DNA of 64,000 nucleotides, from positions 224,001 through 288,000 of the forward strand of contig CAVOYH010000005.1 in the NCBI GenBank assembly GCA_963700635.1. Reading direction: 5' to 3'. This DNA comes from an uncultured Bacteroidota bacterium (GTDB lineage: Bacteria > Bacteroidota > Ignavibacteria > UBA10030 > UBA6906). The notes beneath the pieces are model-generated. The model was not told the DNA's origin, searched no databases, and saw only the letters and a program-made list of their open reading frames with translations. This document shows, piece by piece, positions 1 through 64,000 of this stretch (within the stretch, counting starts at the first letter, position 1; every line of letters begins with the position of its first letter). The translations under genes were made by a program, and so were the position numbers.

Positions 1-14
1 AGAAGGGAAGTCTG

Positions 15-2261
15 ATGCGAAGAGCGTGTGCCGTGGCAATTGCAGCGTTGCTCCTGGTGGGATGTGCCTCTCAACCTCTTACTGAAGAACAAAACACTCC
101 GCCACCCAGCATCACGCTGGTGGATTCCTTGCCTGCAAACAGCCTGGCCGCAGACGGTCCGGATTCTTCGGACGTGGTTGCGGAGCACTACGGGGTTCCA
201 GACGACACACTGATAGCGACAATGCTCGAATCCGCCCGACAGCATTACATCTCCGCTGCAACTGCGGCCGAGGGAGGCGATACCACACGCTCCGTGATTC
301 AGTTCGAAGAAGCCATCGCCATCCTTGATGAACTAAGTTACATCCCCGATATCGAATCAAATCGAGATTTTAGCGACCTGAGCAAGGCCGTCGTCGAGGA
401 CTACGAGCGCTATATCATCAGCATCGACAGTCTCTCTGCAGAAAGTTCCATCTTCGCCCTCCGGGAGAAGCTCAACCAGGTGGTCGAACTGCCCGATTCG
501 ATATCACCCGGACCGGCGCGGCCGATTATTCAGGGCACAACAATTCCCCTGGTGATGAACGACCTGGTTGACCGGCATATCCAGTTCTTCCAGGGGCGGG
601 GCCGCGAGCATATGGAACGCTGGCTCAGAAATTCGGGGAGGTACTTCCCCCTGATAAAGACCATCCTGAATGAAGAGGGCGTGCCCGAGGAGATCGCATT
701 TCTCTCCATGGTGGAGAGCGGAGTAAATCCCCTGGCGCGGTCCTGGGCCCGGGCTGTCGGAATGTGGCAATTTATGAAGGGCACCGGCCGGATTTATGGG
801 CTGCGTACAACCTACTGGTACGACGAACGCCGCGATTTCGAAAAAGCCACACGGGCTGCCGCACGGCACCTGCGGGATCTTCACGAGGACTTTGGAGACT
901 GGTACCTTGCGATGGCCGGGTACAATTCGGGTGCGGGAAGAGTGTACTCCGGCATCCGCCGCACCGGGACCACGGACTTCTGGGAGATGCGCAGGCGGTT
1001 GCCGCGTGAAACACGCAACTACGTCCCCCAGTATATTGCAGCGGCGTTGATTGCGATGAACCCGGCTGAATACGGTTTTGGCGATGTAGAATTCCATCCC
1101 CCCATCACATGGGATGTTGTCACAGTCAACGACTGTGTGGATCTGGATGCATTGGCTGACTGTGCCGCAACGGATGTGAAGACTCTGCGTGAATTAAATC
1201 CGGAATTACTTCAACGGTGTACTCCACCCGGCGTGAAGGGATACCGACTGAGAGTTCCGGAGGGGAGCATTGCCCGTTTTCAGGAGAGTTACGCGCAGCT
1301 GGCGGATTCGACAAAACGCGACTGGATCGTCCATTCGGTGCGCAAGGGAGAGAGCCTTGGCAGCATCGCTGCACGCTACGGCATTTCCGCGGGAATCATC
1401 GGAGAGGCAAATAGCGGGAAGTCGGCCAGACGGCTCTCCATCGGCTCTACGCTGGTGATTCCGGTTCCGAAAGGCTCAACCCGGCATGCTGCCCTGGTTG
1501 CCGCCTCTGCAGAAGCAGACGAAGGCGGGAGCGTAAAACGGACCCGCACAACACGTGACCGGTCGCGGCTCGAAAAAGCGCTCTCTCAGGCCTCCCGGCG
1601 CACCACGGAAAGTCCTGCGGGAAAGACCCGGCTGACGTATACGGTAAAACGGGGGGACACGATAGGGCACATTGCCGAATGGTTCTCCTGCAGGGCTGCG
1701 GATATCAGGAACTGGAATGACCATCCTTACGGGCGTCCGATACGGGCGGGACAAGAGCTGGATGTCTATGTGGCCGATCATCTCGTAAGCCGTTACCGGT
1801 CGATCGACCGGATGTCATTCACTGAAAAAACAAAACAATTCCGGCCCCACGCTGCTGCCATTGCTGAACAGGGGAATGAAGGCACCGGCAATTATGTTGT
1901 GCTCGAAGGAGAAACCCTGGATAAGATCTCCCGCGATCACGGAGTCACGATTGAACAGATCAAACGATGGAACAACCTCAGCTCCTCCAGGATTCTCGTC
2001 GGGCAACGCCTTATCATCCACACAAGCGCTGAAAACGTGAGAATCGTGGATGCTCCGAAGGTTCCCGGCAATGCCCAGCGTAAAGACGGTAAGGTCACCA
2101 TCTATGTCGTAAAGAAGGGGGATACGTTGTGGGACATTGCGCGCACCCATGAGGTGAGCCCGGAAGAATTACGCGACTGGAATGCGCTCAAACAGAATAA
2201 CATCCGGGCCGGTCAGGAGCTTGTCATTCACAGGAATGGGTCGGCCGGGGGAGGCAACTGA
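15..2261 (+). CDS. mltD: Membrane-bound lytic murein transglycosylase D-like lipoprotein with LysM domains
   Basis: Lipobox LLVGC; SLT motifs [25 protein letters not shown]; four LysM repeats (VRKGESL, VKRGDTI, VLEGETL, VKKGDTL). Confidence 0.9.
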
Positions 2262-2307
2262 CTGTACGGGGTTGACCCCCTGTTCATGGAATACGAGGTC
2301 CCGGAAG

Positions 2308-2346
2308 TGAAAAAAGGCAGCAGGGTAATCCTGCTGCCTTTTTTCA
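2308..2346. terminator. Bidirectional intrinsic terminator
   Basis: TGAAAAAAGGCAGCAGG-gtaat-CCTGCTGCCTTTTTTCA perfect stem with A/T tracts between convergent genes. Confidence 0.85.
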
Positions 2347-2414
2347 TGAATGAGCCGGTAACGCGCTACATTTCCCTCCCGGTGCTCCGTTCGCATTGGT
2401 CCGGCGTCACCGGA

Positions 2415-2972
2415 TCATTGGGGATCAACGTCTTTCATAATGCGCACCTCGCGCTCTATCGTGCGCCCTCCACGATTCATGATACCGCCCTGACGCTGCA
2501 TCATGCGGCCTTCACCACCCATCATCATTCCTTGATGCTTGCCGGGACCTGTCTTCCGCACATGCTGCTTCCAGAGCTTCTGCTGCTCGGGTGTCAGGAT
2601 GGTTCTCACTGCAAACATGTGATCCAGCGCGGCCACCTTTGCCTGGTGCTGGAGGTCCGACACCTCCTTCATTTTTTTCTCGATCGCATTTCTGTCAGGA
2701 TTCTCGGGAAGGTACAATTCCTGAATTTCCACGCGCAGAAGGCGAATCTTACCCTGCAGCGCGACCTGTTTCTTCTGCTTGTCGATACGCAGTTTATCCA
2801 TCTGCGACTGTTGTTTCTCGCTGAGATTCAGCTTCTCCGCCATAGCCATCCGATCTTGCCTCGCGCCGCGGCGTGGACGGGCGTCGGAATCATTGTCCAT
2901 TCCGGATTGTGCGAAGGCGGGGCCCACAAGGCCCGCGGCCAGCAGGGTGGTCAACATCAGGTGTTTCAACAT
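2415..2972 (-). CDS. Spy/CpxP family periplasmic protein
   Basis: Signal peptide; LNLSEKQ and ILTPEQ (LTxxQ) motifs; Met/Gly-rich tail; AGGAG SD. Confidence 0.85.
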   Translation of the reverse strand: MLKHLMLTTLLAAGLVGPAFAQSGMDNDSDARPRRGARQDRMAMAEKLNLSEKQQSQMDKLRIDKQKKQVALQGKIRLLRVEIQELYLPENPDRNAIEKKMKEVSDLQHQAKVAALDHMFAVRTILTPEQQKLWKQHVRKTGPGKHQGMMMGGEGRMMQRQGGIMNRGGRTIEREVRIMKDVDPQ

Positions 2973-3136
2973 GGTCTATGCTCCTCTTATTGAATGGGGG
3001 TTGTTATGTGTTCTGGATGTTGGACAAGAAACCCATTGCCAGGGTTTAATGGTCCGGCCATGGTAAATCCTCCACAGATGAATTCCGACGGTGCTTCAGA
3101 CGCCGGTTCCGCGTTTCGCGCGCGCGATACGCGGCG

Positions 3137-3165
3137 TTGACTTTGCATGGGCAAATCGCTATGTT
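3137..3165 (+). promoter_or_regulatory. sigma70-type promoter
   Basis: TTGACT-17 nt-TATGTT, 30 nt before the TPR gene. Confidence 0.55.
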
Positions 3166-3194
3166 TTGTTGATGTTTGAATCGGAGTATCTCCT

Positions 3195-5420
3195 GTGCGG
3201 ATAACTGCTTTCGTGCTCAAGTCCTTCCTCCTCCCCGGTCTCCTGCTGTTTTCATCGTGCGGCGTAATGGATTTCTTCTCCGCCTATTTTAATACCTATT
3301 ACAATGCCAAACGGCTCTTCGATGAGGCGGTCGAAGAGGTATGGATGATTCCGGAAACGCGCGAAACAGGGAGGAATTTGCTCTCCGTCCCCGCTTCCGG
3401 TCAAACTGCGCGTGCGAAATTTACCTCGGTGATTGAGAAATGTTCGAAACTTCTCCAATACCACCCTGAATCGGATCTCGTGGACGATGCCCTCCTCATG
3501 ATCGGACGTTCATACTATTTCCAGGGGGAGTATCAGCAGGCACAGCGGAAATTCAAAGAATTACTGGACGGCTATCCGGAGAGCGATCTGGTGCCCCGGA
3601 CACAGGTGTTCCTGGCGTACACGCTGTTCAGGATACCGGAAACCGAACAGGCTGAGGCGCTGGCGTTGCAGCTTATCGAAGAAGCCACGGCGCGCGAAGA
3701 CAACGCAACAACTGCCGACGCCGCACTTGTGCTCGCACAGATTGCCCTGGATGCCAAAGAATACAAGCGGGCGAGAGGGTATTTCGCACTAACGGGTCAA
3801 ATGGGCGATCTCGCGGACAAACGTGCGCAGGCGTTCATCAAAGTTGCCGAGATGGACTTTGAAACAGGCGACTACAAGGCTGCGGAAGAAGCGTATCGCC
3901 GCGCACGCGCACTCAGCAACGGATACTCGGGTGAGTATCGGGGGATGTTCGGCGCAGCACGCGCGCTGGCCCGTCAGGAGCGGTATGATGAAGCCCTCGA
4001 TGCCCTGATCGACCTGCGCGACAATTCCAACTACAGGGAATATCACGGCGAGGTGGACGTACAAATCGGGCACGTGTTCCGGGACAAAGGTGACCTGGAA
4101 GGGGCAATCGATCAATACCGCTACGTTGACACCGCCTATGCCCGCACGGAAAACGCGTCAAATGCCAATTATGCGCTGGGCATACTGTACGAGAACACCG
4201 TTCATCTTTATGATTCAGCCAAGGTGGCCTATGACAGAGGCCGCAGCGGTCCGCCCCTGGCACTCGTGATGCCGGAGCTTATCCGGAGAGCTGACTATCT
4301 CGGAAAATATCTGCAGTACAGCAAAGACGTCAGACGTCTGGACAGCACCCTGCACGCACTCCTCACTCCACCTGACTCAAGCACTCTCGCCGCCGGGGAT
4401 TCCCTCGGAGCTGTTCCGGATTCAGTGGGTGCCGGTGTGTTGCACTCTCAACTCTCCGGGCCGGATACACTCTCCCCCGGTGCAGCACCTGGTGAACCCG
4501 CTCCGGAAATGCTCCCGGGAGTCCGCACAGAACCGGTCCCGGATATCCTGACGACCCCGCGAGTCACAGAAACCACACCCCAGCGCCGGCCGGACAATCT
4601 GCCTCCTCCTCCGCAGGCCGCACCACCACAGCATCCCGATTCTGTCCGGAAGCACCTCGCGTCCGCCATCGACAATCTTGCAGGGGTCCTGTATATCAGC
4701 ATGGGACTCCCCGACTCCGCGCGACTCTGTTATCGCCGGATTATCTCCGAATTTCCTGAGAGTCATGCTGCGCCCCGGGCTCTGTACGTGCTTGCGCGGA
4801 TCGAAGGGGAAGACTCGTCATCTTCTCCGACGGTTCCCGATTCACTGTACCAGGTGCTCATTGCCCGGCATCCTTCCTCGGCGTTTGCGGACGAAGCGCG
4901 ACGGCTGCTCGGACTTCCCTCAGTCCAGAAGACGACTGATCTGGCCGAAGGCAGTTACGGCAGAGGTGCAACATTGCTGCAAAAGGGAAAGCCCCGCGCA
5001 GCGATTGATACATTCAAAGTGCTTGCGCGGTTGTATCCGGAATCACCGGCTGCGTCAAGAGCGTTATACGCCGCAGGATGGACGTATGAGCATCATACAC
5101 CGTTGCGGGACAGTGCTACGGCAGTGTATGAACGACTCCTGACCCGATATCCGGACAGTCCCCTTGCGCGGAAAGTACAACCGCGTGTTCAGGAAGTACT
5201 GGCCGTGCGCCGCATGGCCACCGAAAAGGCACACGCTGATTCGCTTGCAAAAACAAAGCCGGCCGGGAGCCCCGATACGCTCAAGACGGCGGGGGACACC
5301 TTGGAAGAGAAGGACCGGCTCCTGGAAGAACGCCGGAAGATCCCGAACAATCCGGCCGAACCACCGGTACCGAGGCCGGTACGGCCGCGCGAAACTCCGG
5401 AAGAAAAACCAATCGACTGA
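3195..5420 (+). CDS. Tetratricopeptide-repeat lipoprotein, SprE/PorW-like
   Basis: Lipobox LFSSC; YFNTYYNA and IEKCSKLL...VDDALLMIGRSYY; many TPR units with YPES turns; Pro-rich linker. Confidence 0.75.
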   Translation: MRITAFVLKSFLLPGLLLFSSCGVMDFFSAYFNTYYNAKRLFDEAVEEVWMIPETRETGRNLLSVPASGQTARAKFTSVIEKCSKLLQYHPESDLVDDALLMIGRSYYFQGEYQQAQRKFKELLDGYPESDLVPRTQVFLAYTLFRIPETEQAEALALQLIEEATAREDNATTADAALVLAQIALDAKEYKRARGYFALTGQMGDLADKRAQAFIKVAEMDFETGDYKAAEEAYRRARALSNGYSGEYRGMFGAARALARQERYDEALDALIDLRDNSNYREYHGEVDVQIGHVFRDKGDLEGAIDQYRYVDTAYARTENASNANYALGILYENTVHLYDSAKVAYDRGRSGPPLALVMPELIRRADYLGKYLQYSKDVRRLDSTLHALLTPPDSSTLAAGDSLGAVPDSVGAGVLHSQLSGPDTLSPGAAPGEPAPEMLPGVRTEPVPDILTTPRVTETTPQRRPDNLPPPPQAAPPQHPDSVRKHLASAIDNLAGVLYISMGLPDSARLCYRRIISEFPESHAAPRALYVLARIEGEDSSSSPTVPDSLYQVLIARHPSSAFADEARRLLGLPSVQKTTDLAEGSYGRGATLLQKGKPRAAIDTFKVLARLYPESPAASRALYAAGWTYEHHTPLRDSATAVYERLLTRYPDSPLARKVQPRVQEVLAVRRMATEKAHADSLAKTKPAGSPDTLKTAGDTLEEKDRLLEERRKIPNNPAEPPVPRPVRPRETPEEKPID

Positions 5421-6187
5421 TGCTCCAGACGTTCTGCCCTGTGCTCTCTCTCGAAACTGTCGCAGAGAACGTATTCCTCCTTGTTCTGCATGCGCCGGAA
5501 ATTGCTCCGCTCGTGCGCCCGGGCCAGTTCCTGAACGTGCGCGTGGAAGAGACAAACGACCCGCTGCTGCGCCGCCCGTTTAGCGTGTACCGGACAGATG
5601 AAGATCATGTGGAGCTGTTGTTCAATGTGGTCGGAAAAGGCACCCAGATTCTCGCCGGAAAACGTAAGGGCGACAGGCTGGATGTCCTCGGTCCGCTCGG
5701 GGTACCCTTTACGGTTGACGATGAACAATTCTCGACCGCCATCCTCGTGGCCGGGGGGCTCGGTGTTGCACCCATGCCGATTACCACGCGCCATCTTCTC
5801 CAGAAAGGTAAGGCGGTCCGGACATTTCTGGGTGCGCGAAACAAGGGTTCACTTGTGCCCGCACATCTTGTGAATGTTGATATCGCCACGGACGACGGTT
5901 CGGCGGGCAGCCACGGGAATGTGGTGCAGCTCATGGAAAAGGCGCTGGCATCCGGAAGTCCCGCCAGGCCGAAAGTGTTCGCCTGCGGTCCTCACCCGAT
6001 GCTGAAAGCAGTGGCGATGCTCGCAGCACGGCTTGATATTCCCTGTGAAGTTTCTCTGGAAGGACCAATGGGCTGCGGTATTGGAATCTGTCAGGGATGC
6101 CCGGTGGAACTCAAGAGTCCGGCCAAAAAATACGCTCTGATGTGCAAAGACGGGCCCACATTTGATGCACGCACGATTCAATGGTAA
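5420..6187 (+). CDS. pyrK: Dihydroorotate dehydrogenase electron transfer subunit
   Basis: PGQF, LRRPFS, AGGLGVAP, ACGP, MGCGIGICQGC, CKDGP. Confidence 0.95.
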   Translation: MLQTFCPVLSLETVAENVFLLVLHAPEIAPLVRPGQFLNVRVEETNDPLLRRPFSVYRTDEDHVELLFNVVGKGTQILAGKRKGDRLDVLGPLGVPFTVDDEQFSTAILVAGGLGVAPMPITTRHLLQKGKAVRTFLGARNKGSLVPAHLVNVDIATDDGSAGSHGNVVQLMEKALASGSPARPKVFACGPHPMLKAVAMLAARLDIPCEVSLEGPMGCGIGICQGCPVELKSPAKKYALMCKDGPTFDARTIQW

Positions 6188-7133
6188 TACGATACGAAGC
6201 TCTTTCCGGATCGGCACGGTAGAGTTCAAGAACCGTGTGATGGTCGCATCGGGAACGTTTGGATACGGGGATGAGTGTGTTTCTGCCGTTGACGTGAATC
6301 GCCTGGGAGCACTTATCACAAAATCCCTCTCTCTCAAGCCGCGGGAAGGAAATCCTCCTCCGCGGATTGTGGAGACCGCAAGCGGGATGCTGAATTCGAT
6401 CGGACTGGCGAACATAGGCGTACACCGTTTTATCGGTGAAAAGTTGCCCTTCCTTCGGACGGTGGATACAACCGTGATCGTGAATATCGCCGCCAGCACC
6501 GTCGAGGAATATTGTGCCGTGCTGGAATTGCTGGAAGGTGAGGATGGGATCGATGGATACGAAATCAACGTCTCCTGTCCGAACGTCAAAGAGGGAGGCC
6601 TGAATTTCGGGACAAGCTGCCCGATGACATCCCAGATCACACAACGGCTGCGAAGCCGCACGAAACGTCCCCTGATCATCAAACTTACCCCCAACGTCAC
6701 ACACATCGCGGAGCTGGCACGGGCGGCTGAAGATGCCGGCGCTGACGCGGTGTCTGTGATGAACACGCTGATCGGTATGGCCATCGACGTTCGTACACGG
6801 AAACCCGTCCTGTCCACCGTGACCGGCGGGCTCTCGGGACCGGCCGTCAAGCCCGTCGCACTGGCCAAGGTCTATGAAACCGCCCGCGCTGTCAGGATTC
6901 CCGTCATCGGTATCGGCGGAATTGTAAACGGGATTGACGCGATTGAGTTTCTCCTCGCCGGTGCCGTGGCCGTGCAGGTGGGCACCGCAAACTTCCTTGA
7001 TCCTGCTGCGGGAGTCAGGGTGGCTGACGAGATGAAATCGTTCTGCGTGCAACAGGGGATTGCCGACATGGGTTCGCTCGTTGGCGGACTGGAAGCCAAA
7101 ACCGGCGTCTCGGTACTCGATAGCTGGCTGTGA
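6162..7133 (+). CDS. pyrD: Dihydroorotate dehydrogenase family 1B catalytic subunit (start uncertain)
   Basis: ASGTFGYG, NSIGLAN, EINVSCPN, KLTPN, GGLSGPAVKP. Confidence 0.95.
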   Translation: MMHARFNGNTIRSSFRIGTVEFKNRVMVASGTFGYGDECVSAVDVNRLGALITKSLSLKPREGNPPPRIVETASGMLNSIGLANIGVHRFIGEKLPFLRTVDTTVIVNIAASTVEEYCAVLELLEGEDGIDGYEINVSCPNVKEGGLNFGTSCPMTSQITQRLRSRTKRPLIIKLTPNVTHIAELARAAEDAGADAVSVMNTLIGMAIDVRTRKPVLSTVTGGLSGPAVKPVALAKVYETARAVRIPVIGIGGIVNGIDAIEFLLAGAVAVQVGTANFLDPAAGVRVADEMKSFCVQQGIADMGSLVGGLEAKTGVSVLDSWL

Positions 7134-8473
7134 ACCCGCCCCGTTCAGCACGCCCCCGCCCACGATCCGGATATGCCGCCACGCTGCGATATCTGTACGG
7201 TCTGCAATACCGCGGGATCAAAGTCGGGCTGCGCAATATCCGCGCTCTCACCGCTTTTACCGATCATCCCGAACGGACATTTCCCTGTTTCCACCTCGCG
7301 GGTACAAACGGCAAGGGTTCAACCGCCTCCTTTCTTGCCTCGATTCTGACTGAGGCGGGATACCGAACGGGGCTCTACACATCCCCCCACCTTGTGAATT
7401 TTACCGAACGGATCCGGATCGACGGGGTTCCGATCCCCGAAGCGGCGCTCGTGCAGTACACGGACACACTCCGCCCGGTGATCGAGAAAACCGGTGCAAC
7501 ATTCTTCGAAGTGACAACATGTATTGCCTTCCAGTATTTTGCCGACCAGAAGGTGGATGTTGCCGTCGTCGAAACTGGACTCGGGGGACGCCTTGACGCG
7601 ACGAACGTCGTGATGCCTCTTGTCAGTATCATCACGAATATCGGACTTGACCATCAGGAGATACTCGGGAATTCCGTCCGCAGTATCGCACGCGAGAAAG
7701 CGGGTATCATCAAGAGTGGCAGCCCCGTGGTTACGATGGCGGAGGGGGAAGCGCTTGACGTGATCAGGCAAACCGCCCGCCGCAGGCGAACCCCTCTGTT
7801 TCTGGCGGAAGACGTTGTCCAGATCAGCGTGGCCGGTACACGTGCCGGAGCATCGATCATCTCTCTTCGCTCAGATTCCCGGACGGTCAGTCGAGCCCGA
7901 TTGGGTGTTCCCGGGGACCATCAGGTCAAGAATGCGGCGCTGGCGGTGGCTTCGCTTTCACTCGTAAAATCCCGGGGGTTGTTCGGCAAGGCCGGACCGG
8001 ATGCCATACGAAGGGGTCTCGCAAGGGTCAACCGGAACACCGGATTACGGGCGAGGATGGAATTGATCCGGACGGCATGGGCTGACGTCTATGTGGATGT
8101 CGGGCACAATCCGGAGGGGATACAAACGGTTGCCGAGTCGTTTCTGAAGCGAAAAATGCGGTTTGGCTGCGCGGTATTCGGGGCCATGAGGGACAAGGAT
8201 ACGAGCGCCATGCTGGAAGCGCTGGCTGCATGTGCAGAAACCATCGTGATTGTCCGGCCCCGGACCCCGCGGGCGGCCACGGTCGTATCGCTTATGCGGA
8301 AGGGTAGGCAGCTCGGGCTGGATGTCCGGAGGGGTGGAGATGTTGTCCGGGGGATCAAAACGGCTCAATCCCTTGTTCATACTGTAACAGGAGAGCGCCC
8401 TCCCCGTATACTCATCATAGGATCTCATTTTCTGGCAGGTGAAGCCCTGTCAGCTCTTGAGAAAAACTCTTGA
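7130..8473 (+). CDS. folC: Folylpolyglutamate synthase/dihydrofolate synthase
   Basis: AGTNGKGST, YTSPHL, ETGLGGRLDATN, DVGHN. Confidence 0.95.
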   Translation: MNPPRSARPRPRSGYAATLRYLYGLQYRGIKVGLRNIRALTAFTDHPERTFPCFHLAGTNGKGSTASFLASILTEAGYRTGLYTSPHLVNFTERIRIDGVPIPEAALVQYTDTLRPVIEKTGATFFEVTTCIAFQYFADQKVDVAVVETGLGGRLDATNVVMPLVSIITNIGLDHQEILGNSVRSIAREKAGIIKSGSPVVTMAEGEALDVIRQTARRRRTPLFLAEDVVQISVAGTRAGASIISLRSDSRTVSRARLGVPGDHQVKNAALAVASLSLVKSRGLFGKAGPDAIRRGLARVNRNTGLRARMELIRTAWADVYVDVGHNPEGIQTVAESFLKRKMRFGCAVFGAMRDKDTSAMLEALAACAETIVIVRPRTPRAATVVSLMRKGRQLGLDVRRGGDVVRGIKTAQSLVHTVTGERPPRILIIGSHFLAGEALSALEKNS

Positions 8474-8498
8474 CATCTTTCTTGAAATGACATATATT
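8470..8498 (+). promoter_or_regulatory. sigma70-type promoter of rho
   Basis: TTGACA-17 nt-TATATT. Confidence 0.75.
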
Positions 8499-8667
8499 TC
8501 CGGTGCTGTAGCAAGTCGCTTCATTCCCTTTTTCCACATCGACTTATCTCAATCACACGTCCATCCGAAATTCCGTTCCTGAATTCCCGGGCGCTTTGCC
8601 CTTGACAGGCTGTTGTCAGGGTGAGGTTGCTGCTCCTTCATTCTCTTACTCGTGAGGTTCTCCTTCC

Positions 8668-9921
8668 ATGTCTATGGACATCTCAGAGCTCAAATCCAAG
8701 AAAATTGTAGAGCTCAATCAGATTGCCAAAGAGCTGAACATCAATGGCTACAGTGACCTGCGGAAGCAGGAACTGATCTTCAAAATTCTTGAAGCGCAAA
8801 CCGAGCAGGGCGGACTCAGTTTCAGCCGCGGTGTGCTCGAAGTGCTGCCCGACGGTTACGGGTTTCTCCGGTCGGTCGACTACAACTATCTTCCCTCGCC
8901 CGACGACATTTACGTCTCACCGTCGCAGATCAAAAAGTTCAATCTGCGCACGGGTGACAGCGTCAGCGGTCAGGTACGCCCGCCCAAGGAAGGAGAGCGT
9001 TTCTTCGCGCTCCTGCGGGTTGAAGCCGTCAACGACGAGAATCCGGAGAGTATTCGCGAGCGTGTGCTGTTCGATAACCTCACGCCTCTGTATCCAAACT
9101 CCGCGATCAAGCTTGAAACCGCGCCGGGTGAATATTCGATGCGCATCATGGATATGCTCACCCCGGTCGGGAAGGGCCAGCGCGGTATGATCGTCTCCCC
9201 GCCCAAGGCAGGAAAGACAATCCTTCTCCAGAAGATCGCCAACAGTATCAGCCGGAACCATCCGGAAGTGAAGCTCATCGTGTTGCTGATCGATGAACGC
9301 CCGGAAGAAGTGACGGACATGGAGCGCTCGGTGAACGCCGAGGTGGTGAGTTCCACCTTTGATGAACCACCTGAACGTCACGTACAGGTATCGGATATGG
9401 TTCTGGAGAAGGCCAAGCGGCTTGTTGAAGCGCGGCGGGATGTTGTCATCCTGCTGGACAGTATTACACGCCTTGCCCGGGCGCACAACACGGTAGTCCC
9501 GCATTCCGGCAAGATCCTGTCCGGCGGTGTGGACGCAAACGCCCTGCACAAGCCAAAACGTTTCTTCGGCGCCGCGCGTAACATCGAGGAAGGGGGCAGC
9601 CTGACGATCGTTGCCACGGCCCTCATCGAGACGGGAAGCCGCATGGACGAAGTGATCTTCGAGGAATTTAAGGGCACAGGAAACATGGAAATCGTGCTCG
9701 ACCGGAAACTCAGCGACCGCCGCGTGTTCCCGGCCATGGACGTCAACCGTTCCGGAACGCGTAAAGAAGAGTTGTTGATCGACGCCGACGATTTGAACCG
9801 GATCTGGATCCTCCGGAAACTCTTTGCCGAAATGAATACGGTCGAGGGGATGGACTTCCTGATGGAGAAGATGCGCGGCACAAAATCCAACAAGGAATTC
9901 CTCCGTTCGATGAGCAGCTAA
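8668..9921 (+). CDS. rho: Transcription termination factor Rho
   Basis: [39 protein letters not shown]. Confidence 0.99.
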
Positions 9922-9940
9922 GAATCACAGGAGATTTGTA

Positions 9941-11122
9941 ATGGAAGACGTTGTCCTTGCTGGCTCGTGCCGGACCCCGATCGGGAGCTTCCAGGGAACC
10001 TTAAGTTCACTCCCCGCTCCCCGCCTGGGTGCGATTGTCATTCGTGAAGCCTTGCAACGGGCGGGCATTAAACCCGACCAGGTTGACGAAGTGATCATGG
10101 GGAACGTCATACAGGCCGGCGTCGGACAGGCTCCGGCGCGCCAGGCAACCCTGTTTGCCGGGCTGCCGGATAGTGTTGAGACCATGACGATCAACAAAGT
10201 GTGCGGGTCCGGACTGAAGGCTGTCATGCTGGCAGTGCAGGCCATCCAGGTGGGAGATGCGGAAATTATTGTTGCGGGCGGTATGGAAAGTATGTCAAAC
10301 GCCCCGTATCTTCTTGAAAAGGCGCGCGCGGGGTATCGCCTGGGGAACGGCGAGATAGCCGACGCGCTGTACCGCGACGGACTGGTGGATGTGTACCACA
10401 ACTACCTCATGGGCAACGCCGCCGAGCTCTGTGCAAAGGAGTGTGGCATCAGCAGGGAAGGCCAGGATGCGTACGCGATAACCAGCTACACACGCGCGCA
10501 GGAAGCGCAGCGGAGTGGCGCCTTTACGAAGGAAATTGTTCCCGTCGAAATAAAGGGACGCAAAGACGAAATTACCCGTGTTACCGACGACGAGGACGTC
10601 ACCAAGACCAACTTCGAAAAGATCCCTTCGCTCCGTCCCGCGTTTACAAAAGACGGAACAGTCACGGCCGCCAATGCATCGAAGATCAGCGACGGTGCGG
10701 CTGCGGTCGTGGTGATGTCAGCGAAAAAGGCGGCCCAGCTCGGCGTCAAGCCCCAGGCCCGCGTCGTGCGTCAGGCGTCGTTTGCCAAGGCTCCGGAGTG
10801 GTTTACGACGGCGCCCGCCGATGTGATTGCCAGGGTTCTGAAAAAGAGCGGTCTTGCGGTAGCGGATATCGATCTGTTCGAGGTGAATGAAGCGTTTGCG
10901 GTTGTTTCACTGGCCGTGAACAAACTCGCGGGCCTGGATCCCGCGAAGGTGAATGTTCATGGAGGCGCGGTCGCGATTGGCCATCCATTGGGCGCCAGCG
11001 GTGCGCGGATTCTCGTGACACTTCTTCACGCCCTCGAACGTCACAACAAACGGCGCGGACTTGCTTCACTCTGTATCGGTGGGGGAGAAGCCAGCGGTAT
11101 CATCGTAGAACGTCTCTCCTGA
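9941..11122 (+). CDS. Acetyl-CoA C-acetyltransferase (thiolase)
   Basis: NKVCGSG, NEAF, GHPLGASG, LCIGGG. Confidence 0.97.
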   Translation: MEDVVLAGSCRTPIGSFQGTLSSLPAPRLGAIVIREALQRAGIKPDQVDEVIMGNVIQAGVGQAPARQATLFAGLPDSVETMTINKVCGSGLKAVMLAVQAIQVGDAEIIVAGGMESMSNAPYLLEKARAGYRLGNGEIADALYRDGLVDVYHNYLMGNAAELCAKECGISREGQDAYAITSYTRAQEAQRSGAFTKEIVPVEIKGRKDEITRVTDDEDVTKTNFEKIPSLRPAFTKDGTVTAANASKISDGAAAVVVMSAKKAAQLGVKPQARVVRQASFAKAPEWFTTAPADVIARVLKKSGLAVADIDLFEVNEAFAVVSLAVNKLAGLDPAKVNVHGGAVAIGHPLGASGARILVTLLHALERHNKRRGLASLCIGGGEASGIIVERLS

Positions 11123-11209
11123 TGTGAGTCCTGGCCGGTCCGGGCGCTCCTCACACATCACGTATGAAGTGACTGTCACAAAACGATGAACCAACGAGAC
11201 CGGGAGATT

Positions 11210-12079
11210 ATGGAAATCAACACTGTTCTTGTTATAGGCGCGGGGACCATGGGCAACGGAATCGCCCATGTGTTCGCGCAGTACGGACACAACGTCTTGC
11301 TCCTCGATGTGCAGCAGCAGTTCCTTGAGAGGGGGATGGGGACGATTGCCGGCAATCTGGACCGTCAGGTCAAAAAGGCCGTCCTGACCGAGGAAGAGAG
11401 CCGGAAGACGCTGGCCCGCATTTCACCCACCACCGATCTGAAGACCGCGGCAGGCAAGGCCGATCTTGTTATCGAGGCCGCAACAGAGCATCTTGAGACA
11501 AAGAAGTCCCTCTTTAAAGAACTCGATCGCGCCGCCCGTCCGGGCGTAATTCTCGCCAGTAACACCTCTTCCATTTCCATCACCGTGCTCGGTTCCGCCA
11601 CATCCCGTCCCGACCGGGTGATCGGGATGCACTTCATGAATCCCGTCCCGGTCATGAAGCTCGTCGAGGTTATCCGCGGGCATGCCACATCTGATGACAC
11701 CACGCAGCAGGTGGTTGCCCTGTGCCAGCGGCTTGAGAAAAGTCCGGTTGAAGTGAACGACTATCCGGGCTTTGTGGCCAACCGGATCCTGATGCCGATG
11801 ATCAATGAGGCCATCGCCTGCGTGATGGAGGGTGTGGCCACGCCCGAAGCAATCGATGCGGTAATGAAACTCGGCATGGGCCATCCCATGGGGCCGCTCA
11901 CGCTGGCCGATTTTATAGGGCTTGACGTCTGTCTCGCGATTCTGGAAGTGATGCACGAAGGGTTGGGAGACCCGCGTTACAGGCCTTCGCCGCTCCTGAA
12001 GAAAATGGTTGCGGCGGGGCAGCTCGGAAGAAAAACCGGACAGGGGTTTTATCCCTACGGTGGAAAGAAAACGTCATGA
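11210..12079 (+). CDS. hbd: 3-hydroxybutyryl-CoA dehydrogenase
   Basis: GAGTMG, ASNTSS, GMHFMNP, GFVANR, HPMGP; start placed at ATG after GGGAG. Confidence 0.95.
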
Positions 12080-13221
12080 CCTTTACGTTTAGTGAAACGC
12101 AGTTGATGATACGCGAAACCGCCCGGAAATTTGCCCGGGATCGTCTGGCTCCGGGGTCGATAGAGCGGGATGAACATGCGAAATTCCCGACCGAGGAAAT
12201 CCGCGAGCTGGGGGCCCTCGGCTTTATGGGCATGATGGTGCCGGAAGAGTGGCAGGGGAGCGGGCTGGATACCGTGAGTTATGTCCTTGCAGAAGAGGAG
12301 ATCTCACGGGTGGATGCATCCTGCGGCGTGATTATGTCCGTGAACAACTCCCTGGTCTGCTACGGTATCAACGAATATGGAACTGAATTTCAAAAAACTG
12401 CGTTCCTGAAAGAACTGGCCTCGGGGCGCAAACTGGGGGCTTTCGCGCTTTCGGAACCGGAAGCCGGCAGCGATGCGTCGAACCTGCGCACGACCGCCAG
12501 GAAGGATGGCGACAGGTACCTGCTGAACGGCACAAAAAACTGGACCACAAACGGCTCCACTGCCGACCTGGTGCTGGTAATGGCAGCGACGGATTCGAGC
12601 AAAGGGTCGAAGGGGATCAGCACCTTTGTCGTCGAGAAGGGATCCCCGGGCTTTGAGATTGCAAAGAAAGAGAAGAAACTGGGGATCCGCAGTTCCGATA
12701 CGGTATCAATTTCGTTTACCGACTGCACCGTGCCTGCCGCGAACCGGATCGGGGAAGAAGGGGATGGATTCCGGTTTGCGATGAAGACGCTGGAGGGTGG
12801 TCGTATTGGTATTGCGGCTCAGGCGCTGGGCATTGCACAGGCGTCGCTGGATGCTTCCATCGCATATGCGAAGGAACGGAAGGCTTTCGGACAGCCGATT
12901 GCCCAATTGCAGGCGATTCAATTTAAGATTGCCGACATGGCCACGCAGGTTGAGGCAGCGCGTGCACTCGTGCTCAAAGCCGCCTGGTTAAAAGACCAGA
13001 ACCAATCCTATGGCTCAGCCGCCGCCATGGCAAAACTGTATGCATCAAAAGTGGCGGTACAGGCCGCACTCGAAGCCATCCAGATCCACGGCGGGTACGG
13101 CTACGTTCAGGAGTATCTGGTTGAACGGTATCTGCGGGACGCCAAGGTGACGGAGATTTATGAAGGGACATCAGAGATTCAGCGTATCGTCATTGCCCGT
13201 TCGTTGCTCAGAGATTCTTAA
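12076..13221 (+). CDS. Acyl-CoA dehydrogenase (short-chain type)
   Basis: [29 protein letters not shown]. Confidence 0.96.
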
Positions 13222-13264
13222 ATCCATACTGTCCCATCATCAGTACTACTATTCCGGAGGATGA

Positions 13265-13762
13265 ATGATGAAACGTACATGTTTGTCGTTGGGTCTCATC
13301 GCCCTGCTCGCAGTCTTAATGTCGGACGTCTCGCAGGCACAGGCCCCTAAATGGGTCATCGGCGGCAACATGGGGCTCACCATCGGTTCAGGTCTGGGGT
13401 CAACAAGTGCGGGGTTTTCCTTCGGCCCCATGGCCGAAGTGATATTCAACCGCCAGCTGGCCATAGGAACGGAGTTTAATATCAATACCACGACCGGTAC
13501 GCCTATCGAATGGTCCAATTATTTCAAGTACTATATTGCTTCCGGCAGCACGAAGATCAAGCCATATGTTGACGGTGGCCTGGGGCTGCTGTTTGTCACC
13601 GGCGGGCCGTATTTCGGCATCCGGTTCGGGGGAGGCGCCGGCTTTCTGGTCTCCAAAGGAATGTGGATCGGGCCGGATCTTCAATTGGGACCCGTGTTTG
13701 CCACGGGTGTAACCATCTTCTACATTATGATCCGTGGCGGGTTCCGTTACGAATTGCCGTAA
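13265..13762 (+). CDS. Small outer-membrane beta-barrel protein
   Basis: Signal peptide, alternating amphipathic strands, KPYVDGGLG, C-terminal GFRYEL. Confidence 0.75.
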   Translation: MMKRTCLSLGLIALLAVLMSDVSQAQAPKWVIGGNMGLTIGSGLGSTSAGFSFGPMAEVIFNRQLAIGTEFNINTTTGTPIEWSNYFKYYIASGSTKIKPYVDGGLGLLFVTGGPYFGIRFGGGAGFLVSKGMWIGPDLQLGPVFATGVTIFYIMIRGGFRYELP

Positions 13763-13820
13763 GGTTTTTTCCAAACACCCGCGGGCGCGGGGATACTGTT
13801 CACTTCTGGAGACTTCCACG

Positions 13821-14447
13821 ATGAAACGCGTTCTACTGGTTATTGGTTTGGTGCTGCTTGTTGCTCAGTTCTCTGCCGCGCAGTTCAGTTTTGGTGGCGG
13901 CGGGCACCTGGGCTTATCCATCTCCTCGTTTCCTGAAGGGTTAAAGGACTATTACGGAATGGGATTTGGGGGAGGCGCTCACGCCGATGCAAATGTCCTT
14001 CGTTTTCTCACGGTCCGACTGAATATCGATTATCATACGTTCGGTTTTGACAACAAGAAGTTGGAAGAGCAACTTGCCCAGGCAAACGCCGTAGCTGCCT
14101 CTGAAATTGGTGTAACGGGGTTGCGGGCCAATGTTCTGGGATTCACGATTAACGGCATCGGGAAGATCCCGATGAAGTCGGTGGTCACTCCGTATGGCCT
14201 GGTCGGACTCGGTATTCATATGATCAGCGTTAGTGATCCCAAAGTCTCCTACCAGGGGCAGGATGTGACTGCTCAGGTTGGGCTCTCAAAAGGCGAATCA
14301 GAAACGAAATTTGGCGTGAATTTCGGCGCAGGTACGGAGTTTTCATTCGGAAACGTCAAGGCCTACATCGAATTCAAGTATGTGATCATCTTCACGAAGG
14401 ACAAGAGCACAGCCCATATTCCGATTACCATTGGAGTCGGGATATAG
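13821..14447 (+). CDS. Outer-membrane beta-barrel protein (OmpA-like barrel)
   Basis: Signal peptide from ATG 13821; TPYGLVGLG, FGVNFGAG strands. Confidence 0.8.
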   Translation: MKRVLLVIGLVLLVAQFSAAQFSFGGGGHLGLSISSFPEGLKDYYGMGFGGGAHADANVLRFLTVRLNIDYHTFGFDNKKLEEQLAQANAVAASEIGVTGLRANVLGFTINGIGKIPMKSVVTPYGLVGLGIHMISVSDPKVSYQGQDVTAQVGLSKGESETKFGVNFGAGTEFSFGNVKAYIEFKYVIIFTKDKSTAHIPITIGVGI

Positions 14448-14523
14448 CTTTTAGCCACAAATCCGCCTGCTATATGCGTTTTCCCGGCCGGTTGGGGTGG
14501 AAGTAGCGTGGGAAAAGGTGAGC

Positions 14524-14552
14524 TTGACTGGGAGGGGAAGGTTTCATATATT
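14524..14552 (+). promoter_or_regulatory. sigma70-type promoter
   Basis: TTGACT-17 nt-TATATT, 70 nt before the third barrel gene. Confidence 0.7.
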
Positions 14553-14622
14553 GATCCGTCGTACGAATCCCTTTTGGGGGTACGGAATTTACACTAATCT
14601 CCAACACTTGCGGAGTTTTACT

Positions 14623-15207
14623 ATGAAGAAGTTGGCGCTTGTTGCTACTGTGGTGGCTCTTGCTTTACTCGTTTCTTTTAATGCCCAGGCCCAGGGTAAG
14701 ATGGCTGGCAGCGTTGGCGCAGAAATCCTCATCCCCATGGGCAGCTTCAGCGATGCGGCGAAGCTCGGAATCGGCGGAACGGCCCAGTTCGAGTATATGC
14801 TGAACCCGAACATTGCTCTCACAGGCAAGGCCGGGTATATCACCTGGGGTGCAAAAACCGGAGACGCGACGCTTGGCGGTAGCGATGTCTCTGCATCCTG
14901 GAGCGGCATACCCATCCTGGTTGGCGGAAAGTACTACTTCCAGCCCGAAGGCAAGACCCGTTTCTACGGACAGTTCGAACTCGGCCTCTTCCTCTTCTCC
15001 TTTAGCACGAAGGTCACTATCCCTAACTTCGGTACGCAGGAGTATTCCGGTTCTTCCAGCGAGTTCACGATTGCTCCGGCCGTTGGTGTTGAGATCCCGG
15101 CAGGACCCAAAGGCGCAATTGACGTTTCCGCACGTTTCTGGGGAATCCTCTCATCGGGTGGATCCTCGAACATCGGTGTGCGTGCCGCTTACAAGTTCCT
15201 GTTCTAA
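14623..15207 (+). CDS. Outer-membrane beta-barrel protein
   Basis: MKK signal peptide, IPILVGGKYYF, C-terminal AYKFLF Bam-type signal. Confidence 0.85.
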   Translation: MKKLALVATVVALALLVSFNAQAQGKMAGSVGAEILIPMGSFSDAAKLGIGGTAQFEYMLNPNIALTGKAGYITWGAKTGDATLGGSDVSASWSGIPILVGGKYYFQPEGKTRFYGQFELGLFLFSFSTKVTIPNFGTQEYSGSSSEFTIAPAVGVEIPAGPKGAIDVSARFWGILSSGGSSNIGVRAAYKFLF

Positions 15208-15226
15208 GAGTAGCTGAGTTGTACAG

Positions 15227-15256
15227 AAAGGAAGCCCCCGGGCTTCCTTTTTTTTT
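15227..15256 (+). terminator. Intrinsic terminator
   Basis: AAAGGAAGCC-cccg-GGCTTCCTTT followed by T run. Confidence 0.85.
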
Positions 15257-15263
15257 AGCTCCT

Positions 15264-16346
15264 ATGAAGACTATGCGTACAATACTGATAAGCCTGCTGG
15301 CCCTGCTGGCCGGAGTCTGGTTTTTTCCGGAAGTCCTTCCGAGAGGCCTCTCAGCGTCCGGACTGGCCCCCCGCAGCCCGGAGTCTGCCACCATCGCCCG
15401 GGCGGACAGCATCCCGCAGTCCAACCCGGACTCTGCTATCCTGGTGATGAGGTTTGCGGGAGACTGCCTGCTTGGCGGGCACTATGAAACGGCGGCCCGG
15501 GAAAATGTAGGTCTGGCATTCGAGGGATTCGACCTTTTTCACACCGCCGATATCGCGCTTGTGAATCTGGAGAACCCCGTTACAACCCGCGGCAGGAAGG
15601 TTCCCAAACCATATAATTTCCGCATGCACCCCCGCTTTGTGGCCGCTCTGACCGGTGCAGGGATCGGCGTGGTGACTATCGCCAATAATCACGTGTTTGA
15701 TTATGGCAATGAAGGACTTTTTGATACATTTTTGTATCTTGATTCGGCCGGGATCCGCTACGTCGGAGCCGGACGGAATATGGCCGAAGCCCGCCGTCCG
15801 TACACGCTTCAGAAAAAGGCGCACTCTGTCGCGGTACTTGGATATTATGGCGGAGGCGAAGCCCCCGGGGCCACACTCCGGCGGCCCGGCGTCGCACGCC
15901 GGGACCTGCGGACGATCACCGAGGATGTCCGTGCGTTGGTGGACGCGGATTCAACGACGTACATCATTGTCGTGTTGCACTGGGGCACCGAAAAAGCAGA
16001 GGTCCCGGATCAGGGACAGCGCGCCTTTGCCCGGGCGCTTGTTGATGCAGGCGTGGATGCCGTGATCGGCCATCATCCGCACGTGCTTCAGGGGATCGAA
16101 CGATATCGTCACGGGGTGATTGTCTACTCGCTTGGAAATTTTGTTTTTGGCGGCAACAGCCGTCATACCTATGACACAGGGATTTTTGAGATTGTGCTGC
16201 GCGACCAGCAACCCTCGTACAGGTTTATCCCCATCGGTGTCCGCCAATGGCGGGTACGGGTTCTTGAAGGGGAAGACGGAGAGCGTGTCCTTACGAAGAT
16301 ACGCTCCCTTTCTCAAGTGTTTCCATTATCTTTCTTCACACAATAA
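15264..16346 (+). CDS. CapA family (PGA_cap) metallophosphatase-like protein
   Basis: AGD, VNLE, ANNH, HWGTE, GHHPHVLQ, YSLGNF. Confidence 0.92.
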   Translation: MKTMRTILISLLALLAGVWFFPEVLPRGLSASGLAPRSPESATIARADSIPQSNPDSAILVMRFAGDCLLGGHYETAARENVGLAFEGFDLFHTADIALVNLENPVTTRGRKVPKPYNFRMHPRFVAALTGAGIGVVTIANNHVFDYGNEGLFDTFLYLDSAGIRYVGAGRNMAEARRPYTLQKKAHSVAVLGYYGGGEAPGATLRRPGVARRDLRTITEDVRALVDADSTTYIIVVLHWGTEKAEVPDQGQRAFARALVDAGVDAVIGHHPHVLQGIERYRHGVIVYSLGNFVFGGNSRHTYDTGIFEIVLRDQQPSYRFIPIGVRQWRVRVLEGEDGERVLTKIRSLSQVFPLSFFTQ

Positions 16347-16355
16347 GGAGCTCCA

Positions 16356-16964
16356 ATGAAGTCACGTGGTTGCCTCATAACCGCCGCGGTTCTTATCGTG
16401 ATTGCAGTTGTGGTGTTCGGGATTTTTTCCTGGGGCCTCAACATCTATAATAACCTGGTGACACAGGATGAAGGCGTCCGCTCCGCATGGAGTCAGGTGG
16501 AGACGCAATATCAGCGGCGAATGGACCTGATTCCCAATCTCGTGAGCACGGTGCAGGGCTTTGCGAAACAGGAACTCGCAGTGTTCCAGGGCGTTGCGGA
16601 AGCGCGCGCAAAGGTCGGACAATTGACGGTCACCAAAGAGGTTCTGGAAGATCCTCAGGCGTTTGCCCGGTTCCAGCAGGCACAGGACCAACTTTCATCG
16701 GCGCTCTCCCGATTGCTTGTTGTGTCAGAACAGTATCCGCAGATAAAGTCCAATGAGAACTTCATGGATCTCCAGAAACAACTGGAGGGAACCGAAAACC
16801 GGATCACGGTTGCCCGGACACGGTTTAACGAGACGGTGCAGGTGTACAACACCACCATCCGCCGTTTCCCCGGATCAATTGTCGCCGGCTTTACCGGTTT
16901 CAAAGAGAAGGCATATTTCGCGGCGAAGGCCGGAGCGGAAGACGCACCCAAGGTGCAGTTCTAA
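16356..16964 (+). CDS. lemA: LemA family protein
   Basis: YNNLV, QRRMDLIPNLV, LEGTENRI, FPGSIVA. Confidence 0.96.
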   Translation: MKSRGCLITAAVLIVIAVVVFGIFSWGLNIYNNLVTQDEGVRSAWSQVETQYQRRMDLIPNLVSTVQGFAKQELAVFQGVAEARAKVGQLTVTKEVLEDPQAFARFQQAQDQLSSALSRLLVVSEQYPQIKSNENFMDLQKQLEGTENRITVARTRFNETVQVYNTTIRRFPGSIVAGFTGFKEKAYFAAKAGAEDAPKVQF

Positions 16965-16973
16965 CGAACAATC

Positions 16974-17774
16974 GTGCAGATCATTCTCCATACCAGACCG
17001 GAGCCGGCACTAGGCCGGCTCCCGGGGCGGGTTACGGTTACAACTCTCCTCGCCGCGTTGCTGCTTGCGGCGACGCCGGCACTCTCGCAGAGTGTTGTGA
17101 TACCCCGTCTCACAGAATATGTTACGGATCAGACGGGCACGCTTGCGCCTGAAATACGCCAGGAGCTGAGCGATTCTCTTGCGGCATTCGACAGGCAAAC
17201 GTCCACCCAGATTGTTGTTGTGATCCTCCCTACCATCGGCATCGAAGCGATAGAAGAGGTCAGTCTCAAGATCGTGGAGACCAACAACGTCGGAGGTAAA
17301 GGGAAAGATAACGGCGTGCTGCTGCTCGTCGTGCGGGACGACAAGCTGCTGCGGATCGAGGTGGGATACGGACTCGAAGGGGTCCTGACCGATGCCCTCT
17401 CTGCGCAGATCATCCGCCGTGAAATCGTCCCGCGTTTTCGGAACGGTGACTATGCCGGCGGAATCGTTGCGGGTGTGAGCGCAATCAAACTCGCCACCCG
17501 GAACGAATACACCGCTGACCCCAGGGAGGACGGAAAGAAGGGTTTCCGATTCTCAACGCTTGTCGTGGTATTGATCATCCTCTTCATCGTTTCGCGGATG
17601 AAGTTCCGTTCATCAGGGATCGGTCGAGGCGGATTTCCGCCCGTCCCCCCATTCGGCGGCGGTTGGGGTGGAGGAGGCGGATTTGGCGGGGGCGGATTCG
17701 GGGGCTCCGGCGGCGGCGGGTTCAGCGGCGGTGGTGGTTCGTTCGGCGGCGGCGGCTCCAGCGGGAGCTGGTAG
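16974..17774 (+). CDS. TPM domain protein (YgcG-like)
   Basis: VTDQTG, DNGVLLLV, RIEVGYGLEG, Gly-rich tail ending GGGGSSGSW. Confidence 0.92.
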   Translation: MQIILHTRPEPALGRLPGRVTVTTLLAALLLAATPALSQSVVIPRLTEYVTDQTGTLAPEIRQELSDSLAAFDRQTSTQIVVVILPTIGIEAIEEVSLKIVETNNVGGKGKDNGVLLLVVRDDKLLRIEVGYGLEGVLTDALSAQIIRREIVPRFRNGDYAGGIVAGVSAIKLATRNEYTADPREDGKKGFRFSTLVVVLIILFIVSRMKFRSSGIGRGGFPPVPPFGGGWGGGGGFGGGGFGGSGGGGFSGGGGSFGGGGSSGSW

Positions 17775-17831
17775 GAGCTGCGACATCTGTTTCTTGAGTC
17801 TCTGCACTCATTCTGACACTTCAATACGATC

Positions 17832-20800
17832 ATGACCTTTCCCTCTCTCGACTCAGTTCCGGCGGCGCTCTTCTCTACACGAAAACTCCTCGGATACACT
17901 CCCGCATTTGCTGAACGTTTTTTTCCCGATCCCACCGGGAAACCTCCTTCGCTCACCGTCAACACATTTCTCGGCGATACGAATGTGGGATTCACGCGGG
18001 AAATCAAGCAGCTGAAACCCGACACGACGCTGGAACGGGAAGTGCGGATCTCCACCCCGAAGGGCGACCATACCTTTCGTGTCTCAGCCGGCGTGACCAT
18101 GAGCGACAACGAGCGAAACGTGACGCTCGTCCTTCAGGATGTGCATGCGTACGTAACGACCATCCGTGCGCTGGAGGAGTCTGAGTCCCGCGCACGGGTC
18201 CTCGTGGAGACCCGCGCGGCCGCCATTGCGCTGATCCGCCGGGGCCAGTTTGTCCATGTCAACAGGGGATTTCTTGAACTCTTCGGCTACCTGCTCCGGG
18301 AAGATCTTGTCGGGAAAGATGTTACCTCTGTTGTTGCCGGGCGGGAGAAAAAGAACATTGCCGACCTCCTGCAACGGCCGCTTACGGATGAGAGGCCGCC
18401 GGAGCGTTTTGAATACACCGGGGTGCGGAAGGACGGAACACGTATCTCTGTGCAGGTACTCGAGGAGCTGATCGAGCTGGAGGGGGATCCCACACTCCTC
18501 TGGTATCACGTGGACATCAGCCATCTCCGGAGTGCGCAGCAGGACGTGATCCGCAGGCGGAAGGAAAACGAGATACTCGAGCATATCCTGGAGACACTGC
18601 ACAAAACGGTGGATCGCGGGGAGCTGGTCTCGGGAAGCCTGCACGCTGCGCTTCGCTGGTTCAGTTATGAATCAGGCTGCGTGCTGACCGTCAACGCACC
18701 GCGCACGGAATTTGTGCTGGAGCATCACGAGAATCTAAGTGAGCGGCTGCAGGATGCTCTGCGCGAACAGAATATGACCGAAGGGCTCACCGGATTCCTT
18801 GTGAAAACCATGGAGCCCATCAGATTCCGGATCGATGAGTATCCACCCTACCTCCCGTACAGGGCGCTGTTTGAGTCGGAGGGTGTGCAGAGGATTGTGT
18901 GTTTGCCGCTCGGCGGTGCCGGGGGAGTTGTGGGGATTGTCCTGCTGTTTTCGCACAGGGTGGTGGAGCACGAAGACACACATGCGGAGTTTCTCCCCAC
19001 CGTTGCCCGGCATCTGGGTTTTGCGCTGGACAAGGCCGTACAGCACCAGAGCACAGCGCACAACGCGAAGGCTTTTCAGAGGGCGCTCGAGTCAGTGAGT
19101 GATGTTGTCTACGAAATCACTCCGAACGGCATCTACCGGTACTGCAGTCCCGTGATCGAAAGTCTCACGGGATACAAAGTGCAGGAAGTCACGGCAACCG
19201 CTGACGCCTGGCGCGCGATGGTGCATCCCGATGACCGGTCGCTTCTCTCACAGCGTATCTCGCGACAATCCGGGCAGGAACAGGAGTTCGTGCTTGAATA
19301 CCGGATCCTTCCCAAAGGGAAAGCGGCGTACCGCTGGGTTCGCGACTCGGTTCGGTACCGGCGCGACAGTAATGGCGTTGTTGAAGCAATTCATGGACTC
19401 ATCACCGATGTCACGGCCGCCAGGACGGAAATGCTGGAACTCCGGCGGGCCGAGCAGGTCTTGCGCGGGATCGTGGACGCCATGGGGGATGCGTTGATGA
19501 TGACCGACCTTGAGGGGAAAATCCTCGACGTCAACAATGCCTTTTCCATTCTGACCGGCTACAACCGATCCGAAGCGCTCGGCCAGGTCTTGCCGTATCC
19601 CTGGCTCCATGAAGAGCAGATGGCGACGTTCGTTCAGTGGCTGAATACCCTCCGGGAAACAAAGAAAGTCTCCGACTTTGATATGCGCTGGGTGCGGCGT
19701 GATGGCGCGGACATCGCCATCAGTCTCAGCACGACGTTACTCCGGAGTGAAACGGGCGAGCCGATCGCTATTCTGAATCTCGCGCGCGACATCAACGAGC
19801 GACAGCGGCAGGGGGAGCAGATCCGGCAGTCCAATCGGCAGCTGGCCCTGCTCAATGGAATCAGTCAGGGTCTGACGGGTGCCCTGGATACACAATCGGT
19901 CTTTGAAGTGCTTCACGCACAGATGCTCGAACCGTTATCGTATGATCTGCTCAGCTATCACGAATATGATCCGGTTGCGAAGGTCTTGTTGCCGGTATTT
20001 GATGCCGGTCCGGACGGCGAGACACTCTCCCGGATGTCCCGTGAACCTCTTCCACTGGCAGACTCCCCGAACCTCTCGGGTGTCGTCACGACACGGGAAC
20101 CCTGGCAGGGGGAAGGGGACGATGGTAAACCTTCGATTCTGGTCCCCGTTGTCTCCAAAGATCATATTCTCGGGATCTTGCAGCTCATTCGTGAAGGCCA
20201 GGAACCCTTCGACGAGATGCACTTGCGGATCGTTGCGAGTATCGCTAACTTAGTCGCCATAGCGCTCGAACGCGTGGCGTCTCACGAAGAAACCGTCGCC
20301 AACGCCCGGGAAATCGCTTTCCGCAACGAAGAACTGGACCGGTTTGCGTACGTAGTCTCTCATGACCTGAAAGAACCGTTAATTACGATTAACGGATACA
20401 CCCGGCTTGCGCTGGATGGGGGTGGAGCGCGGATGGGCGAGGAAGTCCGGCAGCATCTGGATTCGGTGATGAGGGCGAGTGTCCGGATGAAGCAGCTGAT
20501 TGATGATCTGCTCACCCTCTCCCGTGTCGGCCGGCAACGGGGACAACCGGCGATTGTTTCCGTGGGACGGAACCTCGCGGAACTCGTGCATGATCTGCAG
20601 TACACGCTGCACGACCGGAATGCAAAAGTGGAATACCCGTCCGAGCTCCCGTCGGTTCGTTATGACCCGACGCATTTGAGCATGGTGTTCAGAAATCTGA
20701 TCGTCAACGGCGTCAAGTACAATCAGAACGAAACCCGGTTCGTGCAGATCAGCGCGCGGAGGGTGGGACAGACGTGGGAGTTTTCAGTTGCTGATAACGG

Positions 20801-20999
20801 TATGGGCATTGAGGCGAGGGATGCTGAGAAGATTTTTATGATCTTCCAGCGCCTTGATCCGGCGGACGGTGCGGGGGGAACGGGTGCCGGGCTGACCATC
20901 GTCAAAAAGATTGTCGAGTCATACGGGGGGGACATCAGGCTGGAGTCGATACCGGGGGAAGGCTCTACATTCACATTCACTATTCCTGACCATGGCTGA
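17832..20999 (+). CDS. Cytoplasmic PAS/GAF sensor histidine kinase
   Basis: Several PAS/PAC and two GAF-like segments; H-box VSHDLKEP; N, G1 (DNGMG), G2 boxes. Confidence 0.93.
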   Translation: MTFPSLDSVPAALFSTRKLLGYTPAFAERFFPDPTGKPPSLTVNTFLGDTNVGFTREIKQLKPDTTLEREVRISTPKGDHTFRVSAGVTMSDNERNVTLVLQDVHAYVTTIRALEESESRARVLVETRAAAIALIRRGQFVHVNRGFLELFGYLLREDLVGKDVTSVVAGREKKNIADLLQRPLTDERPPERFEYTGVRKDGTRISVQVLEELIELEGDPTLLWYHVDISHLRSAQQDVIRRRKENEILEHILETLHKTVDRGELVSGSLHAALRWFSYESGCVLTVNAPRTEFVLEHHENLSERLQDALREQNMTEGLTGFLVKTMEPIRFRIDEYPPYLPYRALFESEGVQRIVCLPLGGAGGVVGIVLLFSHRVVEHEDTHAEFLPTVARHLGFALDKAVQHQSTAHNAKAFQRALESVSDVVYEITPNGIYRYCSPVIESLTGYKVQEVTATADAWRAMVHPDDRSLLSQRISRQSGQEQEFVLEYRILPKGKAAYRWVRDSVRYRRDSNGVVEAIHGLITDVTAARTEMLELRRAEQVLRGIVDAMGDALMMTDLEGKILDVNNAFSILTGYNRSEALGQVLPYPWLHEEQMATFVQWLNTLRETKKVSDFDMRWVRRDGADIAISLSTTLLRSETGEPIAILNLARDINERQRQGEQIRQSNRQLALLNGISQGLTGALDTQSVFEVLHAQMLEPLSYDLLSYHEYDPVAKVLLPVFDAGPDGETLSRMSREPLPLADSPNLSGVVTTREPWQGEGDDGKPSILVPVVSKDHILGILQLIREGQEPFDEMHLRIVASIANLVAIALERVASHEETVANAREIAFRNEELDRFAYVVSHDLKEPLITINGYTRLALDGGGARMGEEVRQHLDSVMRASVRMKQLIDDLLTLSRVGRQRGQPAIVSVGRNLAELVHDLQYTLHDRNAKVEYPSELPSVRYDPTHLSMVFRNLIVNGVKYNQNETRFVQISARRVGQTWEFSVADNGMGIEARDAEKIFMIFQRLDPADGAGGTGAGLTIVKKIVESYGGDIRLESIPGEGSTFTFTIPDHG

Positions 21000-21687
21000 T
21001 TCGGTTTCCGCACACATACTGCTTGTCGAAGACAACCACGACTTTGCAAACCTGGTGGATCTCTTCCTCAAGAAACATCATGCCGGAACATTTGAGGTTA
21101 TCTGGCGTGGGGATGGGGCGAGTGCGATCAAGGAGCTCCAGACCAACCCTGCCATCAATCTTATCCTGATGGATTATTTCCTGCCGGGAAAGAACGGGCT
21201 GGAAGTCACGCAGGAAATCAGGGAGAAAGGGTTTACCGTTCCTGTGGTCTTTCTTACGGTGAACAAAGATTTTGATCTGGCCGTGGAAGTGCTCAAGCTG
21301 GGTGTCGAGGATTATCTTGTCAAAGAAGAGATATCGACGCCCGTCCTTCCGAAAACCATCCTGAATGTGATAGAACGGACAAAGCTCAAAGATCAGCTTA
21401 CGGCGCTGGAGATCACGCAGAAGCGGCTGGAGACCATACAGGAGATCGTTCATCAGGTGACGGGAGAGATGCAGTCGCCCATTGAAGGCATGCGGGAGAA
21501 CATCGAGGCCCTCCTCGGCGATCACGAGGCGGATAACCTCCGCGCGTATCTTGTCATTATCCGGGACAATCTGATCCGGATAGAAAAGAAGATGTCCCGG
21601 TTACGGCATCTCAAAACAGACAAGACCATCCCGTACATCCGGGACATCCGGATGCTCGATTTATCCGAAGAAAACCCGCCGGCATGA
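20992..21687 (+). CDS. Response regulator with C-terminal DHp-like helical domain
   Basis: LLVEDN, LMDYFLPGKNG, DYLVK; start overlaps the kinase stop. Confidence 0.9.
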   Translation: MADSVSAHILLVEDNHDFANLVDLFLKKHHAGTFEVIWRGDGASAIKELQTNPAINLILMDYFLPGKNGLEVTQEIREKGFTVPVVFLTVNKDFDLAVEVLKLGVEDYLVKEEISTPVLPKTILNVIERTKLKDQLTALEITQKRLETIQEIVHQVTGEMQSPIEGMRENIEALLGDHEADNLRAYLVIIRDNLIRIEKKMSRLRHLKTDKTIPYIRDIRMLDLSEENPPA

Positions 21688-22532
21688 ACGCCACCATTGC
21701 CCTCGCCCAGATTGACCCGGTACTGGGTGATCCGGAAAAGAACGTCGCCCTCCATTGTACCTACGCCGAACGCGCCCTGCAGGCCGGCGCAGAAATGGTC
21801 ATCTTTCCGGAGCTGAGCCTGACGGGCTACACCATCAAGGATCTGAACTGGGAACTTGCTATCCGTCCGTCCGAGCCGCCTGCGGCCTACAAACCATTGC
21901 TGGAGATGAGCCGGAAGATCCCCGTCCTTGCCGGTGGTGTGGAGGAGGGAGAGCGGTTCGGGATATACAATTCGGCATTTCTGTTTGAAGACGGGCTTGT
22001 GCGTGTCGTACACCGGAAGACCTATCCGCCGACCTACGGGATGTTTGAGGAGATGAGGTATTTCAGCAGGGGGCAGAGTGTGCGGGCGGTGGATACGAAG
22101 ATCGGCCGGATCGGTGTGCTGGTCTGTGAGGATCTCTGGCACCTCTCGATGCCGTATCTTCTGGCCATGGATGGGGCCGCGGCCATCATCTCGCTCACCG
22201 CGAGTCCCACGCGGCTCGGCGGCGACGGGGAGACGTTACGGGCCCAGAAGGTGAATGAAGAGAATCACAGAGCGTATGCGCGGTTGTTGTCCGTCTATCT
22301 GGTGTTCTGTAACCGCGTTGGTTTTGAGGATGGCGTGAATTTCTGGGGCGGATCAGCAGTCGTCACGCCCTCGGGGGATACCACTGTCTCGGCAAAATTG
22401 TTTGAGCAGGATCTTGTGACGGCCAGGCTGGATGAAAATGAAGTACGCAGGGCGCGCCGGTTTTCCAGGCACATGCTGGATGAAGATCCGGTGCTGGTGC
22501 AGCGGGAGCTGGCGCGGATTCTGAATCGTTAG
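21684..22532 (+). CDS. Carbon-nitrogen hydrolase (nitrilase superfamily, NAD synthetase glutaminase-like)
   Basis: FPELSLTGY, HRKTYPPTYGMFEE, VCEDLW catalytic triad. Confidence 0.92.
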   Translation: MNATIALAQIDPVLGDPEKNVALHCTYAERALQAGAEMVIFPELSLTGYTIKDLNWELAIRPSEPPAAYKPLLEMSRKIPVLAGGVEEGERFGIYNSAFLFEDGLVRVVHRKTYPPTYGMFEEMRYFSRGQSVRAVDTKIGRIGVLVCEDLWHLSMPYLLAMDGAAAIISLTASPTRLGGDGETLRAQKVNEENHRAYARLLSVYLVFCNRVGFEDGVNFWGGSAVVTPSGDTTVSAKLFEQDLVTARLDENEVRRARRFSRHMLDEDPVLVQRELARILNR

Positions 22533-23230
22533 ATCCCCATAAACAGCCGGTGCGCGAGATAGTCGGGAAGGTGGGAGTTCAGGATTGCCTGTGCGGCGGC
22601 TTCGATATCATAATCCAGCCGCTTGATATCAAAAGTCTTTTGCCCCGTATCCAGCAAGCCGAATGATGCCCGCGGGTTGCCATCTCTTGCCTGCCCTACA
22701 CTTCCCACATTGATAAGATAGCGGATCCCCGGTTCGAACTGGTTCACGGAGCCGTTTTCTCCGACGATCACCGGGACGTGTGTATGGCCGATAAAGCAAT
22801 AGGGGGTGCTAAATGCGGCGAAGCACCGCTCGGCGTCGGGCCAGGCGAAGATATAGCGCCACCCCTGCGGGTTGAGGGGGGCGGCATGGGCGAGTGTGAC
22901 ACTATCCTGGACATGGATGAAGGGGAGTGAGCGAAGGAACGCGAGGTTTTCCTCCGTCAGCTGTTTTCGGGTCCAGCGTAAAGCACTTTCGCCGTAGTGG
23001 TTAAAGTGATCCAGCGAAAGCTCGTCAATAGCGCCGCTGTCGTGGTTCCCCCGCACGGTCGCGGTACACCGTTCCCGCACCAGCTCGATGCATTCGTTTG
23101 GGGAGGAGCCGTACCCGACAATATCTCCCAAACAGAACACCTGATCGATGGCGAGTTGATCGATAACTTCGAACGTCCGCTCCAGGGCCTGCAGGTTGGA
23201 ATGGATGTCGGATATGACGGCAATCCGCAT
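22529..23230 (-). CDS. Metallophosphoesterase
   Basis: SDIHSN, LGDIVGYG, RGNHD, GHTH, NVGSVGQ. Confidence 0.93.
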   Translation of the reverse strand: MRIAVISDIHSNLQALERTFEVIDQLAIDQVFCLGDIVGYGSSPNECIELVRERCTATVRGNHDSGAIDELSLDHFNHYGESALRWTRKQLTEENLAFLRSLPFIHVQDSVTLAHAAPLNPQGWRYIFAWPDAERCFAAFSTPYCFIGHTHVPVIVGENGSVNQFEPGIRYLINVGSVGQARDGNPRASFGLLDTGQKTFDIKRLDYDIEAAAQAILNSHLPDYLAHRLFMGI

Positions 23231-23387
23231 GTTGTGTGTGATCTGTTCATAGGAATCTAAGAAAAGTTCTTGTATATACAAAGTACACGGTACATTCTGT
23301 CCGGTTCACTAATGAATCACCATTGCTTTTGTTGGTTTACGGGCTCCAGATTCGTATATTGTGGCATTGATTTGAGGAGCCCGTTGT

Positions 23388-23747
23388 ATGCCGAAAGTCC
23401 TGGTTATAGACGATGATGAGATTACCCTCGCCTTGATGCACAATGTGCTGGAGGAGGAAGGGTACAGCATTTATTCCACGGCCGATGGGCCGCAGGGGAT
23501 ACAGATTTATAAAGAGCGGCAGCCCGACGTCGTGATACTGGATCTGGCGTTGCCGAGCATGAACGGGCTGGAGGTGCTGCGTAAGTTGAAGCGTCATGAT
23601 CCGGATGCCAGGATCATTGTCGTCACGGGGCACGGTTCGGAAGAATCGGCGAAGGTCGCGCTTCGGTATGGGGCGTGGGGGTACATAGAAAAGCCCGTTG
23701 ATTTTGCGACCTTCCTGCATCAGATCAGGACGGCGATACAAGATTAG
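23388..23747 (+). CDS. Single-domain response regulator
   Basis: VIDDD, ILDLALP, VTG, EKP; GAGGAG SD; TTGGTT-17-TATATT upstream at 23332-23360. Confidence 0.93.
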   Translation: MPKVLVIDDDEITLALMHNVLEEEGYSIYSTADGPQGIQIYKERQPDVVILDLALPSMNGLEVLRKLKRHDPDARIIVVTGHGSEESAKVALRYGAWGYIEKPVDFATFLHQIRTAIQD

Positions 23748-23902
23748 GTTTTTTTCTTGCGGTTTGCGGTGTGGTGTCGTACATTATGGATGAAATCGTA
23801 GTAAGAAGTGAGCGCTTTGAGAGGGAAGTTGTGGAAAGCCGGGAAGTAGCAAATTGACTAACGACTCGTACACCAGCCCCTCACTTTGCACAAAATGAGC
23901 GC

Positions 23903-23974
23903 GACCGCGTAGCTCAGGGGTAGAGCATCTGCCTTTTAAGCAGAGGGTCGGTGGTTCGAGCCCACCCGCGGTCA
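23903..23974 (+). tRNA. tRNA-Lys(TTT)
   Basis: Acceptor GACCGCG/CGCGGTC, anticodon arm TCTGC-CTTTTAA-GCAGA, TTCGA loop; CCA not encoded. Confidence 0.96.
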
Positions 23975-24232
23975 CAGGAAAACGGGGTAGAGAGAGGTAG
24001 GGGATGGGGGCGGGGAGATCAGGGGAGCTACAGCCGCGTTTCGCCTAACCTTCTGTAATAGTACACAAGGCCCACAAGCAGCCTGCTGACCATGAAGGCC
24101 GGGAACTACCACCCTCTGCATGTGCCACTATGCACACTCCTGTGAAGGAATTGGTGGAATAGTCTGAAATTGGTTGCTTTTTACGTTCCTTCTATGTAAT
24201 TTTGCCAATGTCGCGTCACGCTGAAATTTGAT

Positions 24233-24315
24233 GCGGAAGTGGCGAAATTGGCAGACGCACCATCTTGAGGGGGTGGCGCCCACAAGGCATGCGGGTTCAA
24301 GTCCCGCCTTCCGCA
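24233..24315 (+). tRNA. tRNA-Leu(GAG)
   Basis: Acceptor GCGGAAG/CTTCCGC, anticodon loop TTGAGGG, long variable arm, TTCAA loop. Confidence 0.96.
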
Positions 24316-24390
24316 CATGAATGTTATGCTCGTACTGACCGGCCAGCCGGATTGTCGGTCAGATGATTTGCAAAGAGGAGAGTCGAAAAC

Positions 24391-24792
24391 ATGAAGAGAA
24401 AGAGCGTCCTCATTGCACTGCTTGTTCTCTCTACGATCTCCATGGTTCTTGCCGGGGGGATCAAAGACGGAACACTGTCGGCCCAGAGTAACGGAACAAA
24501 CATCATCGTGCGCTGGATGAGCGAGAGTGAGATTGATGTGCGCGGGTACCAGGTGGAACGCCGGGCCGGCACCGATGGTCCTTTTGTCCTCCTCACCACG
24601 CCATATATCCCCGCCAAAGGCGACGGTGCTACCTATGAGTTTGTCGACAACGCCGCATACCGGGTGACCGACAATCTCTACCAGTACCGCATTACCGCCA
24701 TCGGGAACAACGCTACCTACTATGTCACCGTGAACCACCGGGTGAGCGACGTCAGACGCACCTGGGGCAGTATCAAAGCGATGTTCCGGTAG
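24391..24792 (+). CDS. Secreted Ig/FN3-like protein ending in TWGSIKAMFR
   Basis: GAGGAG SD, signal peptide, beta-rich domain (VRW-SESE-GYQVER-YEFVD-YQYRI). Confidence 0.85.
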   Translation: MKRKSVLIALLVLSTISMVLAGGIKDGTLSAQSNGTNIIVRWMSESEIDVRGYQVERRAGTDGPFVLLTTPYIPAKGDGATYEFVDNAAYRVTDNLYQYRITAIGNNATYYVTVNHRVSDVRRTWGSIKAMFR

Positions 24793-24838
24793 GTAAGAGG
24801 GTGAACAGGCGAGGGCCTTTCTCCCTTCGAAAACCTGT

Positions 24839-25417
24839 ATGATGCTTCCCCGATCCCTGGTCCTTGCCTCACGCTCCCCGCGTCGTCTATCCCTCCTCAC
24901 GCAGATCGGTCTTTCTCCCCGCGTGGTATCCTGTGACATTCCCGAAGACTTTGATGCTTCACTTTCACCCGCACAAAACGCGGAACAGCTTGCGCGCCAG
25001 AAGGCTGAATGTGTCGCCGGGAATATCAAAGAGGGGATCGTGCTCGGTGCCGATACCATCGTGGTGATCAACGGGCAGATCCTCGCAAAACCCGCGGATG
25101 CCGATGATGCTGTGCGCATGCTCACGATGTTAAGCGGACAAACACATACCGTGTATACCGGTTTTGCGCTTATCGACAAACCATCCGGAAAGGTCCGCAG
25201 CGGTGTGGAAGAAACCCACGTCACGTTCCGGAAGATTCCGAGATCGGAAATTGTTGAGTACGTTCAGGGCGGATCACCCCTGGACAAAGCGGGCGCCTAT
25301 GGCATCCAGGATGACTATGGAGCGGTGTTTGTGACGCGCATTGAAGGATGCTACTACAATGTGGTGGGACTGCCGCTGGCGAGGGTGTTTAATGAGATAG
25401 GGCAGCTGACTGCATGA
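24839..25417 (+). CDS. maf: Maf family nucleoside triphosphate pyrophosphatase
   Basis: LASRSPRR, GADTIV, DKAGAYGIQ, NVVGLP. Confidence 0.96.
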   Translation: MMLPRSLVLASRSPRRLSLLTQIGLSPRVVSCDIPEDFDASLSPAQNAEQLARQKAECVAGNIKEGIVLGADTIVVINGQILAKPADADDAVRMLTMLSGQTHTVYTGFALIDKPSGKVRSGVEETHVTFRKIPRSEIVEYVQGGSPLDKAGAYGIQDDYGAVFVTRIEGCYYNVVGLPLARVFNEIGQLTA

Positions 25418-25444
25418 GACCGTGATTCACGACGAAGGAGACCC

Positions 25445-25861
25445 ATGAACACACCCATCCGTGTACTCATTGCAAAAGCAGGTTTGGATGGCCACGACCG
25501 CGGCGCCAAAGTTGTTGCCGCCGCGCTCCGTGATGCCGGAATGGAAGTGATCTATACTGGTTTGCGCAAGACTCCCGAAACGATTGTCGAAGCTGCCCTT
25601 CAGGAAGACGTAAACGCCATCGGGATCAGCGTCCTGAGTGGTGCGCACATGACAGTCTTTCCGCGCATTCTGACTCTCGCCCGGGAACGGGGAATCGGCG
25701 ATGTTCTCTTGTTCGGTGGTGGGATAATCCCCGAAAGGGATATCGAGGCGCTCAAGAAGATGGGCGTTGGAGAATTGTTCACCCCCGGCGCACCAACCCA
25801 GGCCATCGTTGACTACGTCCGCGCCTGGGTGGAGGCGAAAGCTGCTGGCTCAAACCCATGA
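25445..25861 (+). CDS. Cobalamin-binding subunit of an acyl-CoA mutase (methylmalonyl-CoA mutase C-terminal domain)
   Basis: [25 protein letters not shown]. Confidence 0.95.
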
Positions 25862-25977
25862 TGGCCGGCACAGGAGAATTCCTCGCACAGGCCTTGCTCA
25901 GAACTCAGCCTGGCGCTTACAGCACCGTGTGAGAAAGGAATCGCCTTCCCTGCAGCACGCTCCGTGCCTTTTACTTC

Positions 25978-26184
25978 CTACGGGGCAATTCTGGTGACAT
26001 TGACCGCTTGAAGCCCCTTCTGCCCCTGCTCTACCTCAAACTGCACACCCTCCCCCTGCTTCAAGGTCTTGTACCCGTCCCCGATAATGGACTTGAAATG
26101 GACAAAGAGGTCTTCTCCGTTCTCACGCGTAATAAAGCCATACCCCTTCGCGTTATTGAACCACTTCACGGTACCCTTTTCCAT
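25978..26184 (-). CDS. Cold-shock protein
   Basis: GTVKWFN, KGYGFI, DLFVHF; TTGCGT-17-TACGTT promoter at 26248-26220. Confidence 0.97.
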
Positions 26185-26284
26185 GGTGCTGGAACCTTCC
26201 TGGATGTGTTACCAATGCGAACGTAACAAACCGGATTGATAAACGCAAGTGCCCCCCCCAATCTGCCCGTGTTTCGCGCGGACA

Positions 26285-28639
26285 TCACTCATCAAGCCAG
26301 ATTCCGGGATTGGGGGCCGGATCATCAGGTTTTTCGTCTCCCCCGTCCACCGTACGTGTCTGGAGTATCATCCCCTCGGAGGAGAAGGGAAACAGATCTT
26401 CAATCGCAAAAATACGGGCAAAATCGGTCGGCCGGAAGAATTCAGTAAACTTCTCTGAGAGTTCATTCAACCTCCTCAGATAGTACGCGGAGTTTTCATC
26501 GGGGAAGTGTGGATCCCACTCCTCAGCCGGCTTACTGGCGTCTGTTATCCGCACATTGGGGTCACTCCCGGTAACATAATAGGCTACCCGGTCTCCGACC
26601 CGAAAACGGCGTCCCAGCCGGATTGCCACCTCGTACGCCGCACTCCGGTTCCTCTGCTCCTTCTCAACTTCCCGTCTGTACTGCTCAATCGGTTCCCGCA
26701 GTGTTTCCACCCGCGCGAAATCCCGAACATCCATTGTATGGGATTGAATGGTGGAGGCCACCTCAAGATACAGCCGGTGGAGCCCGTCTATGTCATTGTT
26801 CAGAATCCGTTCAATACAGTGCCTGATATACGACCGACCGAACCTTTCCATACTCCGGGAGACCAGCGACGAGCCTTTGATGATCAGCCGGTCATCGTAT
26901 CCGAGCAACGCATAGTTTTTCATCCGGTAACTCAGCATCCGGCGGTATCGGCCATCCAGGACAAGCGAAATTCCCTTCGGCAGTTTCTTTGCCACCGAAG
27001 CGACCGTAGACAGCTCTTCCTCTTCGCTGTTCACGTCCTGGGGGGGGACAAAATAGACACCGTCGGTATCCACCTCCACAACCTTCGCCCCCATTTCACG
27101 GAGTCCGCCAATGGTCTGCCTGAGGATCTCCTGCCCGGCTTTGGTCACCTCATCGGCCTGGTGATAGTCGTTAAAGAGCGCCCTGGAATACCCGAGGTAT
27201 CCATAGAAGGAATTAATGAGGATCTTCAGCGAAGACTGTTGCGCATCCAGGTGTGTACGATCCGTCTCGTTTTCTGCCTTGTGCATACGCTGCTTCAGAG
27301 TAAGGCGTTGCCTGGTGAGGATACCCAGCAACTCGCTAAAAACACCCAGCGTGTCACTGGCGGGCGAGATGTTCCTGGTGATCATAATCGATGGATACAA
27401 CGACTCGACGTCGGCATGGACGATCGGACCGAGAACGCCGACGAAGAACAAATCCGTGTACCCGCCCGTCGTCTGGGCGCCCGTCGTCGCCTGAGGCAGG
27501 GAATGTTTCTGCCGGAGGTACTCACGGACCAGGAGCAGTTCAATTTTCGTCGCCGCGCCAATCCGTGTGACGGTACCATAACTGCACGGCAGCATCCGGG
27601 CAAGATGGAAGGAAGAAGGGGAGAGCAGAGTACTCAGCCCCCGGGTTTCCCGCACGTCGTCCAGCGCATACCGGACAAGCGTTTCCGGTTCGTTGTCCCA
27701 TGTCCAGGATATCCTCTCACCTTCCACAATCACACGGTCAGGGGAAGTCAACCCGAAGTACCGTGCAGCATACTTCAGGCCATGGCTCTCCATGTTCCGT
27801 TTGTTCTGGTCGTATGACTGGACCAGCTGATAGGTATCAACGACATGCCGTCCGCTAATGTCTCCTGCCGAGTAGTCGGGTGCATACTCGCCCTGGAACG
27901 AGCGTCCCTCCGCGATGCGCATCGGTTTGTCATCTCTGCCCAGTAAAGGTGCAATGTCATGCATGGCGCACCGCTTGAGGATATACGGCAGATCGAAGCC
28001 GAGGATGTTGTGTCCCTCGATCACATCCGGGTCACGGTGCCGGATTGTCCGGATCAGTTCCTTCAGCATGGCCGGCTCGTCGTGGTGTCTGCCGTCGATC
28101 ATGTGCTCCCACCCGCTGTTGTCCGACAGCGCAATCAGGATGATCCTGTCACCCGGCCGGGATGCGGAACTGAATCCATGCGTTCCTGCCGTGTAGGTTT
28201 CAATGTCCAGCTGAAGCCGGTTGAGGTCCTCAAAGACCATCTCTTGAAACAGGGTGCGGCCGGATTGGAGGAGGTACTGTGTGACGGGGTCCGGGATCAT
28301 GTGCAGAACATCAAGCTGCGTGTAGGAATCGATCCCGATGGGCACCCGCCGGTTGAAGAGTTCGATGAGGTGCCGGGTGGCTTCCCACATGGAATTCCAG
28401 CTGTCGAAGACGCACAGGTACGCAAACCGGTGTTCGCCGGCCGTTTTCTTGATCCAGTGTTTGTGCTGGAAACCTTCGAGGAGGGATGGATCGGCGAGAT
28501 AGAAAAACGGAAAAAAGGGCTCGTCGCGCGTGGTCGTACGTCCGCCGCTGCGAAGCGTCAGACGTACGAGAGCGTCGTCGACATGATCCACTGCGACGAT
28601 ATGCGGCTCGGGGGTATGGCCGGAGAGAACAGTGCTCAT
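26285..28639 (-). CDS. polB: Family B DNA polymerase
   Basis: Exonuclease motifs DIET, GHNILGFDLPY, YALDD; polymerase motifs DVESLYPSI, KILINSFYG, DTDG. Confidence 0.92.
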   Translation of the reverse strand: MSTVLSGHTPEPHIVAVDHVDDALVRLTLRSGGRTTTRDEPFFPFFYLADPSLLEGFQHKHWIKKTAGEHRFAYLCVFDSWNSMWEATRHLIELFNRRVPIGIDSYTQLDVLHMIPDPVTQYLLQSGRTLFQEMVFEDLNRLQLDIETYTAGTHGFSSASRPGDRIILIALSDNSGWEHMIDGRHHDEPAMLKELIRTIRHRDPDVIEGHNILGFDLPYILKRCAMHDIAPLLGRDDKPMRIAEGRSFQGEYAPDYSAGDISGRHVVDTYQLVQSYDQNKRNMESHGLKYAARYFGLTSPDRVIVEGERISWTWDNEPETLVRYALDDVRETRGLSTLLSPSSFHLARMLPCSYGTVTRIGAATKIELLLVREYLRQKHSLPQATTGAQTTGGYTDLFFVGVLGPIVHADVESLYPSIMITRNISPASDTLGVFSELLGILTRQRLTLKQRMHKAENETDRTHLDAQQSSLKILINSFYGYLGYSRALFNDYHQADEVTKAGQEILRQTIGGLREMGAKVVEVDTDGVYFVPPQDVNSEEEELSTVASVAKKLPKGISLVLDGRYRRMLSYRMKNYALLGYDDRLIIKGSSLVSRSMERFGRSYIRHCIERILNNDIDGLHRLYLEVASTIQSHTMDVRDFARVETLREPIEQYRREVEKEQRNRSAAYEVAIRLGRRFRVGDRVAYYVTGSDPNVRITDASKPAEEWDPHFPDENSAYYLRRLNELSEKFTEFFRPTDFARIFAIEDLFPFSSEGMILQTRTVDGGDEKPDDPAPNPGIWLDE

Positions 28640-28655
28640 CGGCTCGAACGGTTAC

Positions 28656-29453
28656 TTACTTCTTTCTCCGCGTTTTCTTCGTAGCGGCCGCCTCTTGTTC
28701 CTTAAACGCCTTCAGGAACGGGGCGACGAGATCGATGGGGATCGGGAATATGGTCGTGGAGTTCTTTTCCGATGCAACCTCCGTAAGGGTCTGGAGATAC
28801 CGGAGCTGGAGAGCCATCGGATGGTCCTCAATAGTTATGGCCGCATCCTTAAGACGCTTGGCCGCCTGGAATTCTCCCTCGGCATGTATGACCTTTGCGC
28901 GCCTCTCCCGCTCGGCTTCCGCCTGACGCGCCATCGCACGCTGCATTTCAACGGGCAGGTCGATGTGCTTGACTTCAACGTTTGATACCTTGATTCCCCA
29001 CGGCTCCGTCTGGTGGTCGATAATTTTCTGCAACTCCGCGTTAATCTTGTCCCGGGCCGAGAGGAGCTCATCAAGTTCAGACTGGCCGAGGATGCTCCGG
29101 AGTGTGGTCTGGGAGAGCTGGGAGGTGGCAAAGAGGAAGTTTTCCACTTCTACAATCGCCTTGTCAGGGTGCACAACACGGAAATAGACAACCGCGTTTA
29201 CTTTTATGGAGACATTGTCTTTGGTGATCACATCCTGGGGTGGGACATCGAAGACCACGGTACGCAGACTCACTTTTACGAGCTTGTCAACCATGGGGAT
29301 GAGCAGAATCAGCCCCGGTCCTTTCACAGCAATAAGGCGGCCCAGGCGGAATATGACACCCCGTTCATACTCACGCAGGATACGAATGGCGTTCGCGATG
29401 ATGATGGCAAGAAAGAGAACAACGATGACGATGATAGCGCCGAAGGCTTGCAT
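28656..29453 (-). CDS. Slipin/SPFH (stomatin-like) protein
   Basis: [41 protein letters not shown]. Confidence 0.96.
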
Positions 29454-29468
29454 GGCCTGGCTCCTCTG

Positions 29469-30758
29469 TTAGGTGCTGCGTTGGGTGGGGGAAACAGTGA
29501 GGTGAAGACCGTGCATACCGGTGACGACTATCGGGTCGCCGGCATGAACAGGCGGTGACGTGGCCGTCGCCGACCAGATTTCGCCATGAACACGCACCTG
29601 GCCGTCGGGATTCAACTCCTGCAGGGCAACTCCGGTTTCTCCGATGATTCCTTCCTCGCCGGTGGTGGGTTTGCGGCGTTGAGCCCGTACACCCATTCCG
29701 ATGGCGAAGAGGAAAAAGAGAACTGTTACGACGACCGATGGGATAATAACAAGCCAGGAGACACGGAGTACTTCCAGTGGTGATTCTACGTCGATGAGCA
29801 TAACGGATCCAAGAAGAAGGCACAATGCGCCGCCGATGGACAGGAGGCCATAACTGGTTATTTTAATCTCGAGAAGGAAGAGGATAACGCCCACAACAAG
29901 AAGGGCCAGGCCGGCATAGTTCACCGGGAGTGTGTGGAGTGAATAGAAGGCGAGGATCAGTGAAATCACGCCCACGACGCCGGGGAGGACCGACCCGGGA
30001 TTGTACAGTTCAAATATCAGGCCGTACATCCCCAGAAGGAAAAAGATGTATGCAATGTTCGGATCGCTGAGCAGGTCGAGAATGGTGGACTTCCAGTCCA
30101 TTGTCTTCCGGACAACCTGCGCCCCCGCGGTCCGGATCGTATCAGGTCCTGAATCGAGCTGGACGATTCTGCCGTCAAGTTTCCGGACGAGATCATCCAG
30201 ATCGCGTGCAATCAGGTCGATCACGGAGTCGCGCAGAGCTTCCGTATCGCTTAGAGATGTACTTTGCCGTACGGCTTCTTCAGCCCATTTGATGTTACGC
30301 TTGCGCTTTTCGCTGATTGCCCGGATAAATGCTGCCGCGTCATTGGTGGCTTTCTGACTCGAAATGGAATCCTGTTCGCCGCCCTGCATCCCGACCGGAT
30401 GTGCAGCCCCGATATTCGTTCCCGGAGTCATGGCTGCCACATGGGCCGCAAGCGTGATAAAGGCTCCGGCAGACGCCGCCTGGGAACCGGCGGGAGAAAC
30501 GTACACGACGATCGGGATTTTAGCGGTCAGGAGGTCGCTGACAATGACCCTGGTAGATTTGAGCAGGCCGCCCGGCGTATTCAGGGCTATGATGAGACAC
30601 TCGGCCTTCTCGTTGACCGCCTTTTCAATGCTCTGGTGAACATAATCCGCCGTTGCGGGATTTATCGTAGCGTCCAGCGAAATGACGTGGATGGGCTGGG
30701 CGTGGGAGAGCGTTGTGGCGATAAATAGCGAAAGGAGCAGGGAATAGGCTGTTTTCAT
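29469..30758 (-). CDS. nfeD: NfeD family membrane-bound serine protease
   Basis: NTPGGL, AASAG, GTNIGAAHPV, TM block, C-terminal VHGEIW OB fold; adjacent to slipin. Confidence 0.95.
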   Translation of the reverse strand: MKTAYSLLLSLFIATTLSHAQPIHVISLDATINPATADYVHQSIEKAVNEKAECLIIALNTPGGLLKSTRVIVSDLLTAKIPIVVYVSPAGSQAASAGAFITLAAHVAAMTPGTNIGAAHPVGMQGGEQDSISSQKATNDAAAFIRAISEKRKRNIKWAEEAVRQSTSLSDTEALRDSVIDLIARDLDDLVRKLDGRIVQLDSGPDTIRTAGAQVVRKTMDWKSTILDLLSDPNIAYIFFLLGMYGLIFELYNPGSVLPGVVGVISLILAFYSLHTLPVNYAGLALLVVGVILFLLEIKITSYGLLSIGGALCLLLGSVMLIDVESPLEVLRVSWLVIIPSVVVTVLFFLFAIGMGVRAQRRKPTTGEEGIIGETGVALQELNPDGQVRVHGEIWSATATSPPVHAGDPIVVTGMHGLHLTVSPTQRST

Positions 30759-30822
30759 AGTGTATGACCACCGCTGCAATCGGCTATAGCCAAGAATCTC
30801 TTAAAATTGCCAATCGGTTCGA

Positions 30823-30836
30823 GCGGAGAGGGTGGG
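30823..30836. repeat. att-like copy of tRNA-Ser(GGA) 3' end
   Basis: Identical to 34618-34631. Confidence 0.7.
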
Positions 30837-31055
30837 CAAACTCCGGACCCGGTATTTCCGAGTTTATGTATTCAAAGTACCTCTCCGCGTGCTAATAGTC
30901 AAGGAAATGCGAACGGACCAACTCAGCCGCGTTAGCAATCCGTCGCGCGCACATGAGGTAGACTCAGAGCTGAACAATGACACCCGTGCAAAACTCGTGA
31001 CCGGGAGGATGCTCATTACATGCAGGGCCTGAGACTCAATGTAGCCGGATTTTCC

Positions 31056-31084
31056 TTGACATTCTCGAACCCGGAGACTACTAT
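31056..31084 (+). promoter_or_regulatory. sigma70-type promoter
   Basis: TTGACA-17 nt-TACTAT. Confidence 0.7.
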
Positions 31085-31132
31085 ATCCCCAACCGCAATG
31101 CTCATAATCAACAGTATCAAAGGAGGACATCA

Positions 31133-31462
31133 ATGGAAAAAGTCGGCCGCTATGCATTTCTCATTGGGGTCGTTATCAGCATTCTTGCGGGGTTTCTCTC
31201 ATCGGATTGGATCTTTGCGATCCTGACTCTGCTCGGACTGATAGTCGGGCTCCTGAACGTCACGTCCAAGGAGGTTCAAAGTTTTCTCCTGGCTGCTGTC
31301 AGTCTCGTCATTGTGGCCGGGCTCGGGTCTGACCGCATTACGTCCCTGCCGCAGGTGGGCGATATCCTCGGGAGGGTGTACACAGCACTTCTGACGTTCG
31401 TATCGCCTGCAGCAATCATTGTCGCGCTGAAATCGATCTTTTCTCTGGCGAAGAGTGCCTAA
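31133..31462 (+). CDS. Small hypothetical integral membrane protein
   Basis: AGGAGG SD; about four hydrophobic segments. Confidence 0.85.
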   Translation: MEKVGRYAFLIGVVISILAGFLSSDWIFAILTLLGLIVGLLNVTSKEVQSFLLAAVSLVIVAGLGSDRITSLPQVGDILGRVYTALLTFVSPAAIIVALKSIFSLAKSA

Positions 31463-31568
31463 ACTGTTGTCGGAGAGCGTGCCACAGAAATCGTTTTGCG
31501 TAATGGATGCGTCATCCTGATCAATGGTCTCCGATGTCCGTGCATTGTTTCAAACAACAGGAGGGCCC

Positions 31569-32072
31569 GTGGCGGGAGTACTGTATCAATACCTATCTGA
31601 TGATCACGACAGACTCGACGCTCTCCTGCTCCGGGCTGCGGAGAAACCCGGCGATATGAACATGGAGTCTTATGCCGACTTCCGTAAAGGCCTGCTAAGG
31701 CATATTGCAGTGGAAGAAAAGATCGTACTGCCGGCAATAACACGATTACAGGGAGGCAAGCCGGCAGAGATCGCCGCGAGGCTCCGGCTTGACCACGGCG
31801 CGATTGTTGCTCTTCTGGTACCTCCGCCCACTTCATCCATCGTCCTCACAATCCGCTCAATCCTTGAAGTGCACAATGCTCTTGAAGAACAAGATGGCGG
31901 CTTGTACCAACTTTTTGAACGGTTGGCCGGGCCGGAGACGGAGAAGCTTCTCAGACAATTGAAGGGCGCTCCCGATGTGCCTGTGTTGCCGCACAACGAA
32001 CGACCGGGCGTAATGGAAGCCACTCAACGGGCGGTTGCGCGGGCAGGATACGAGTTTAAGACCGGGGCCTAA
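31569..32072 (+). CDS. Hemerythrin-domain protein
   Basis: DHDRLD, RHIAVEEKIV, DHGAI, HNALEE; GTG start after AGGAGG. Confidence 0.85.
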   Translation: MAGVLYQYLSDDHDRLDALLLRAAEKPGDMNMESYADFRKGLLRHIAVEEKIVLPAITRLQGGKPAEIAARLRLDHGAIVALLVPPPTSSIVLTIRSILEVHNALEEQDGGLYQLFERLAGPETEKLLRQLKGAPDVPVLPHNERPGVMEATQRAVARAGYEFKTGA

Positions 32073-32093
32073 CAGGCTTGAACTCCACCGGAA

Positions 32094-32441
32094 TCAAAAC
32101 ACCCCATTCCGGTTCGGAGAATCTTCCGGTACCTCCTGCGCGGCCTCCCACTCTTCAATGATACGATCGCCTTCAAACCGGAAAAAGTGCATCAGCGTAA
32201 TGTCCGGCATCTCCGGCGTCAGCCGTACCCTTCCATGCACAGCTACCAAATCCCCATCTTCGAGTGCCCGCAGGATCTCGAAGACTTTTTTGGGATACTC
32301 AATGGCACTCTGTTCCATGCCGATCAGGAGAGATTCTCTGTCACCCTGAAAATATGGATTATGGTGAAGAAAATCGGGATGCACATACCTGTCATACGCT
32401 TCGCGCGCATCACCGGCCGCGGCAAGCCGCAGGAATGAGAC
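32094..32441 (-). pseudogene. SnoaL/NTF2-like protein, 5'-truncated
   Basis: VSFLRLAAAGDAREAYDRYVHPDFLHHNP...HFFRFEGDRIIEEW; no in-frame start upstream of the conserved first helix. Confidence 0.7.
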
Positions 32442-32536
32442 ACCAAAAGATGCGCTATGCGCCCGAACGCGAATTCGTCGGTGGTGGAAAAAACAAGCCG
32501 TTCCGGATTGAAAATGGACACTGGAGAATACGAAAT

Positions 32537-33406
32537 ATGAATGGTCTGATCAGGTGGTCCGTGGGTGTCCTTTGTGTGCTCTGGTTCATCTCGGCGAAGA
32601 CCCATGGGCAGGATACGGTGCAGGTAAACGGACCTGTTGAATACACCTATCGAACGGTGGATGACAGGGCTCTGAAGGCATACGTCTTTCAGCCGGCGAA
32701 CGGTGCTGCCGGACGCGCAGCCATTGTTATCTTTCACGGTGGAGGGTGGAGCATAGGAGAACCGGAATGGGCTTTCGGGCGTGCCCGACATTTTGCCGCA
32801 CGAGGTATGACCGCTGTTGCGGCTCAATATCGCCTTTCGGATCAGAAATCCATTACACCGGTGGAGGCCATGGCGGATGCCCGTGCCGTCATTCACTGGA
32901 TGCGCACAAGCGCCGCTGCTCTGGGCATCAATCCGAAGCGTATAGCGGCCTACGGGTGGTCTGCGGGGGGACACCTTGCCGTCTCCGCAGCGATTTTCAG
33001 CGAGACTGCAGTGCAGGGAGGAGTCAGTTCTTCTCCCGATGCGCTGGTGCTGGTCTCTCCTGCACTGCATCTTGAAAAGGACGGCTGGGTCCAGCGCCTT
33101 CTCGGCACGCGGGCCGAGGCCTCCTCCATCTCACCCGCGTCGCATGTGAGGAAAGGACTTCCTCCAACTCTTATTCTACAGGGAAGTGATGACACCGTGA
33201 CTCCGCTGGAAGGGGCCCGGCTTTTTGCCGACAGGATGCGGGATGCAGGGAACAGATGCGATATGCAGGTCTATCCGGGGGTAGGGCATCTTTTTACCCC
33301 CGCAGGCACGCGCGACGATGGGTGGCCGCAACCCGATGTGAAGGTCCAGGCCCTTGCGTTCAAGAAAGCCGACGACTTCCTGATATCGCTTGGATTGATG
33401 AGGTGA
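32537..33406 (+). CDS. Secreted alpha/beta hydrolase (esterase)
   Basis: Signal peptide, FHGGGW, GWSAGG, D and GVGH; GGAG SD. Confidence 0.9.
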   Translation: MNGLIRWSVGVLCVLWFISAKTHGQDTVQVNGPVEYTYRTVDDRALKAYVFQPANGAAGRAAIVIFHGGGWSIGEPEWAFGRARHFAARGMTAVAAQYRLSDQKSITPVEAMADARAVIHWMRTSAAALGINPKRIAAYGWSAGGHLAVSAAIFSETAVQGGVSSSPDALVLVSPALHLEKDGWVQRLLGTRAEASSISPASHVRKGLPPTLILQGSDDTVTPLEGARLFADRMRDAGNRCDMQVYPGVGHLFTPAGTRDDGWPQPDVKVQALAFKKADDFLISLGLMR

Positions 33407-33445
33407 GATCACACGGCGCATCGGGCGGACAACGGCAAACCCAAC

Positions 33446-34414
33446 TTACTGCCGCACCATCCAGAATGAACCCGGTTCTCTTCCGATTTGTGTTTTGAAA
33501 ACAGGACACTTTGAGGAAAACTCGTCAGTGTACCGGTGCGAGAGGTAGTTCAGTGCAGCGATTATCCGGTAGTCGGAATTCAGAGATAAGAATGCCTCCA
33601 GCAGGTACTGTTCATTCCAGAAGTAACGGCCCAGCATTTCACGCGGATAGTCATATGGTGTGGAGATATCGTGAATATGTACCAGCACGCCTTTCTGCAG
33701 TACCGGCAGAATCTCGAGGTATTCAAAAAGGACATCCCCCTGGGGCCGGATCATGTGCGATGAGTCTATAAAGAGAATGTCGTTGGCCTGCAGACTCTTA
33801 AAGAGGGACAGGTCGATCCGTTCGACTCTCTCTCGGATGACTTCCACGCCGATCTGATCCAGCCACGGGTGCTCGAACGGTTCAATACAGGTGTGCTGGC
33901 ATCCCGTTGCGTTGGCTTTGATGGCCGCTGCTGCCATGAGCGTGGAGTATCCGCTCCCAATTTCTATAACCTTCCTGGGTTCAAACCGCCGGATAACATT
34001 GTACAGGTACTCCGCGTCCCCGGAGCAGAAAGCGTCGTTGTTATAATAGAAGGTGTGCGGGTTGTCTGGCTTGCTGACAGGAAATTTCTCCAGCTCTGCA
34101 TTAAATGTAAAACTCCCAAGCACCTCAAGCTGTTCCCGATCATTCAAGTTGATTCCAGGAAGATTTCTGACAACGCGGGATGGACCCGAGAGATGCCGGG
34201 GATGAAACAATGGCTCATAATAATGATCGACGATCGGGAAGACTCCGACGCGCAAGAGGATAGATTTGCTGAGGCGGAAGTGCCTGAAGTTTCTCTCCCG
34301 CGCGGACCGAAGGAGGATCGCGGATAGTAATGTCAGCGGGGAGTAGACGAAATCGATAATTATGTTCAAGACGGTTCGGACGGAAGAAAGGGCTGATCTG
34401 ACAAGTGGATGCAT
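33446..34414 (-). CDS. Class I SAM-dependent methyltransferase (Methyltransf_24-like)
   Basis: IEIGSGYST, LFIDSSH, HIHDI, WNEQY. Confidence 0.9.
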   Translation of the reverse strand: MHPLVRSALSSVRTVLNIIIDFVYSPLTLLSAILLRSARERNFRHFRLSKSILLRVGVFPIVDHYYEPLFHPRHLSGPSRVVRNLPGINLNDREQLEVLGSFTFNAELEKFPVSKPDNPHTFYYNNDAFCSGDAEYLYNVIRRFEPRKVIEIGSGYSTLMAAAAIKANATGCQHTCIEPFEHPWLDQIGVEVIRERVERIDLSLFKSLQANDILFIDSSHMIRPQGDVLFEYLEILPVLQKGVLVHIHDISTPYDYPREMLGRYFWNEQYLLEAFLSLNSDYRIIAALNYLSHRYTDEFSSKCPVFKTQIGREPGSFWMVRQ

Positions 34415-34615
34415 GTCCTGCCTGATTATCGGTACATTATCGTTTGATTTCTACGGGGATGATCGACCGGAGTGGAATCCAGGAGACCAAAAAACATTCG
34501 TAAAAACAAAGGTACGGGGGTGATGCAAGAGTAGCAAGGAGAAAAGGGGGGCAGGTTCGCCTTAACAGAACTGGCCCGCCCGTGATGGGGCGAGCCAATG
34601 GCTTTGTTCCTTAGC

Positions 34616-34705
34616 TGGCGGAGAGGGTGGGATTCGAACCCACGATACCGTTGCCAGTATACCACCTTTCCAGGGTGGCCAGTTCAACCGCTCCTGCACC
34701 TCTCC
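34616..34705 (-). tRNA. tRNA-Ser(GGA)
   Basis: GGAGAGG/CCTCTCC acceptor, CTGGAAA loop, long variable arm, encoded CCA. Confidence 0.97.
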
Positions 34706-34724
34706 AGGGTCAGCAAATCGTTAA

Positions 34725-34782
34725 AATATAAGAAGATGGCAGTGGAATTGCAATTTGAAATTGTCCCGCGGCGTGGTATATT
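34725..34782. promoter_or_regulatory. Back-to-back sigma70-type promoters
   Basis: Minus strand TTGCAA-17-TATATT (34753-34725) for the tRNA; plus strand TTGAAA-16-TATATT with extended TG (34755-34782) for the glycan operon. Confidence 0.6.
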
Positions 34783-34814
34783 CATGGAACGCACAAACGC
34801 ACCTGCCCATCCCG

Positions 34815-36326
34815 ATGCCCTCACATAACCTTACTGTCGCACGCAATGCCCTCTGGAATCATGCCGGCAAACTGACGGACTACATCGCCTGGTATTGCTC
34901 TTCCGTCCTGATTGCCCGGGGATTGGGTGTTGAACTGAACGGCGTTCTGGCAGGGATGGTGAGCGGAATCCACCTGTTGCTCGCCGTTAGTTCTGTTGGG
35001 CTGGAGGTCGCTATCAACAAGTTCCTACCCCAACTTGCCGGCGACGATATCGCGTCTCGGGCCAGGAAGATTATCCGCAAGGCAGCACTCGCCCGGATTC
35101 TCCTCTATCTGGGGGTTTCTGCTGTCGTTATTCTCGCGTCCCGATGGATGTGGGGGGATCCGCTGGGATTCTCACCGTCAATCCTTGTGACCCTCTTCTT
35201 TTACGGCCTGCTTCGCGGACTCGCCCCCCTTGCAGCGATGGTGCTCATCGCACAGTGGCACACTGACCGTGCAGCGGTTATCAGCGGTACGACTCGTCTT
35301 CTGGAACTCATGATTCTTGTCGTGCTCTATAACATGGGCATGTCTTTGGAGTCGGTCATTCTTGTTCTCACTGGCACATTTGCCATCCAGCTCCTGGGGT
35401 ATCTGATGGCGGCGAAGAAATACTGGATCGGGCAGGAAACGGCTGTCCCGATGCGCCCGATCTGGATTTTTGGGACAATATTCTGGGCTAACACAATGGT
35501 GGACTATTTCCTTGGACGTCAGGGTGATATCCTCTTCCTTACTCTCCTTAGTCCGTCTACCTCCTCGGCGGCACTATACGACATTTCGTATTCCATTCTG
35601 CAGGCCGGCGCGATGGTCATGACTATGGGTTTTTCCGGAGTAACGCTGGCAGCGTTTGCCCGGCTGGCGCTCGGGGCGCGGGATTCGATGGATCGATTCT
35701 ATGGGAGTCTTGTACGTATTACTTCTCTTCTCATGATCCCTGTGATGGGCTTTCTTTTTGTAGTGGCTTCTGATATCATACAGCTACTTTATACGGATGC
35801 GTACGCAGGTGCGTCCGTGGTGCTTCAGGTGATGCTTCTGTTTCGTATCACGTCACGTTTGTTTGCGGGGGGCGAAAACGCTGACTATCTCCTTGCACTG
35901 AACAAGGTGGGGGATGTCGTCTGGATTGGTGTGATCGGGGCGGGGGTCACGGTGGTAATGCACCTGATCCTCATCCCCCGTTTTGATGTTGTTGGAGCGG
36001 CTTGGGCCGCGGGCGTCGGAACATTGTCTGCAAATGCCTTGGGTATTCTTCGGGTCAGACAGTATGGGAGTGCGACAATCCAGTGGCGCACGTGGGGGAT
36101 TGTATTGGGGATCACGGGTGCAGCCGGTCTTGTGGCCCATTCCCTGCCTGTGCCCGGTGCGCAGCCCGCGGGAATACTTATCAGGGGGTTTGTATATCTG
36201 GGCCTTGTTTCCGGTTTGGCCATGGTTTTCAGACCACTGGAGTTTCATGATGCCAATACCGTCTCGTCAATTTCACCGAGATTACAGAGTGTAGTTGGAC
36301 GTCTTGCACGGAGCCTGAGAGAATGA
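34815..36326 (+). CDS. Oligosaccharide flippase (Wzx-like, MOP family)
   Basis: Many TM segments; IARGLG, HLILIPRFDVVGAAWA; first gene of glycosyltransferase cluster. Confidence 0.85.
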   Translation: MPSHNLTVARNALWNHAGKLTDYIAWYCSSVLIARGLGVELNGVLAGMVSGIHLLLAVSSVGLEVAINKFLPQLAGDDIASRARKIIRKAALARILLYLGVSAVVILASRWMWGDPLGFSPSILVTLFFYGLLRGLAPLAAMVLIAQWHTDRAAVISGTTRLLELMILVVLYNMGMSLESVILVLTGTFAIQLLGYLMAAKKYWIGQETAVPMRPIWIFGTIFWANTMVDYFLGRQGDILFLTLLSPSTSSAALYDISYSILQAGAMVMTMGFSGVTLAAFARLALGARDSMDRFYGSLVRITSLLMIPVMGFLFVVASDIIQLLYTDAYAGASVVLQVMLLFRITSRLFAGGENADYLLALNKVGDVVWIGVIGAGVTVVMHLILIPRFDVVGAAWAAGVGTLSANALGILRVRQYGSATIQWRTWGIVLGITGAAGLVAHSLPVPGAQPAGILIRGFVYLGLVSGLAMVFRPLEFHDANTVSSISPRLQSVVGRLARSLRE

Positions 36327-36342
36327 GGATGAGATCACCAGG

Positions 36343-37485
36343 ATGAAGATCGGCTACGCATATCTTGAGCATGGTATGACGGGGGGGATTGAGAGAGCGT
36401 CCCGTGATCTCGCCGGTGCCATGGCAGTAAGAGGTCACGAAGTGCACTACTATTGCGTTCGTTCGACCGCTCAACCTCCGTGCAATGTGGCCATACACCG
36501 GGTCTGGGCACCGGGACCCACTCATGCGGCGCAGCTTGCCTCATTCGCCCTTTGTGCACCGCGAATGTTGAGCAGAGGCGGATATGCGATCACTCACTCT
36601 CATGGTACGATGATCGGTGCAGATGTTGTCACGGCACACAGTTGTCACGAAGCAGGGCTCAAACGTATTCAACACAATAGCATGGGCGTCCGCGAAAGGA
36701 CAAAGAACTTTGGGATAGCAGATCAGATACGACTCTACATTGAGCGCGCCAATTTTGTAGGGCGACGCTACAAAGCAGTCCTTGCCGTCTCGCATGGCGT
36801 CCGGCAAGAGCTGATGGAGGTGTATGGAGTTCCGCGTTCAGACATTACGGTTGTCCCCAATGGGATCGATCTTTTGCGCTTTCCTCAGGAGGAAAGGGAG
36901 TATCACCGGAAGGCGGTCCGTGAGGCTCACGGGTTGCCGCATAACGCAATTATCCTTCTTTTTGTTGGAAACGAGTTCCACAGAAAAGGACTCTCGGTGC
37001 TGATTCACGCTCTGAAACTCGTCAACCGTCGGGACGTGTATGTATTCGTAGCGGGAGGAGACGATGCTGCTCCGTATGTCGAGCGTGCAGGAGTATTGGG
37101 TGTTGCTGATCGGGTGAAATTCCTCGGCAAAGTTGCGCGTGTTGAGCCTCTCTATCTCGCAGCGGACCAGTTTCTTTTGCCGTCGAGTTATGAGGCGTTC
37201 TCCGTTGCAATGCTTGAAGCCGCCGCCGCTGGACTCCCGCTTGTGCTGACACCCGTAAGCGGAACCGGCGAAGTTCTCGTCGATGGAACAACCGGGTTCT
37301 CTGTTCAACAGGAGCCCGGGTCACTTGCTCGCGCCATCCAGCAGATCATCGGGAGTGAATCTCTCGGTCGGTTGATGGGAGCCGCTGCGCGTCATGCCGC
37401 GCAGCGGTTTTCTTGGGATCGTATTGCGGAAGAAACAGCTGAGGTATATTCCTGCATTTGTCTACAACAGAAGAAGGTCTTGTGA
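36343..37485 (+). CDS. Glycosyltransferase family 4
   Basis: GGIER, VPNGID, RKGL, EAFSVAMLEA (EX7E), FSWD. Confidence 0.92.
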   Translation: MKIGYAYLEHGMTGGIERASRDLAGAMAVRGHEVHYYCVRSTAQPPCNVAIHRVWAPGPTHAAQLASFALCAPRMLSRGGYAITHSHGTMIGADVVTAHSCHEAGLKRIQHNSMGVRERTKNFGIADQIRLYIERANFVGRRYKAVLAVSHGVRQELMEVYGVPRSDITVVPNGIDLLRFPQEEREYHRKAVREAHGLPHNAIILLFVGNEFHRKGLSVLIHALKLVNRRDVYVFVAGGDDAAPYVERAGVLGVADRVKFLGKVARVEPLYLAADQFLLPSSYEAFSVAMLEAAAAGLPLVLTPVSGTGEVLVDGTTGFSVQQEPGSLARAIQQIIGSESLGRLMGAAARHAAQRFSWDRIAEETAEVYSCICLQQKKVL

Positions 37486-37504
37486 ACATCCCCTGCGAAG
37501 CGCT

Positions 37505-39043
37505 TTGAAGACCACCCCACATCGTCTCTACGCGATTTTCGGGACAGCGCTCGGGCTTGCCCAAATCACGATGGTCTGGTTTCATCGGTATCTCCCGATG
37601 TATGATTACCCCATATGGCTCTATGAAGTGAAATGTTTACATCGATTGGTTGAAGGGAATGAAGCCTATACGAGAGTGTTTGAGTGTGCCACGGGCCCTG
37701 TTCCCAATATGGCTTTTGTGGGAGGCGCTTCACTTCTCTCGTTGTTGTTCTCATTAGAAACTTCAGGCAAGATTCTCCTGAGTCTGTGTATCATCGGATT
37801 TCCGTGGTCATGGCTCTGGGTCGTCCGTCGTGTTGTTGGCGAGTACCGTGGATTGGAATACTTAGGATTTCCCCTGACGCTAAATCTCTTTTTCTGGGGT
37901 CGCACATCATACCTGCTCGCGTTGATAGTGTTTGTCGTTGCGGTTGGATGGCTCTACCTCCGCCGTAACGATTCAAACGTCCGTCTTCTTATCGCGCTGG
38001 CCGGCCTCTCCGTTGTCTTCTTTTTCCTGCATGGTGCGATTTTGGCACTATGGTGTCTGGTTGCATCCATACTCCTGTTTTCTTCACCTGGCCATCTTCG
38101 AGATAAGTTGAAAATGATTGGGGTTGCGCTTTCCCCTGCAGTTGTGCTGGCCCTCTGGCACCATCTGAGTGTCGGCGTGTCAACCACTGTCCAAAGCACG
38201 TGGGGTTTTGTCGCCCTTGCCCGAAATCTCTTGAAACCACTTATGCTTTTCGTGAAGAGTTATGAATTGCCTTCCATGGTGCCGCTCTCGCTATTGAACG
38301 GTCTGTGGCTTCTTCTGCTTTGCATAAGCATGGTGCCGGTGGGTCGTTGGCTGCTCTCACGAAATGGCGTTCGGCAGCCTCTTTTTCCGACGATTGTGTT
38401 GTGCTTGCTGGCCGCAGTGATCCTCCCTAATGATGCCTTTGGCATTTCGTCGCCGGGCGGATACTGCGTTCTCCCGGCTATCTTCTTGATGATAATATCC
38501 GGTCCTCGGGCGGAACCGAGTCGCTGGCGTGCGGTTCCGTTGCTCCTTGTAACGCTAGTGCTGACTGCATACACGTTTCACCATGTCCAGAGGGTGGATA
38601 CCTTAATGTCAGAATTTGTCGGTGACATTCGTCGAAATACAACATCTTCCAATCTTCACTTAACGATTAGGTATGATTGGCCTGCGGGATCAGGAGCGTT
38701 CGATGCTATCTCAGCTTCTGTGAATCCTTTATTCGGTGCGCACTACTATTCTCTGCTCGAAACGGATGGAATCGCAATAATTCATGGAACATCTCTCCTT
38801 CGTGTTAGATCGGATTCGCGGTGGCTACACCCCCCCTTCAGCGGGGCCACTCGTCAGAAATATCATGAGTCGGTACTCGACAATGTCGATTGGTGCCGTC
38901 GATTTGTATCAATTTCGGTAACCGGGAGCAATCCGGAGGCTGCAGAGACCGTTGCACTGCTGCAAACAATGAGATTCTCTACAGTGTGCGCAAAACCTTT
39001 ATGGACGATACTCGTCAATGCCCAGAGACCAGAAGAACAATGA
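37505..39043 (+). CDS. Polytopic membrane protein, possible GT-C glycosyltransferase/polymerase (start uncertain)
   Basis: About 10-12 TM segments, N-terminal loop YLPMYDYP, soluble C-terminal domain; inside glycan operon. Confidence 0.65.
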   Translation: MKTTPHRLYAIFGTALGLAQITMVWFHRYLPMYDYPIWLYEVKCLHRLVEGNEAYTRVFECATGPVPNMAFVGGASLLSLLFSLETSGKILLSLCIIGFPWSWLWVVRRVVGEYRGLEYLGFPLTLNLFFWGRTSYLLALIVFVVAVGWLYLRRNDSNVRLLIALAGLSVVFFFLHGAILALWCLVASILLFSSPGHLRDKLKMIGVALSPAVVLALWHHLSVGVSTTVQSTWGFVALARNLLKPLMLFVKSYELPSMVPLSLLNGLWLLLLCISMVPVGRWLLSRNGVRQPLFPTIVLCLLAAVILPNDAFGISSPGGYCVLPAIFLMIISGPRAEPSRWRAVPLLLVTLVLTAYTFHHVQRVDTLMSEFVGDIRRNTTSSNLHLTIRYDWPAGSGAFDAISASVNPLFGAHYYSLLETDGIAIIHGTSLLRVRSDSRWLHPPFSGATRQKYHESVLDNVDWCRRFVSISVTGSNPEAAETVALLQTMRFSTVCAKPLWTILVNAQRPEEQ

Positions 39044-40218
39044 CGTGTTTCCAATCAGAACCAAGGAACATACTGGTCGCCCAGACCATCTACCTGGGTG
39101 ACCTCCTCCTTACGCTCCCGCTTCTGACGGCCCTCCGTGCACGGTACCCATCTGCAGCCATCGACCTGCTTGTTCAGAAAGATTTGTCCGATCTGATATC
39201 CCTTCATCCGGCTGTACGGCGGGTCCTTTCGCTGGATAGGACAGGTGAGCACCGCGGAATTCGTGGACTCCTCCGGCTCGTCCGTGAGATCCGTGGCGAG
39301 AAGTATAATATGGCCATCGTTCTGCCCGGCTCTATACGAACAGCACTGCTCTGTCTGGTCTCAGGAGTCCCGAGGCGGATCGGATGGGATCCTGGCACGG
39401 CGCTCAGCGGGCAGATGAAGCGGGTGCGTTTTTCCGGGGCGATGCACACTCTCCCTTTTGTCCGGCCGATTCTCTGTTTCGAATTGCTCTACCGGGTGAG
39501 TCGCCCCCTCCGGAAACTCCTGCCTCCACTCTTTACGGACACGCTTGAGTTTCATCCAGGTGATCATGCATCCGCACGCTGGGTTGGCCTCGTACGTCGT
39601 TCAGATTCCTCAGTTTCCGAATCGATCCCCGCACCCTGGCTGCAAATTCCGGAATCCACCCGGACCAACATCGCGTCGAGGTATCCATCCTCAAGGAAGG
39701 GAGGTGTGGTGTTAGCACCCGGAGCGACGCAGCCCACCCGACGTTGGCCAGTGGATCACTTTGGATTGCTTGCCCGTAACCTGGCAGCCGATGGGTACTC
39801 CGTGTACATACTTGGTGGCGTAACTGATAGGGAGCTTTCCGAACAGATAGCCCGGATAGCGGGATCTCCGGGCGTACTGGCTGTGGCGGGGGAGCTCACG
39901 CCTCTCGAGTCAATGGAGCTCGTCCGGCAGAGCGTTGTTGTGGTCGCAAACGACTCGGCTCCTGTGCATATGGGATCGGCGATGGGGACCCCTACAGTTG
40001 CACTCTTCGGGCCGACTCTTCCTTCGTTCGGTTTTGCACCTCTCGCGCCGGGTAGCCGGATACTCGAACGCTTCGGATTGCCGTGCCGACCCTGTACTGT
40101 GTATGGAAGCAGCTCTTGTCCTGTGGGAACATTAGAGTGTTTGAAGTCCATTAGTGTTGACGAAGTTTACGCCGCCGTGGTCGCCATTTCCGAAACAACT
40201 CGTGCCCGTAGCACATGA
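39040..40218 (+). CDS. Glycosyltransferase family 9 (heptosyltransferase-like)
   Basis: LGDLLL, LAPGA, RRWP, NDSAPVH, LFGPT, CRPC. Confidence 0.92.
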   Translation: MTCFQSEPRNILVAQTIYLGDLLLTLPLLTALRARYPSAAIDLLVQKDLSDLISLHPAVRRVLSLDRTGEHRGIRGLLRLVREIRGEKYNMAIVLPGSIRTALLCLVSGVPRRIGWDPGTALSGQMKRVRFSGAMHTLPFVRPILCFELLYRVSRPLRKLLPPLFTDTLEFHPGDHASARWVGLVRRSDSSVSESIPAPWLQIPESTRTNIASRYPSSRKGGVVLAPGATQPTRRWPVDHFGLLARNLAADGYSVYILGGVTDRELSEQIARIAGSPGVLAVAGELTPLESMELVRQSVVVVANDSAPVHMGSAMGTPTVALFGPTLPSFGFAPLAPGSRILERFGLPCRPCTVYGSSSCPVGTLECLKSISVDEVYAAVVAISETTRARST

Positions 40219-41474
40219 CAAACAGCAAGATTCTCATCGTTGATCATCATGCGATCCACCTCCAGGGACGGGGCCTCTATCAAGAACTCGCGAAGACGGA
40301 AGGGTACACGCTGCGCGTGATTGCCCCGCGTGTGTGGAGGGAATACGGCCTCACAAACTACTTTGACGCCTTTGCCCATCTGCCCGGGAATGCAGAGACT
40401 CTCACAGGCAACAACGCGAGGACTCTGACTTCCGCCCATGGCACCCTAAGCGTAATCCCTTCGTCACTGCTCTTCGGGGGAAAGCCTCATCGGAACTTCT
40501 ATTGTCGTCTCGCGCGCGAATTGCGCACGTTTCGTCCCGACATCCTTCTTGTGAATTCGGAGCCGGAAGGGTTTCTGGCCTGCCAGGCGATATTTCTCTG
40601 TGGAATCTTTCGATTGGAAACCGAGGTTCTGTTTACCACCTGGCGCAATATGCGCTATGGCGATCCCGGTGTGCCCTTCCCGGTGAAATGGCCGTGGCTC
40701 AGCCGGTTGATCGAGAACTACGTTCTCCCCCGCGCCGCTCATGGTATTGCCCATTCACCGTCTGCAACCGGGATATTCCAATCGCGAAGATTTAACCGGA
40801 TGTCGTATATTCCTCCCTGGGTGGATGTGGAACGATTCAGCGGAGATTCTGGGAAACAGGGTGTCCATACCGGAGGATACGCTACCCCTGCTAAATTGCG
40901 CGTCGGCTTCGTCGGACGACTGGTTCGTGAGAAGGGGGTTGATCTTCTGGTGAAGGCGCTGCAAGACGCCGGATTCGCGTTCTCTCTCACCATCGTAGGC
41001 GACGGACCAGAAAAGGGGAGGCTTGAAAGATTAGTCCATGCCTCCGGGCTATCGGAACACTGTACCTTCCTTCTCCCTGTGCCGCAGGACGCTATTCCGG
41101 ATGTGATGCAAAGATTCGACGTGCTCGTTCTTCCATCCCGGGGACGTTCCGGATGGAAGGAACAATTCGGAAGAGTCCTTATCGAGGCAATGGCAAGCGG
41201 TGTGGTTGTGATTGGATCCGACAGCGGAGACATCCCGGAAGTTATTGGCGGGGCTGGATGTATTTTCAGAGAAGAAGATAGCGAAGTACTCCGGACGATT
41301 CTGCAGAGACTCGCCGGCGATGAAAGGCTGCGACAGACTTACAAAGAGGCGGGAATTCGCAGGGTTACCGATGAGTATTCATTGGCGGTGGCAGTGAATC
41401 GTTACCGTGAGCTCTTTGACACGTTGAAGTTCAAACGAGAAATCCGTACGATAGATGAAAGATCCTCGAAATAG
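40215..41474 (+). CDS. Glycosyltransferase family 4
   Basis: FVGRLVREKG, WKEQFGRVLIEAMA. Confidence 0.92.
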   Translation: MTNSKILIVDHHAIHLQGRGLYQELAKTEGYTLRVIAPRVWREYGLTNYFDAFAHLPGNAETLTGNNARTLTSAHGTLSVIPSSLLFGGKPHRNFYCRLARELRTFRPDILLVNSEPEGFLACQAIFLCGIFRLETEVLFTTWRNMRYGDPGVPFPVKWPWLSRLIENYVLPRAAHGIAHSPSATGIFQSRRFNRMSYIPPWVDVERFSGDSGKQGVHTGGYATPAKLRVGFVGRLVREKGVDLLVKALQDAGFAFSLTIVGDGPEKGRLERLVHASGLSEHCTFLLPVPQDAIPDVMQRFDVLVLPSRGRSGWKEQFGRVLIEAMASGVVVIGSDSGDIPEVIGGAGCIFREEDSEVLRTILQRLAGDERLRQTYKEAGIRRVTDEYSLAVAVNRYRELFDTLKFKREIRTIDERSSK

Positions 41475-41482
41475 AGTCAGGC

Positions 41483-42088
41483 ATGATGCTCACACGGCTC
41501 CTGATAGCTGGCCGCGCACTGGTCAATGGACCCCGCGACCAGACCCCGCTGGACCCCGGCGCGGTCAGGTGCATCCTGACCAGCGAAGTGACGCGGCTGG
41601 GTGATGTCCTGACAACAATTCCTGCACTCCGCCATCTCCGCTCAGCGTTTCCCGATGCCCGCATCGTCTGTGTGACAGACAGACGTTTTGTTTCGCTGCT
41701 GAAGGCGTGCAATATAGACGTCGAAGTGCTGGGAGTCTCTGCAACCGATACCATCGCCGGGTTATCCTCTGCCATCAGAACGGCCCGCCGGTACAAGCCC
41801 GATCTCGCACTCAGTCTCAGTCCGGCCAAACGGAACGCGGCCATTACTCTGGCATCAGGTGCACCGGCTGTGGCCGGATACTTCAGGCCGCTCAAGCAAG
41901 CGGCGCAACATCTGTTCCGGTCCGATGTTGAGGCGCAGGGGTTCGCACTCCCACATTCATCAGCATACGAATCGGAACATCTGGAAAATCGCGCATTGCA
42001 TGTTGTGGGTGCACTCACCGGTTACCCGGAGGCACCTGGACCGGAAAATCTCCCTGTCAGCGGGTCCCCGGCAACAGGCCCTCGATAG
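41483..42088 (+). CDS. Glycosyltransferase family 9, N-terminal part (frameshift near 42066)
   Basis: RLGDVLTTIPA, FPDARI; continues in +1 frame. Confidence 0.8.
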   Translation: MMLTRLLIAGRALVNGPRDQTPLDPGAVRCILTSEVTRLGDVLTTIPALRHLRSAFPDARIVCVTDRRFVSLLKACNIDVEVLGVSATDTIAGLSSAIRTARRYKPDLALSLSPAKRNAAITLASGAPAVAGYFRPLKQAAQHLFRSDVEAQGFALPHSSAYESEHLENRALHVVGALTGYPEAPGPENLPVSGSPATGPR

Positions 42089-42641
42089 ACTCCGCAAACA
42101 TTTGCCCGGTCTGGACATACCGTTCGTCGTGATCCATCCGTTTGCAGCGTGGCGCTACCGCGAATGGTCCGTTGAGAATTATGTTGCCCTGGGGAATATG
42201 GTGCTGGAAAGGTATGGACTTCCGGTGGTCTTCCTGGGTGAACACTCAGAGGCGTCTGCGCTCAGATCCATTGCCAGCCGCCTGCAGGAGAACAAGCGTG
42301 TCTCGGTATTTCCCTCCGATGATCTCCTCCTGTCAGCCGTGTTGCTTGAGAAGGCGACTCTGTTTGTAGGGAGTGATTCCGGGCCATTACATCTTGCCGC
42401 ACTTCTGGGCACGCCGGTGGTCGGGTTGTTTGGCCCATCCACTCCGGCCCTTACAGCCCCCGTTGTGCCTCACGGTGCATTCTTGTACGACGCAGTCCCG
42501 TGCTCTCCGTGCGCTCAAACGACGTGCGTTCAACCTGAAGATCACTGCATGCAGCGCCTTACCCCGGAGGCAGTCCTCGCAGCCATTGACCAGCTCCTCC
42601 AAACACCTCAAGCACACCGGATGGCCACACATGCAAAATGA
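41859..42641 (+). CDS. Glycosyltransferase family 9, C-terminal part (coding from about 42070)
   Basis: VIHPFA, REWS, GSDSGPLHLAA, LFGPS, CSPC. Confidence 0.8.
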   Translation: MHRLWPDTSGRSSKRRNICSGPMLRRRGSHSHIHQHTNRNIWKIAHCMLWVHSPVTRRHLDRKISLSAGPRQQALDRLRKHLPGLDIPFVVIHPFAAWRYREWSVENYVALGNMVLERYGLPVVFLGEHSEASALRSIASRLQENKRVSVFPSDDLLLSAVLLEKATLFVGSDSGPLHLAALLGTPVVGLFGPSTPALTAPVVPHGAFLYDAVPCSPCAQTTCVQPEDHCMQRLTPEAVLAAIDQLLQTPQAHRMATHAK

Positions 42642-43377
42642 CGGCGTGCTGGGAGTGCGTATAGATCCCTGCGAGAGTGATGGGCTTCTTAATGCAATCA
42701 CCAGCAGCATCAAGGACCGGCGCAGCGACGTGTATGCGTATGCGAATACCCATGCGCTGAATCTTGCCTGGTCGATGCCGGAATTCCGGGCATTTCTGAA
42801 TTCAGCCCACACGGTCTACTGCGATGGGGAAGGGGTCCGGCTCGCCGCCCGGTTACTCGGCTTCCGTCTTCCGCGCCGGATCGCCCTGACCTATTTCTTC
42901 TGGGATATCTGCAGGGAGGCCGAGCGATTGGGATACAGTATGTTTCTTCTCGGCTCACAAGAGGAACAACTGCAGGATGCCCGGAGTCGAATCCTTGCAC
43001 GCCATCCGGGGCTGCGCATTGCCGGATCACACCACGGCTTCTTCCCGAAAACCGGCCCCGAATCTGACGCCGTTGTCCGGACTATCCACTCGGCGAAACC
43101 GGACATTCTGTTTGTCGGATTTGGAATGCCCCTCCAGGAAAAGTGGATCTCAGCAAACCGCGAACGGCTCACCGCCTCCGCAATTCTTCCGTGCGGCTCC
43201 ATGATTGAGTATGCCAGCGGCCGGCGGACACTTGCTCCTGCATGGATGAGCAACCATGGTCTGGAGTGGGTCTACAGGCTTTTTCAGGAGCCGGGACGTC
43301 TGTGGAAACGTTACCTGCTGGGTAACCCCCTGTTTCTGTTACGGGTGATACGGCAACGATGGAGCAGAACACAATGA
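42631..43377 (+). CDS. WecB/TagA/CpsF (WecG-like) glycosyltransferase
   Basis: YCDGEG, HHGFF, VGFGMPLQEKW, APAW, LEWVYRL, RLWKRY. Confidence 0.93.
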   Translation: MQNDGVLGVRIDPCESDGLLNAITSSIKDRRSDVYAYANTHALNLAWSMPEFRAFLNSAHTVYCDGEGVRLAARLLGFRLPRRIALTYFFWDICREAERLGYSMFLLGSQEEQLQDARSRILARHPGLRIAGSHHGFFPKTGPESDAVVRTIHSAKPDILFVGFGMPLQEKWISANRERLTASAILPCGSMIEYASGRRTLAPAWMSNHGLEWVYRLFQEPGRLWKRYLLGNPLFLLRVIRQRWSRTQ

Positions 43378-46300
43378 TGAGGCGGATCGTGCGGAACATC
43401 TCTGTCGTAGCACTGCTGCTTTTTGCGGGAGGATACTGTGCGGAAGCGCTTCCAGCCAACGCGGAACCTTTCCGGCTCGTCTCGCAAACTCCAACTTCCT
43501 GGACGTATGACTACACACCTTCGCCCCTGTTACCTCAGACCATCATCATCGATGGGTTGCCGCACCATTTGTACGGAGGGAACGAAACAGCTGAGAACGC
43601 AGGCCAACCCCTTCTTCCCATAGAAGTCCTTACGCTCGGCGTGCCGTTTGAGGGAACGGTAACGGCAGAACTGACGGATGTATCCTATGCCGACGAACAG
43701 GGTGTGCTCGTTGCCCCTTCACCGACATACACACGGACCGAGGAGGGGGAGGCCCTCCCTTCGTACACGAAGATTGCGGATGTGTATGCACAGGATCGGT
43801 TCTTTCCCTCTGCGGTTCTGGGAATTGAAGAACCGTACACAGTCCGGCATGCGCGGCTGACCACAATTCGTCTCTCGCCCATTCAATACAATCCCACGAC
43901 CAGGGTGCTCAGACGCCTGTCCCGGGCCACGCTGGTGGTACGCCTCAGGACGGTACCCTTGCTCAAGGCGGCTCCCGGTCTGCAGGTAACCCGTGATCCG
44001 CACTTCGAAGCACAGTACCGATCCATGATGGTCAATTACACGGATGCCATGGAGTGGCGCTACAGGGACGCATCCACTGCGAAGACAGACTCATCCGGGA
44101 ACTGGTTCACACCCGGCGCATCGTACATACGCCTCCCGATCGCACATGACGGGTGGTATCGTATCACCCTGAGCGACCTTTCCGCTCTCGGGGTCGCGCC
44201 TCCGGCCCTGGATACTTCCACGGTGAAGCTCTTCTTCAAGGGGCAGCAGGTCCCCTTGCAGATCGACCCGGACAGGTCCCTGCACTTCTACGGGATGCGC
44301 AAACATGGAGATTCCACATATCTCGACTATTACACCGACACAAGCGCCTACTGGCTCGCATGGCAGAATCCCGGGGCGGGCATCCGTTATCAACAAGTTC
44401 CGAATCTGACCCTCGCGCCGGTTGATACCCAGTTCGCTTCCCGCCATCTTGTCCATTGTGAAGAGAACAAGGATTATTATGAAGGAACCGGTGACGCCGA
44501 GGTGACGCTCAACGGTCTGGCGCCCGGCGAGGGGTGGGCCTGGGAGTATTTTTATCCGAACACCACTGCAAATTTTGATTGTACTCTGGACAATGTCTGG
44601 ACTGCCGGAGATTCGACTGCTACCATTCGTGTGCGGCTGTTCAGTACCACCCGGTATTATAACACTCCGGATCATATTGCCCGGTTCTGGATCAACGATT
44701 CGCTTCTTGGAGAAAAGAGTTTTCAGGGGCGCACCCAGGGGCTGTTTCTCGTCAGTTTCCCTTCGCGGTGGCTGAAAGAAGGTGCCAACAGTCTCAGGAT
44801 TCAGTCCATACCCACGGCAAGCTCTCCCAATCAATTCTACCTCGATTGGTTTGAAATAGAGTACGTGCGCTCACACGTTGCCGTGAATGGTCACGCTGTC
44901 TGTTCTCTTTCTCCGCGCGCGGGTGAGCCTGAGGCCAGGATCTCGGTCCGGGGTTTTCCCTCGCCAGCAATTCGTGTTCTGGACCTGACGACAGGGCGGG
45001 CGATTCAAACCGTGACGGTAACGGCCGATGGCGGAGGAACATATCGTGCGGTTTTTGATGATACCCTGACGGTCGCACGGCGGTATCTTGTCGTCGCTGA
45101 CACATCAGCCATGCAGGTCACGAATGCAAGCCGGAAGACGTTCGCCGGATTACGCCAGCATGGCACCGGGGCTGATTACATCATCATCACGCATGGGCTT
45201 TTCCGGCAGGCGGCCAACACGCTCGCAGCGCACCGCCAGGCACGCAACGGGGTGCGTGCTGTGGTCGTGGATGTCCAGGATATCTATGATGAATTTAATT
45301 ACGGCCATCTGAGCAGCGAATGTATCAAGGACTTCCTCCGCCATACGTATACAACCTGGCCTGCGCCCGCTCCGGCGTATGTGCTCATGTTCGGGGATGC
45401 CTGCTGGGACTTTCGACGGAATATGGCCTCGAGTGTTATGACGAACTATGTCCCGGCCTACGGAGTCCCGGCCGGGGACAACTGGTATGTGTGTTTTGAT
45501 TCCACGCGTCCCTTCCTGCCCTCCATACAGATTGGCCGGCTCCCGGTACAAAACCCCGCGCAGGCTGCTGCTGTCGCGGATAAGGTGATAGGATATGATT
45601 CGTACACACTTGCCGACTGGAACAAGAACTTTCTGTTTATCTCGGGCGGGACCACGCCGACCGAAAAGATCACGTTCGACGGTCAGAGTAATGCATTGAT
45701 TCAGGATATCGTTCTGCCTGCGCCGATAGGCGGAACACCATTCCGGGTGTACAAAACCACAGCCAACACGATTGACGGGGAGAACAAGCAGCTCCTGCGC
45801 AGTCTGGTCAAAGACGGACTTGTGTTTATGAATTTCCTCGGTCATTCGGGAGGACGAATCTGGGGAGTGGACATCGGCACGCCCGCCGATCTGGAGAACA
45901 CCACCGGGATGCTTCCGTTTGTAACATCCGTGAGCTGTAACGTCGCGGCTTTCGCGGAACCATCCAGTAACGTGCTCTCGGAAGATTTTGTTCTGGCCGA
46001 TCATCGGGGTGCTGTGGGGATGTGGGCATCATCATCGGTGGGGTATGCGAACATCGGGGCAAGTCTGGTGCGCAACTTCCTCGAGAATGTCCGTAATGAC
46101 ACTGCCAGAGTGCTTGGCAAGATCACCACAGGGGCGCTGATCAAACTCTGGCAAACGCGCGGGTCGGACTATGTTACTTTAGCGTCAGTCAATTTGAACC
46201 CTCTGCTGGGTGATCCGCTCACAGCGCTTGCCATCCCGCGAAAGCCCGATCTGGCGATCACCCCGCAGGACCTGGCATTAACTCTGCAGACACCCACGCC

Positions 46301-46535
46301 GATGGATACGGCGGTCCATGTGCGTATGGTTGCGCACAACTACGGACTCGTCCCGTCTGACAGCGTCGCCCTTTCCATGACCGATGCTTCCGCGAGTGGA
46401 GTTGATTCCGTGGTGCAGGTCCCTGCGTATACGGCCGACTCTTCACCGCGACACTGTTCTGATACCATGGCGCGGAACATCGGTACGAGGTTCGCATCTG
46501 CTGCATGTCACTCTGGATCCGGCGCTGACGATTGA
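43359..46535 (+). CDS. C25 family cysteine peptidase (gingipain/PorU-like), N-terminal part
   Basis: Signal peptide, propeptide, DYIIIT, DIYDEFNYG, GRLPV, catalytic FLGHSG and VSCNV, LLGDP; frameshift near 46417. Confidence 0.9.
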   Translation: MEQNTMMRRIVRNISVVALLLFAGGYCAEALPANAEPFRLVSQTPTSWTYDYTPSPLLPQTIIIDGLPHHLYGGNETAENAGQPLLPIEVLTLGVPFEGTVTAELTDVSYADEQGVLVAPSPTYTRTEEGEALPSYTKIADVYAQDRFFPSAVLGIEEPYTVRHARLTTIRLSPIQYNPTTRVLRRLSRATLVVRLRTVPLLKAAPGLQVTRDPHFEAQYRSMMVNYTDAMEWRYRDASTAKTDSSGNWFTPGASYIRLPIAHDGWYRITLSDLSALGVAPPALDTSTVKLFFKGQQVPLQIDPDRSLHFYGMRKHGDSTYLDYYTDTSAYWLAWQNPGAGIRYQQVPNLTLAPVDTQFASRHLVHCEENKDYYEGTGDAEVTLNGLAPGEGWAWEYFYPNTTANFDCTLDNVWTAGDSTATIRVRLFSTTRYYNTPDHIARFWINDSLLGEKSFQGRTQGLFLVSFPSRWLKEGANSLRIQSIPTASSPNQFYLDWFEIEYVRSHVAVNGHAVCSLSPRAGEPEARISVRGFPSPAIRVLDLTTGRAIQTVTVTADGGGTYRAVFDDTLTVARRYLVVADTSAMQVTNASRKTFAGLRQHGTGADYIIITHGLFRQAANTLAAHRQARNGVRAVVVDVQDIYDEFNYGHLSSECIKDFLRHTYTTWPAPAPAYVLMFGDACWDFRRNMASSVMTNYVPAYGVPAGDNWYVCFDSTRPFLPSIQIGRLPVQNPAQAAAVADKVIGYDSYTLADWNKNFLFISGGTTPTEKITFDGQSNALIQDIVLPAPIGGTPFRVYKTTANTIDGENKQLLRSLVKDGLVFMNFLGHSGGRIWGVDIGTPADLENTTGMLPFVTSVSCNVAAFAEPSSNVLSEDFVLADHRGAVGMWASSSVGYANIGASLVRNFLENVRNDTARVLGKITTGALIKLWQTRGSDYVTLASVNLNPLLGDPLTALAIPRKPDLAITPQDLALTLQTPTPMDTAVHVRMVAHNYGLVPSDSVALSMTDASASGVDSVVQVPAYTADSSPRHCSDTMARNIGTRFASAACHSGSGADD

Positions 46536-48783
46536 TGAAGTATCAAAGACAAACAACAGCGCCACGCTGGCGGCGTATGTTTCCGCGCACACGATTCTGG
46601 CTGTGCGTCCGCTCATTAATCAGGCCATCGCCCCCGGTGCGGTGGAACTGGTGGTCAGTACGCCCGTGTCGGGGGATACCGGCGTCACAGCGTACGAGTT
46701 TGAGCTTGATACGTCGATGGGATTCATCGCCGGATCTGCCATCACGTCGGGCCTGTTGCAGCCTGGTCCCGTCGGGGGGCGATGGACTACGCCGGTGTTA
46801 TCCACGCCGGGAGTCTATTTCTGGCGGGCACGCACGAGGGTGGATACGCTGGTCGGAAAATGGGTGGTGGGGCGGTTTTTGATCGATGCAGGGGCTCCGC
46901 CCGGGCCGATGGTTTTGTGGCGTGAAAAAACCGGAACACAGTTTTCAGCCGGACTCCCCGCCGGAACCGGCGCTACGGATTCGGGTGTAACACTTCGTGC
47001 GTCTCCCTCGTTGACTGTGGGTGCCCGATCTCTCGGGTACCGTGCAGATGCAAACAAGGATTTCTACAGTACCATCTGGGTGAACGAGCAGACCGTGACG
47101 GGATTCTGGTGGGAACACGGGAGCAGCTTTATGGTGGTACGATTGAACGCGTTCTCGGGCGCATTCAATTTTAAGGCTTTTAATGTTGCCGGCAATGCGG
47201 CTCTCGCCGATTCGATGAAGAATTTTCTGGATGCTACGAACAATGGGGACTATCTCCTCATCACCGTAATTTTTGACGGATACTCGAATGTCTCGGAAGC
47301 TCTGCGTACGAGTTTACGATCACTCGGAAGCACGCGGATTGATTCTGTGCGCCCGGGCCATTCCTGGATGCTCATTGCCAGAAAGCAGGCCGCACCCCCG
47401 TATTTTGCCCTTGAACAGTGGAGTCCGGCCGGAGTCGCAGAGGACAGTACGACGATTCCGAACAATTACGCGGTGGGAACCGGAACGTACGTTTCGGTCC
47501 GAAATCCATTTCCTTCTCTTTTCGAAAAACTACGATGGACGCCTCAGCTCACCGCAGGGGTTCATACCATGCGTGCTGCCGTGCTGGGGGTGAGGTCCGA
47601 CGGTTCAGCTGACACGCTTGCCCGTGTTGAATCTAATGAACCTGAACAGGATCTCGCCGGACTCACCCCGTTGTTTGCTGATTCGGCATACACTCATGTC
47701 GGGATTTCGGCAACACTCACGACGACTGACGCGCTTACCACGCCGGTTCTGAGGGAGTGGTCGATGGGCTTCATTCCTCCGGCAGATCTCGCGGTTAGCG
47801 GGCGGACGGTTGGGGAAAGGGCCCTGATCCTGGCAAAAGGTACCGGGATTCAGATTCCGCTCACGATACACAACATCGGATATCGAACTTGCGACAGCGT
47901 GCGGATTCGCATAGATCTTAAAAAACCTGACGGAACCGGGCAACCGCTCTCCCATGCCACCGCCGGAAGTATCCCGGTCGACAGCAACCGAACCATAATG
48001 TTGTCCGTTCCGACAGATGGACTCTCGGGCTTCAACATCCTCAACGTCATCGTGTCACCTCCGGCCGGCATCCGGGACCTCCTTGCGGAGAACAATCTGG
48101 CCAGCGTGGTGGTCAATGTCACATCGGTGGATGAACCTCTTGCGGCCACAGTCCGTGTGTACGCGGACGGCGTACCGTTGATGGATGGGGATTACGTGTC
48201 CAGCCGGCCGCAGTTCTTGATCCAGCTCGCAGAGCTGACAGGCATCAGGCAGGGGCAGGAGAGGGTACAGCTTTATGCCGATAACCGGCTTGTAAGTTCA
48301 GAAGGCGGGACGGTCAATGGCACGACCTCGCAGACGGGAGCCGCGGCAGACGGTTTTGTATTTTCGCCCCAGCTCAGCGATGGACCGCATGAGCTTGCCG
48401 TGCGTCTGTATCGCTGGAACGGGACGTCCGGGATAGACTCTGTCGAGCACCGGCTGGTTGTTACTGTCGTGAGTGACACGCGGATCCTGCGTGTGTACAA
48501 CTATCCCAACCCCTTCTCTACATCCACAGAGTTTACCTTCGTCCTCACCGGAGCGCGTGCGCCGGAGGACTTGACGATCAGGATCTTCACGATAGCCGGC
48601 CGTCGTATTCAGGAGTTACGTGTCCCGCACACTGACCTCAAAGTGGGATTTAACCGAATTCACTGGGACGGGCGTGACAGTGACGGTGACGAGATAGCGA
48701 ATGGATACTATCTGTATCAGATCCAGGTAAAGGGAGAGGGTAAGGTGGAGACTGCTGTGGAGAAGCTGGCCAAAGTGAGGTGA
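46384..48783 (+). CDS. C25 peptidase C-terminal part: CARDB-like, ILEI-like and T9SS sorting domains
   Basis: DEVSKTNN and AENN CARDB-like ends; NYPNPF, IFTIAGRRI, WDGRDSDGDEIANGYYLY tail. Confidence 0.85.
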   Translation: MLPRVELIPWCRSLRIRPTLHRDTVLIPWRGTSVRGSHLLHVTLDPALTIDEVSKTNNSATLAAYVSAHTILAVRPLINQAIAPGAVELVVSTPVSGDTGVTAYEFELDTSMGFIAGSAITSGLLQPGPVGGRWTTPVLSTPGVYFWRARTRVDTLVGKWVVGRFLIDAGAPPGPMVLWREKTGTQFSAGLPAGTGATDSGVTLRASPSLTVGARSLGYRADANKDFYSTIWVNEQTVTGFWWEHGSSFMVVRLNAFSGAFNFKAFNVAGNAALADSMKNFLDATNNGDYLLITVIFDGYSNVSEALRTSLRSLGSTRIDSVRPGHSWMLIARKQAAPPYFALEQWSPAGVAEDSTTIPNNYAVGTGTYVSVRNPFPSLFEKLRWTPQLTAGVHTMRAAVLGVRSDGSADTLARVESNEPEQDLAGLTPLFADSAYTHVGISATLTTTDALTTPVLREWSMGFIPPADLAVSGRTVGERALILAKGTGIQIPLTIHNIGYRTCDSVRIRIDLKKPDGTGQPLSHATAGSIPVDSNRTIMLSVPTDGLSGFNILNVIVSPPAGIRDLLAENNLASVVVNVTSVDEPLAATVRVYADGVPLMDGDYVSSRPQFLIQLAELTGIRQGQERVQLYADNRLVSSEGGTVNGTTSQTGAAADGFVFSPQLSDGPHELAVRLYRWNGTSGIDSVEHRLVVTVVSDTRILRVYNYPNPFSTSTEFTFVLTGARAPEDLTIRIFTIAGRRIQELRVPHTDLKVGFNRIHWDGRDSDGDEIANGYYLYQIQVKGEGKVETAVEKLAKVR

Positions 48784-48807
48784 AACAGGATTACGCAGAG
48801 AAAACGA

Positions 48808-48837
48808 AGAGAGAAGAATCCGTGGATTCTTCTCTCT
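48808..48837. terminator. Hairpin between convergent genes
   Basis: AGAGAGAAGAATC-cgtg-GATTCTTCTCTCT. Confidence 0.7.
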
Positions 48838-48876
48838 GTCGAATGGAGCTACACCCCGCCGCATGTGTCAAGCGTG

Positions 48877-49320
48877 TTACGCTGCATCCTTCCCGAACCC
48901 CGACTCCATCTCTTCCTTTTTCAGGAGTTTCCAGATCGTCCGTTCTGACATTGAGATGTTATAACGTTTCTCGAGATAGGCGCGCAGACGGCGCTGTCCG
49001 TAGCCGGTCTGTTCACGCGCTTCTCTGAGAATCCGGATGGAGCTTTCCGGCGTTGCGCGCGGGAATCGATGGGGACGCCGCGACCGATCAACAAGCGCCT
49101 TGGTGTTCCCCTTGTCCTGCTGATACCGTTTAAACCACTTATAAAAAGTCTTACGGCTTATGCCGAACTTCCGGCACACCGCCTGCACGTTTTTTGTTTC
49201 CTCGTAGCACAGCATCCAGGCCAACCGCGGATGCAGCGACCCGCCCAGGGGTGAGTCTTCCGGAGGATATGCAGCTCTCCCCGCATGTTCGTCCGCACGT
49301 TTTTCGTTATGTTCTTCCAT
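48877..49320 (-). CDS. Helix-turn-helix protein resembling the IS481 transposase N-terminus, no catalytic core
   Basis: VCRKFGISRKTFYKWFKRY, LVDRSRRPH, YGQRRL, SERTIWKLL; AGGAG SD. Confidence 0.8.
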   Translation of the reverse strand: MEEHNEKRADEHAGRAAYPPEDSPLGGSLHPRLAWMLCYEETKNVQAVCRKFGISRKTFYKWFKRYQQDKGNTKALVDRSRRPHRFPRATPESSIRILREAREQTGYGQRRLRAYLEKRYNISMSERTIWKLLKKEEMESGFGKDAA

Positions 49321-49340
49321 TCGCTCTCCTGTACCCTCCG

Positions 49341-51065
49341 TTATTTCACGTACACCATTTTTCCGGTTCCGCTCGACTGTCCCGCCTGAAGGCGATAATA
49401 GTAGACGCCGCTTGCTGTCACGCCTGTTTGTTCCGTCGTGAAAAGAGCCAGATGTGTGCCGGCTTCCTGATACGCGTCGATGAGAATGCCTATTTCCTGG
49501 CCGATTTCATTGTACACCGTCAACCGCACCATGCCCGCCGTTGGCAGCGAATAGCGGATTGTCGTGGAGGGGTTAAACGGATTGGGATAGTTTTGTTCAA
49601 GGCTAAACTGATGGGGAAATGAACCCTCGGTAACAGTCGTGACATTTGAAGGAAGTTCCACCAGGACTGCATCGGAGAAATGTTCGCTCCCGTCCAGATC
49701 CACCTGGCGCAGCCGTATGTAGATGCATCCCGAAATCCTGTCACTGCACACCCAGCCAAAAACATACGCGTGCTGTTCGAGTGTCGTCCCATGCCCCGCA
49801 ATGAACCCCCCGGGGATGTCTTCGAAGATACCGTTATCGGCGTTCTTCATCTGGACAAAGAACCCGTAGTTGTTCAACTCGCTGAGAGTTGTCCACGAAA
49901 GCTGGATCTGTGAACTCCTCGTGTTGTATGACCCTTCAAATGAAGCCAGTTGGACCGGGAGCAGCCCGTCGACCAATGTGATCGTGGTCTTGGGGTCGCC
50001 GATCACGACATCCATCCAGGAGACATAACGGGATGCCATAAAATAACTTTCCGCCAGATTGTAGCCCGACACATAACGGTCGAACAACACGGCGGAGTTT
50101 GCCATGGAGCTTGCATAGGGTTCGTACACGTAACCTTTAACCCCGCTCACCCCTTCACGGACCAGGTCGGCGACAAGAGACTGGCCATAGGACGGCGGGT
50201 CTTCGAAGGAGCGGCCTGAAGTGGAGACGTACGTTTCGGCGAGCGCACCCCTGGCCCACGAATTGCCGGGCATCGCATATTGAGAGAACTGATCCGCACA
50301 GCGGTCATTGCTCCCCCAGCTCACATACCCCACAACTTCATGGCGCATCGTGACGTATACAGAATCGGTGTTCAGCTCAACGGTTTTTCCCCGGGCGATG
50401 AGTCCTGCACAGGCCTGGGAGAGGTAATCATTAAGATAGGGAGCCGTTGTGTTCCATGAGGGATCCTGATCGAATACAAACCGTGACAACGAGTTCACGC
50501 GGGTTTCCGGTCCACTCCGATCGATGAGGTCGAGCACCTCCTGCGTGGAATATCCGTCAAGACGTGTCACAAGGTACATGTTATAGGCCGCGCGTGTAAA
50601 CTGTGCTGTCCTGGCGTAGTATGATGAGTACGGTCTCCCGCTTCCGCCGATAAGGTGGGCATTGGAACTCAGAATCAGCATGAGTTCACTTTCCACGGAC
50701 GACGAAGGTGAATTTAGAGAAAAGGTGTCGCCCCGGTTGACTTTCAGCGGTACGCCCTTGGTGGTGACAAGGTAGTTGATCGTGTTCACAAGGTTATTTG
50801 CCTGGAGGTACGATTCGATCTGACCGCGCAGGGATTGGAATTCGGCATCATCGATTTCTTCGTTTTGCGATACATTGACATAGACCAGATTCGCGGCCGG
50901 TATGTCGCGTTTTGCCTTGAAATAATCACCGATCGTCCGGGATGCCTGGCTGTTTGTATTCACGATCACCGCCACATCACTGTAATCGGTGGCAGCATAT
51001 GATACAGTGCAGGGACCAAACACCAGTCCGACCAGAGCGAGTGCGCACGGTGTCGCGCGCCTCAT
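49341..51065 (-). CDS. TIGR03790 family protein with T9SS type A sorting domain
   Basis: DVAVIVN, YLVTTKGVP, YLVTRLDG, GVKGYVYEP, GYNLAES, SWMDVVIGDP; LPVQLASF spacer; QNYPNPFNPST tail; GGAGG SD. Confidence 0.85.
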   Translation of the reverse strand: MRRATPCALALVGLVFGPCTVSYAATDYSDVAVIVNTNSQASRTIGDYFKAKRDIPAANLVYVNVSQNEEIDDAEFQSLRGQIESYLQANNLVNTINYLVTTKGVPLKVNRGDTFSLNSPSSSVESELMLILSSNAHLIGGSGRPYSSYYARTAQFTRAAYNMYLVTRLDGYSTQEVLDLIDRSGPETRVNSLSRFVFDQDPSWNTTAPYLNDYLSQACAGLIARGKTVELNTDSVYVTMRHEVVGYVSWGSNDRCADQFSQYAMPGNSWARGALAETYVSTSGRSFEDPPSYGQSLVADLVREGVSGVKGYVYEPYASSMANSAVLFDRYVSGYNLAESYFMASRYVSWMDVVIGDPKTTITLVDGLLPVQLASFEGSYNTRSSQIQLSWTTLSELNNYGFFVQMKNADNGIFEDIPGGFIAGHGTTLEQHAYVFGWVCSDRISGCIYIRLRQVDLDGSEHFSDAVLVELPSNVTTVTEGSFPHQFSLEQNYPNPFNPSTTIRYSLPTAGMVRLTVYNEIGQEIGILIDAYQEAGTHLALFTTEQTGVTASGVYYYRLQAGQSSGTGKMVYVK

Positions 51066-51232
51066 GTGAGTTCCTCCGTTTTCATCGATGACATTCATTC
51101 ACGGCATGTGCCACATCGGTGACAGCGGGGAAAACGTCAAAAAGCGGGAGAATCCAACGAAAATCAGAAATTCAGAGCGTATGCCGGGGTGTGGATTCTA
51201 CATGCGGATTGTAAAGTTTGCCTGAAGTTTCG

Positions 51233-51261
51233 TTGCACTGTGTAATCATTTCCCCTATATT
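51233..51261 (+). promoter_or_regulatory. sigma70-type promoter
   Basis: TTGCAC-17 nt-TATATT. Confidence 0.6.
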
Positions 51262-51286
51262 CACCTAACCATCAGAAGGAGAAAGC

Positions 51287-51673
51287 ATGGCAAAGGTTCC
51301 AATGACTCCACCCGCAGATCCCGCCCCTCCACCGGTCAACCGTGACCAGAATACGTGGGCGATGCTCTGCCATTTGAGCGCACTCGCAGGGTTTATCATC
51401 CCGTTGGGGAACATCCTGGGTCCCCTGGTGATCTGGTTGATCAAAAAAGATGAGTACCCTCTGGTAGCAGACCAGGGGAAAGAGGCCTTAAATTTCCAGA
51501 TCAGCATGACGTTATATTACATTGTATCGGCCATCCTGATCCTCATCTTGATTGGCCTTGTGCTGCTTGTCGGACTTGCCCTGTTCAGCCTTATCGTAAC
51601 GATCATTGCAATGGTCAAGGCCAATGAAGGCGTAGCGTACCGATATCCGTTGTGCATCAGGTTTATCAAGTAG
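51287..51673 (+). CDS. DUF4870 domain membrane protein
   Basis: WAMLCHLS, GPLVIW, GKEALNFQIS, YRYP. Confidence 0.93.
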   Translation: MAKVPMTPPADPAPPPVNRDQNTWAMLCHLSALAGFIIPLGNILGPLVIWLIKKDEYPLVADQGKEALNFQISMTLYYIVSAILILILIGLVLLVGLALFSLIVTIIAMVKANEGVAYRYPLCIRFIK

Positions 51674-51693
51674 AAGGTGGTGTACCTTTGCGT

Positions 51694-52662
51694 ATGAATA
51701 CCCGATTTCAACTGGCCCAACTGCCAACTCCGCTTGAGCCTTTGCCCCGGTTGAGTGCGCATCTGGGCGGTCCGTCACTGTTTATCAAGCGTGACGATCA
51801 GACAGGGCTTGCGCTCGGCGGCAACAAAACGCGGAAGCTGGAGTTCCTGATCGCGGATGCGCTGGCTCAGAAAGCGGATGTGATCCTGACAGCGGGTGCG
51901 GCGCAGTCAAACCATTGCCGTCAGACTGCCGCGGCAGCAGTGCGGGCCGGGCTTCCGTGTGCTCTGATACTTGGCGGACCCCCGCCGGTATCTTCGAATG
52001 GAAATCTGCTCCTGGATCAGCTTCTGGGAGCAGAAATCCACTGGACTGATCGGGACCGGCGGGTGGAGCGGATGGACGAGGTTGCCGCTGCCTACCGGAA
52101 GAAGGGAAAAAAACCGTATGTCATACCGTACGGTGGGTCAAATGGAATTGGCGCGCAGGGATACGTGCTGGCTATGCAGGAGGTGATGTCGCAGATCAAG
52201 GCAATGAAGATCCAGCCGGAGACGATCATTGTTGCGTCCAGTTCGGGTGGCACGCAGGCGGGTCTGGTTCTGGGGGCGAAACTGCATGGTTATGCCGGCG
52301 CGATTCTCGGTATCAGCATTGACAAGGGTGAACGTGGTCCGGAGCGATACGAAGATGAACTTGCGGCAATCGCAAATGCCACTGCCGGTGCCATGGAGGT
52401 TGACCTGCGCCTGAAGGCGGAGGATTTTCTGGTGGATTACGGATATCTCGGCGGGGGATATGGCATAGTGGGTGATCTTGAACGTGAGGCGATTCTGCTG
52501 ATGGCCCGTCATGAGGGGATCATACTGGACCCGGTGTATACGGGGAGAGCGTTCGGGGCGGTGGCGAAGAACATGAAGGGTGGTCGGTGGGGAACCACTC
52601 TCTTCTGGCACACCGGGGGAGCGCCTGCGGTGTTTGCGTATGACCGGGAGCTGGGGGGATAG
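51694..52662 (+). CDS. D-cysteine desulfhydrase / ACC deaminase family PLP enzyme
   Basis: KRDD, GGNKTRKLE, QSNH, LDPVYTG, WHTGG. Confidence 0.93.
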   Translation: MNTRFQLAQLPTPLEPLPRLSAHLGGPSLFIKRDDQTGLALGGNKTRKLEFLIADALAQKADVILTAGAAQSNHCRQTAAAAVRAGLPCALILGGPPPVSSNGNLLLDQLLGAEIHWTDRDRRVERMDEVAAAYRKKGKKPYVIPYGGSNGIGAQGYVLAMQEVMSQIKAMKIQPETIIVASSSGGTQAGLVLGAKLHGYAGAILGISIDKGERGPERYEDELAAIANATAGAMEVDLRLKAEDFLVDYGYLGGGYGIVGDLEREAILLMARHEGIILDPVYTGRAFGAVAKNMKGGRWGTTLFWHTGGAPAVFAYDRELGG

Positions 52663-52698
52663 GTGAGGGGATAAGGCAAGACGGGCATGTGGGTTGCG

Positions 52699-52727
52699 TT
52701 GCAGGATAGCCCGGATTTGGCTATATT
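52699..52727 (+). promoter_or_regulatory. sigma70-type promoter of tRNA-Ser
   Basis: TTGCAG-17 nt-TATATT, 10 nt before the tRNA. Confidence 0.65.
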
Positions 52728-52737
52728 GACGTTCCCT

Positions 52738-52824
52738 GGAGAGGTGGCCGAGTGGTTGAAGGCGCCGGTCTCGAAAACCGGTATACCGCTTGCGGTATCC
52801 AGGGTTCGAATCCCTGCCTCTCCG
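52738..52824 (+). tRNA. tRNA-Ser(CGA)
   Basis: GGAGAGG/CCTCTCC acceptor, CCGGT-CTCGAAA-ACCGG arm, long variable arm. Confidence 0.97.
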
Positions 52825-53004
52825 CATTCAGTGTGTTTTCGACAGTTTTGTCCTTTCGGGATTAAAAACACGTGCATGAAGAGAGGTGAGAATAGCGACT
52901 TAATCACACAGTAGGTCTTCAAACGTCGATGTCATAGTCTCAATTCATCTAGGCCGGAAATCTCCTATTCGACATCATCCAGCACAGTAGCTCAGGGACG
53001 AATT

Positions 53005-53802
53005 ATGAGCTGTGACGCCTCGATCAATCCCTTTGTGCTCTCCCCGCAGGGAACTCGACGCTTCAGCTTTCGCCCCATCTCCGCTTTGCTTCTCTCTGCG
53101 TTGTTTTTAACGCAACTCCCAAGCTGTCACAATCCCACAGAACCGCCACCCGATGTCCCGCCCGAATTTATCTCCAGAGGCATCCTACCATTGAAAGTGG
53201 GTTACTACTGGCAATATGATCGATATGCACTCACCGATAGTGGAACGACCGCCGGCAAGATCGGTTCGATCGGATTCAAGATCTCAGGTCGGTCGGTCAG
53301 TGCATCGCCGCAATACGGCGATACAGTTCTGCACTGGGTCCCCTACGATCCACAAACTGGTCAAACGGGCTATGTTGAGTGGTTCTATCGCAATTATTCG
53401 GACGGGCTTTACATTATGGGTGGTCGCGCTCCTACGGATTCGGTTTACACAAAGCTCCAATTGTTGAAATATCCGGTGCGAAAGGGAGACGCATGGACTC
53501 GGCCGCATCTGATATTCCATATTCTAGATCAGAAGTTCTCGATCCCAGACTCTCTATCATATGCATGTATCGACACGAACGCTCTTTTTGAAACGCCGCT
53601 CGGGACATTTGCGTGTATCGTATACAATCACATGGAACCAATAGAGGAGATTCCTGGGAAGGAATACGACATTCTGGAATTCTACTCGCGAACAATCGGG
53701 AAGGTTGGAGAGATCCGGCACATCTATAGCACTTCCACGCACGATCGGTTTCCAATCCAGAAAGACGTATTGGTCAGCACTAATGTTGAGGCCACGGACT
53801 AA
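53005..53802 (+). CDS. Hypothetical lipoprotein
   Basis: Lipobox-like LPSC followed by NPTEPP; PLKVGYYWQY; ETPLGTF. Confidence 0.75.
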   Translation: MSCDASINPFVLSPQGTRRFSFRPISALLLSALFLTQLPSCHNPTEPPPDVPPEFISRGILPLKVGYYWQYDRYALTDSGTTAGKIGSIGFKISGRSVSASPQYGDTVLHWVPYDPQTGQTGYVEWFYRNYSDGLYIMGGRAPTDSVYTKLQLLKYPVRKGDAWTRPHLIFHILDQKFSIPDSLSYACIDTNALFETPLGTFACIVYNHMEPIEEIPGKEYDILEFYSRTIGKVGEIRHIYSTSTHDRFPIQKDVLVSTNVEATD

Positions 53803-54436
53803 GGATCACCGCTCATAGAGGAAGCCGCAGGTAGTCATCACACCGTGGAGTTTGTGCTATACGGTCGCGGTGTATCGAAACAACCTGCTGGTCAAGACGA
53901 CATACTATGAGGTTGTTACAGACGGATCCATGGGTGCTTCTTCTCTCTGTCTCACCCTGGATGGCAATCGGGAGTATTCGTTTGGCGTTGACAACCGATT
54001 GATGGGCTTTGACAGCCGGCCGGTCGACGGCCAGGCCGAGCTGTACATCAGAAGCTGGTGAGCTGAAAGAAAAGGCCTACGCTTTGCCGCTGACCAGCGC
54101 TTCGAAGACCGGACCATGACGAGTGAAGAAGAAGTGAGCCGTGCCTGGAGGAAGTCCCGGATTGTATCCTCCACCATCCCATCCGCGTATTTTGAGTCAG
54201 CGCAGAACATCCCCCCCCCCAGCTTCCATTCTCCTGAAGTACCACTCGCCCCACGTTTTATTCCGATAATCTGATTGGCTCTGTACGATTGTTGCCGAAT
54301 TTCCGGCCATGACCCCGATTGGCCGGAATTACGGCAGGGTGACAGCGGCATGGAATCTCAAGGGGAACAGAGCCTGAACAGCTGGCGTTATACGGAGTAT
54401 AACTCTACCCATCAAAACACATCGGAGCATGTCCTC

Positions 54437-55222
54437 ATGAATACTCGATATAACGCGGCATTGATCGTGCTGCTACTATGGGCAGTGGGAAGCCAGGCTC
54501 AAACGTTCACGCCATCTCGTTTTGCAGGCACCTGGATGGGAAGCTGGATCAACCAGACGTTTAACAGCAACGGACCGGCGAAGCTCGTCGTAACAGTGAA
54601 TCCGGCCGATTCGACAATGCTGCTGATGCTCGACCTCGACGGGTTTGTCGGAGGAATGTTGGACCCGCCGGCATGGTTCGCAACGGGGAAGTACGACAAC
54701 ACCGGCATGCGCCTGGATTCCGTTGCTACGGAAGGCACCCTGTCGCTCCGATGGAAAAGCAACGACAGTGTCATGTGGTCTTTCACCAATATGACTTCCC
54801 CGGGATTTTCCTCTCAGACCGGGGCGGGAATGAGTACTGCTGATTCGATCTCCCTCGACTACACCGTATTCTTCTCGCCGGCGGGAAGCGCAACGGGGAT
54901 CACAAAACTCACAAAGGTCTCTACAACCTCCGCACAGGACCCAACGATGGGTTTGCCATCCGGTTATGCCCTGTACGATAATTACCCGAATCCATTTAAT
55001 CCATCCACGAACATCAGGTTCCTGACTCCGGATAACGACCGGGTGCGTATTACGGTCCATGCCCTGTCAGGAGAAATCGTAGCGGTGCTCACCGACGGGC
55101 GTTTTGAAGCGGGTATGCATTCAGTGGTGTTCGACGGCACGGGGCTCTCCACCGGTGTGTACTTCTATCGCATGGCGACGCCCACGTTCAGCGCGACACG
55201 GAAGATGGCATTCGTGAAGTAG
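54437..55222 (+). CDS. Secreted protein with T9SS type A sorting domain
   Basis: Signal peptide; NYPNPFNPST...GLSTGVYFYR...KMAFVK; GGAG SD. Confidence 0.88.
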   Translation: MNTRYNAALIVLLLWAVGSQAQTFTPSRFAGTWMGSWINQTFNSNGPAKLVVTVNPADSTMLLMLDLDGFVGGMLDPPAWFATGKYDNTGMRLDSVATEGTLSLRWKSNDSVMWSFTNMTSPGFSSQTGAGMSTADSISLDYTVFFSPAGSATGITKLTKVSTTSAQDPTMGLPSGYALYDNYPNPFNPSTNIRFLTPDNDRVRITVHALSGEIVAVLTDGRFEAGMHSVVFDGTGLSTGVYFYRMATPTFSATRKMAFVK

Positions 55223-55225
55223 ATC

Positions 55226-56146
55226 TCATGCGCTGTTCATGCGCACGACGTCAGTGATGCCGGCGATCGTATCGAATGAATCGTCGCGGAAAAAGCCGGC
55301 GATCAAACGGATCGTCACCCCGGTCTGTTCGAGATGGAAGAGGTGGTCGGCATTCCGGATGGTGGTGAACAATGAGTGTGGATGAAGGGCTGCGACGGCC
55401 CTTCCGGATGCCGGGGGGGTGAAGGTATCGAATTCCCCCGCAACGATGAGGATCCTGATGGAGGGATCGAGACCAATTTCCATCTCCGGATGATCCAGCA
55501 GGTGTTGCGCATTGACGAGGTAGTGAAAATGGTGGTCTTCAGGCAGCCGGACAAGTTGATTATACAGAAGGCGGCGCACGATAGGGAAACGTGGTATACG
55601 CTCTCTCTTGTTGCCGTTTTGAAGGAGACCGCACACGGTTTCGGCAAAAGCCTGCATGTTTCGGTTGCGCAGGTGGTCCATGCCGCACCGGATGGTTGCC
55701 CGGCTCTCGGGGGAAAGTGAGCGCGTCACACCGGCGAGCATCAGATGGCGCACGTGACGCGGATATTCCCGGGCAAATGCGTAACCAATTGCCGCGCCGT
55801 AAGAGGCGGAGATAACATCAATCTTCGCAACCCCTTCCCGCTCGAGGATCGCTGCGGCACACCGGGCGAGTTGCTTCAGGTCAAACCTGCCGGCTGGTAT
55901 GGGATCGGCGTCACCCGCCCCGGGGAGATCTGCAATAATAACCGGAGCTTCCCGGGCAAAGTGGTGAACATACTTGACCCAGGAGTCCATCGTCTGGAGG
56001 AAGCCGTTGAGTATGAACACGGCAGGACGCTGCGAACCAGGTGCATCAAAACGCCTGTACAGGAACCGGAACCCTTCGGCGTTGATAACCCGCGTTAGCC
56101 CATCGTTGAGTTGCATAGTTCCTCCTGCCGTATCCCCTGCCTCCAT
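55226..56146 (-). CDS. Alpha/beta hydrolase, RhlA/PhaG-like
   Basis: ILNGFLQ, DLPGAG, nucleophile ISASYG, GEFDTFT, DHLFHLE. Confidence 0.85.
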   Translation of the reverse strand: MEAGDTAGGTMQLNDGLTRVINAEGFRFLYRRFDAPGSQRPAVFILNGFLQTMDSWVKYVHHFAREAPVIIADLPGAGDADPIPAGRFDLKQLARCAAAILEREGVAKIDVISASYGAAIGYAFAREYPRHVRHLMLAGVTRSLSPESRATIRCGMDHLRNRNMQAFAETVCGLLQNGNKRERIPRFPIVRRLLYNQLVRLPEDHHFHYLVNAQHLLDHPEMEIGLDPSIRILIVAGEFDTFTPPASGRAVAALHPHSLFTTIRNADHLFHLEQTGVTIRLIAGFFRDDSFDTIAGITDVVRMNSA

Positions 56147-56299
56147 ACCGTTTGGAGAACACCATTGTAGGCGCCACGGGTTTCAGGGGACCAATTGAAA
56201 AATATAAAACAGATTGAACACAAGCCAGGGCGCGGGACCAGGGGAATGCCACAGGGAAGGGTGGTATCGAACACCCTTCAAGGGAGCACCACCCGGGGG

Positions 56300-56358
56300 G
56301 ATCAAAAAAGGGGGAGAGGGACCGCACGCCCAGTGCCGGCCTCTCTCCCTCTTGGATC
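56300..56358 (-). terminator. Intrinsic terminator
   Basis: Long GC-rich imperfect stem followed by T6 on the minus strand. Confidence 0.65.
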
Positions 56359-56499
56359 TATGGTATGCCCAAAACGTTGGTATTGGCGCAACACGGACCG
56401 GGGATTACCATTTGAGATTCTCCCACCGTGATCGCCCCTCAACACCTACGAATCGCCCAGGTTCATCACCAGGGTAGGTGCATCGTGACGGAGATTCCG

Positions 56500-56946
56500 T
56501 TACTTCCGCAGTTTTGGATGGTCAGAGTAGATTTCATCGGCATGATTTGAAAAGTACTTGCCGATCATCTGATTGTATTGCCTGCGTGCGGCCTGATCTG
56601 CCCAATACTTCTCAAAGAGCTCGTCATCCTTCTTGCCGGCTGCCTCGATGCTTGCCCAGTCTTTGTACTCGTTTATAAAAACCATATCCAGACTGTTGGC
56701 GCCGTAGTAATGCCGCATGACTCTTTGGCTCAGAATGAGAGGATTCTTCATTGTGACCTGCTCGTGATAGAGCAGCAACAGCGAATCACGCTCTGCCATT
56801 CTCCCACCGTCAGGCATCCGCATGTGTTGTGTTGACGAGACGTAAATGTTCGTGGGCGCGGGTGCCTGTTCTTGCGCAGGGGCCGGGCTGGCCAGGAGCA
56901 TGAGTGCTGCGCTTGCGAGCGCCAGGGGGATTGAAAGGTTCTTCAT
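56500..56946 (-). CDS. Secreted hypothetical protein
   Basis: GAGG SD, Sec signal peptide, HADEIY C-terminus. Confidence 0.8.
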   Translation of the reverse strand: MKNLSIPLALASAALMLLASPAPAQEQAPAPTNIYVSSTQHMRMPDGGRMAERDSLLLLYHEQVTMKNPLILSQRVMRHYYGANSLDMVFINEYKDWASIEAAGKKDDELFEKYWADQAARRQYNQMIGKYFSNHADEIYSDHPKLRK

Positions 56947-57035
56947 ATGTGCCTCTTTGTAATGAGTGATTGTTATGTTGCTATTGTGCCTAATTGTTTT
57001 CACGTGCCGAAACCCGAGCGCGCCCGGCCGGGCCA

Positions 57036-57524
57036 CTAGTGCCCGCTCAGCCACTGCTCGAAGCTTGTGTTGATTTCGCCCTCGCGATAAGTCCAGTCGG
57101 GTCGTAGGCGCAATCCGCTGTGGTCTCTCCAGATAAAATCAATCGCCTCGGCCGACTCGTGTGCATCGCTAACGCGAAGTACGTGTAACGGTTTGTTCTG
57201 GACCACCGTCTCTCTTACTTCACACGTTATTTTCTGGTGCAGCAACGCATTGCGGATGATGTCCGCCTGACGGGGATCAAATGTCGCCCAGACGCTGCCG
57301 TCAGAACCTGTCGGATACCCTTTGGGGTCAAGGTCAAGGCCGCTGACTGAATGGAGCTTTTGCACTTTTGCCACCTCCATGTTCATCAACGCAATCGCGG
57401 GATTACTCGCATGCGTGATTCCATCAGTTTGGTGTGCTCTCGAGGTGTGGGTCCAGGATCTTACGCGTGAACTCTTAGCCAAGCTCGCAAAAAATATGAG
57501 AATATTCTTGTAGTTATCACGCAT
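57036..57524 (-). CDS. Hypothetical protein (true start probably near 57386)
   Basis: Globular-looking C-terminal 110 aa (WATFDPRQA...LRLRPDW); same strand as neighbours. Confidence 0.65.
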   Translation of the reverse strand: MRDNYKNILIFFASLAKSSRVRSWTHTSRAHQTDGITHASNPAIALMNMEVAKVQKLHSVSGLDLDPKGYPTGSDGSVWATFDPRQADIIRNALLHQKITCEVRETVVQNKPLHVLRVSDAHESAEAIDFIWRDHSGLRLRPDWTYREGEINTSFEQWLSGH

Positions 57525-57623
57525 TTGTCAGGATATTTGGGTCAGATTCGAGGAATCTACGAAGCAAGGTTAAGGCTGGGGGGCAGGTCAAGGGTGAGAA
57601 GTACGTGGATTTGGCTCTAAAGC

Positions 57624-60600
57624 CTATGGCTTCCGGTACGCTGAGGGGGTCTGGCCGAACTGCTTTTTGAACGCCCGGGAAAAATGGGCCTGGTCGGAGA
57701 AGCCGAGTCTGTACGATATCTCGGCCACCGAGCCGGCGTTCTGCTTGAGAAGGTCCGCTGCACGCTGCAGGCGCAGGGAACGGATGAGCTCGCCAGAGGG
57801 TTGCCCAACCAGAGCGTTCAGCTTCCGGTTCAGTTGAGAAATACTCATGCTCGCATCCCGCGCCAGCTCTTCCACTCCGAACTTCTCATCTTCAAAATGG
57901 GCCTCGATGCACTTGATGACCCTTTCGAGAAACGCCTTGTCGATTGATGTGGCGGCGATCTCGGAGGGTTTGATGATCGTTGCCGTGCTGTACCGTTTTC
58001 GCAACTCCTCGCGCCGTGCGATGAGGTTCCTGACCTGGGCCCGCAACTCTTTCGCGCTGAACGGCTTTGTCAGGTAGAGGTCAACGCCCCGTTCGAGGCC
58101 TTCAATCCTGTCGTCCAGTCCGGCCCGCGCAGTTAGCATGACAACCGGGATGTGGCTCGTCTTTGTGTCACCGCGGATCAGTCTGGTGAACTCGTAACCA
58201 TCAACACCCGGCATCATCAGGTCTGTGACGATAAGGTCTGGAATTCCCTCCTGTGCTTTCGCCACGCCGTCTGAACCGTTCACCGCTTCGACGATCGTGT
58301 AGAGGTCTTCGAGCTGTTCCCGGATGTACGCGCAGACATCTGCATTGTCCTCCACAATCAGGATCACTTCACCGCTGCTGGCATCGCCGGGGAGGTGTGC
58401 GGCGCCTTCCTGCTCATCAGGAGGAACTCCCGGCACCGCTACGGCCCCCGATGAGACCGCAGGCGCTTCACCAGCATGTGTTGCCTGAAGTTTCGGAAGA
58501 CGAACAACAAATGTTGTCCCAACCCCCTCCTCGCTCGTGACGGTAATCGATCCACCATGTAATTCCACAAGTTCTTTTGCCAGTGCAAGACCGATTCCGG
58601 TCCCTTCGTGGACCGTGGTTCCGGCATTCCCGGCCTGATAGAACCGGTCAAAGATATGAGGGATCTCACGTTGAGAAATGCCGATGCCGGAGTCGCGCAC
58701 GACTATCTGGACGAAATCTCCGCCCGGCGGCGTCACCTCCACGCGTATTGTGATCTTCCCGCCACGAGGGGTGAATTTTAAAGCGTTGGAGAGCAGATTG
58801 TAGAAGATCTTCTCCATCTTGTCCTGTTCGAATACGACGAGTATCCTGTCCGCTTCAGACTCGAACGTCAGCGCTATAGCACGTTGTTGTGCAAGCGATT
58901 CGAAGGCGGATGCGATATTTTTAAGGAATGACACCACATTCTGCGACTCTGCCCGGAGTTCCATCCCGCCCGCTTCGATCTTGGATAGGTCCAGCAGCTG
59001 GTTGATGAGATTCAAGAGCCGTCCTGCATTCCTGAGCGCGACCTGGAGTTTCCCTTTTTCTTTCGGGTCAATCCCGGAGGACATCACACTGTCAATCTGC
59101 CCCAGGATGAGTGTCAGCGGTGTGCGGAACTCGTGCGAAATGTTTGCGAAAAACCTGGACTTTACCTGGTCCAGCTTCTTCAGGTTTTTTGCGTCTAATT
59201 GCTCGATCTGCAGTTGGTTCTTCAGTCGGAGACGGTTCATCTCATACCGGCGTAGCGAATAGAGAAGCGCGACCACCAAAAACGCGTAGAGTCCGTACGC
59301 CCACCAGGTTCTCCATGCGGATGGCCGCATCGTCACTGCGAGGGAGGTCCCCACCTCATTCCAGACACCATCGTTGTTTGAGCCTTTCACACGAAAGACA
59401 TATTCCCCCGGAGGAAGATTGGTGTAGGTTACCGAGCGGTTCTTTCCCGCGTAAACCCAGTCCGGGTTGAATGGTTCCAGTATGTATGAATACTGGTTTT
59501 TTTCGGGCGACGAGAATGCAAGCGCAGCGAATTCGAACGTGATACTATTCACGCCCGGACCAAGGGTGACGGACGTAGTTTCTGTGATGTGCTTTGTAAG
59601 GACGGGGTTTGTGTCCCTGGTGGATATCTCACGGTTATCGAGCTTCAGCCCGGTCAGGACAATCTGCGGAATGTGTATGTTGTCTTTGACGGAATCCGGA
59701 TGGAAATAGTTGAGACCGTTGATGCCACCGAAGAACATCTCGCCGCTGGAGCTCCGGAAGTATGCTCCCGTATTGAATTCATTGCTCTGCAACCCGTCCC
59801 GTACATCGAAGTTCCTGAAGGTCCCAAGCTCGGCGTCGAAACGGGACAGCCCCTTGTTTGTGCTCAACCACAAACGGCCCCTGTTGTCAGGGAGTATACC
59901 GTACACGACGTTGTTCGGCAATCCATCCGCGTCGGTAAAATGGGTGAAATGGCCCGTCGCCCTGTCGAGACGATTCAGCCCTCCACCCGCGGTCCCGATC
60001 CAGAGCACGCTGTCAGGCTTCCGGGGATCGGGGCAGATAGACTTTACCCAGTTGTTGCTGATGCTTGCTTTATCGTGCGGGATGGTCCGAAATTCTACAA
60101 ACGTCCCGGTGCCCGGGCTGAACCGGAGTAATCCGTCTTCTGTCCCGATCCAGATCTGCCCCTGGCGATCTTGCCAGAGCACCGGCCGGGGCTGCTCCTT
60201 GGGAGGCGTGCGACGATACCGTACATGTTTGAATCGGCCTTCCTCGGCATTGACGAGTTTGCTGAGGTAATTGGCCGTCATGACCCAGATTGTGCCGCTA
60301 CGATCTTCAAAAACCGTCCTGACTTCTTTTTCGCGGAGACTTGAAGAATCTGCGGGATCAGAAACGTATTGACGGGTACTCCCTGTTCGGGGAGAATACC
60401 GGAACAGTCCCTGTGAAGTGGCAAACCACATCTCGCCCGTCGGGGACTGGATCATTGACCAGCTCCCGGTGTTCCCGAAGTCGTCGGGCCGGTCGGAGGT
60501 CGTCTCGAAACTTTTCCACTTCCCGGTTTTGCGGGTCCATTTGTACAGGACGTCAGTGCTCATCCATACATCGCCCGCCAGGTCTTCCAGAACAGACCGG

Positions 60601-61796
60601 ACACTGAACCCCGCAACGCGCGATGTCGCGTCGCGTTGTCGTACGAGCATGGCAAAACGCGTTGCGTTGGGATCGTACGTATCAATGCCCGCTCCACCGG
60701 TACCGAACCAGAGCATGCCCGTGCGATCCTGCCACGCGCTCAGGATCGTGTTGTAGCCGATGCTCCGGTTATCCGACGGGTCATTGCGGAAATAGTCGTA
60801 GGTCAATGTGGGGACATCGAACCTCATAAGTTCGCCGGGTGTGCAGAGCCAAAGCCGGCCCGTGCGGTCTTCGAGAATCCGCGTTATGGTTCCCCACCCG
60901 AAGCGGGAGATCGCGTTGTGATGCGGGAAGAGTGTGTACGTCCCGTCCGTCTGTTCAAATCTGACGAGACCACTGGGGGTGCCAAGCCAGAGAAGACCGT
61001 CGCTGCTTTCGTGAACCGCCGTGATCGCATTGTCACCGTCAAAGGCTGGAGCGCGGGGATCTTTGGTCACGATGTGAAAGTGGTCGAAGCTATCGTCGCC
61101 GGGACGAAAACGATCCAGTCCACGCCCCGTCCCGAGCCAGACTGCCCCCTTCGAGTCGACAAGCAGTGCTCTCGCGGTGGTGTGACTGAGACTGCCCGGC
61201 GTACGCGGATTATGGACATACTGCCGTATACGCATTGCCCCGGCCGTCCCATGCGGGCTCTGGATTCTAAAGACACCGTCGCCGTCCGTTGCGATCCAGA
61301 GTGCGCCGGTCGCATCTTCGGCTATCGACTGGATCTTTCCGGGTTCCTGGCTCTGCGCCGAATCGGCGAAGAGCGGCACCCGTTGAAACCGGTCATGGTC
61401 CCTATGGAAGAGGTTCAGCCCGGCATCCAATGTTCCGGCCCAGATAAACCCCCTGCTGTCTTCAAACAACGCTGTTACATAACTGGAAGAAAGGGAAGTC
61501 GAGTCGAATGAATTGTGCTGGTACACGGTAAAGGAGTAACCATCGTACCGGTTGAGCCCATCTTTCGTCCCGAACCACATGAATCCCTTCTGGTCCTGGA
61601 GAATGGCAAACACGGCATTCTGGGAAAGGCCCTCGTTGATTGTCAGATGGTGGAAAGAAACGTCCTGCGTCTGGGCGAGCGCGGGGAGGACGACCACAAG
61701 GAGTAGCAGAGTGGTAATTCTCGTTCTTCGAAGGAATGCCATCATGCGGGATATGTTACATTCGCTGGGAGAATTCTCACGGGACTGAGCCTGCAT
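57624..61796 (-). CDS. Hybrid two-component system (propeller sensor, Y_Y_Y, kinase, receiver, AraC)
   Basis: Reg_prop repeats, YTNLPPGEY, TM, SHEFRTPLT, GTGIGL, TDLMMP, LGFSDQAHFSRAFKKQFG. Confidence 0.96.
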   Translation of the reverse strand: MQAQSRENSPSECNISRMMAFLRRTRITTLLLLVVVLPALAQTQDVSFHHLTINEGLSQNAVFAILQDQKGFMWFGTKDGLNRYDGYSFTVYQHNSFDSTSLSSSYVTALFEDSRGFIWAGTLDAGLNLFHRDHDRFQRVPLFADSAQSQEPGKIQSIAEDATGALWIATDGDGVFRIQSPHGTAGAMRIRQYVHNPRTPGSLSHTTARALLVDSKGAVWLGTGRGLDRFRPGDDSFDHFHIVTKDPRAPAFDGDNAITAVHESSDGLLWLGTPSGLVRFEQTDGTYTLFPHHNAISRFGWGTITRILEDRTGRLWLCTPGELMRFDVPTLTYDYFRNDPSDNRSIGYNTILSAWQDRTGMLWFGTGGAGIDTYDPNATRFAMLVRQRDATSRVAGFSVRSVLEDLAGDVWMSTDVLYKWTRKTGKWKSFETTSDRPDDFGNTGSWSMIQSPTGEMWFATSQGLFRYSPRTGSTRQYVSDPADSSSLREKEVRTVFEDRSGTIWVMTANYLSKLVNAEEGRFKHVRYRRTPPKEQPRPVLWQDRQGQIWIGTEDGLLRFSPGTGTFVEFRTIPHDKASISNNWVKSICPDPRKPDSVLWIGTAGGGLNRLDRATGHFTHFTDADGLPNNVVYGILPDNRGRLWLSTNKGLSRFDAELGTFRNFDVRDGLQSNEFNTGAYFRSSSGEMFFGGINGLNYFHPDSVKDNIHIPQIVLTGLKLDNREISTRDTNPVLTKHITETTSVTLGPGVNSITFEFAALAFSSPEKNQYSYILEPFNPDWVYAGKNRSVTYTNLPPGEYVFRVKGSNNDGVWNEVGTSLAVTMRPSAWRTWWAYGLYAFLVVALLYSLRRYEMNRLRLKNQLQIEQLDAKNLKKLDQVKSRFFANISHEFRTPLTLILGQIDSVMSSGIDPKEKGKLQVALRNAGRLLNLINQLLDLSKIEAGGMELRAESQNVVSFLKNIASAFESLAQQRAIALTFESEADRILVVFEQDKMEKIFYNLLSNALKFTPRGGKITIRVEVTPPGGDFVQIVVRDSGIGISQREIPHIFDRFYQAGNAGTTVHEGTGIGLALAKELVELHGGSITVTSEEGVGTTFVVRLPKLQATHAGEAPAVSSGAVAVPGVPPDEQEGAAHLPGDASSGEVILIVEDNADVCAYIREQLEDLYTIVEAVNGSDGVAKAQEGIPDLIVTDLMMPGVDGYEFTRLIRGDTKTSHIPVVMLTARAGLDDRIEGLERGVDLYLTKPFSAKELRAQVRNLIARREELRKRYSTATIIKPSEIAATSIDKAFLERVIKCIEAHFEDEKFGVEELARDASMSISQLNRKLNALVGQPSGELIRSLRLQRAADLLKQNAGSVAEISYRLGFSDQAHFSRAFKKQFGQTPSAYRKP

Positions 61797-61865
61797 TAGA
61801 ACGCTAAATATACAGAAATGGGGGGCAACAAGAAACCGGAAAGAGGTGTCGATTCGGAGCGGGCC

Positions 61866-61891
61866 GGAACCATTGTGGCGGAGCTTTCGTT
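61866..61891 (+). promoter_or_regulatory. ECF sigma-type promoter
   Basis: GGAAC-17 nt-CGTT; same motif at 54364-54389. Confidence 0.45.
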
Positions 61892-61930
61892 AAGAGAAGT
61901 GTGAGATTCCTTGATCAACATATCCTGTCC

Positions 61931-62335
61931 ATGGGACGCCTTTTCATTCTAGTATTCTTCCTGGCCGCAAGTGGATTTACAGTGGTTCTCCACCACTGTA
62001 CAGAGCAGGAGCAGGCGTGTTGCCCCACGTCAGATCATGGGTCATGTGCCTGCGCCATGACGGATCCGTCACAATCCAGCGACACACCATCGGTCTACGC
62101 TGGAGATTGTTGTGATTCCGTTCTTATTGCTGGTGGCCTGAAAATCGACGATATGGTTGTCGAGGAAGAGTCAGCCACGCGTGTGGTCAAACCGGAGCTC
62201 GTCAAAACTCTCACCGCAGGTTCCCTGTCATTGACCCTGGCTCCCATGAGGATTCCCCATTCATGGATTACTTCGTTTAACATCGCTCCGCCTACGGTGG
62301 AGACGTATGTCCTCAACTCTACATTCCTGATCTGA
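61931..62335 (+). CDS. Cys-rich protein upstream of metal-resistance genes (HYC_CC_PP-like)
   Basis: Hydrophobic N-terminus, HHC, CC, CAC, CC, C-terminal APP...YVLNSTFLI. Confidence 0.75.
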   Translation: MGRLFILVFFLAASGFTVVLHHCTEQEQACCPTSDHGSCACAMTDPSQSSDTPSVYAGDCCDSVLIAGGLKIDDMVVEEESATRVVKPELVKTLTAGSLSLTLAPMRIPHSWITSFNIAPPTVETYVLNSTFLI

Positions 62336-62623
62336 GCATTCTCTTTCTCCCTTTTCGTGGTTCTCAACATGGCATTGCATCGTCCGGCACCGGGACATGC
62401 AAATGCTCAGCGTCACCTCGATAGTCTCATTGCAAAAGCGCTGCAAAACAATCGTCGGCTCTGGGCTGCATTTGAGGACGGAAAGCAGAGGGAATGATGC
62501 AAGGATTACAACACCTGAAAGACCCGATTCATCAAGGTGCAGTTTAGCGTGTACGACTGATCACGCAGAATTGGAACGGAAATACACTTATTGCCATTAT
62601 CAAACACAAAGGAGCAAAGAAAC

Positions 62624-63052
62624 ATGAAACAACTCATAGTAGGAACACTTGCCGTAGGACTGGCCCTTCTTTTCATCGCTGCATCACCGCAGGACGAGCA
62701 GAAGAAGGGGATGGATCAACACAGCCATTTGCAGATGATGGAGATGATGAAGGACTCCTCCATGATGGATATGATGATGGAGCACATGGCCTCAGACGAG
62801 CACATGCGTGCGAGAATGATGCATAAGATGATGTCGCATGCCAAGTCCGATACCTCTTCCATGATGGAGATGTGCAACACCATGATGGGCGACAAGGACA
62901 TGCATACGTGCATGATGAAGATGATGGACGGTGGAAAGAAGGCGCGCACAGACAAGATGATGCATGGTAAGTCGTCGGATATGACCAAGGAGGCACAAAA
63001 GAAGACACAAAAGAAAATGTCTCACGGGGAACATCACGAAGACAAAAAGTAA
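62624..63052 (+). CDS. Secreted Met/His-rich putative copper-binding protein
   Basis: AAGGAG SD, signal peptide, repeated MMxMM, directly before a Cu ATPase. Confidence 0.85.
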   Translation: MKQLIVGTLAVGLALLFIAASPQDEQKKGMDQHSHLQMMEMMKDSSMMDMMMEHMASDEHMRARMMHKMMSHAKSDTSSMMEMCNTMMGDKDMHTCMMKMMDGGKKARTDKMMHGKSSDMTKEAQKKTQKKMSHGEHHEDKK

Positions 63053-63083
63053 ATATTCTTTGACAGCAGGATAAGGACTGGCG

Positions 63084-64000
63084 ATGAAAACACGAACGGA
63101 AGGTATCCCGGAAGAAGAGGAGCATGGGCAGCACCATCCTCGCAATCACCAGCACAAGCAGGAGCTCCCGGTTGTTCGGCCTGCGCACGGGCCGCGGGAC
63201 CATGGAGGGCACGGCGCGCAGCGGGAAGCAGCACGACGAGCGCCACGGTTCCCACGAAGGGCATTCCGTGGAGGGTTTCAAAAAGCGGTTCTGGCGATCA
63301 CTCATCATCACTGTTCCCATCCTTGTGCTCTCTCCCATGCTGCAACATTGGGCAGGCCTCGGCGTTGTCCTCCGCTTCCGCGGAGATGTGTACCTGCTCT
63401 TTGTTTTGTCCTCTCTGATATTTTTCTATGGCGGGTATCCCTTTTTGAGAGGGTTTGTTGATGAGATGAAGCACCGAAGACCCGGCATGATGACACTGAT
63501 CGCCGTTGCTATTTCCACAGCCTACATCTATAGCGCCGTTGTTGTGTTTGGTCTTGAAGGGGAAATCTTCTTCTGGGAAACTGCTACCCTTATCGATATC
63601 ATGCTACTGGGCCACTGGATTGAAATGAAATCAGTGCTGGGAGCCTCAAGGGCGTTGGAGGAACTTGCAAAGCTCATGCCTTCTGATGCTCACAAGATTA
63701 TGCCAGATGGGAAGACTCAAGACATCCCGTTGGGGGAACTTGTGGCAGGCGACCGTGTACTCATAAAGCCAGGAGAAAAGGTCCCTGCGGACGGTGATGT
63801 CGTCGGCGGCGCATCATCCGTCAATGAGTCGATGCTGACGGGTGAATCGAACCCGGTGCACAAGAAAACGGGCGAGAAGGTGATCGGCGGAGCGATCAAC
63901 GGTGAAGGGTCCCTCACCGTGGAAGTGAAAAGAACCGGCAAGGAATCGTTCCTTTCGCAGGTGATCGATCTGGTCAAAGAAGCGCAGCAGAGCAAATCCA
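63084..64000 (+). CDS. copB: Copper-translocating P1B-type ATPase (CopB-like), partial, with +1 frameshift near 63219
   Basis: His-rich N-terminus; frame from 63241 reads FKKRFW, PGMMTLIA, FFWETATLIDIMLLGHWIEM, PGEKVPADG, LTGES and stays open to the window end. Confidence 0.9.

Follow-up and report, generated by a model that had tools for sequence, protein, structure and literature searches.

Co-inheritance of a WecG/TagA-family glycosyltransferase gene with a predicted extra paralog of the T9SS sortase PorU

A WecG/TagA glycosyltransferase gene and the PorU-related C25 gene next to it are inherited together among relatives of this bacterium, and this genetic co-inheritance is our strongest result. 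Judged from its sequence, the C25 gene is a supernumerary, PorU2-like paralog of the T9SS sortase PorU. We propose that it serves a second, dedicated-glycan anchoring route for T9SS cargo beside the canonical PorU-PorV-PorZ one, a reading to which we give a probability of about 0.5. Beside a normal surface-protein anchoring enzyme, the genome has a larger second copy with a sugar-binding domain, passed on together with genes for building sugar chains; this suggests that secreted proteins are separately fixed to a dedicated surface sugar. The first-pass annotation had claimed that the locus makes a dedicated glycan and its own transpeptidase. The coupling to glycan genes, the extra PorU-type enzyme and its lectin domain argue for this claim; on the other side, two core genes are frame-shifted, and both the transpeptidase (sortase) activity and the glycan that would serve as acceptor are predictions.

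Organization of the locus

The window, i.e. the whole 64-kb stretch of DNA analysed, contains a 14-kb run of plus-strand genes (34815-48783) in which glycan-assembly genes are followed by the C25 gene (Table 1). The gene order initially described, flippase, GT4, membrane protein, GT9, GT4, GT9, WecG/TagA and C25, was located as such. Junctions had been described as overlaps or gaps under 20 nt. This holds where they are measurable, with gaps of 16 nt (flippase to GT4a) and 8 nt (GT4b to GT9b) in the ORF list, and overlaps of 4 nt (GT9a and GT4b), 11 nt (GT9b and WecG, with a revised WecG start) and 19 nt (WecG and C25), but both junctions at the membrane gene and GT9a are not fixed, because the starts of these two genes are uncertain. 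The best NCBIfam match of GT4b was HpsO, at 160 bits, under the HpsO cut-off. For the membrane protein, Pfam and NCBIfam searches gave no match; its nearest named clusters in an Atlas feature search have PMT_2 in 14-51% of their members (score 0.96, 156-168 shared features), a lead by which it is possibly a GT-C/PMT_2-like glycosyltransferase. Whether the upstream methyltransferase-like gene, without match in an NCBIfam search, is part of the glycan/C25 system is uncertain. Six sigma-70-like sites were found in the region, versus 9.6 expected from shuffles.

Two genes of the operon are split over two frames in this assembly. The C25 protein, annotated at roughly 1800 aa, has this length if read through, as in its orthologs, which are single ORFs of ~1760-1900 aa, but here its frame changes once, cleanly, near 46414-46420. 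Likewise, the second GT9 gene is present as claimed but split: its orthologs, each in one ORF of 357-420 aa, give tblastn matches that change frame near 42045-42075.

Table 1. Features of the locus, in window coordinates.
Feature	Position	Strand	Evidence and remarks
Methyltransferase-like gene, class I	33446..34414	-	PF13578 Methyltransf_24, 47.6 bits; divergent from operon
Sigma-70-like promoter match	34755..34782	+	Upstream of flippase start; 10/12 hexamer matches and TG motif; consensus match only
MOP/Wzx-type polysaccharide flippase	34815..36326	+	PF13440 Polysacc_synt_3, 34.2 bits (cut-off 23); ATG at 34815
GT4 glycosyltransferase (GT4a)	36343..37485	+	PF00534, 107 bits; PF13439, 79.5 bits
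Multi-pass membrane protein	37394..39043	+	Start uncertain, 37394 or 37571
GT9 heptosyltransferase-like (GT9a)	38890..40218	+	Likely start ~39040; PF01075, 107.9 bits; TIGR02195 heptosyltransferase II, 152.7 bits (cut-off 134.6)
GT4 glycosyltransferase (GT4b)	40215..41474	+	PF00534, 106.2 bits
GT9 glycosyltransferase (GT9b)	41483..42641	+	Two frames, 41483-42088 and 41859-42641; PF01075, 86.9 bits on second piece
WecG/TagA/CpsF-family (GT26) glycosyltransferase	42631..43377	+	PF03808, 187.4 bits; TIGR00696, 115 bits
PorU-related C25 paralog	43359..48783	+	Two frames, 43359-46535 and 46384-48783; ~1800 aa read through
Catalytic dyad of C25 paralog	45843..45938	+	His829 codon 45843-45845; Cys860 codon 45936-45938
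PANDER/ILEI lectin-type domain	47005..47469	+	Model residues 198-352 of C-terminal half; PF15711, 37.8 bits
PorU-like C-terminal domains with T9SS type A sorting domain	48133..48780	+	NF033707 positions 879-1093, 75 bits; TIGR04183, 24.0 bits (cut-off 23)
Palindromic hairpin, 13-bp, terminator-like	48808..48837	.	Between convergent genes; pattern scan only
Small HTH protein, 147 aa	48877..49320	-	Between C25 and TIGR03790 genes; PF13518 and PF13565
TIGR03790-family protein	49341..51098	-	TIGR03790, 175.5 bits (cut-off 67); FN3-like domain; T9SS tail TIGR04183, 26.2 bits

The C25 paralog and its relation to PorU

The C25 paralog matches PF01364 with 232.7 bits. By score it is nearer the PorU2 model (NF052324, 338.8 bits versus a cut-off of 450) than the PorU model (NF033707, 210.7 bits versus 420), yet below both curated cut-offs. 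The intact His and Cys that had been noted are exactly at their announced positions; aligned with P. gingivalis PorU (6za2), they coincide with its GH and TC motifs, and both are invariant in 19/19 orthologs. In a phmmer search against the PDB, the catalytic region matched PorU 6za2, and of a gingipain only the pro-domain was matched, by the N-terminal region of the paralog (PF08126, 60.2 bits; PDB 4ief_A, E 1.7e-12). A pro-domain-like region also exists in the canonical PorU of this genome (PF08126, 48.6 bits). In trees, canonical PorU forms a separate clade (support 100), and the paralog groups with other long paralogs in a clade (SH-aLRT 99) which takes in the proteins above the PorU2 cut-off. 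On the comparison with PorU and gingipains suggested at the outset, the trees place the enzyme with PorU2 and outside the PorU clade, and by sequence its catalytic region matches PorU and not the gingipain catalytic domains.

A search for a separate porU-porV pair, also suggested at the outset, found the canonical genes adjacent on contig C2 (973 and 255.9 bits), and porZ on contig C3 (330.5 bits). The C25 paralog is thus an extra enzyme, and its identification as canonical PorU was rejected on these genes and on the trees. PorU has an adjacent porV, and core PorU2 an adjacent PorV2 (NF052325, 442-562 bits in 5/5 loci tested), whereas no PorV-type barrel was found adjoining the C25 paralog; the order's best PorV2-like gene is present with or without it. 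PorU2 was above cut-off in four f20 genomes (G041, G047, G077 and G081, all 100% complete), and in a sample of eight f20 genomes searched for PorU these four had no PorU-model match at E≤1e-100. PorU2-type enzymes, the only PorU-type gene in these sampled genomes, may act as the sortase there.

Both the ILEI-like domain and the T9SS tail attributed to the C25 protein were recovered (Table 1). In a model of its C-terminal half (pLDDT 84.6), the PANDER/ILEI domain matches the stem domain of POMGnT1 (5ggf_A, Z 20.5, rmsd 1.9 Å over 145 residues, 23% identity), then FAM3B (Z 18.8), FAM3A (Z 18.2) and TMEM2 (Z 14.7). Pfam ILEI is present in 9/10 long paralogs tested outside core PorU2, and was not found in the PorU of this genome nor in two Chloroflexota homologs. 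This modelled fold suggests that the paralog recognizes a glycan directly. The last ~215 residues (574-789 of the model) match residues 937-1157 of PorU 6za2_B, loosely (Z 12.0, rmsd 10.1 Å over 187 residues).

Coupling to glycan genes in relatives

The C25 paralog is present in 24 of 40 relatives and missing in 16, including G003, of the same genus. A WecG ortholog (≥40% identity) adjoins the paralog in 20 of the 24 carriers, plus one partial case at a contig end, and occurs in 0/16 relatives without the paralog; these relatives are kin, so that co-occurrence counts overstate independence. Of the 18 loci of relatives that could be assessed, 16 have WecG at most 1 kb upstream of the paralog, and 17 have it within 3 kb. 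Among the named loci, six of which are the same contigs as loci of these relatives, the distance is at most 1 kb in 18/21 of the paralog's own clade and in 12/15 of an Ignavibacteriaceae/Melioribacter clade. In the latter, WecG is divergent in 10 of the 12, so the pairing outlived a rearrangement. The linkage of the C25 gene to glycan genes, for which a synteny check had been recommended, thus extends to relatives: the unit is conserved in nine or more families of the order, and the paralog is gained and lost with its specific WecG ortholog. The kept core is GT9b-WecG-C25; flippase, GT4a, membrane protein and GT9a vary. By tblastn, the glycan genes of the window had no match in 31 canonical PorU loci, nor in 40 core PorU2 loci (30 genomes, 1.5-kb flanks; 10 refetched at ~20 kb). 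The usual substrate of GT9 enzymes is the lipid A core and that of WecG enzymes undecaprenyl-PP-linked sugars, so a single pathway is not obvious. The locus showed no gene for a linking sugar of amino-sugar or aminoacyl type, which would supply the transpeptidation amine.

Proposed anchoring route and its alternatives

PorU is described as joining cargo to the sugar of a dedicated linker, built by four glycosyltransferases on undecaprenyl pyrophosphate (PMC13086638), and as receiving A-LPS from PorZ (PMC8545088). In the route that we propose, GT9b, WecG and the variable GT4s would work at the cytoplasmic face to assemble a lipid-linked oligosaccharide, and the flippase would export it to become an outer-membrane glycolipid, LPS-linked or on another anchor. 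The C25 paralog, itself exported by the T9SS and placed at the surface, would hold the glycan with its built-in lectin domain, whereas a separate protein, PorZ, serves PorU. The Cys860/His829 pair would cut the C-terminal sorting domain off a subset of the ~120 T9SS cargo proteins, and the paralog would transfer the new cargo C-terminus to the glycan, in parallel with the PorU-PorV-PorZ route encoded elsewhere.

The paralog might instead be a gingipain-like surface protease or processing enzyme, a T9SS cargo without transpeptidase activity, whose lectin domain binds the glycan of its own cell and whose linkage to glycan genes reflects retention or trimming. The gingipain pro-domain homology, the T9SS tail without adjacent PorV-type partner and the scores under both PorU and PorU2 cut-offs would fit. 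We consider this rather unlikely: the pro-domain does not separate proteases from sortases, as canonical PorU has it too, the catalytic region matches PorU by sequence, the last ~215 residues find a match in the C-terminal domains of PorU itself, and the paralog shares a clade with PorU2, the sole PorU-type gene of the four genomes above. Improbable too is an LPS-core, O-antigen or protein-glycosylation locus joined by the C25 gene through clustering or co-regulation of envelope genes, its glycan being no substrate of the enzyme and perhaps decorating it or other surface proteins. Such a locus would account for a GT9a above the heptosyltransferase II cut-off, for the MsbA-like ABC exporter, Glf, GT2 and GT4s also carried by the Melioribacter-type locus, for the variable outer part of the operon and, as a lead, for a membrane protein that may be a GT-C enzyme glycosylating lipids or proteins in the periplasm. 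However, this genome has at least ten other GT9 genes and two other WecG genes, and only the paralog-adjacent WecG co-varies with the paralog; the pairing persists, in opposite orientation, in a second deep clade, and the lectin domain points to direct recognition of the glycan.

Least probable, and very much so, is the view of the first-pass annotation, which takes the TIGR03790 protein for an integral part of the system and the locus as a whole for the T9SS equivalent of exosortase/PEP-CTERM EPS systems. The gene is single-copy, converges on the C25 gene, and lies at most 13 kb from the paralog in five relatives (G001, G005, G012, G020 and G035); residues 29-367 of its model match the RgpB catalytic domain (Z 20.7, rmsd 3.5 Å over 286 residues), a gingipain-type fold that could belong to a protein-processing partner. 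But no Cys/His pair is conserved (there is no conserved Cys, and His255 is Arg in this protein), the gene occurs in 13/40 relatives, three of them without a paralog match (G002, G003 and G023, 93%, 100% and 70% complete), and at least 14 paralog carriers are without it. The protein database holds >4600 TIGR03790-plus-tail proteins, which makes TIGR03790 a common cargo type. It is only loosely linked to the C25/glycan system and no obligate partner. A search of this 97%-complete genome turned up no exosortase, so the parallel with exosortase systems is no more than an analogy. More plausible, though still doubtful, is that the system is decaying in this strain, both frame changes being real and the operon a recent pseudogene cluster. 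Both frame changes detected in the window fall within the operon, that of the C25 gene is outside a homopolymer, and the paralog is dispensable, as the 16 relatives without it indicate. Against decay, each gene has one frame change and correct frames without stop codons, identity to orthologs is 51-68% on either side of the C25 site, the GT9b site is beside G3 and C4 runs, typical of indel errors, and similar isolated splits exist in assemblies of relatives (TIGR03790 in G005, C25 in G008). The reads of the one sequencing run found cover neither site: this strain may have lost the activity of the proposed anchoring route, or two indel errors may have entered the assembly.

The TIGR03790 gene had been described as converging, with its T9SS tail, on the C25 gene. 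Strand and tail are as described, but the HTH ORF lies in between. This ORF resembles the N-terminus of IS481/IS630 transposases (NF033577, 81 bits versus a cut-off of 224). Homologs of 147-183 aa follow the C25 gene, no further than 5 kb from its 3' end, in seven loci (L032, L033, L035, L037, L040, L047 and L051); kept at this position in relatives, the ORF is probably no IS remnant.

Layout and reading frames of the glycan operon

Plus-strand genes for a MOP-type flippase, two GT4 and two GT9 glycosyltransferases, a multi-pass membrane protein and a WecG/TagA-family (GT26) transferase, hereafter WecG, lead into a C25 peptidase-family gene, hereafter the paralog. The tight packing claimed for this run by the first-pass annotation holds at the readable junctions, where neighbouring genes are 16 or 8 nt apart or overlap by 4, 11 or 19 nt, but the two junctions of the membrane protein gene hang on uncertain starts. 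The WecG score stays under the equivalog cut-offs of TarA, EpsA and WecG in NCBIfam. The membrane protein has no match in Pfam or NCBIfam, its only lead, to PMT_2/GT-C, coming from Atlas.

Features of the operon and its downstream neighbours, with homologs of the HTH ORF in relatives' loci (L-handles are fetched loci)
Feature	Position	Strand	Basis
Promoter-like site	34755-34782		pattern match only
MOP-type flippase	34815-36326	+	ORF list and family scan; PF13440 34.2 bits (cut-off 23)
GT4 (GT4a)	36343-37485	+	ORF list and family scans
Multi-pass membrane protein	ends 39043	+	ORF list; start codon uncertain
GT9 (GT9a)	ends 40218	+	above heptosyltransferase II cut-off
GT4 (GT4b)	40215-41474	+	ORF list and family scans
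Second GT9 (GT9b)	41483-42641	+	two frames in assembly
WecG/TagA-family transferase	42631-43377	+	PF03808 187.4 bits (cut-off 27.4); TIGR00696 115.1 bits (cut-off 69)
C25 peptidase-family gene	43359-48783	+	PF01364 232.7 bits (gathering cut-off 23)
13-bp hairpin after last operon gene	48808-48837		pattern match only
147-aa HTH ORF, converging on operon	48877-49320	-	
TIGR03790 protein with T9SS tail, converging on operon	49341-51098	-	
HTH ORF homologs	L032:3572-4042; L033:1712-2179; L035:15093-15644; L037:15040-15483; L040:4696-5142; L047:16615-17094; L051:16868-17347		

Two of the operon genes change reading frame in this assembly. The length of roughly 1800 aa initially given for the C25 protein fits that of its orthologs, but the gene occupies two frames here. 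In 17 of 17 complete cases the orthologs are single ORFs, of 1762-2373 aa and in most instances 1760-1900; another three rows either run into a contig end or are split as well. With two orthologs as queries, tblastn gave an unbroken match with a frame switch at 46414-46420, flanked by 51-68% identity on both sides and with 0 internal stops. In GT9b, whose orthologs are single ORFs of 357-420 aa, the switch is found near 42045-42075, beside G3 and C4 runs. The sole public run found to share sequence with the region does so for 7% of sampled words, and its contigs leave the bins 46340-46586 and 41894-42140, and with them both sites, uncovered. The two frame changes may be either indel errors or a recent inactivation.

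For the other 42 ORFs of the window, a non-systematic look found Pfam matches over the full length of the models, and none of these ORFs stood out as part of another split gene. Two small overlapping ORFs on the minus strand (56500-57054 and 57036-57524), without Pfam match, may represent two separate short genes or the pieces of a third split one. Isolated frame splits are also seen in relatives' assemblies within the same gene set, namely in the TIGR03790 gene of G005 (C21:81350-82313) and in the C25 paralog of G008 (locus L050).

The C25 paralog and its relation to PorU and PorU2

A separate porU-porV pair, which had been proposed as a point to check, was found on another contig of the source genome (C2), where a true PorU gene (973.3 bits) is directly followed by PorV (255.9 bits); PorZ is present as well (330.5 bits). 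The gene of the window is therefore an extra paralog. Its best-scoring family is NF052324, PorU2, named a putative T9SS sortase in NCBIfam, with 338.8 bits for a cut-off of 450, which is not reached; nor is the cut-off of 420 for NF033707, canonical PorU, against which its N-terminal and C-terminal pieces score 210.7 and 75.0 bits, respectively. On the PorU2 model, scores are 330-352 bits for its orthologs, 407-454 bits for a Melioribacter-type clade and 626-1038 bits for core members. A curated HMM name already exists for the paralog family. Among the matches listed, we found no literature on PorU2 or its glycan linkage, subscription journals being outside coverage, and the accessible parts of the matching literature name no PorU paralog.

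In a PDB sequence search, the paralog matched Porphyromonas gingivalis PorU (6ZA2) over the catalytic region. In the 6za2 alignment, His829 falls on the GH motif of PorU and Cys860 on its TC motif; the two codons sit exactly where they had been read, at 45843 and 45936, and both residues are unchanged in 19 of 19 orthologs. The gingipain match in this search was confined to the N-terminal pro-domain-like region (4ief_A, E 1.7e-12), and no sequence match to gingipain catalytic domains was obtained. With RgpB and Kgp, the paralog thus shares membership of family C25, a homologous pro-domain and a T9SS type A tail (TIGR04183, 24.0 bits for a cut-off of 23), whereas its domain order and C-terminal region are PorU-like. 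PorU, the C-terminal signal peptidase and sortase of the P. gingivalis T9SS (working with PorV, PorZ and PorQ), likewise has the C25 domain with the aligned His/Cys dyad, a pro-domain-like N-terminus and C-terminal domains, and the T9SS sorting domain is kept in the paralog. Compared with PorU, the paralog is extended by about 400 aa, has a PANDER lectin domain as an insertion as well as additional Ig-like domains, and is located within a glycan operon with no adjacent porV.

The C25 phylogeny, also suggested as a check, separated the paralog from PorU and placed it with PorU2. Trees were built on the region homologous to residues 240-1010, rows of less than 600 residues being dropped, with FastTree (128/130 rows) and with a quick IQ-TREE run on 47 hand-picked rows, arbitrarily rooted on Chloroflexota-type homologs. 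Canonical PorU proteins formed a clade of their own with a support of 100 in both trees, the paralog being outside. In the IQ-TREE result, the paralog is inside a clade of long paralogs that includes PorU2 members (SH-aLRT 99), on which FastTree concurs with weak support (77-88). Its own group (support 100) is sister to the pair made of Ignavibacteriaceae/Melioribacter-type and core PorU2 proteins (SH-aLRT 97).

Proteins with a C25 pro-domain and catalytic domain were also seen in ten loci of Chloroflexota/Anaerolineae-labelled MAGs (L100, L103, L106, L111, L113, L118, L119, L121, L125 and L126). They are 1000-1526 aa long, most about 1000-1090, and are sister to canonical PorU in the tree. 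None of the ten loci matches the C-terminal half of the window's protein, and the two tested with Pfam (L106 and L113) have no ILEI domain and no T9SS-tail match. These phyla are not known for T9SS.

The C-terminal 789 residues of the paralog were modelled with AlphaFold (23-row alignment, mean pLDDT 84.6) and compared with 48,161 PDB representatives. Model residues 198-352, encoded by 47005-47469, matched the stem domain of POMGnT1 (5ggf_A: Z 20.5, rmsd 1.9 Å over 145 residues, 23% identity), and also FAM3B (Z 18.8), FAM3A (Z 18.2) and TMEM2 (Z 14.7). The ILEI-like domain noticed in the first-pass annotation is thereby borne out; the likeness to the POMGnT1 stem, FAM3 and TMEM2 'GG' domains is one of fold, the context here being a bacterial surface enzyme. 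The POMGnT1 stem domain binds carbohydrate, and PDB entry 5ggj_A is this isolated domain in complex with a ligand. Model residues 574-789 resembled the C-terminal domains of PorU (Z 12.0), a loose, multi-domain match given its rmsd of 10.1 Å over 187 residues. Foldseek on the whole C-terminal model returned generic multi-Ig matches only, the domain-level match coming from VIA-align. Pfam ILEI was detected in 9 of 10 tested long paralogs outside core PorU2, in 1 of 4 core PorU2 proteins tested, where it was below cut-off, and neither in this genome's PorU nor in the 2 Chloroflexota homologs tested.

Core PorU2 proteins have a length similar to that of the paralog (about 1660-1730 aa), but differ in their gene neighbourhood. 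Their genes come after a PorV2 barrel gene (NF052325) in 5 of 5 loci tested (442-562 bits), often beside tyrS, with glycan genes in 0 of 10 loci, whereas in the window's clade their place is taken by WecG and GT9 and a PorV2 partner is missing. Family scans detected no PorV-type gene in the window's operon, the real porV being beside porU on C2. A paralog-specific PorV2 barrel elsewhere in the genome was considered and rejected: the best NF052325 match (199 bits, contig C3) is unlinked to the paralog, and equivalents are present in 35 of 40 relatives, with or without it. This PorV2-like gene may be the PorQ ortholog. Four complete genomes of one family (f20: G041, G047, G077 and G081) carry PorU2 above cut-off, two of them in two copies, and yield no hit with the PorU model at E<=1e-100. 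Their only PorU-type enzyme may be PorU2, which fits with PorU2-type enzymes being working sortases.

Inheritance with glycan genes and a proposed model of cargo anchoring

Linkage of the paralog to glycan genes in relatives had been set beforehand as the decisive check, and such linkage was found. The paralog is present in 24 of the 40 relatives compared. A WecG ortholog (at least 40% identity) was detected in 20 of these carriers, plus 1 partial copy at a contig end, always beside the paralog, and in 0 of the 16 non-carriers, where the best matches do not exceed 35% identity. The remaining three carriers are one 61%-complete genome and two in which the contig ends at the gene. Of the 20 loci fetched, 18 extend 1 kb or more upstream. 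Among these 18, WecG is no further than 1 kb from the paralog in 16 and no further than 3 kb in 17; GT9b adjoins it in nearly all fetched loci.

The comparison was extended to 80 named loci from public MAGs, of which 58 were assessable. In the window's clade, 18 of 21 loci have WecG at a distance of 1 kb or less; of the three exceptions, two are the second copy in a tandem array and one is a locus that has been rearranged. The same distance holds for 12 of 15 loci in the Ignavibacteriaceae/Melioribacter clade, in divergent orientation for 10 of those 12, and for 0 of 22 other loci (KSB1-type, Chloroflexota-type and others). These counts are not independent, because six named loci are the same contigs as relatives' loci, and because the relatives are kin. 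By tblastn, the window's glycan genes had no match in 31 canonical PorU loci, nor in the core PorU2 loci of 30 genomes, which were searched with flanks of 1.5 kb and, for 10 of the genomes, again at about 20 kb. A functional coupling of the enzyme with the WecG/GT9 genes is, in our view, very likely. The gain-and-loss test, the PorU and core PorU2 control loci and the structural assignment of the lectin domain are newly added here.

Four loci (L054, L058, L062 and L063) have two or three tandem long C25 paralogs behind a single GT9b-WecG pair. Locus L107, from a MAG labelled Melioribacter roseus, contains Glf, GT2 and two GT9 genes, then a WecG gene in divergent orientation and the paralog, together with an MsbA-like exporter and two GT4 genes.

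What could the coupling serve? Judging from the gene content, the transferases would build a lipid-linked glycan, which would then be flipped outward and displayed. The surface paralog would hold this glycan through its PANDER domain and would transfer the C-termini of some T9SS cargo proteins onto it. We give this model of paralog-driven anchoring a probability of about 0.5. The scheme mirrors that of P. gingivalis, where four transferases reportedly make a dedicated short linker saccharide, which serves as the acceptor of the C25 sortase (PMC13086638), and PorZ is reported to hand the glycolipid to PorU (PMC8545088).

The A-LPS/A-linking saccharide pathway of that species (WbaP, GtfC, GtfF, VimF, the Wbp/Vim linking sugar, a Wzx-type flippase and PorZ as carrier) would have in common with the window's locus a dedicated oligosaccharide, assembled on a lipid carrier by a few glycosyltransferases and flipped, as acceptor of a C25 sortase (PMC13086638). 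It differs in that here the glycosyltransferase genes are joined with the enzyme in one operon, the families are GT26 WecG and GT9, and the lectin domain is built into the paralog rather than carried by a separate PorZ. What has been observed is the joint inheritance of GT26 and GT9 genes with an additional PorU-type enzyme, whose dyad is intact and which bears a T9SS tail and a domain of lectin type. Against the anchoring model count the absence from the locus of genes for an amine-bearing linking sugar, the lack of a barrel partner, the score below family cut-offs, and the two frame changes.

A paralog that has its own lectin domain, and whose gain and loss parallel those of a single specific glycosyltransferase gene, bears on how T9SS cargo is allotted to release or to covalent anchoring, and on the anchor glycan beyond Porphyromonas and Tannerella. 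It makes a second anchoring route a concrete candidate that can be put to the test, with the genes that would make the acceptor named, and it supplies a genomic context for the NCBI 'PorU2' family. The same gene pair is found in the genome labelled Melioribacter roseus, a cultured species, in which gene deletion and mass spectrometry of C-terminal glycopeptides may be feasible.

The TIGR03790 neighbour, predicted cargo and the HTH ORF

The converging TIGR03790 protein and its T9SS tail were confirmed. It is single copy in the genome and scores 175.5 bits for a cut-off of 67, and its tail is above the TIGR04183 cut-off (26.2 bits for 23) and below that of PF18962 (20.2 bits for 27). Its place as an integral component of the system, as first suggested, did not hold. 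Of 40 relatives, 13 have TIGR03790: in five it is no more than 13 kb away from the paralog, in five it is on other contigs, and in three no paralog was found (G003, 100% complete; G002, 93%; G023, 70%). The role of obligate partner was thus rejected on phyletic grounds. The analogy drawn with exosortase/PEP-CTERM-EPS systems is that of a sorting enzyme encoded with polysaccharide genes, but there is no homology, and no exosortase was found in this 97%-complete genome (no PF09721 match). Given this phyletic distribution, the loose linkage, the more than 4600 database proteins that have the same TIGR03790-plus-tail architecture and the lack of an exosortase, the TIGR03790 protein is at most an occasional companion.

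A side result concerns the fold of this uncharacterised family. In the model of the TIGR03790 protein (mean pLDDT 82.2), residues 29-367 adopt a predicted gingipain-type catalytic fold, matching RgpB (Z 20.7, rmsd 3.5 Å over 286 residues), and further Kgp (Z 19.6) and separase (Z 12.6). No Cys is conserved across 30 family members, and His255, fairly common in the family (77%), is an Arg in the window's protein. On the model, TIGR03790 looks like a gingipain/clan-CD-fold protein with other chemistry or none.

In the source genome, about 120 open frames have a C-terminal T9SS sorting domain resembling the one in the TIGR03790 protein; for 4.2 Mb of DNA, this predicted T9SS secretome is very large. 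The 200-aa module of FN3 plus tail in the TIGR03790 protein was rejected as the mark of a special cargo class, as ten other scattered proteins have it, and about 120 have the tail alone. Of 26 loci of relatives, 9 have T9SS cargo genes other than TIGR03790 in the first 5 kb downstream (33 of 50 listed ORFs scanned); this is only a weak enrichment, since there is about one tail-bearing gene per 35 kb and the genomes are related. In a fuller scheme, which we regard as rather unlikely, Ignavibacteria-type bacteria would have two T9SS anchoring routes, PorU-PorV-PorZ and a self-contained 'lectin-sortase' that would bind, via its PANDER domain, a ManNAc(A)-type glycolipid made by the co-inherited WecG/GT9, and would ligate a subset of the roughly 120 cargo proteins to it, forming a distinct surface layer of protein and glycan, with TIGR03790 as a dedicated substrate or non-catalytic helper.

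The small HTH ORF resembles only the HTH N-terminus of IS481/IS630 transposases. Its reading as a decaying insertion sequence was rejected: homologous small ORFs (147-183 aa) occur within 5 kb downstream of the C25 3' end in loci of 7 relatives, spread over several genera and irrespective of whether TIGR03790 is present. The ORF may encode a DNA-binding protein that has been domesticated.
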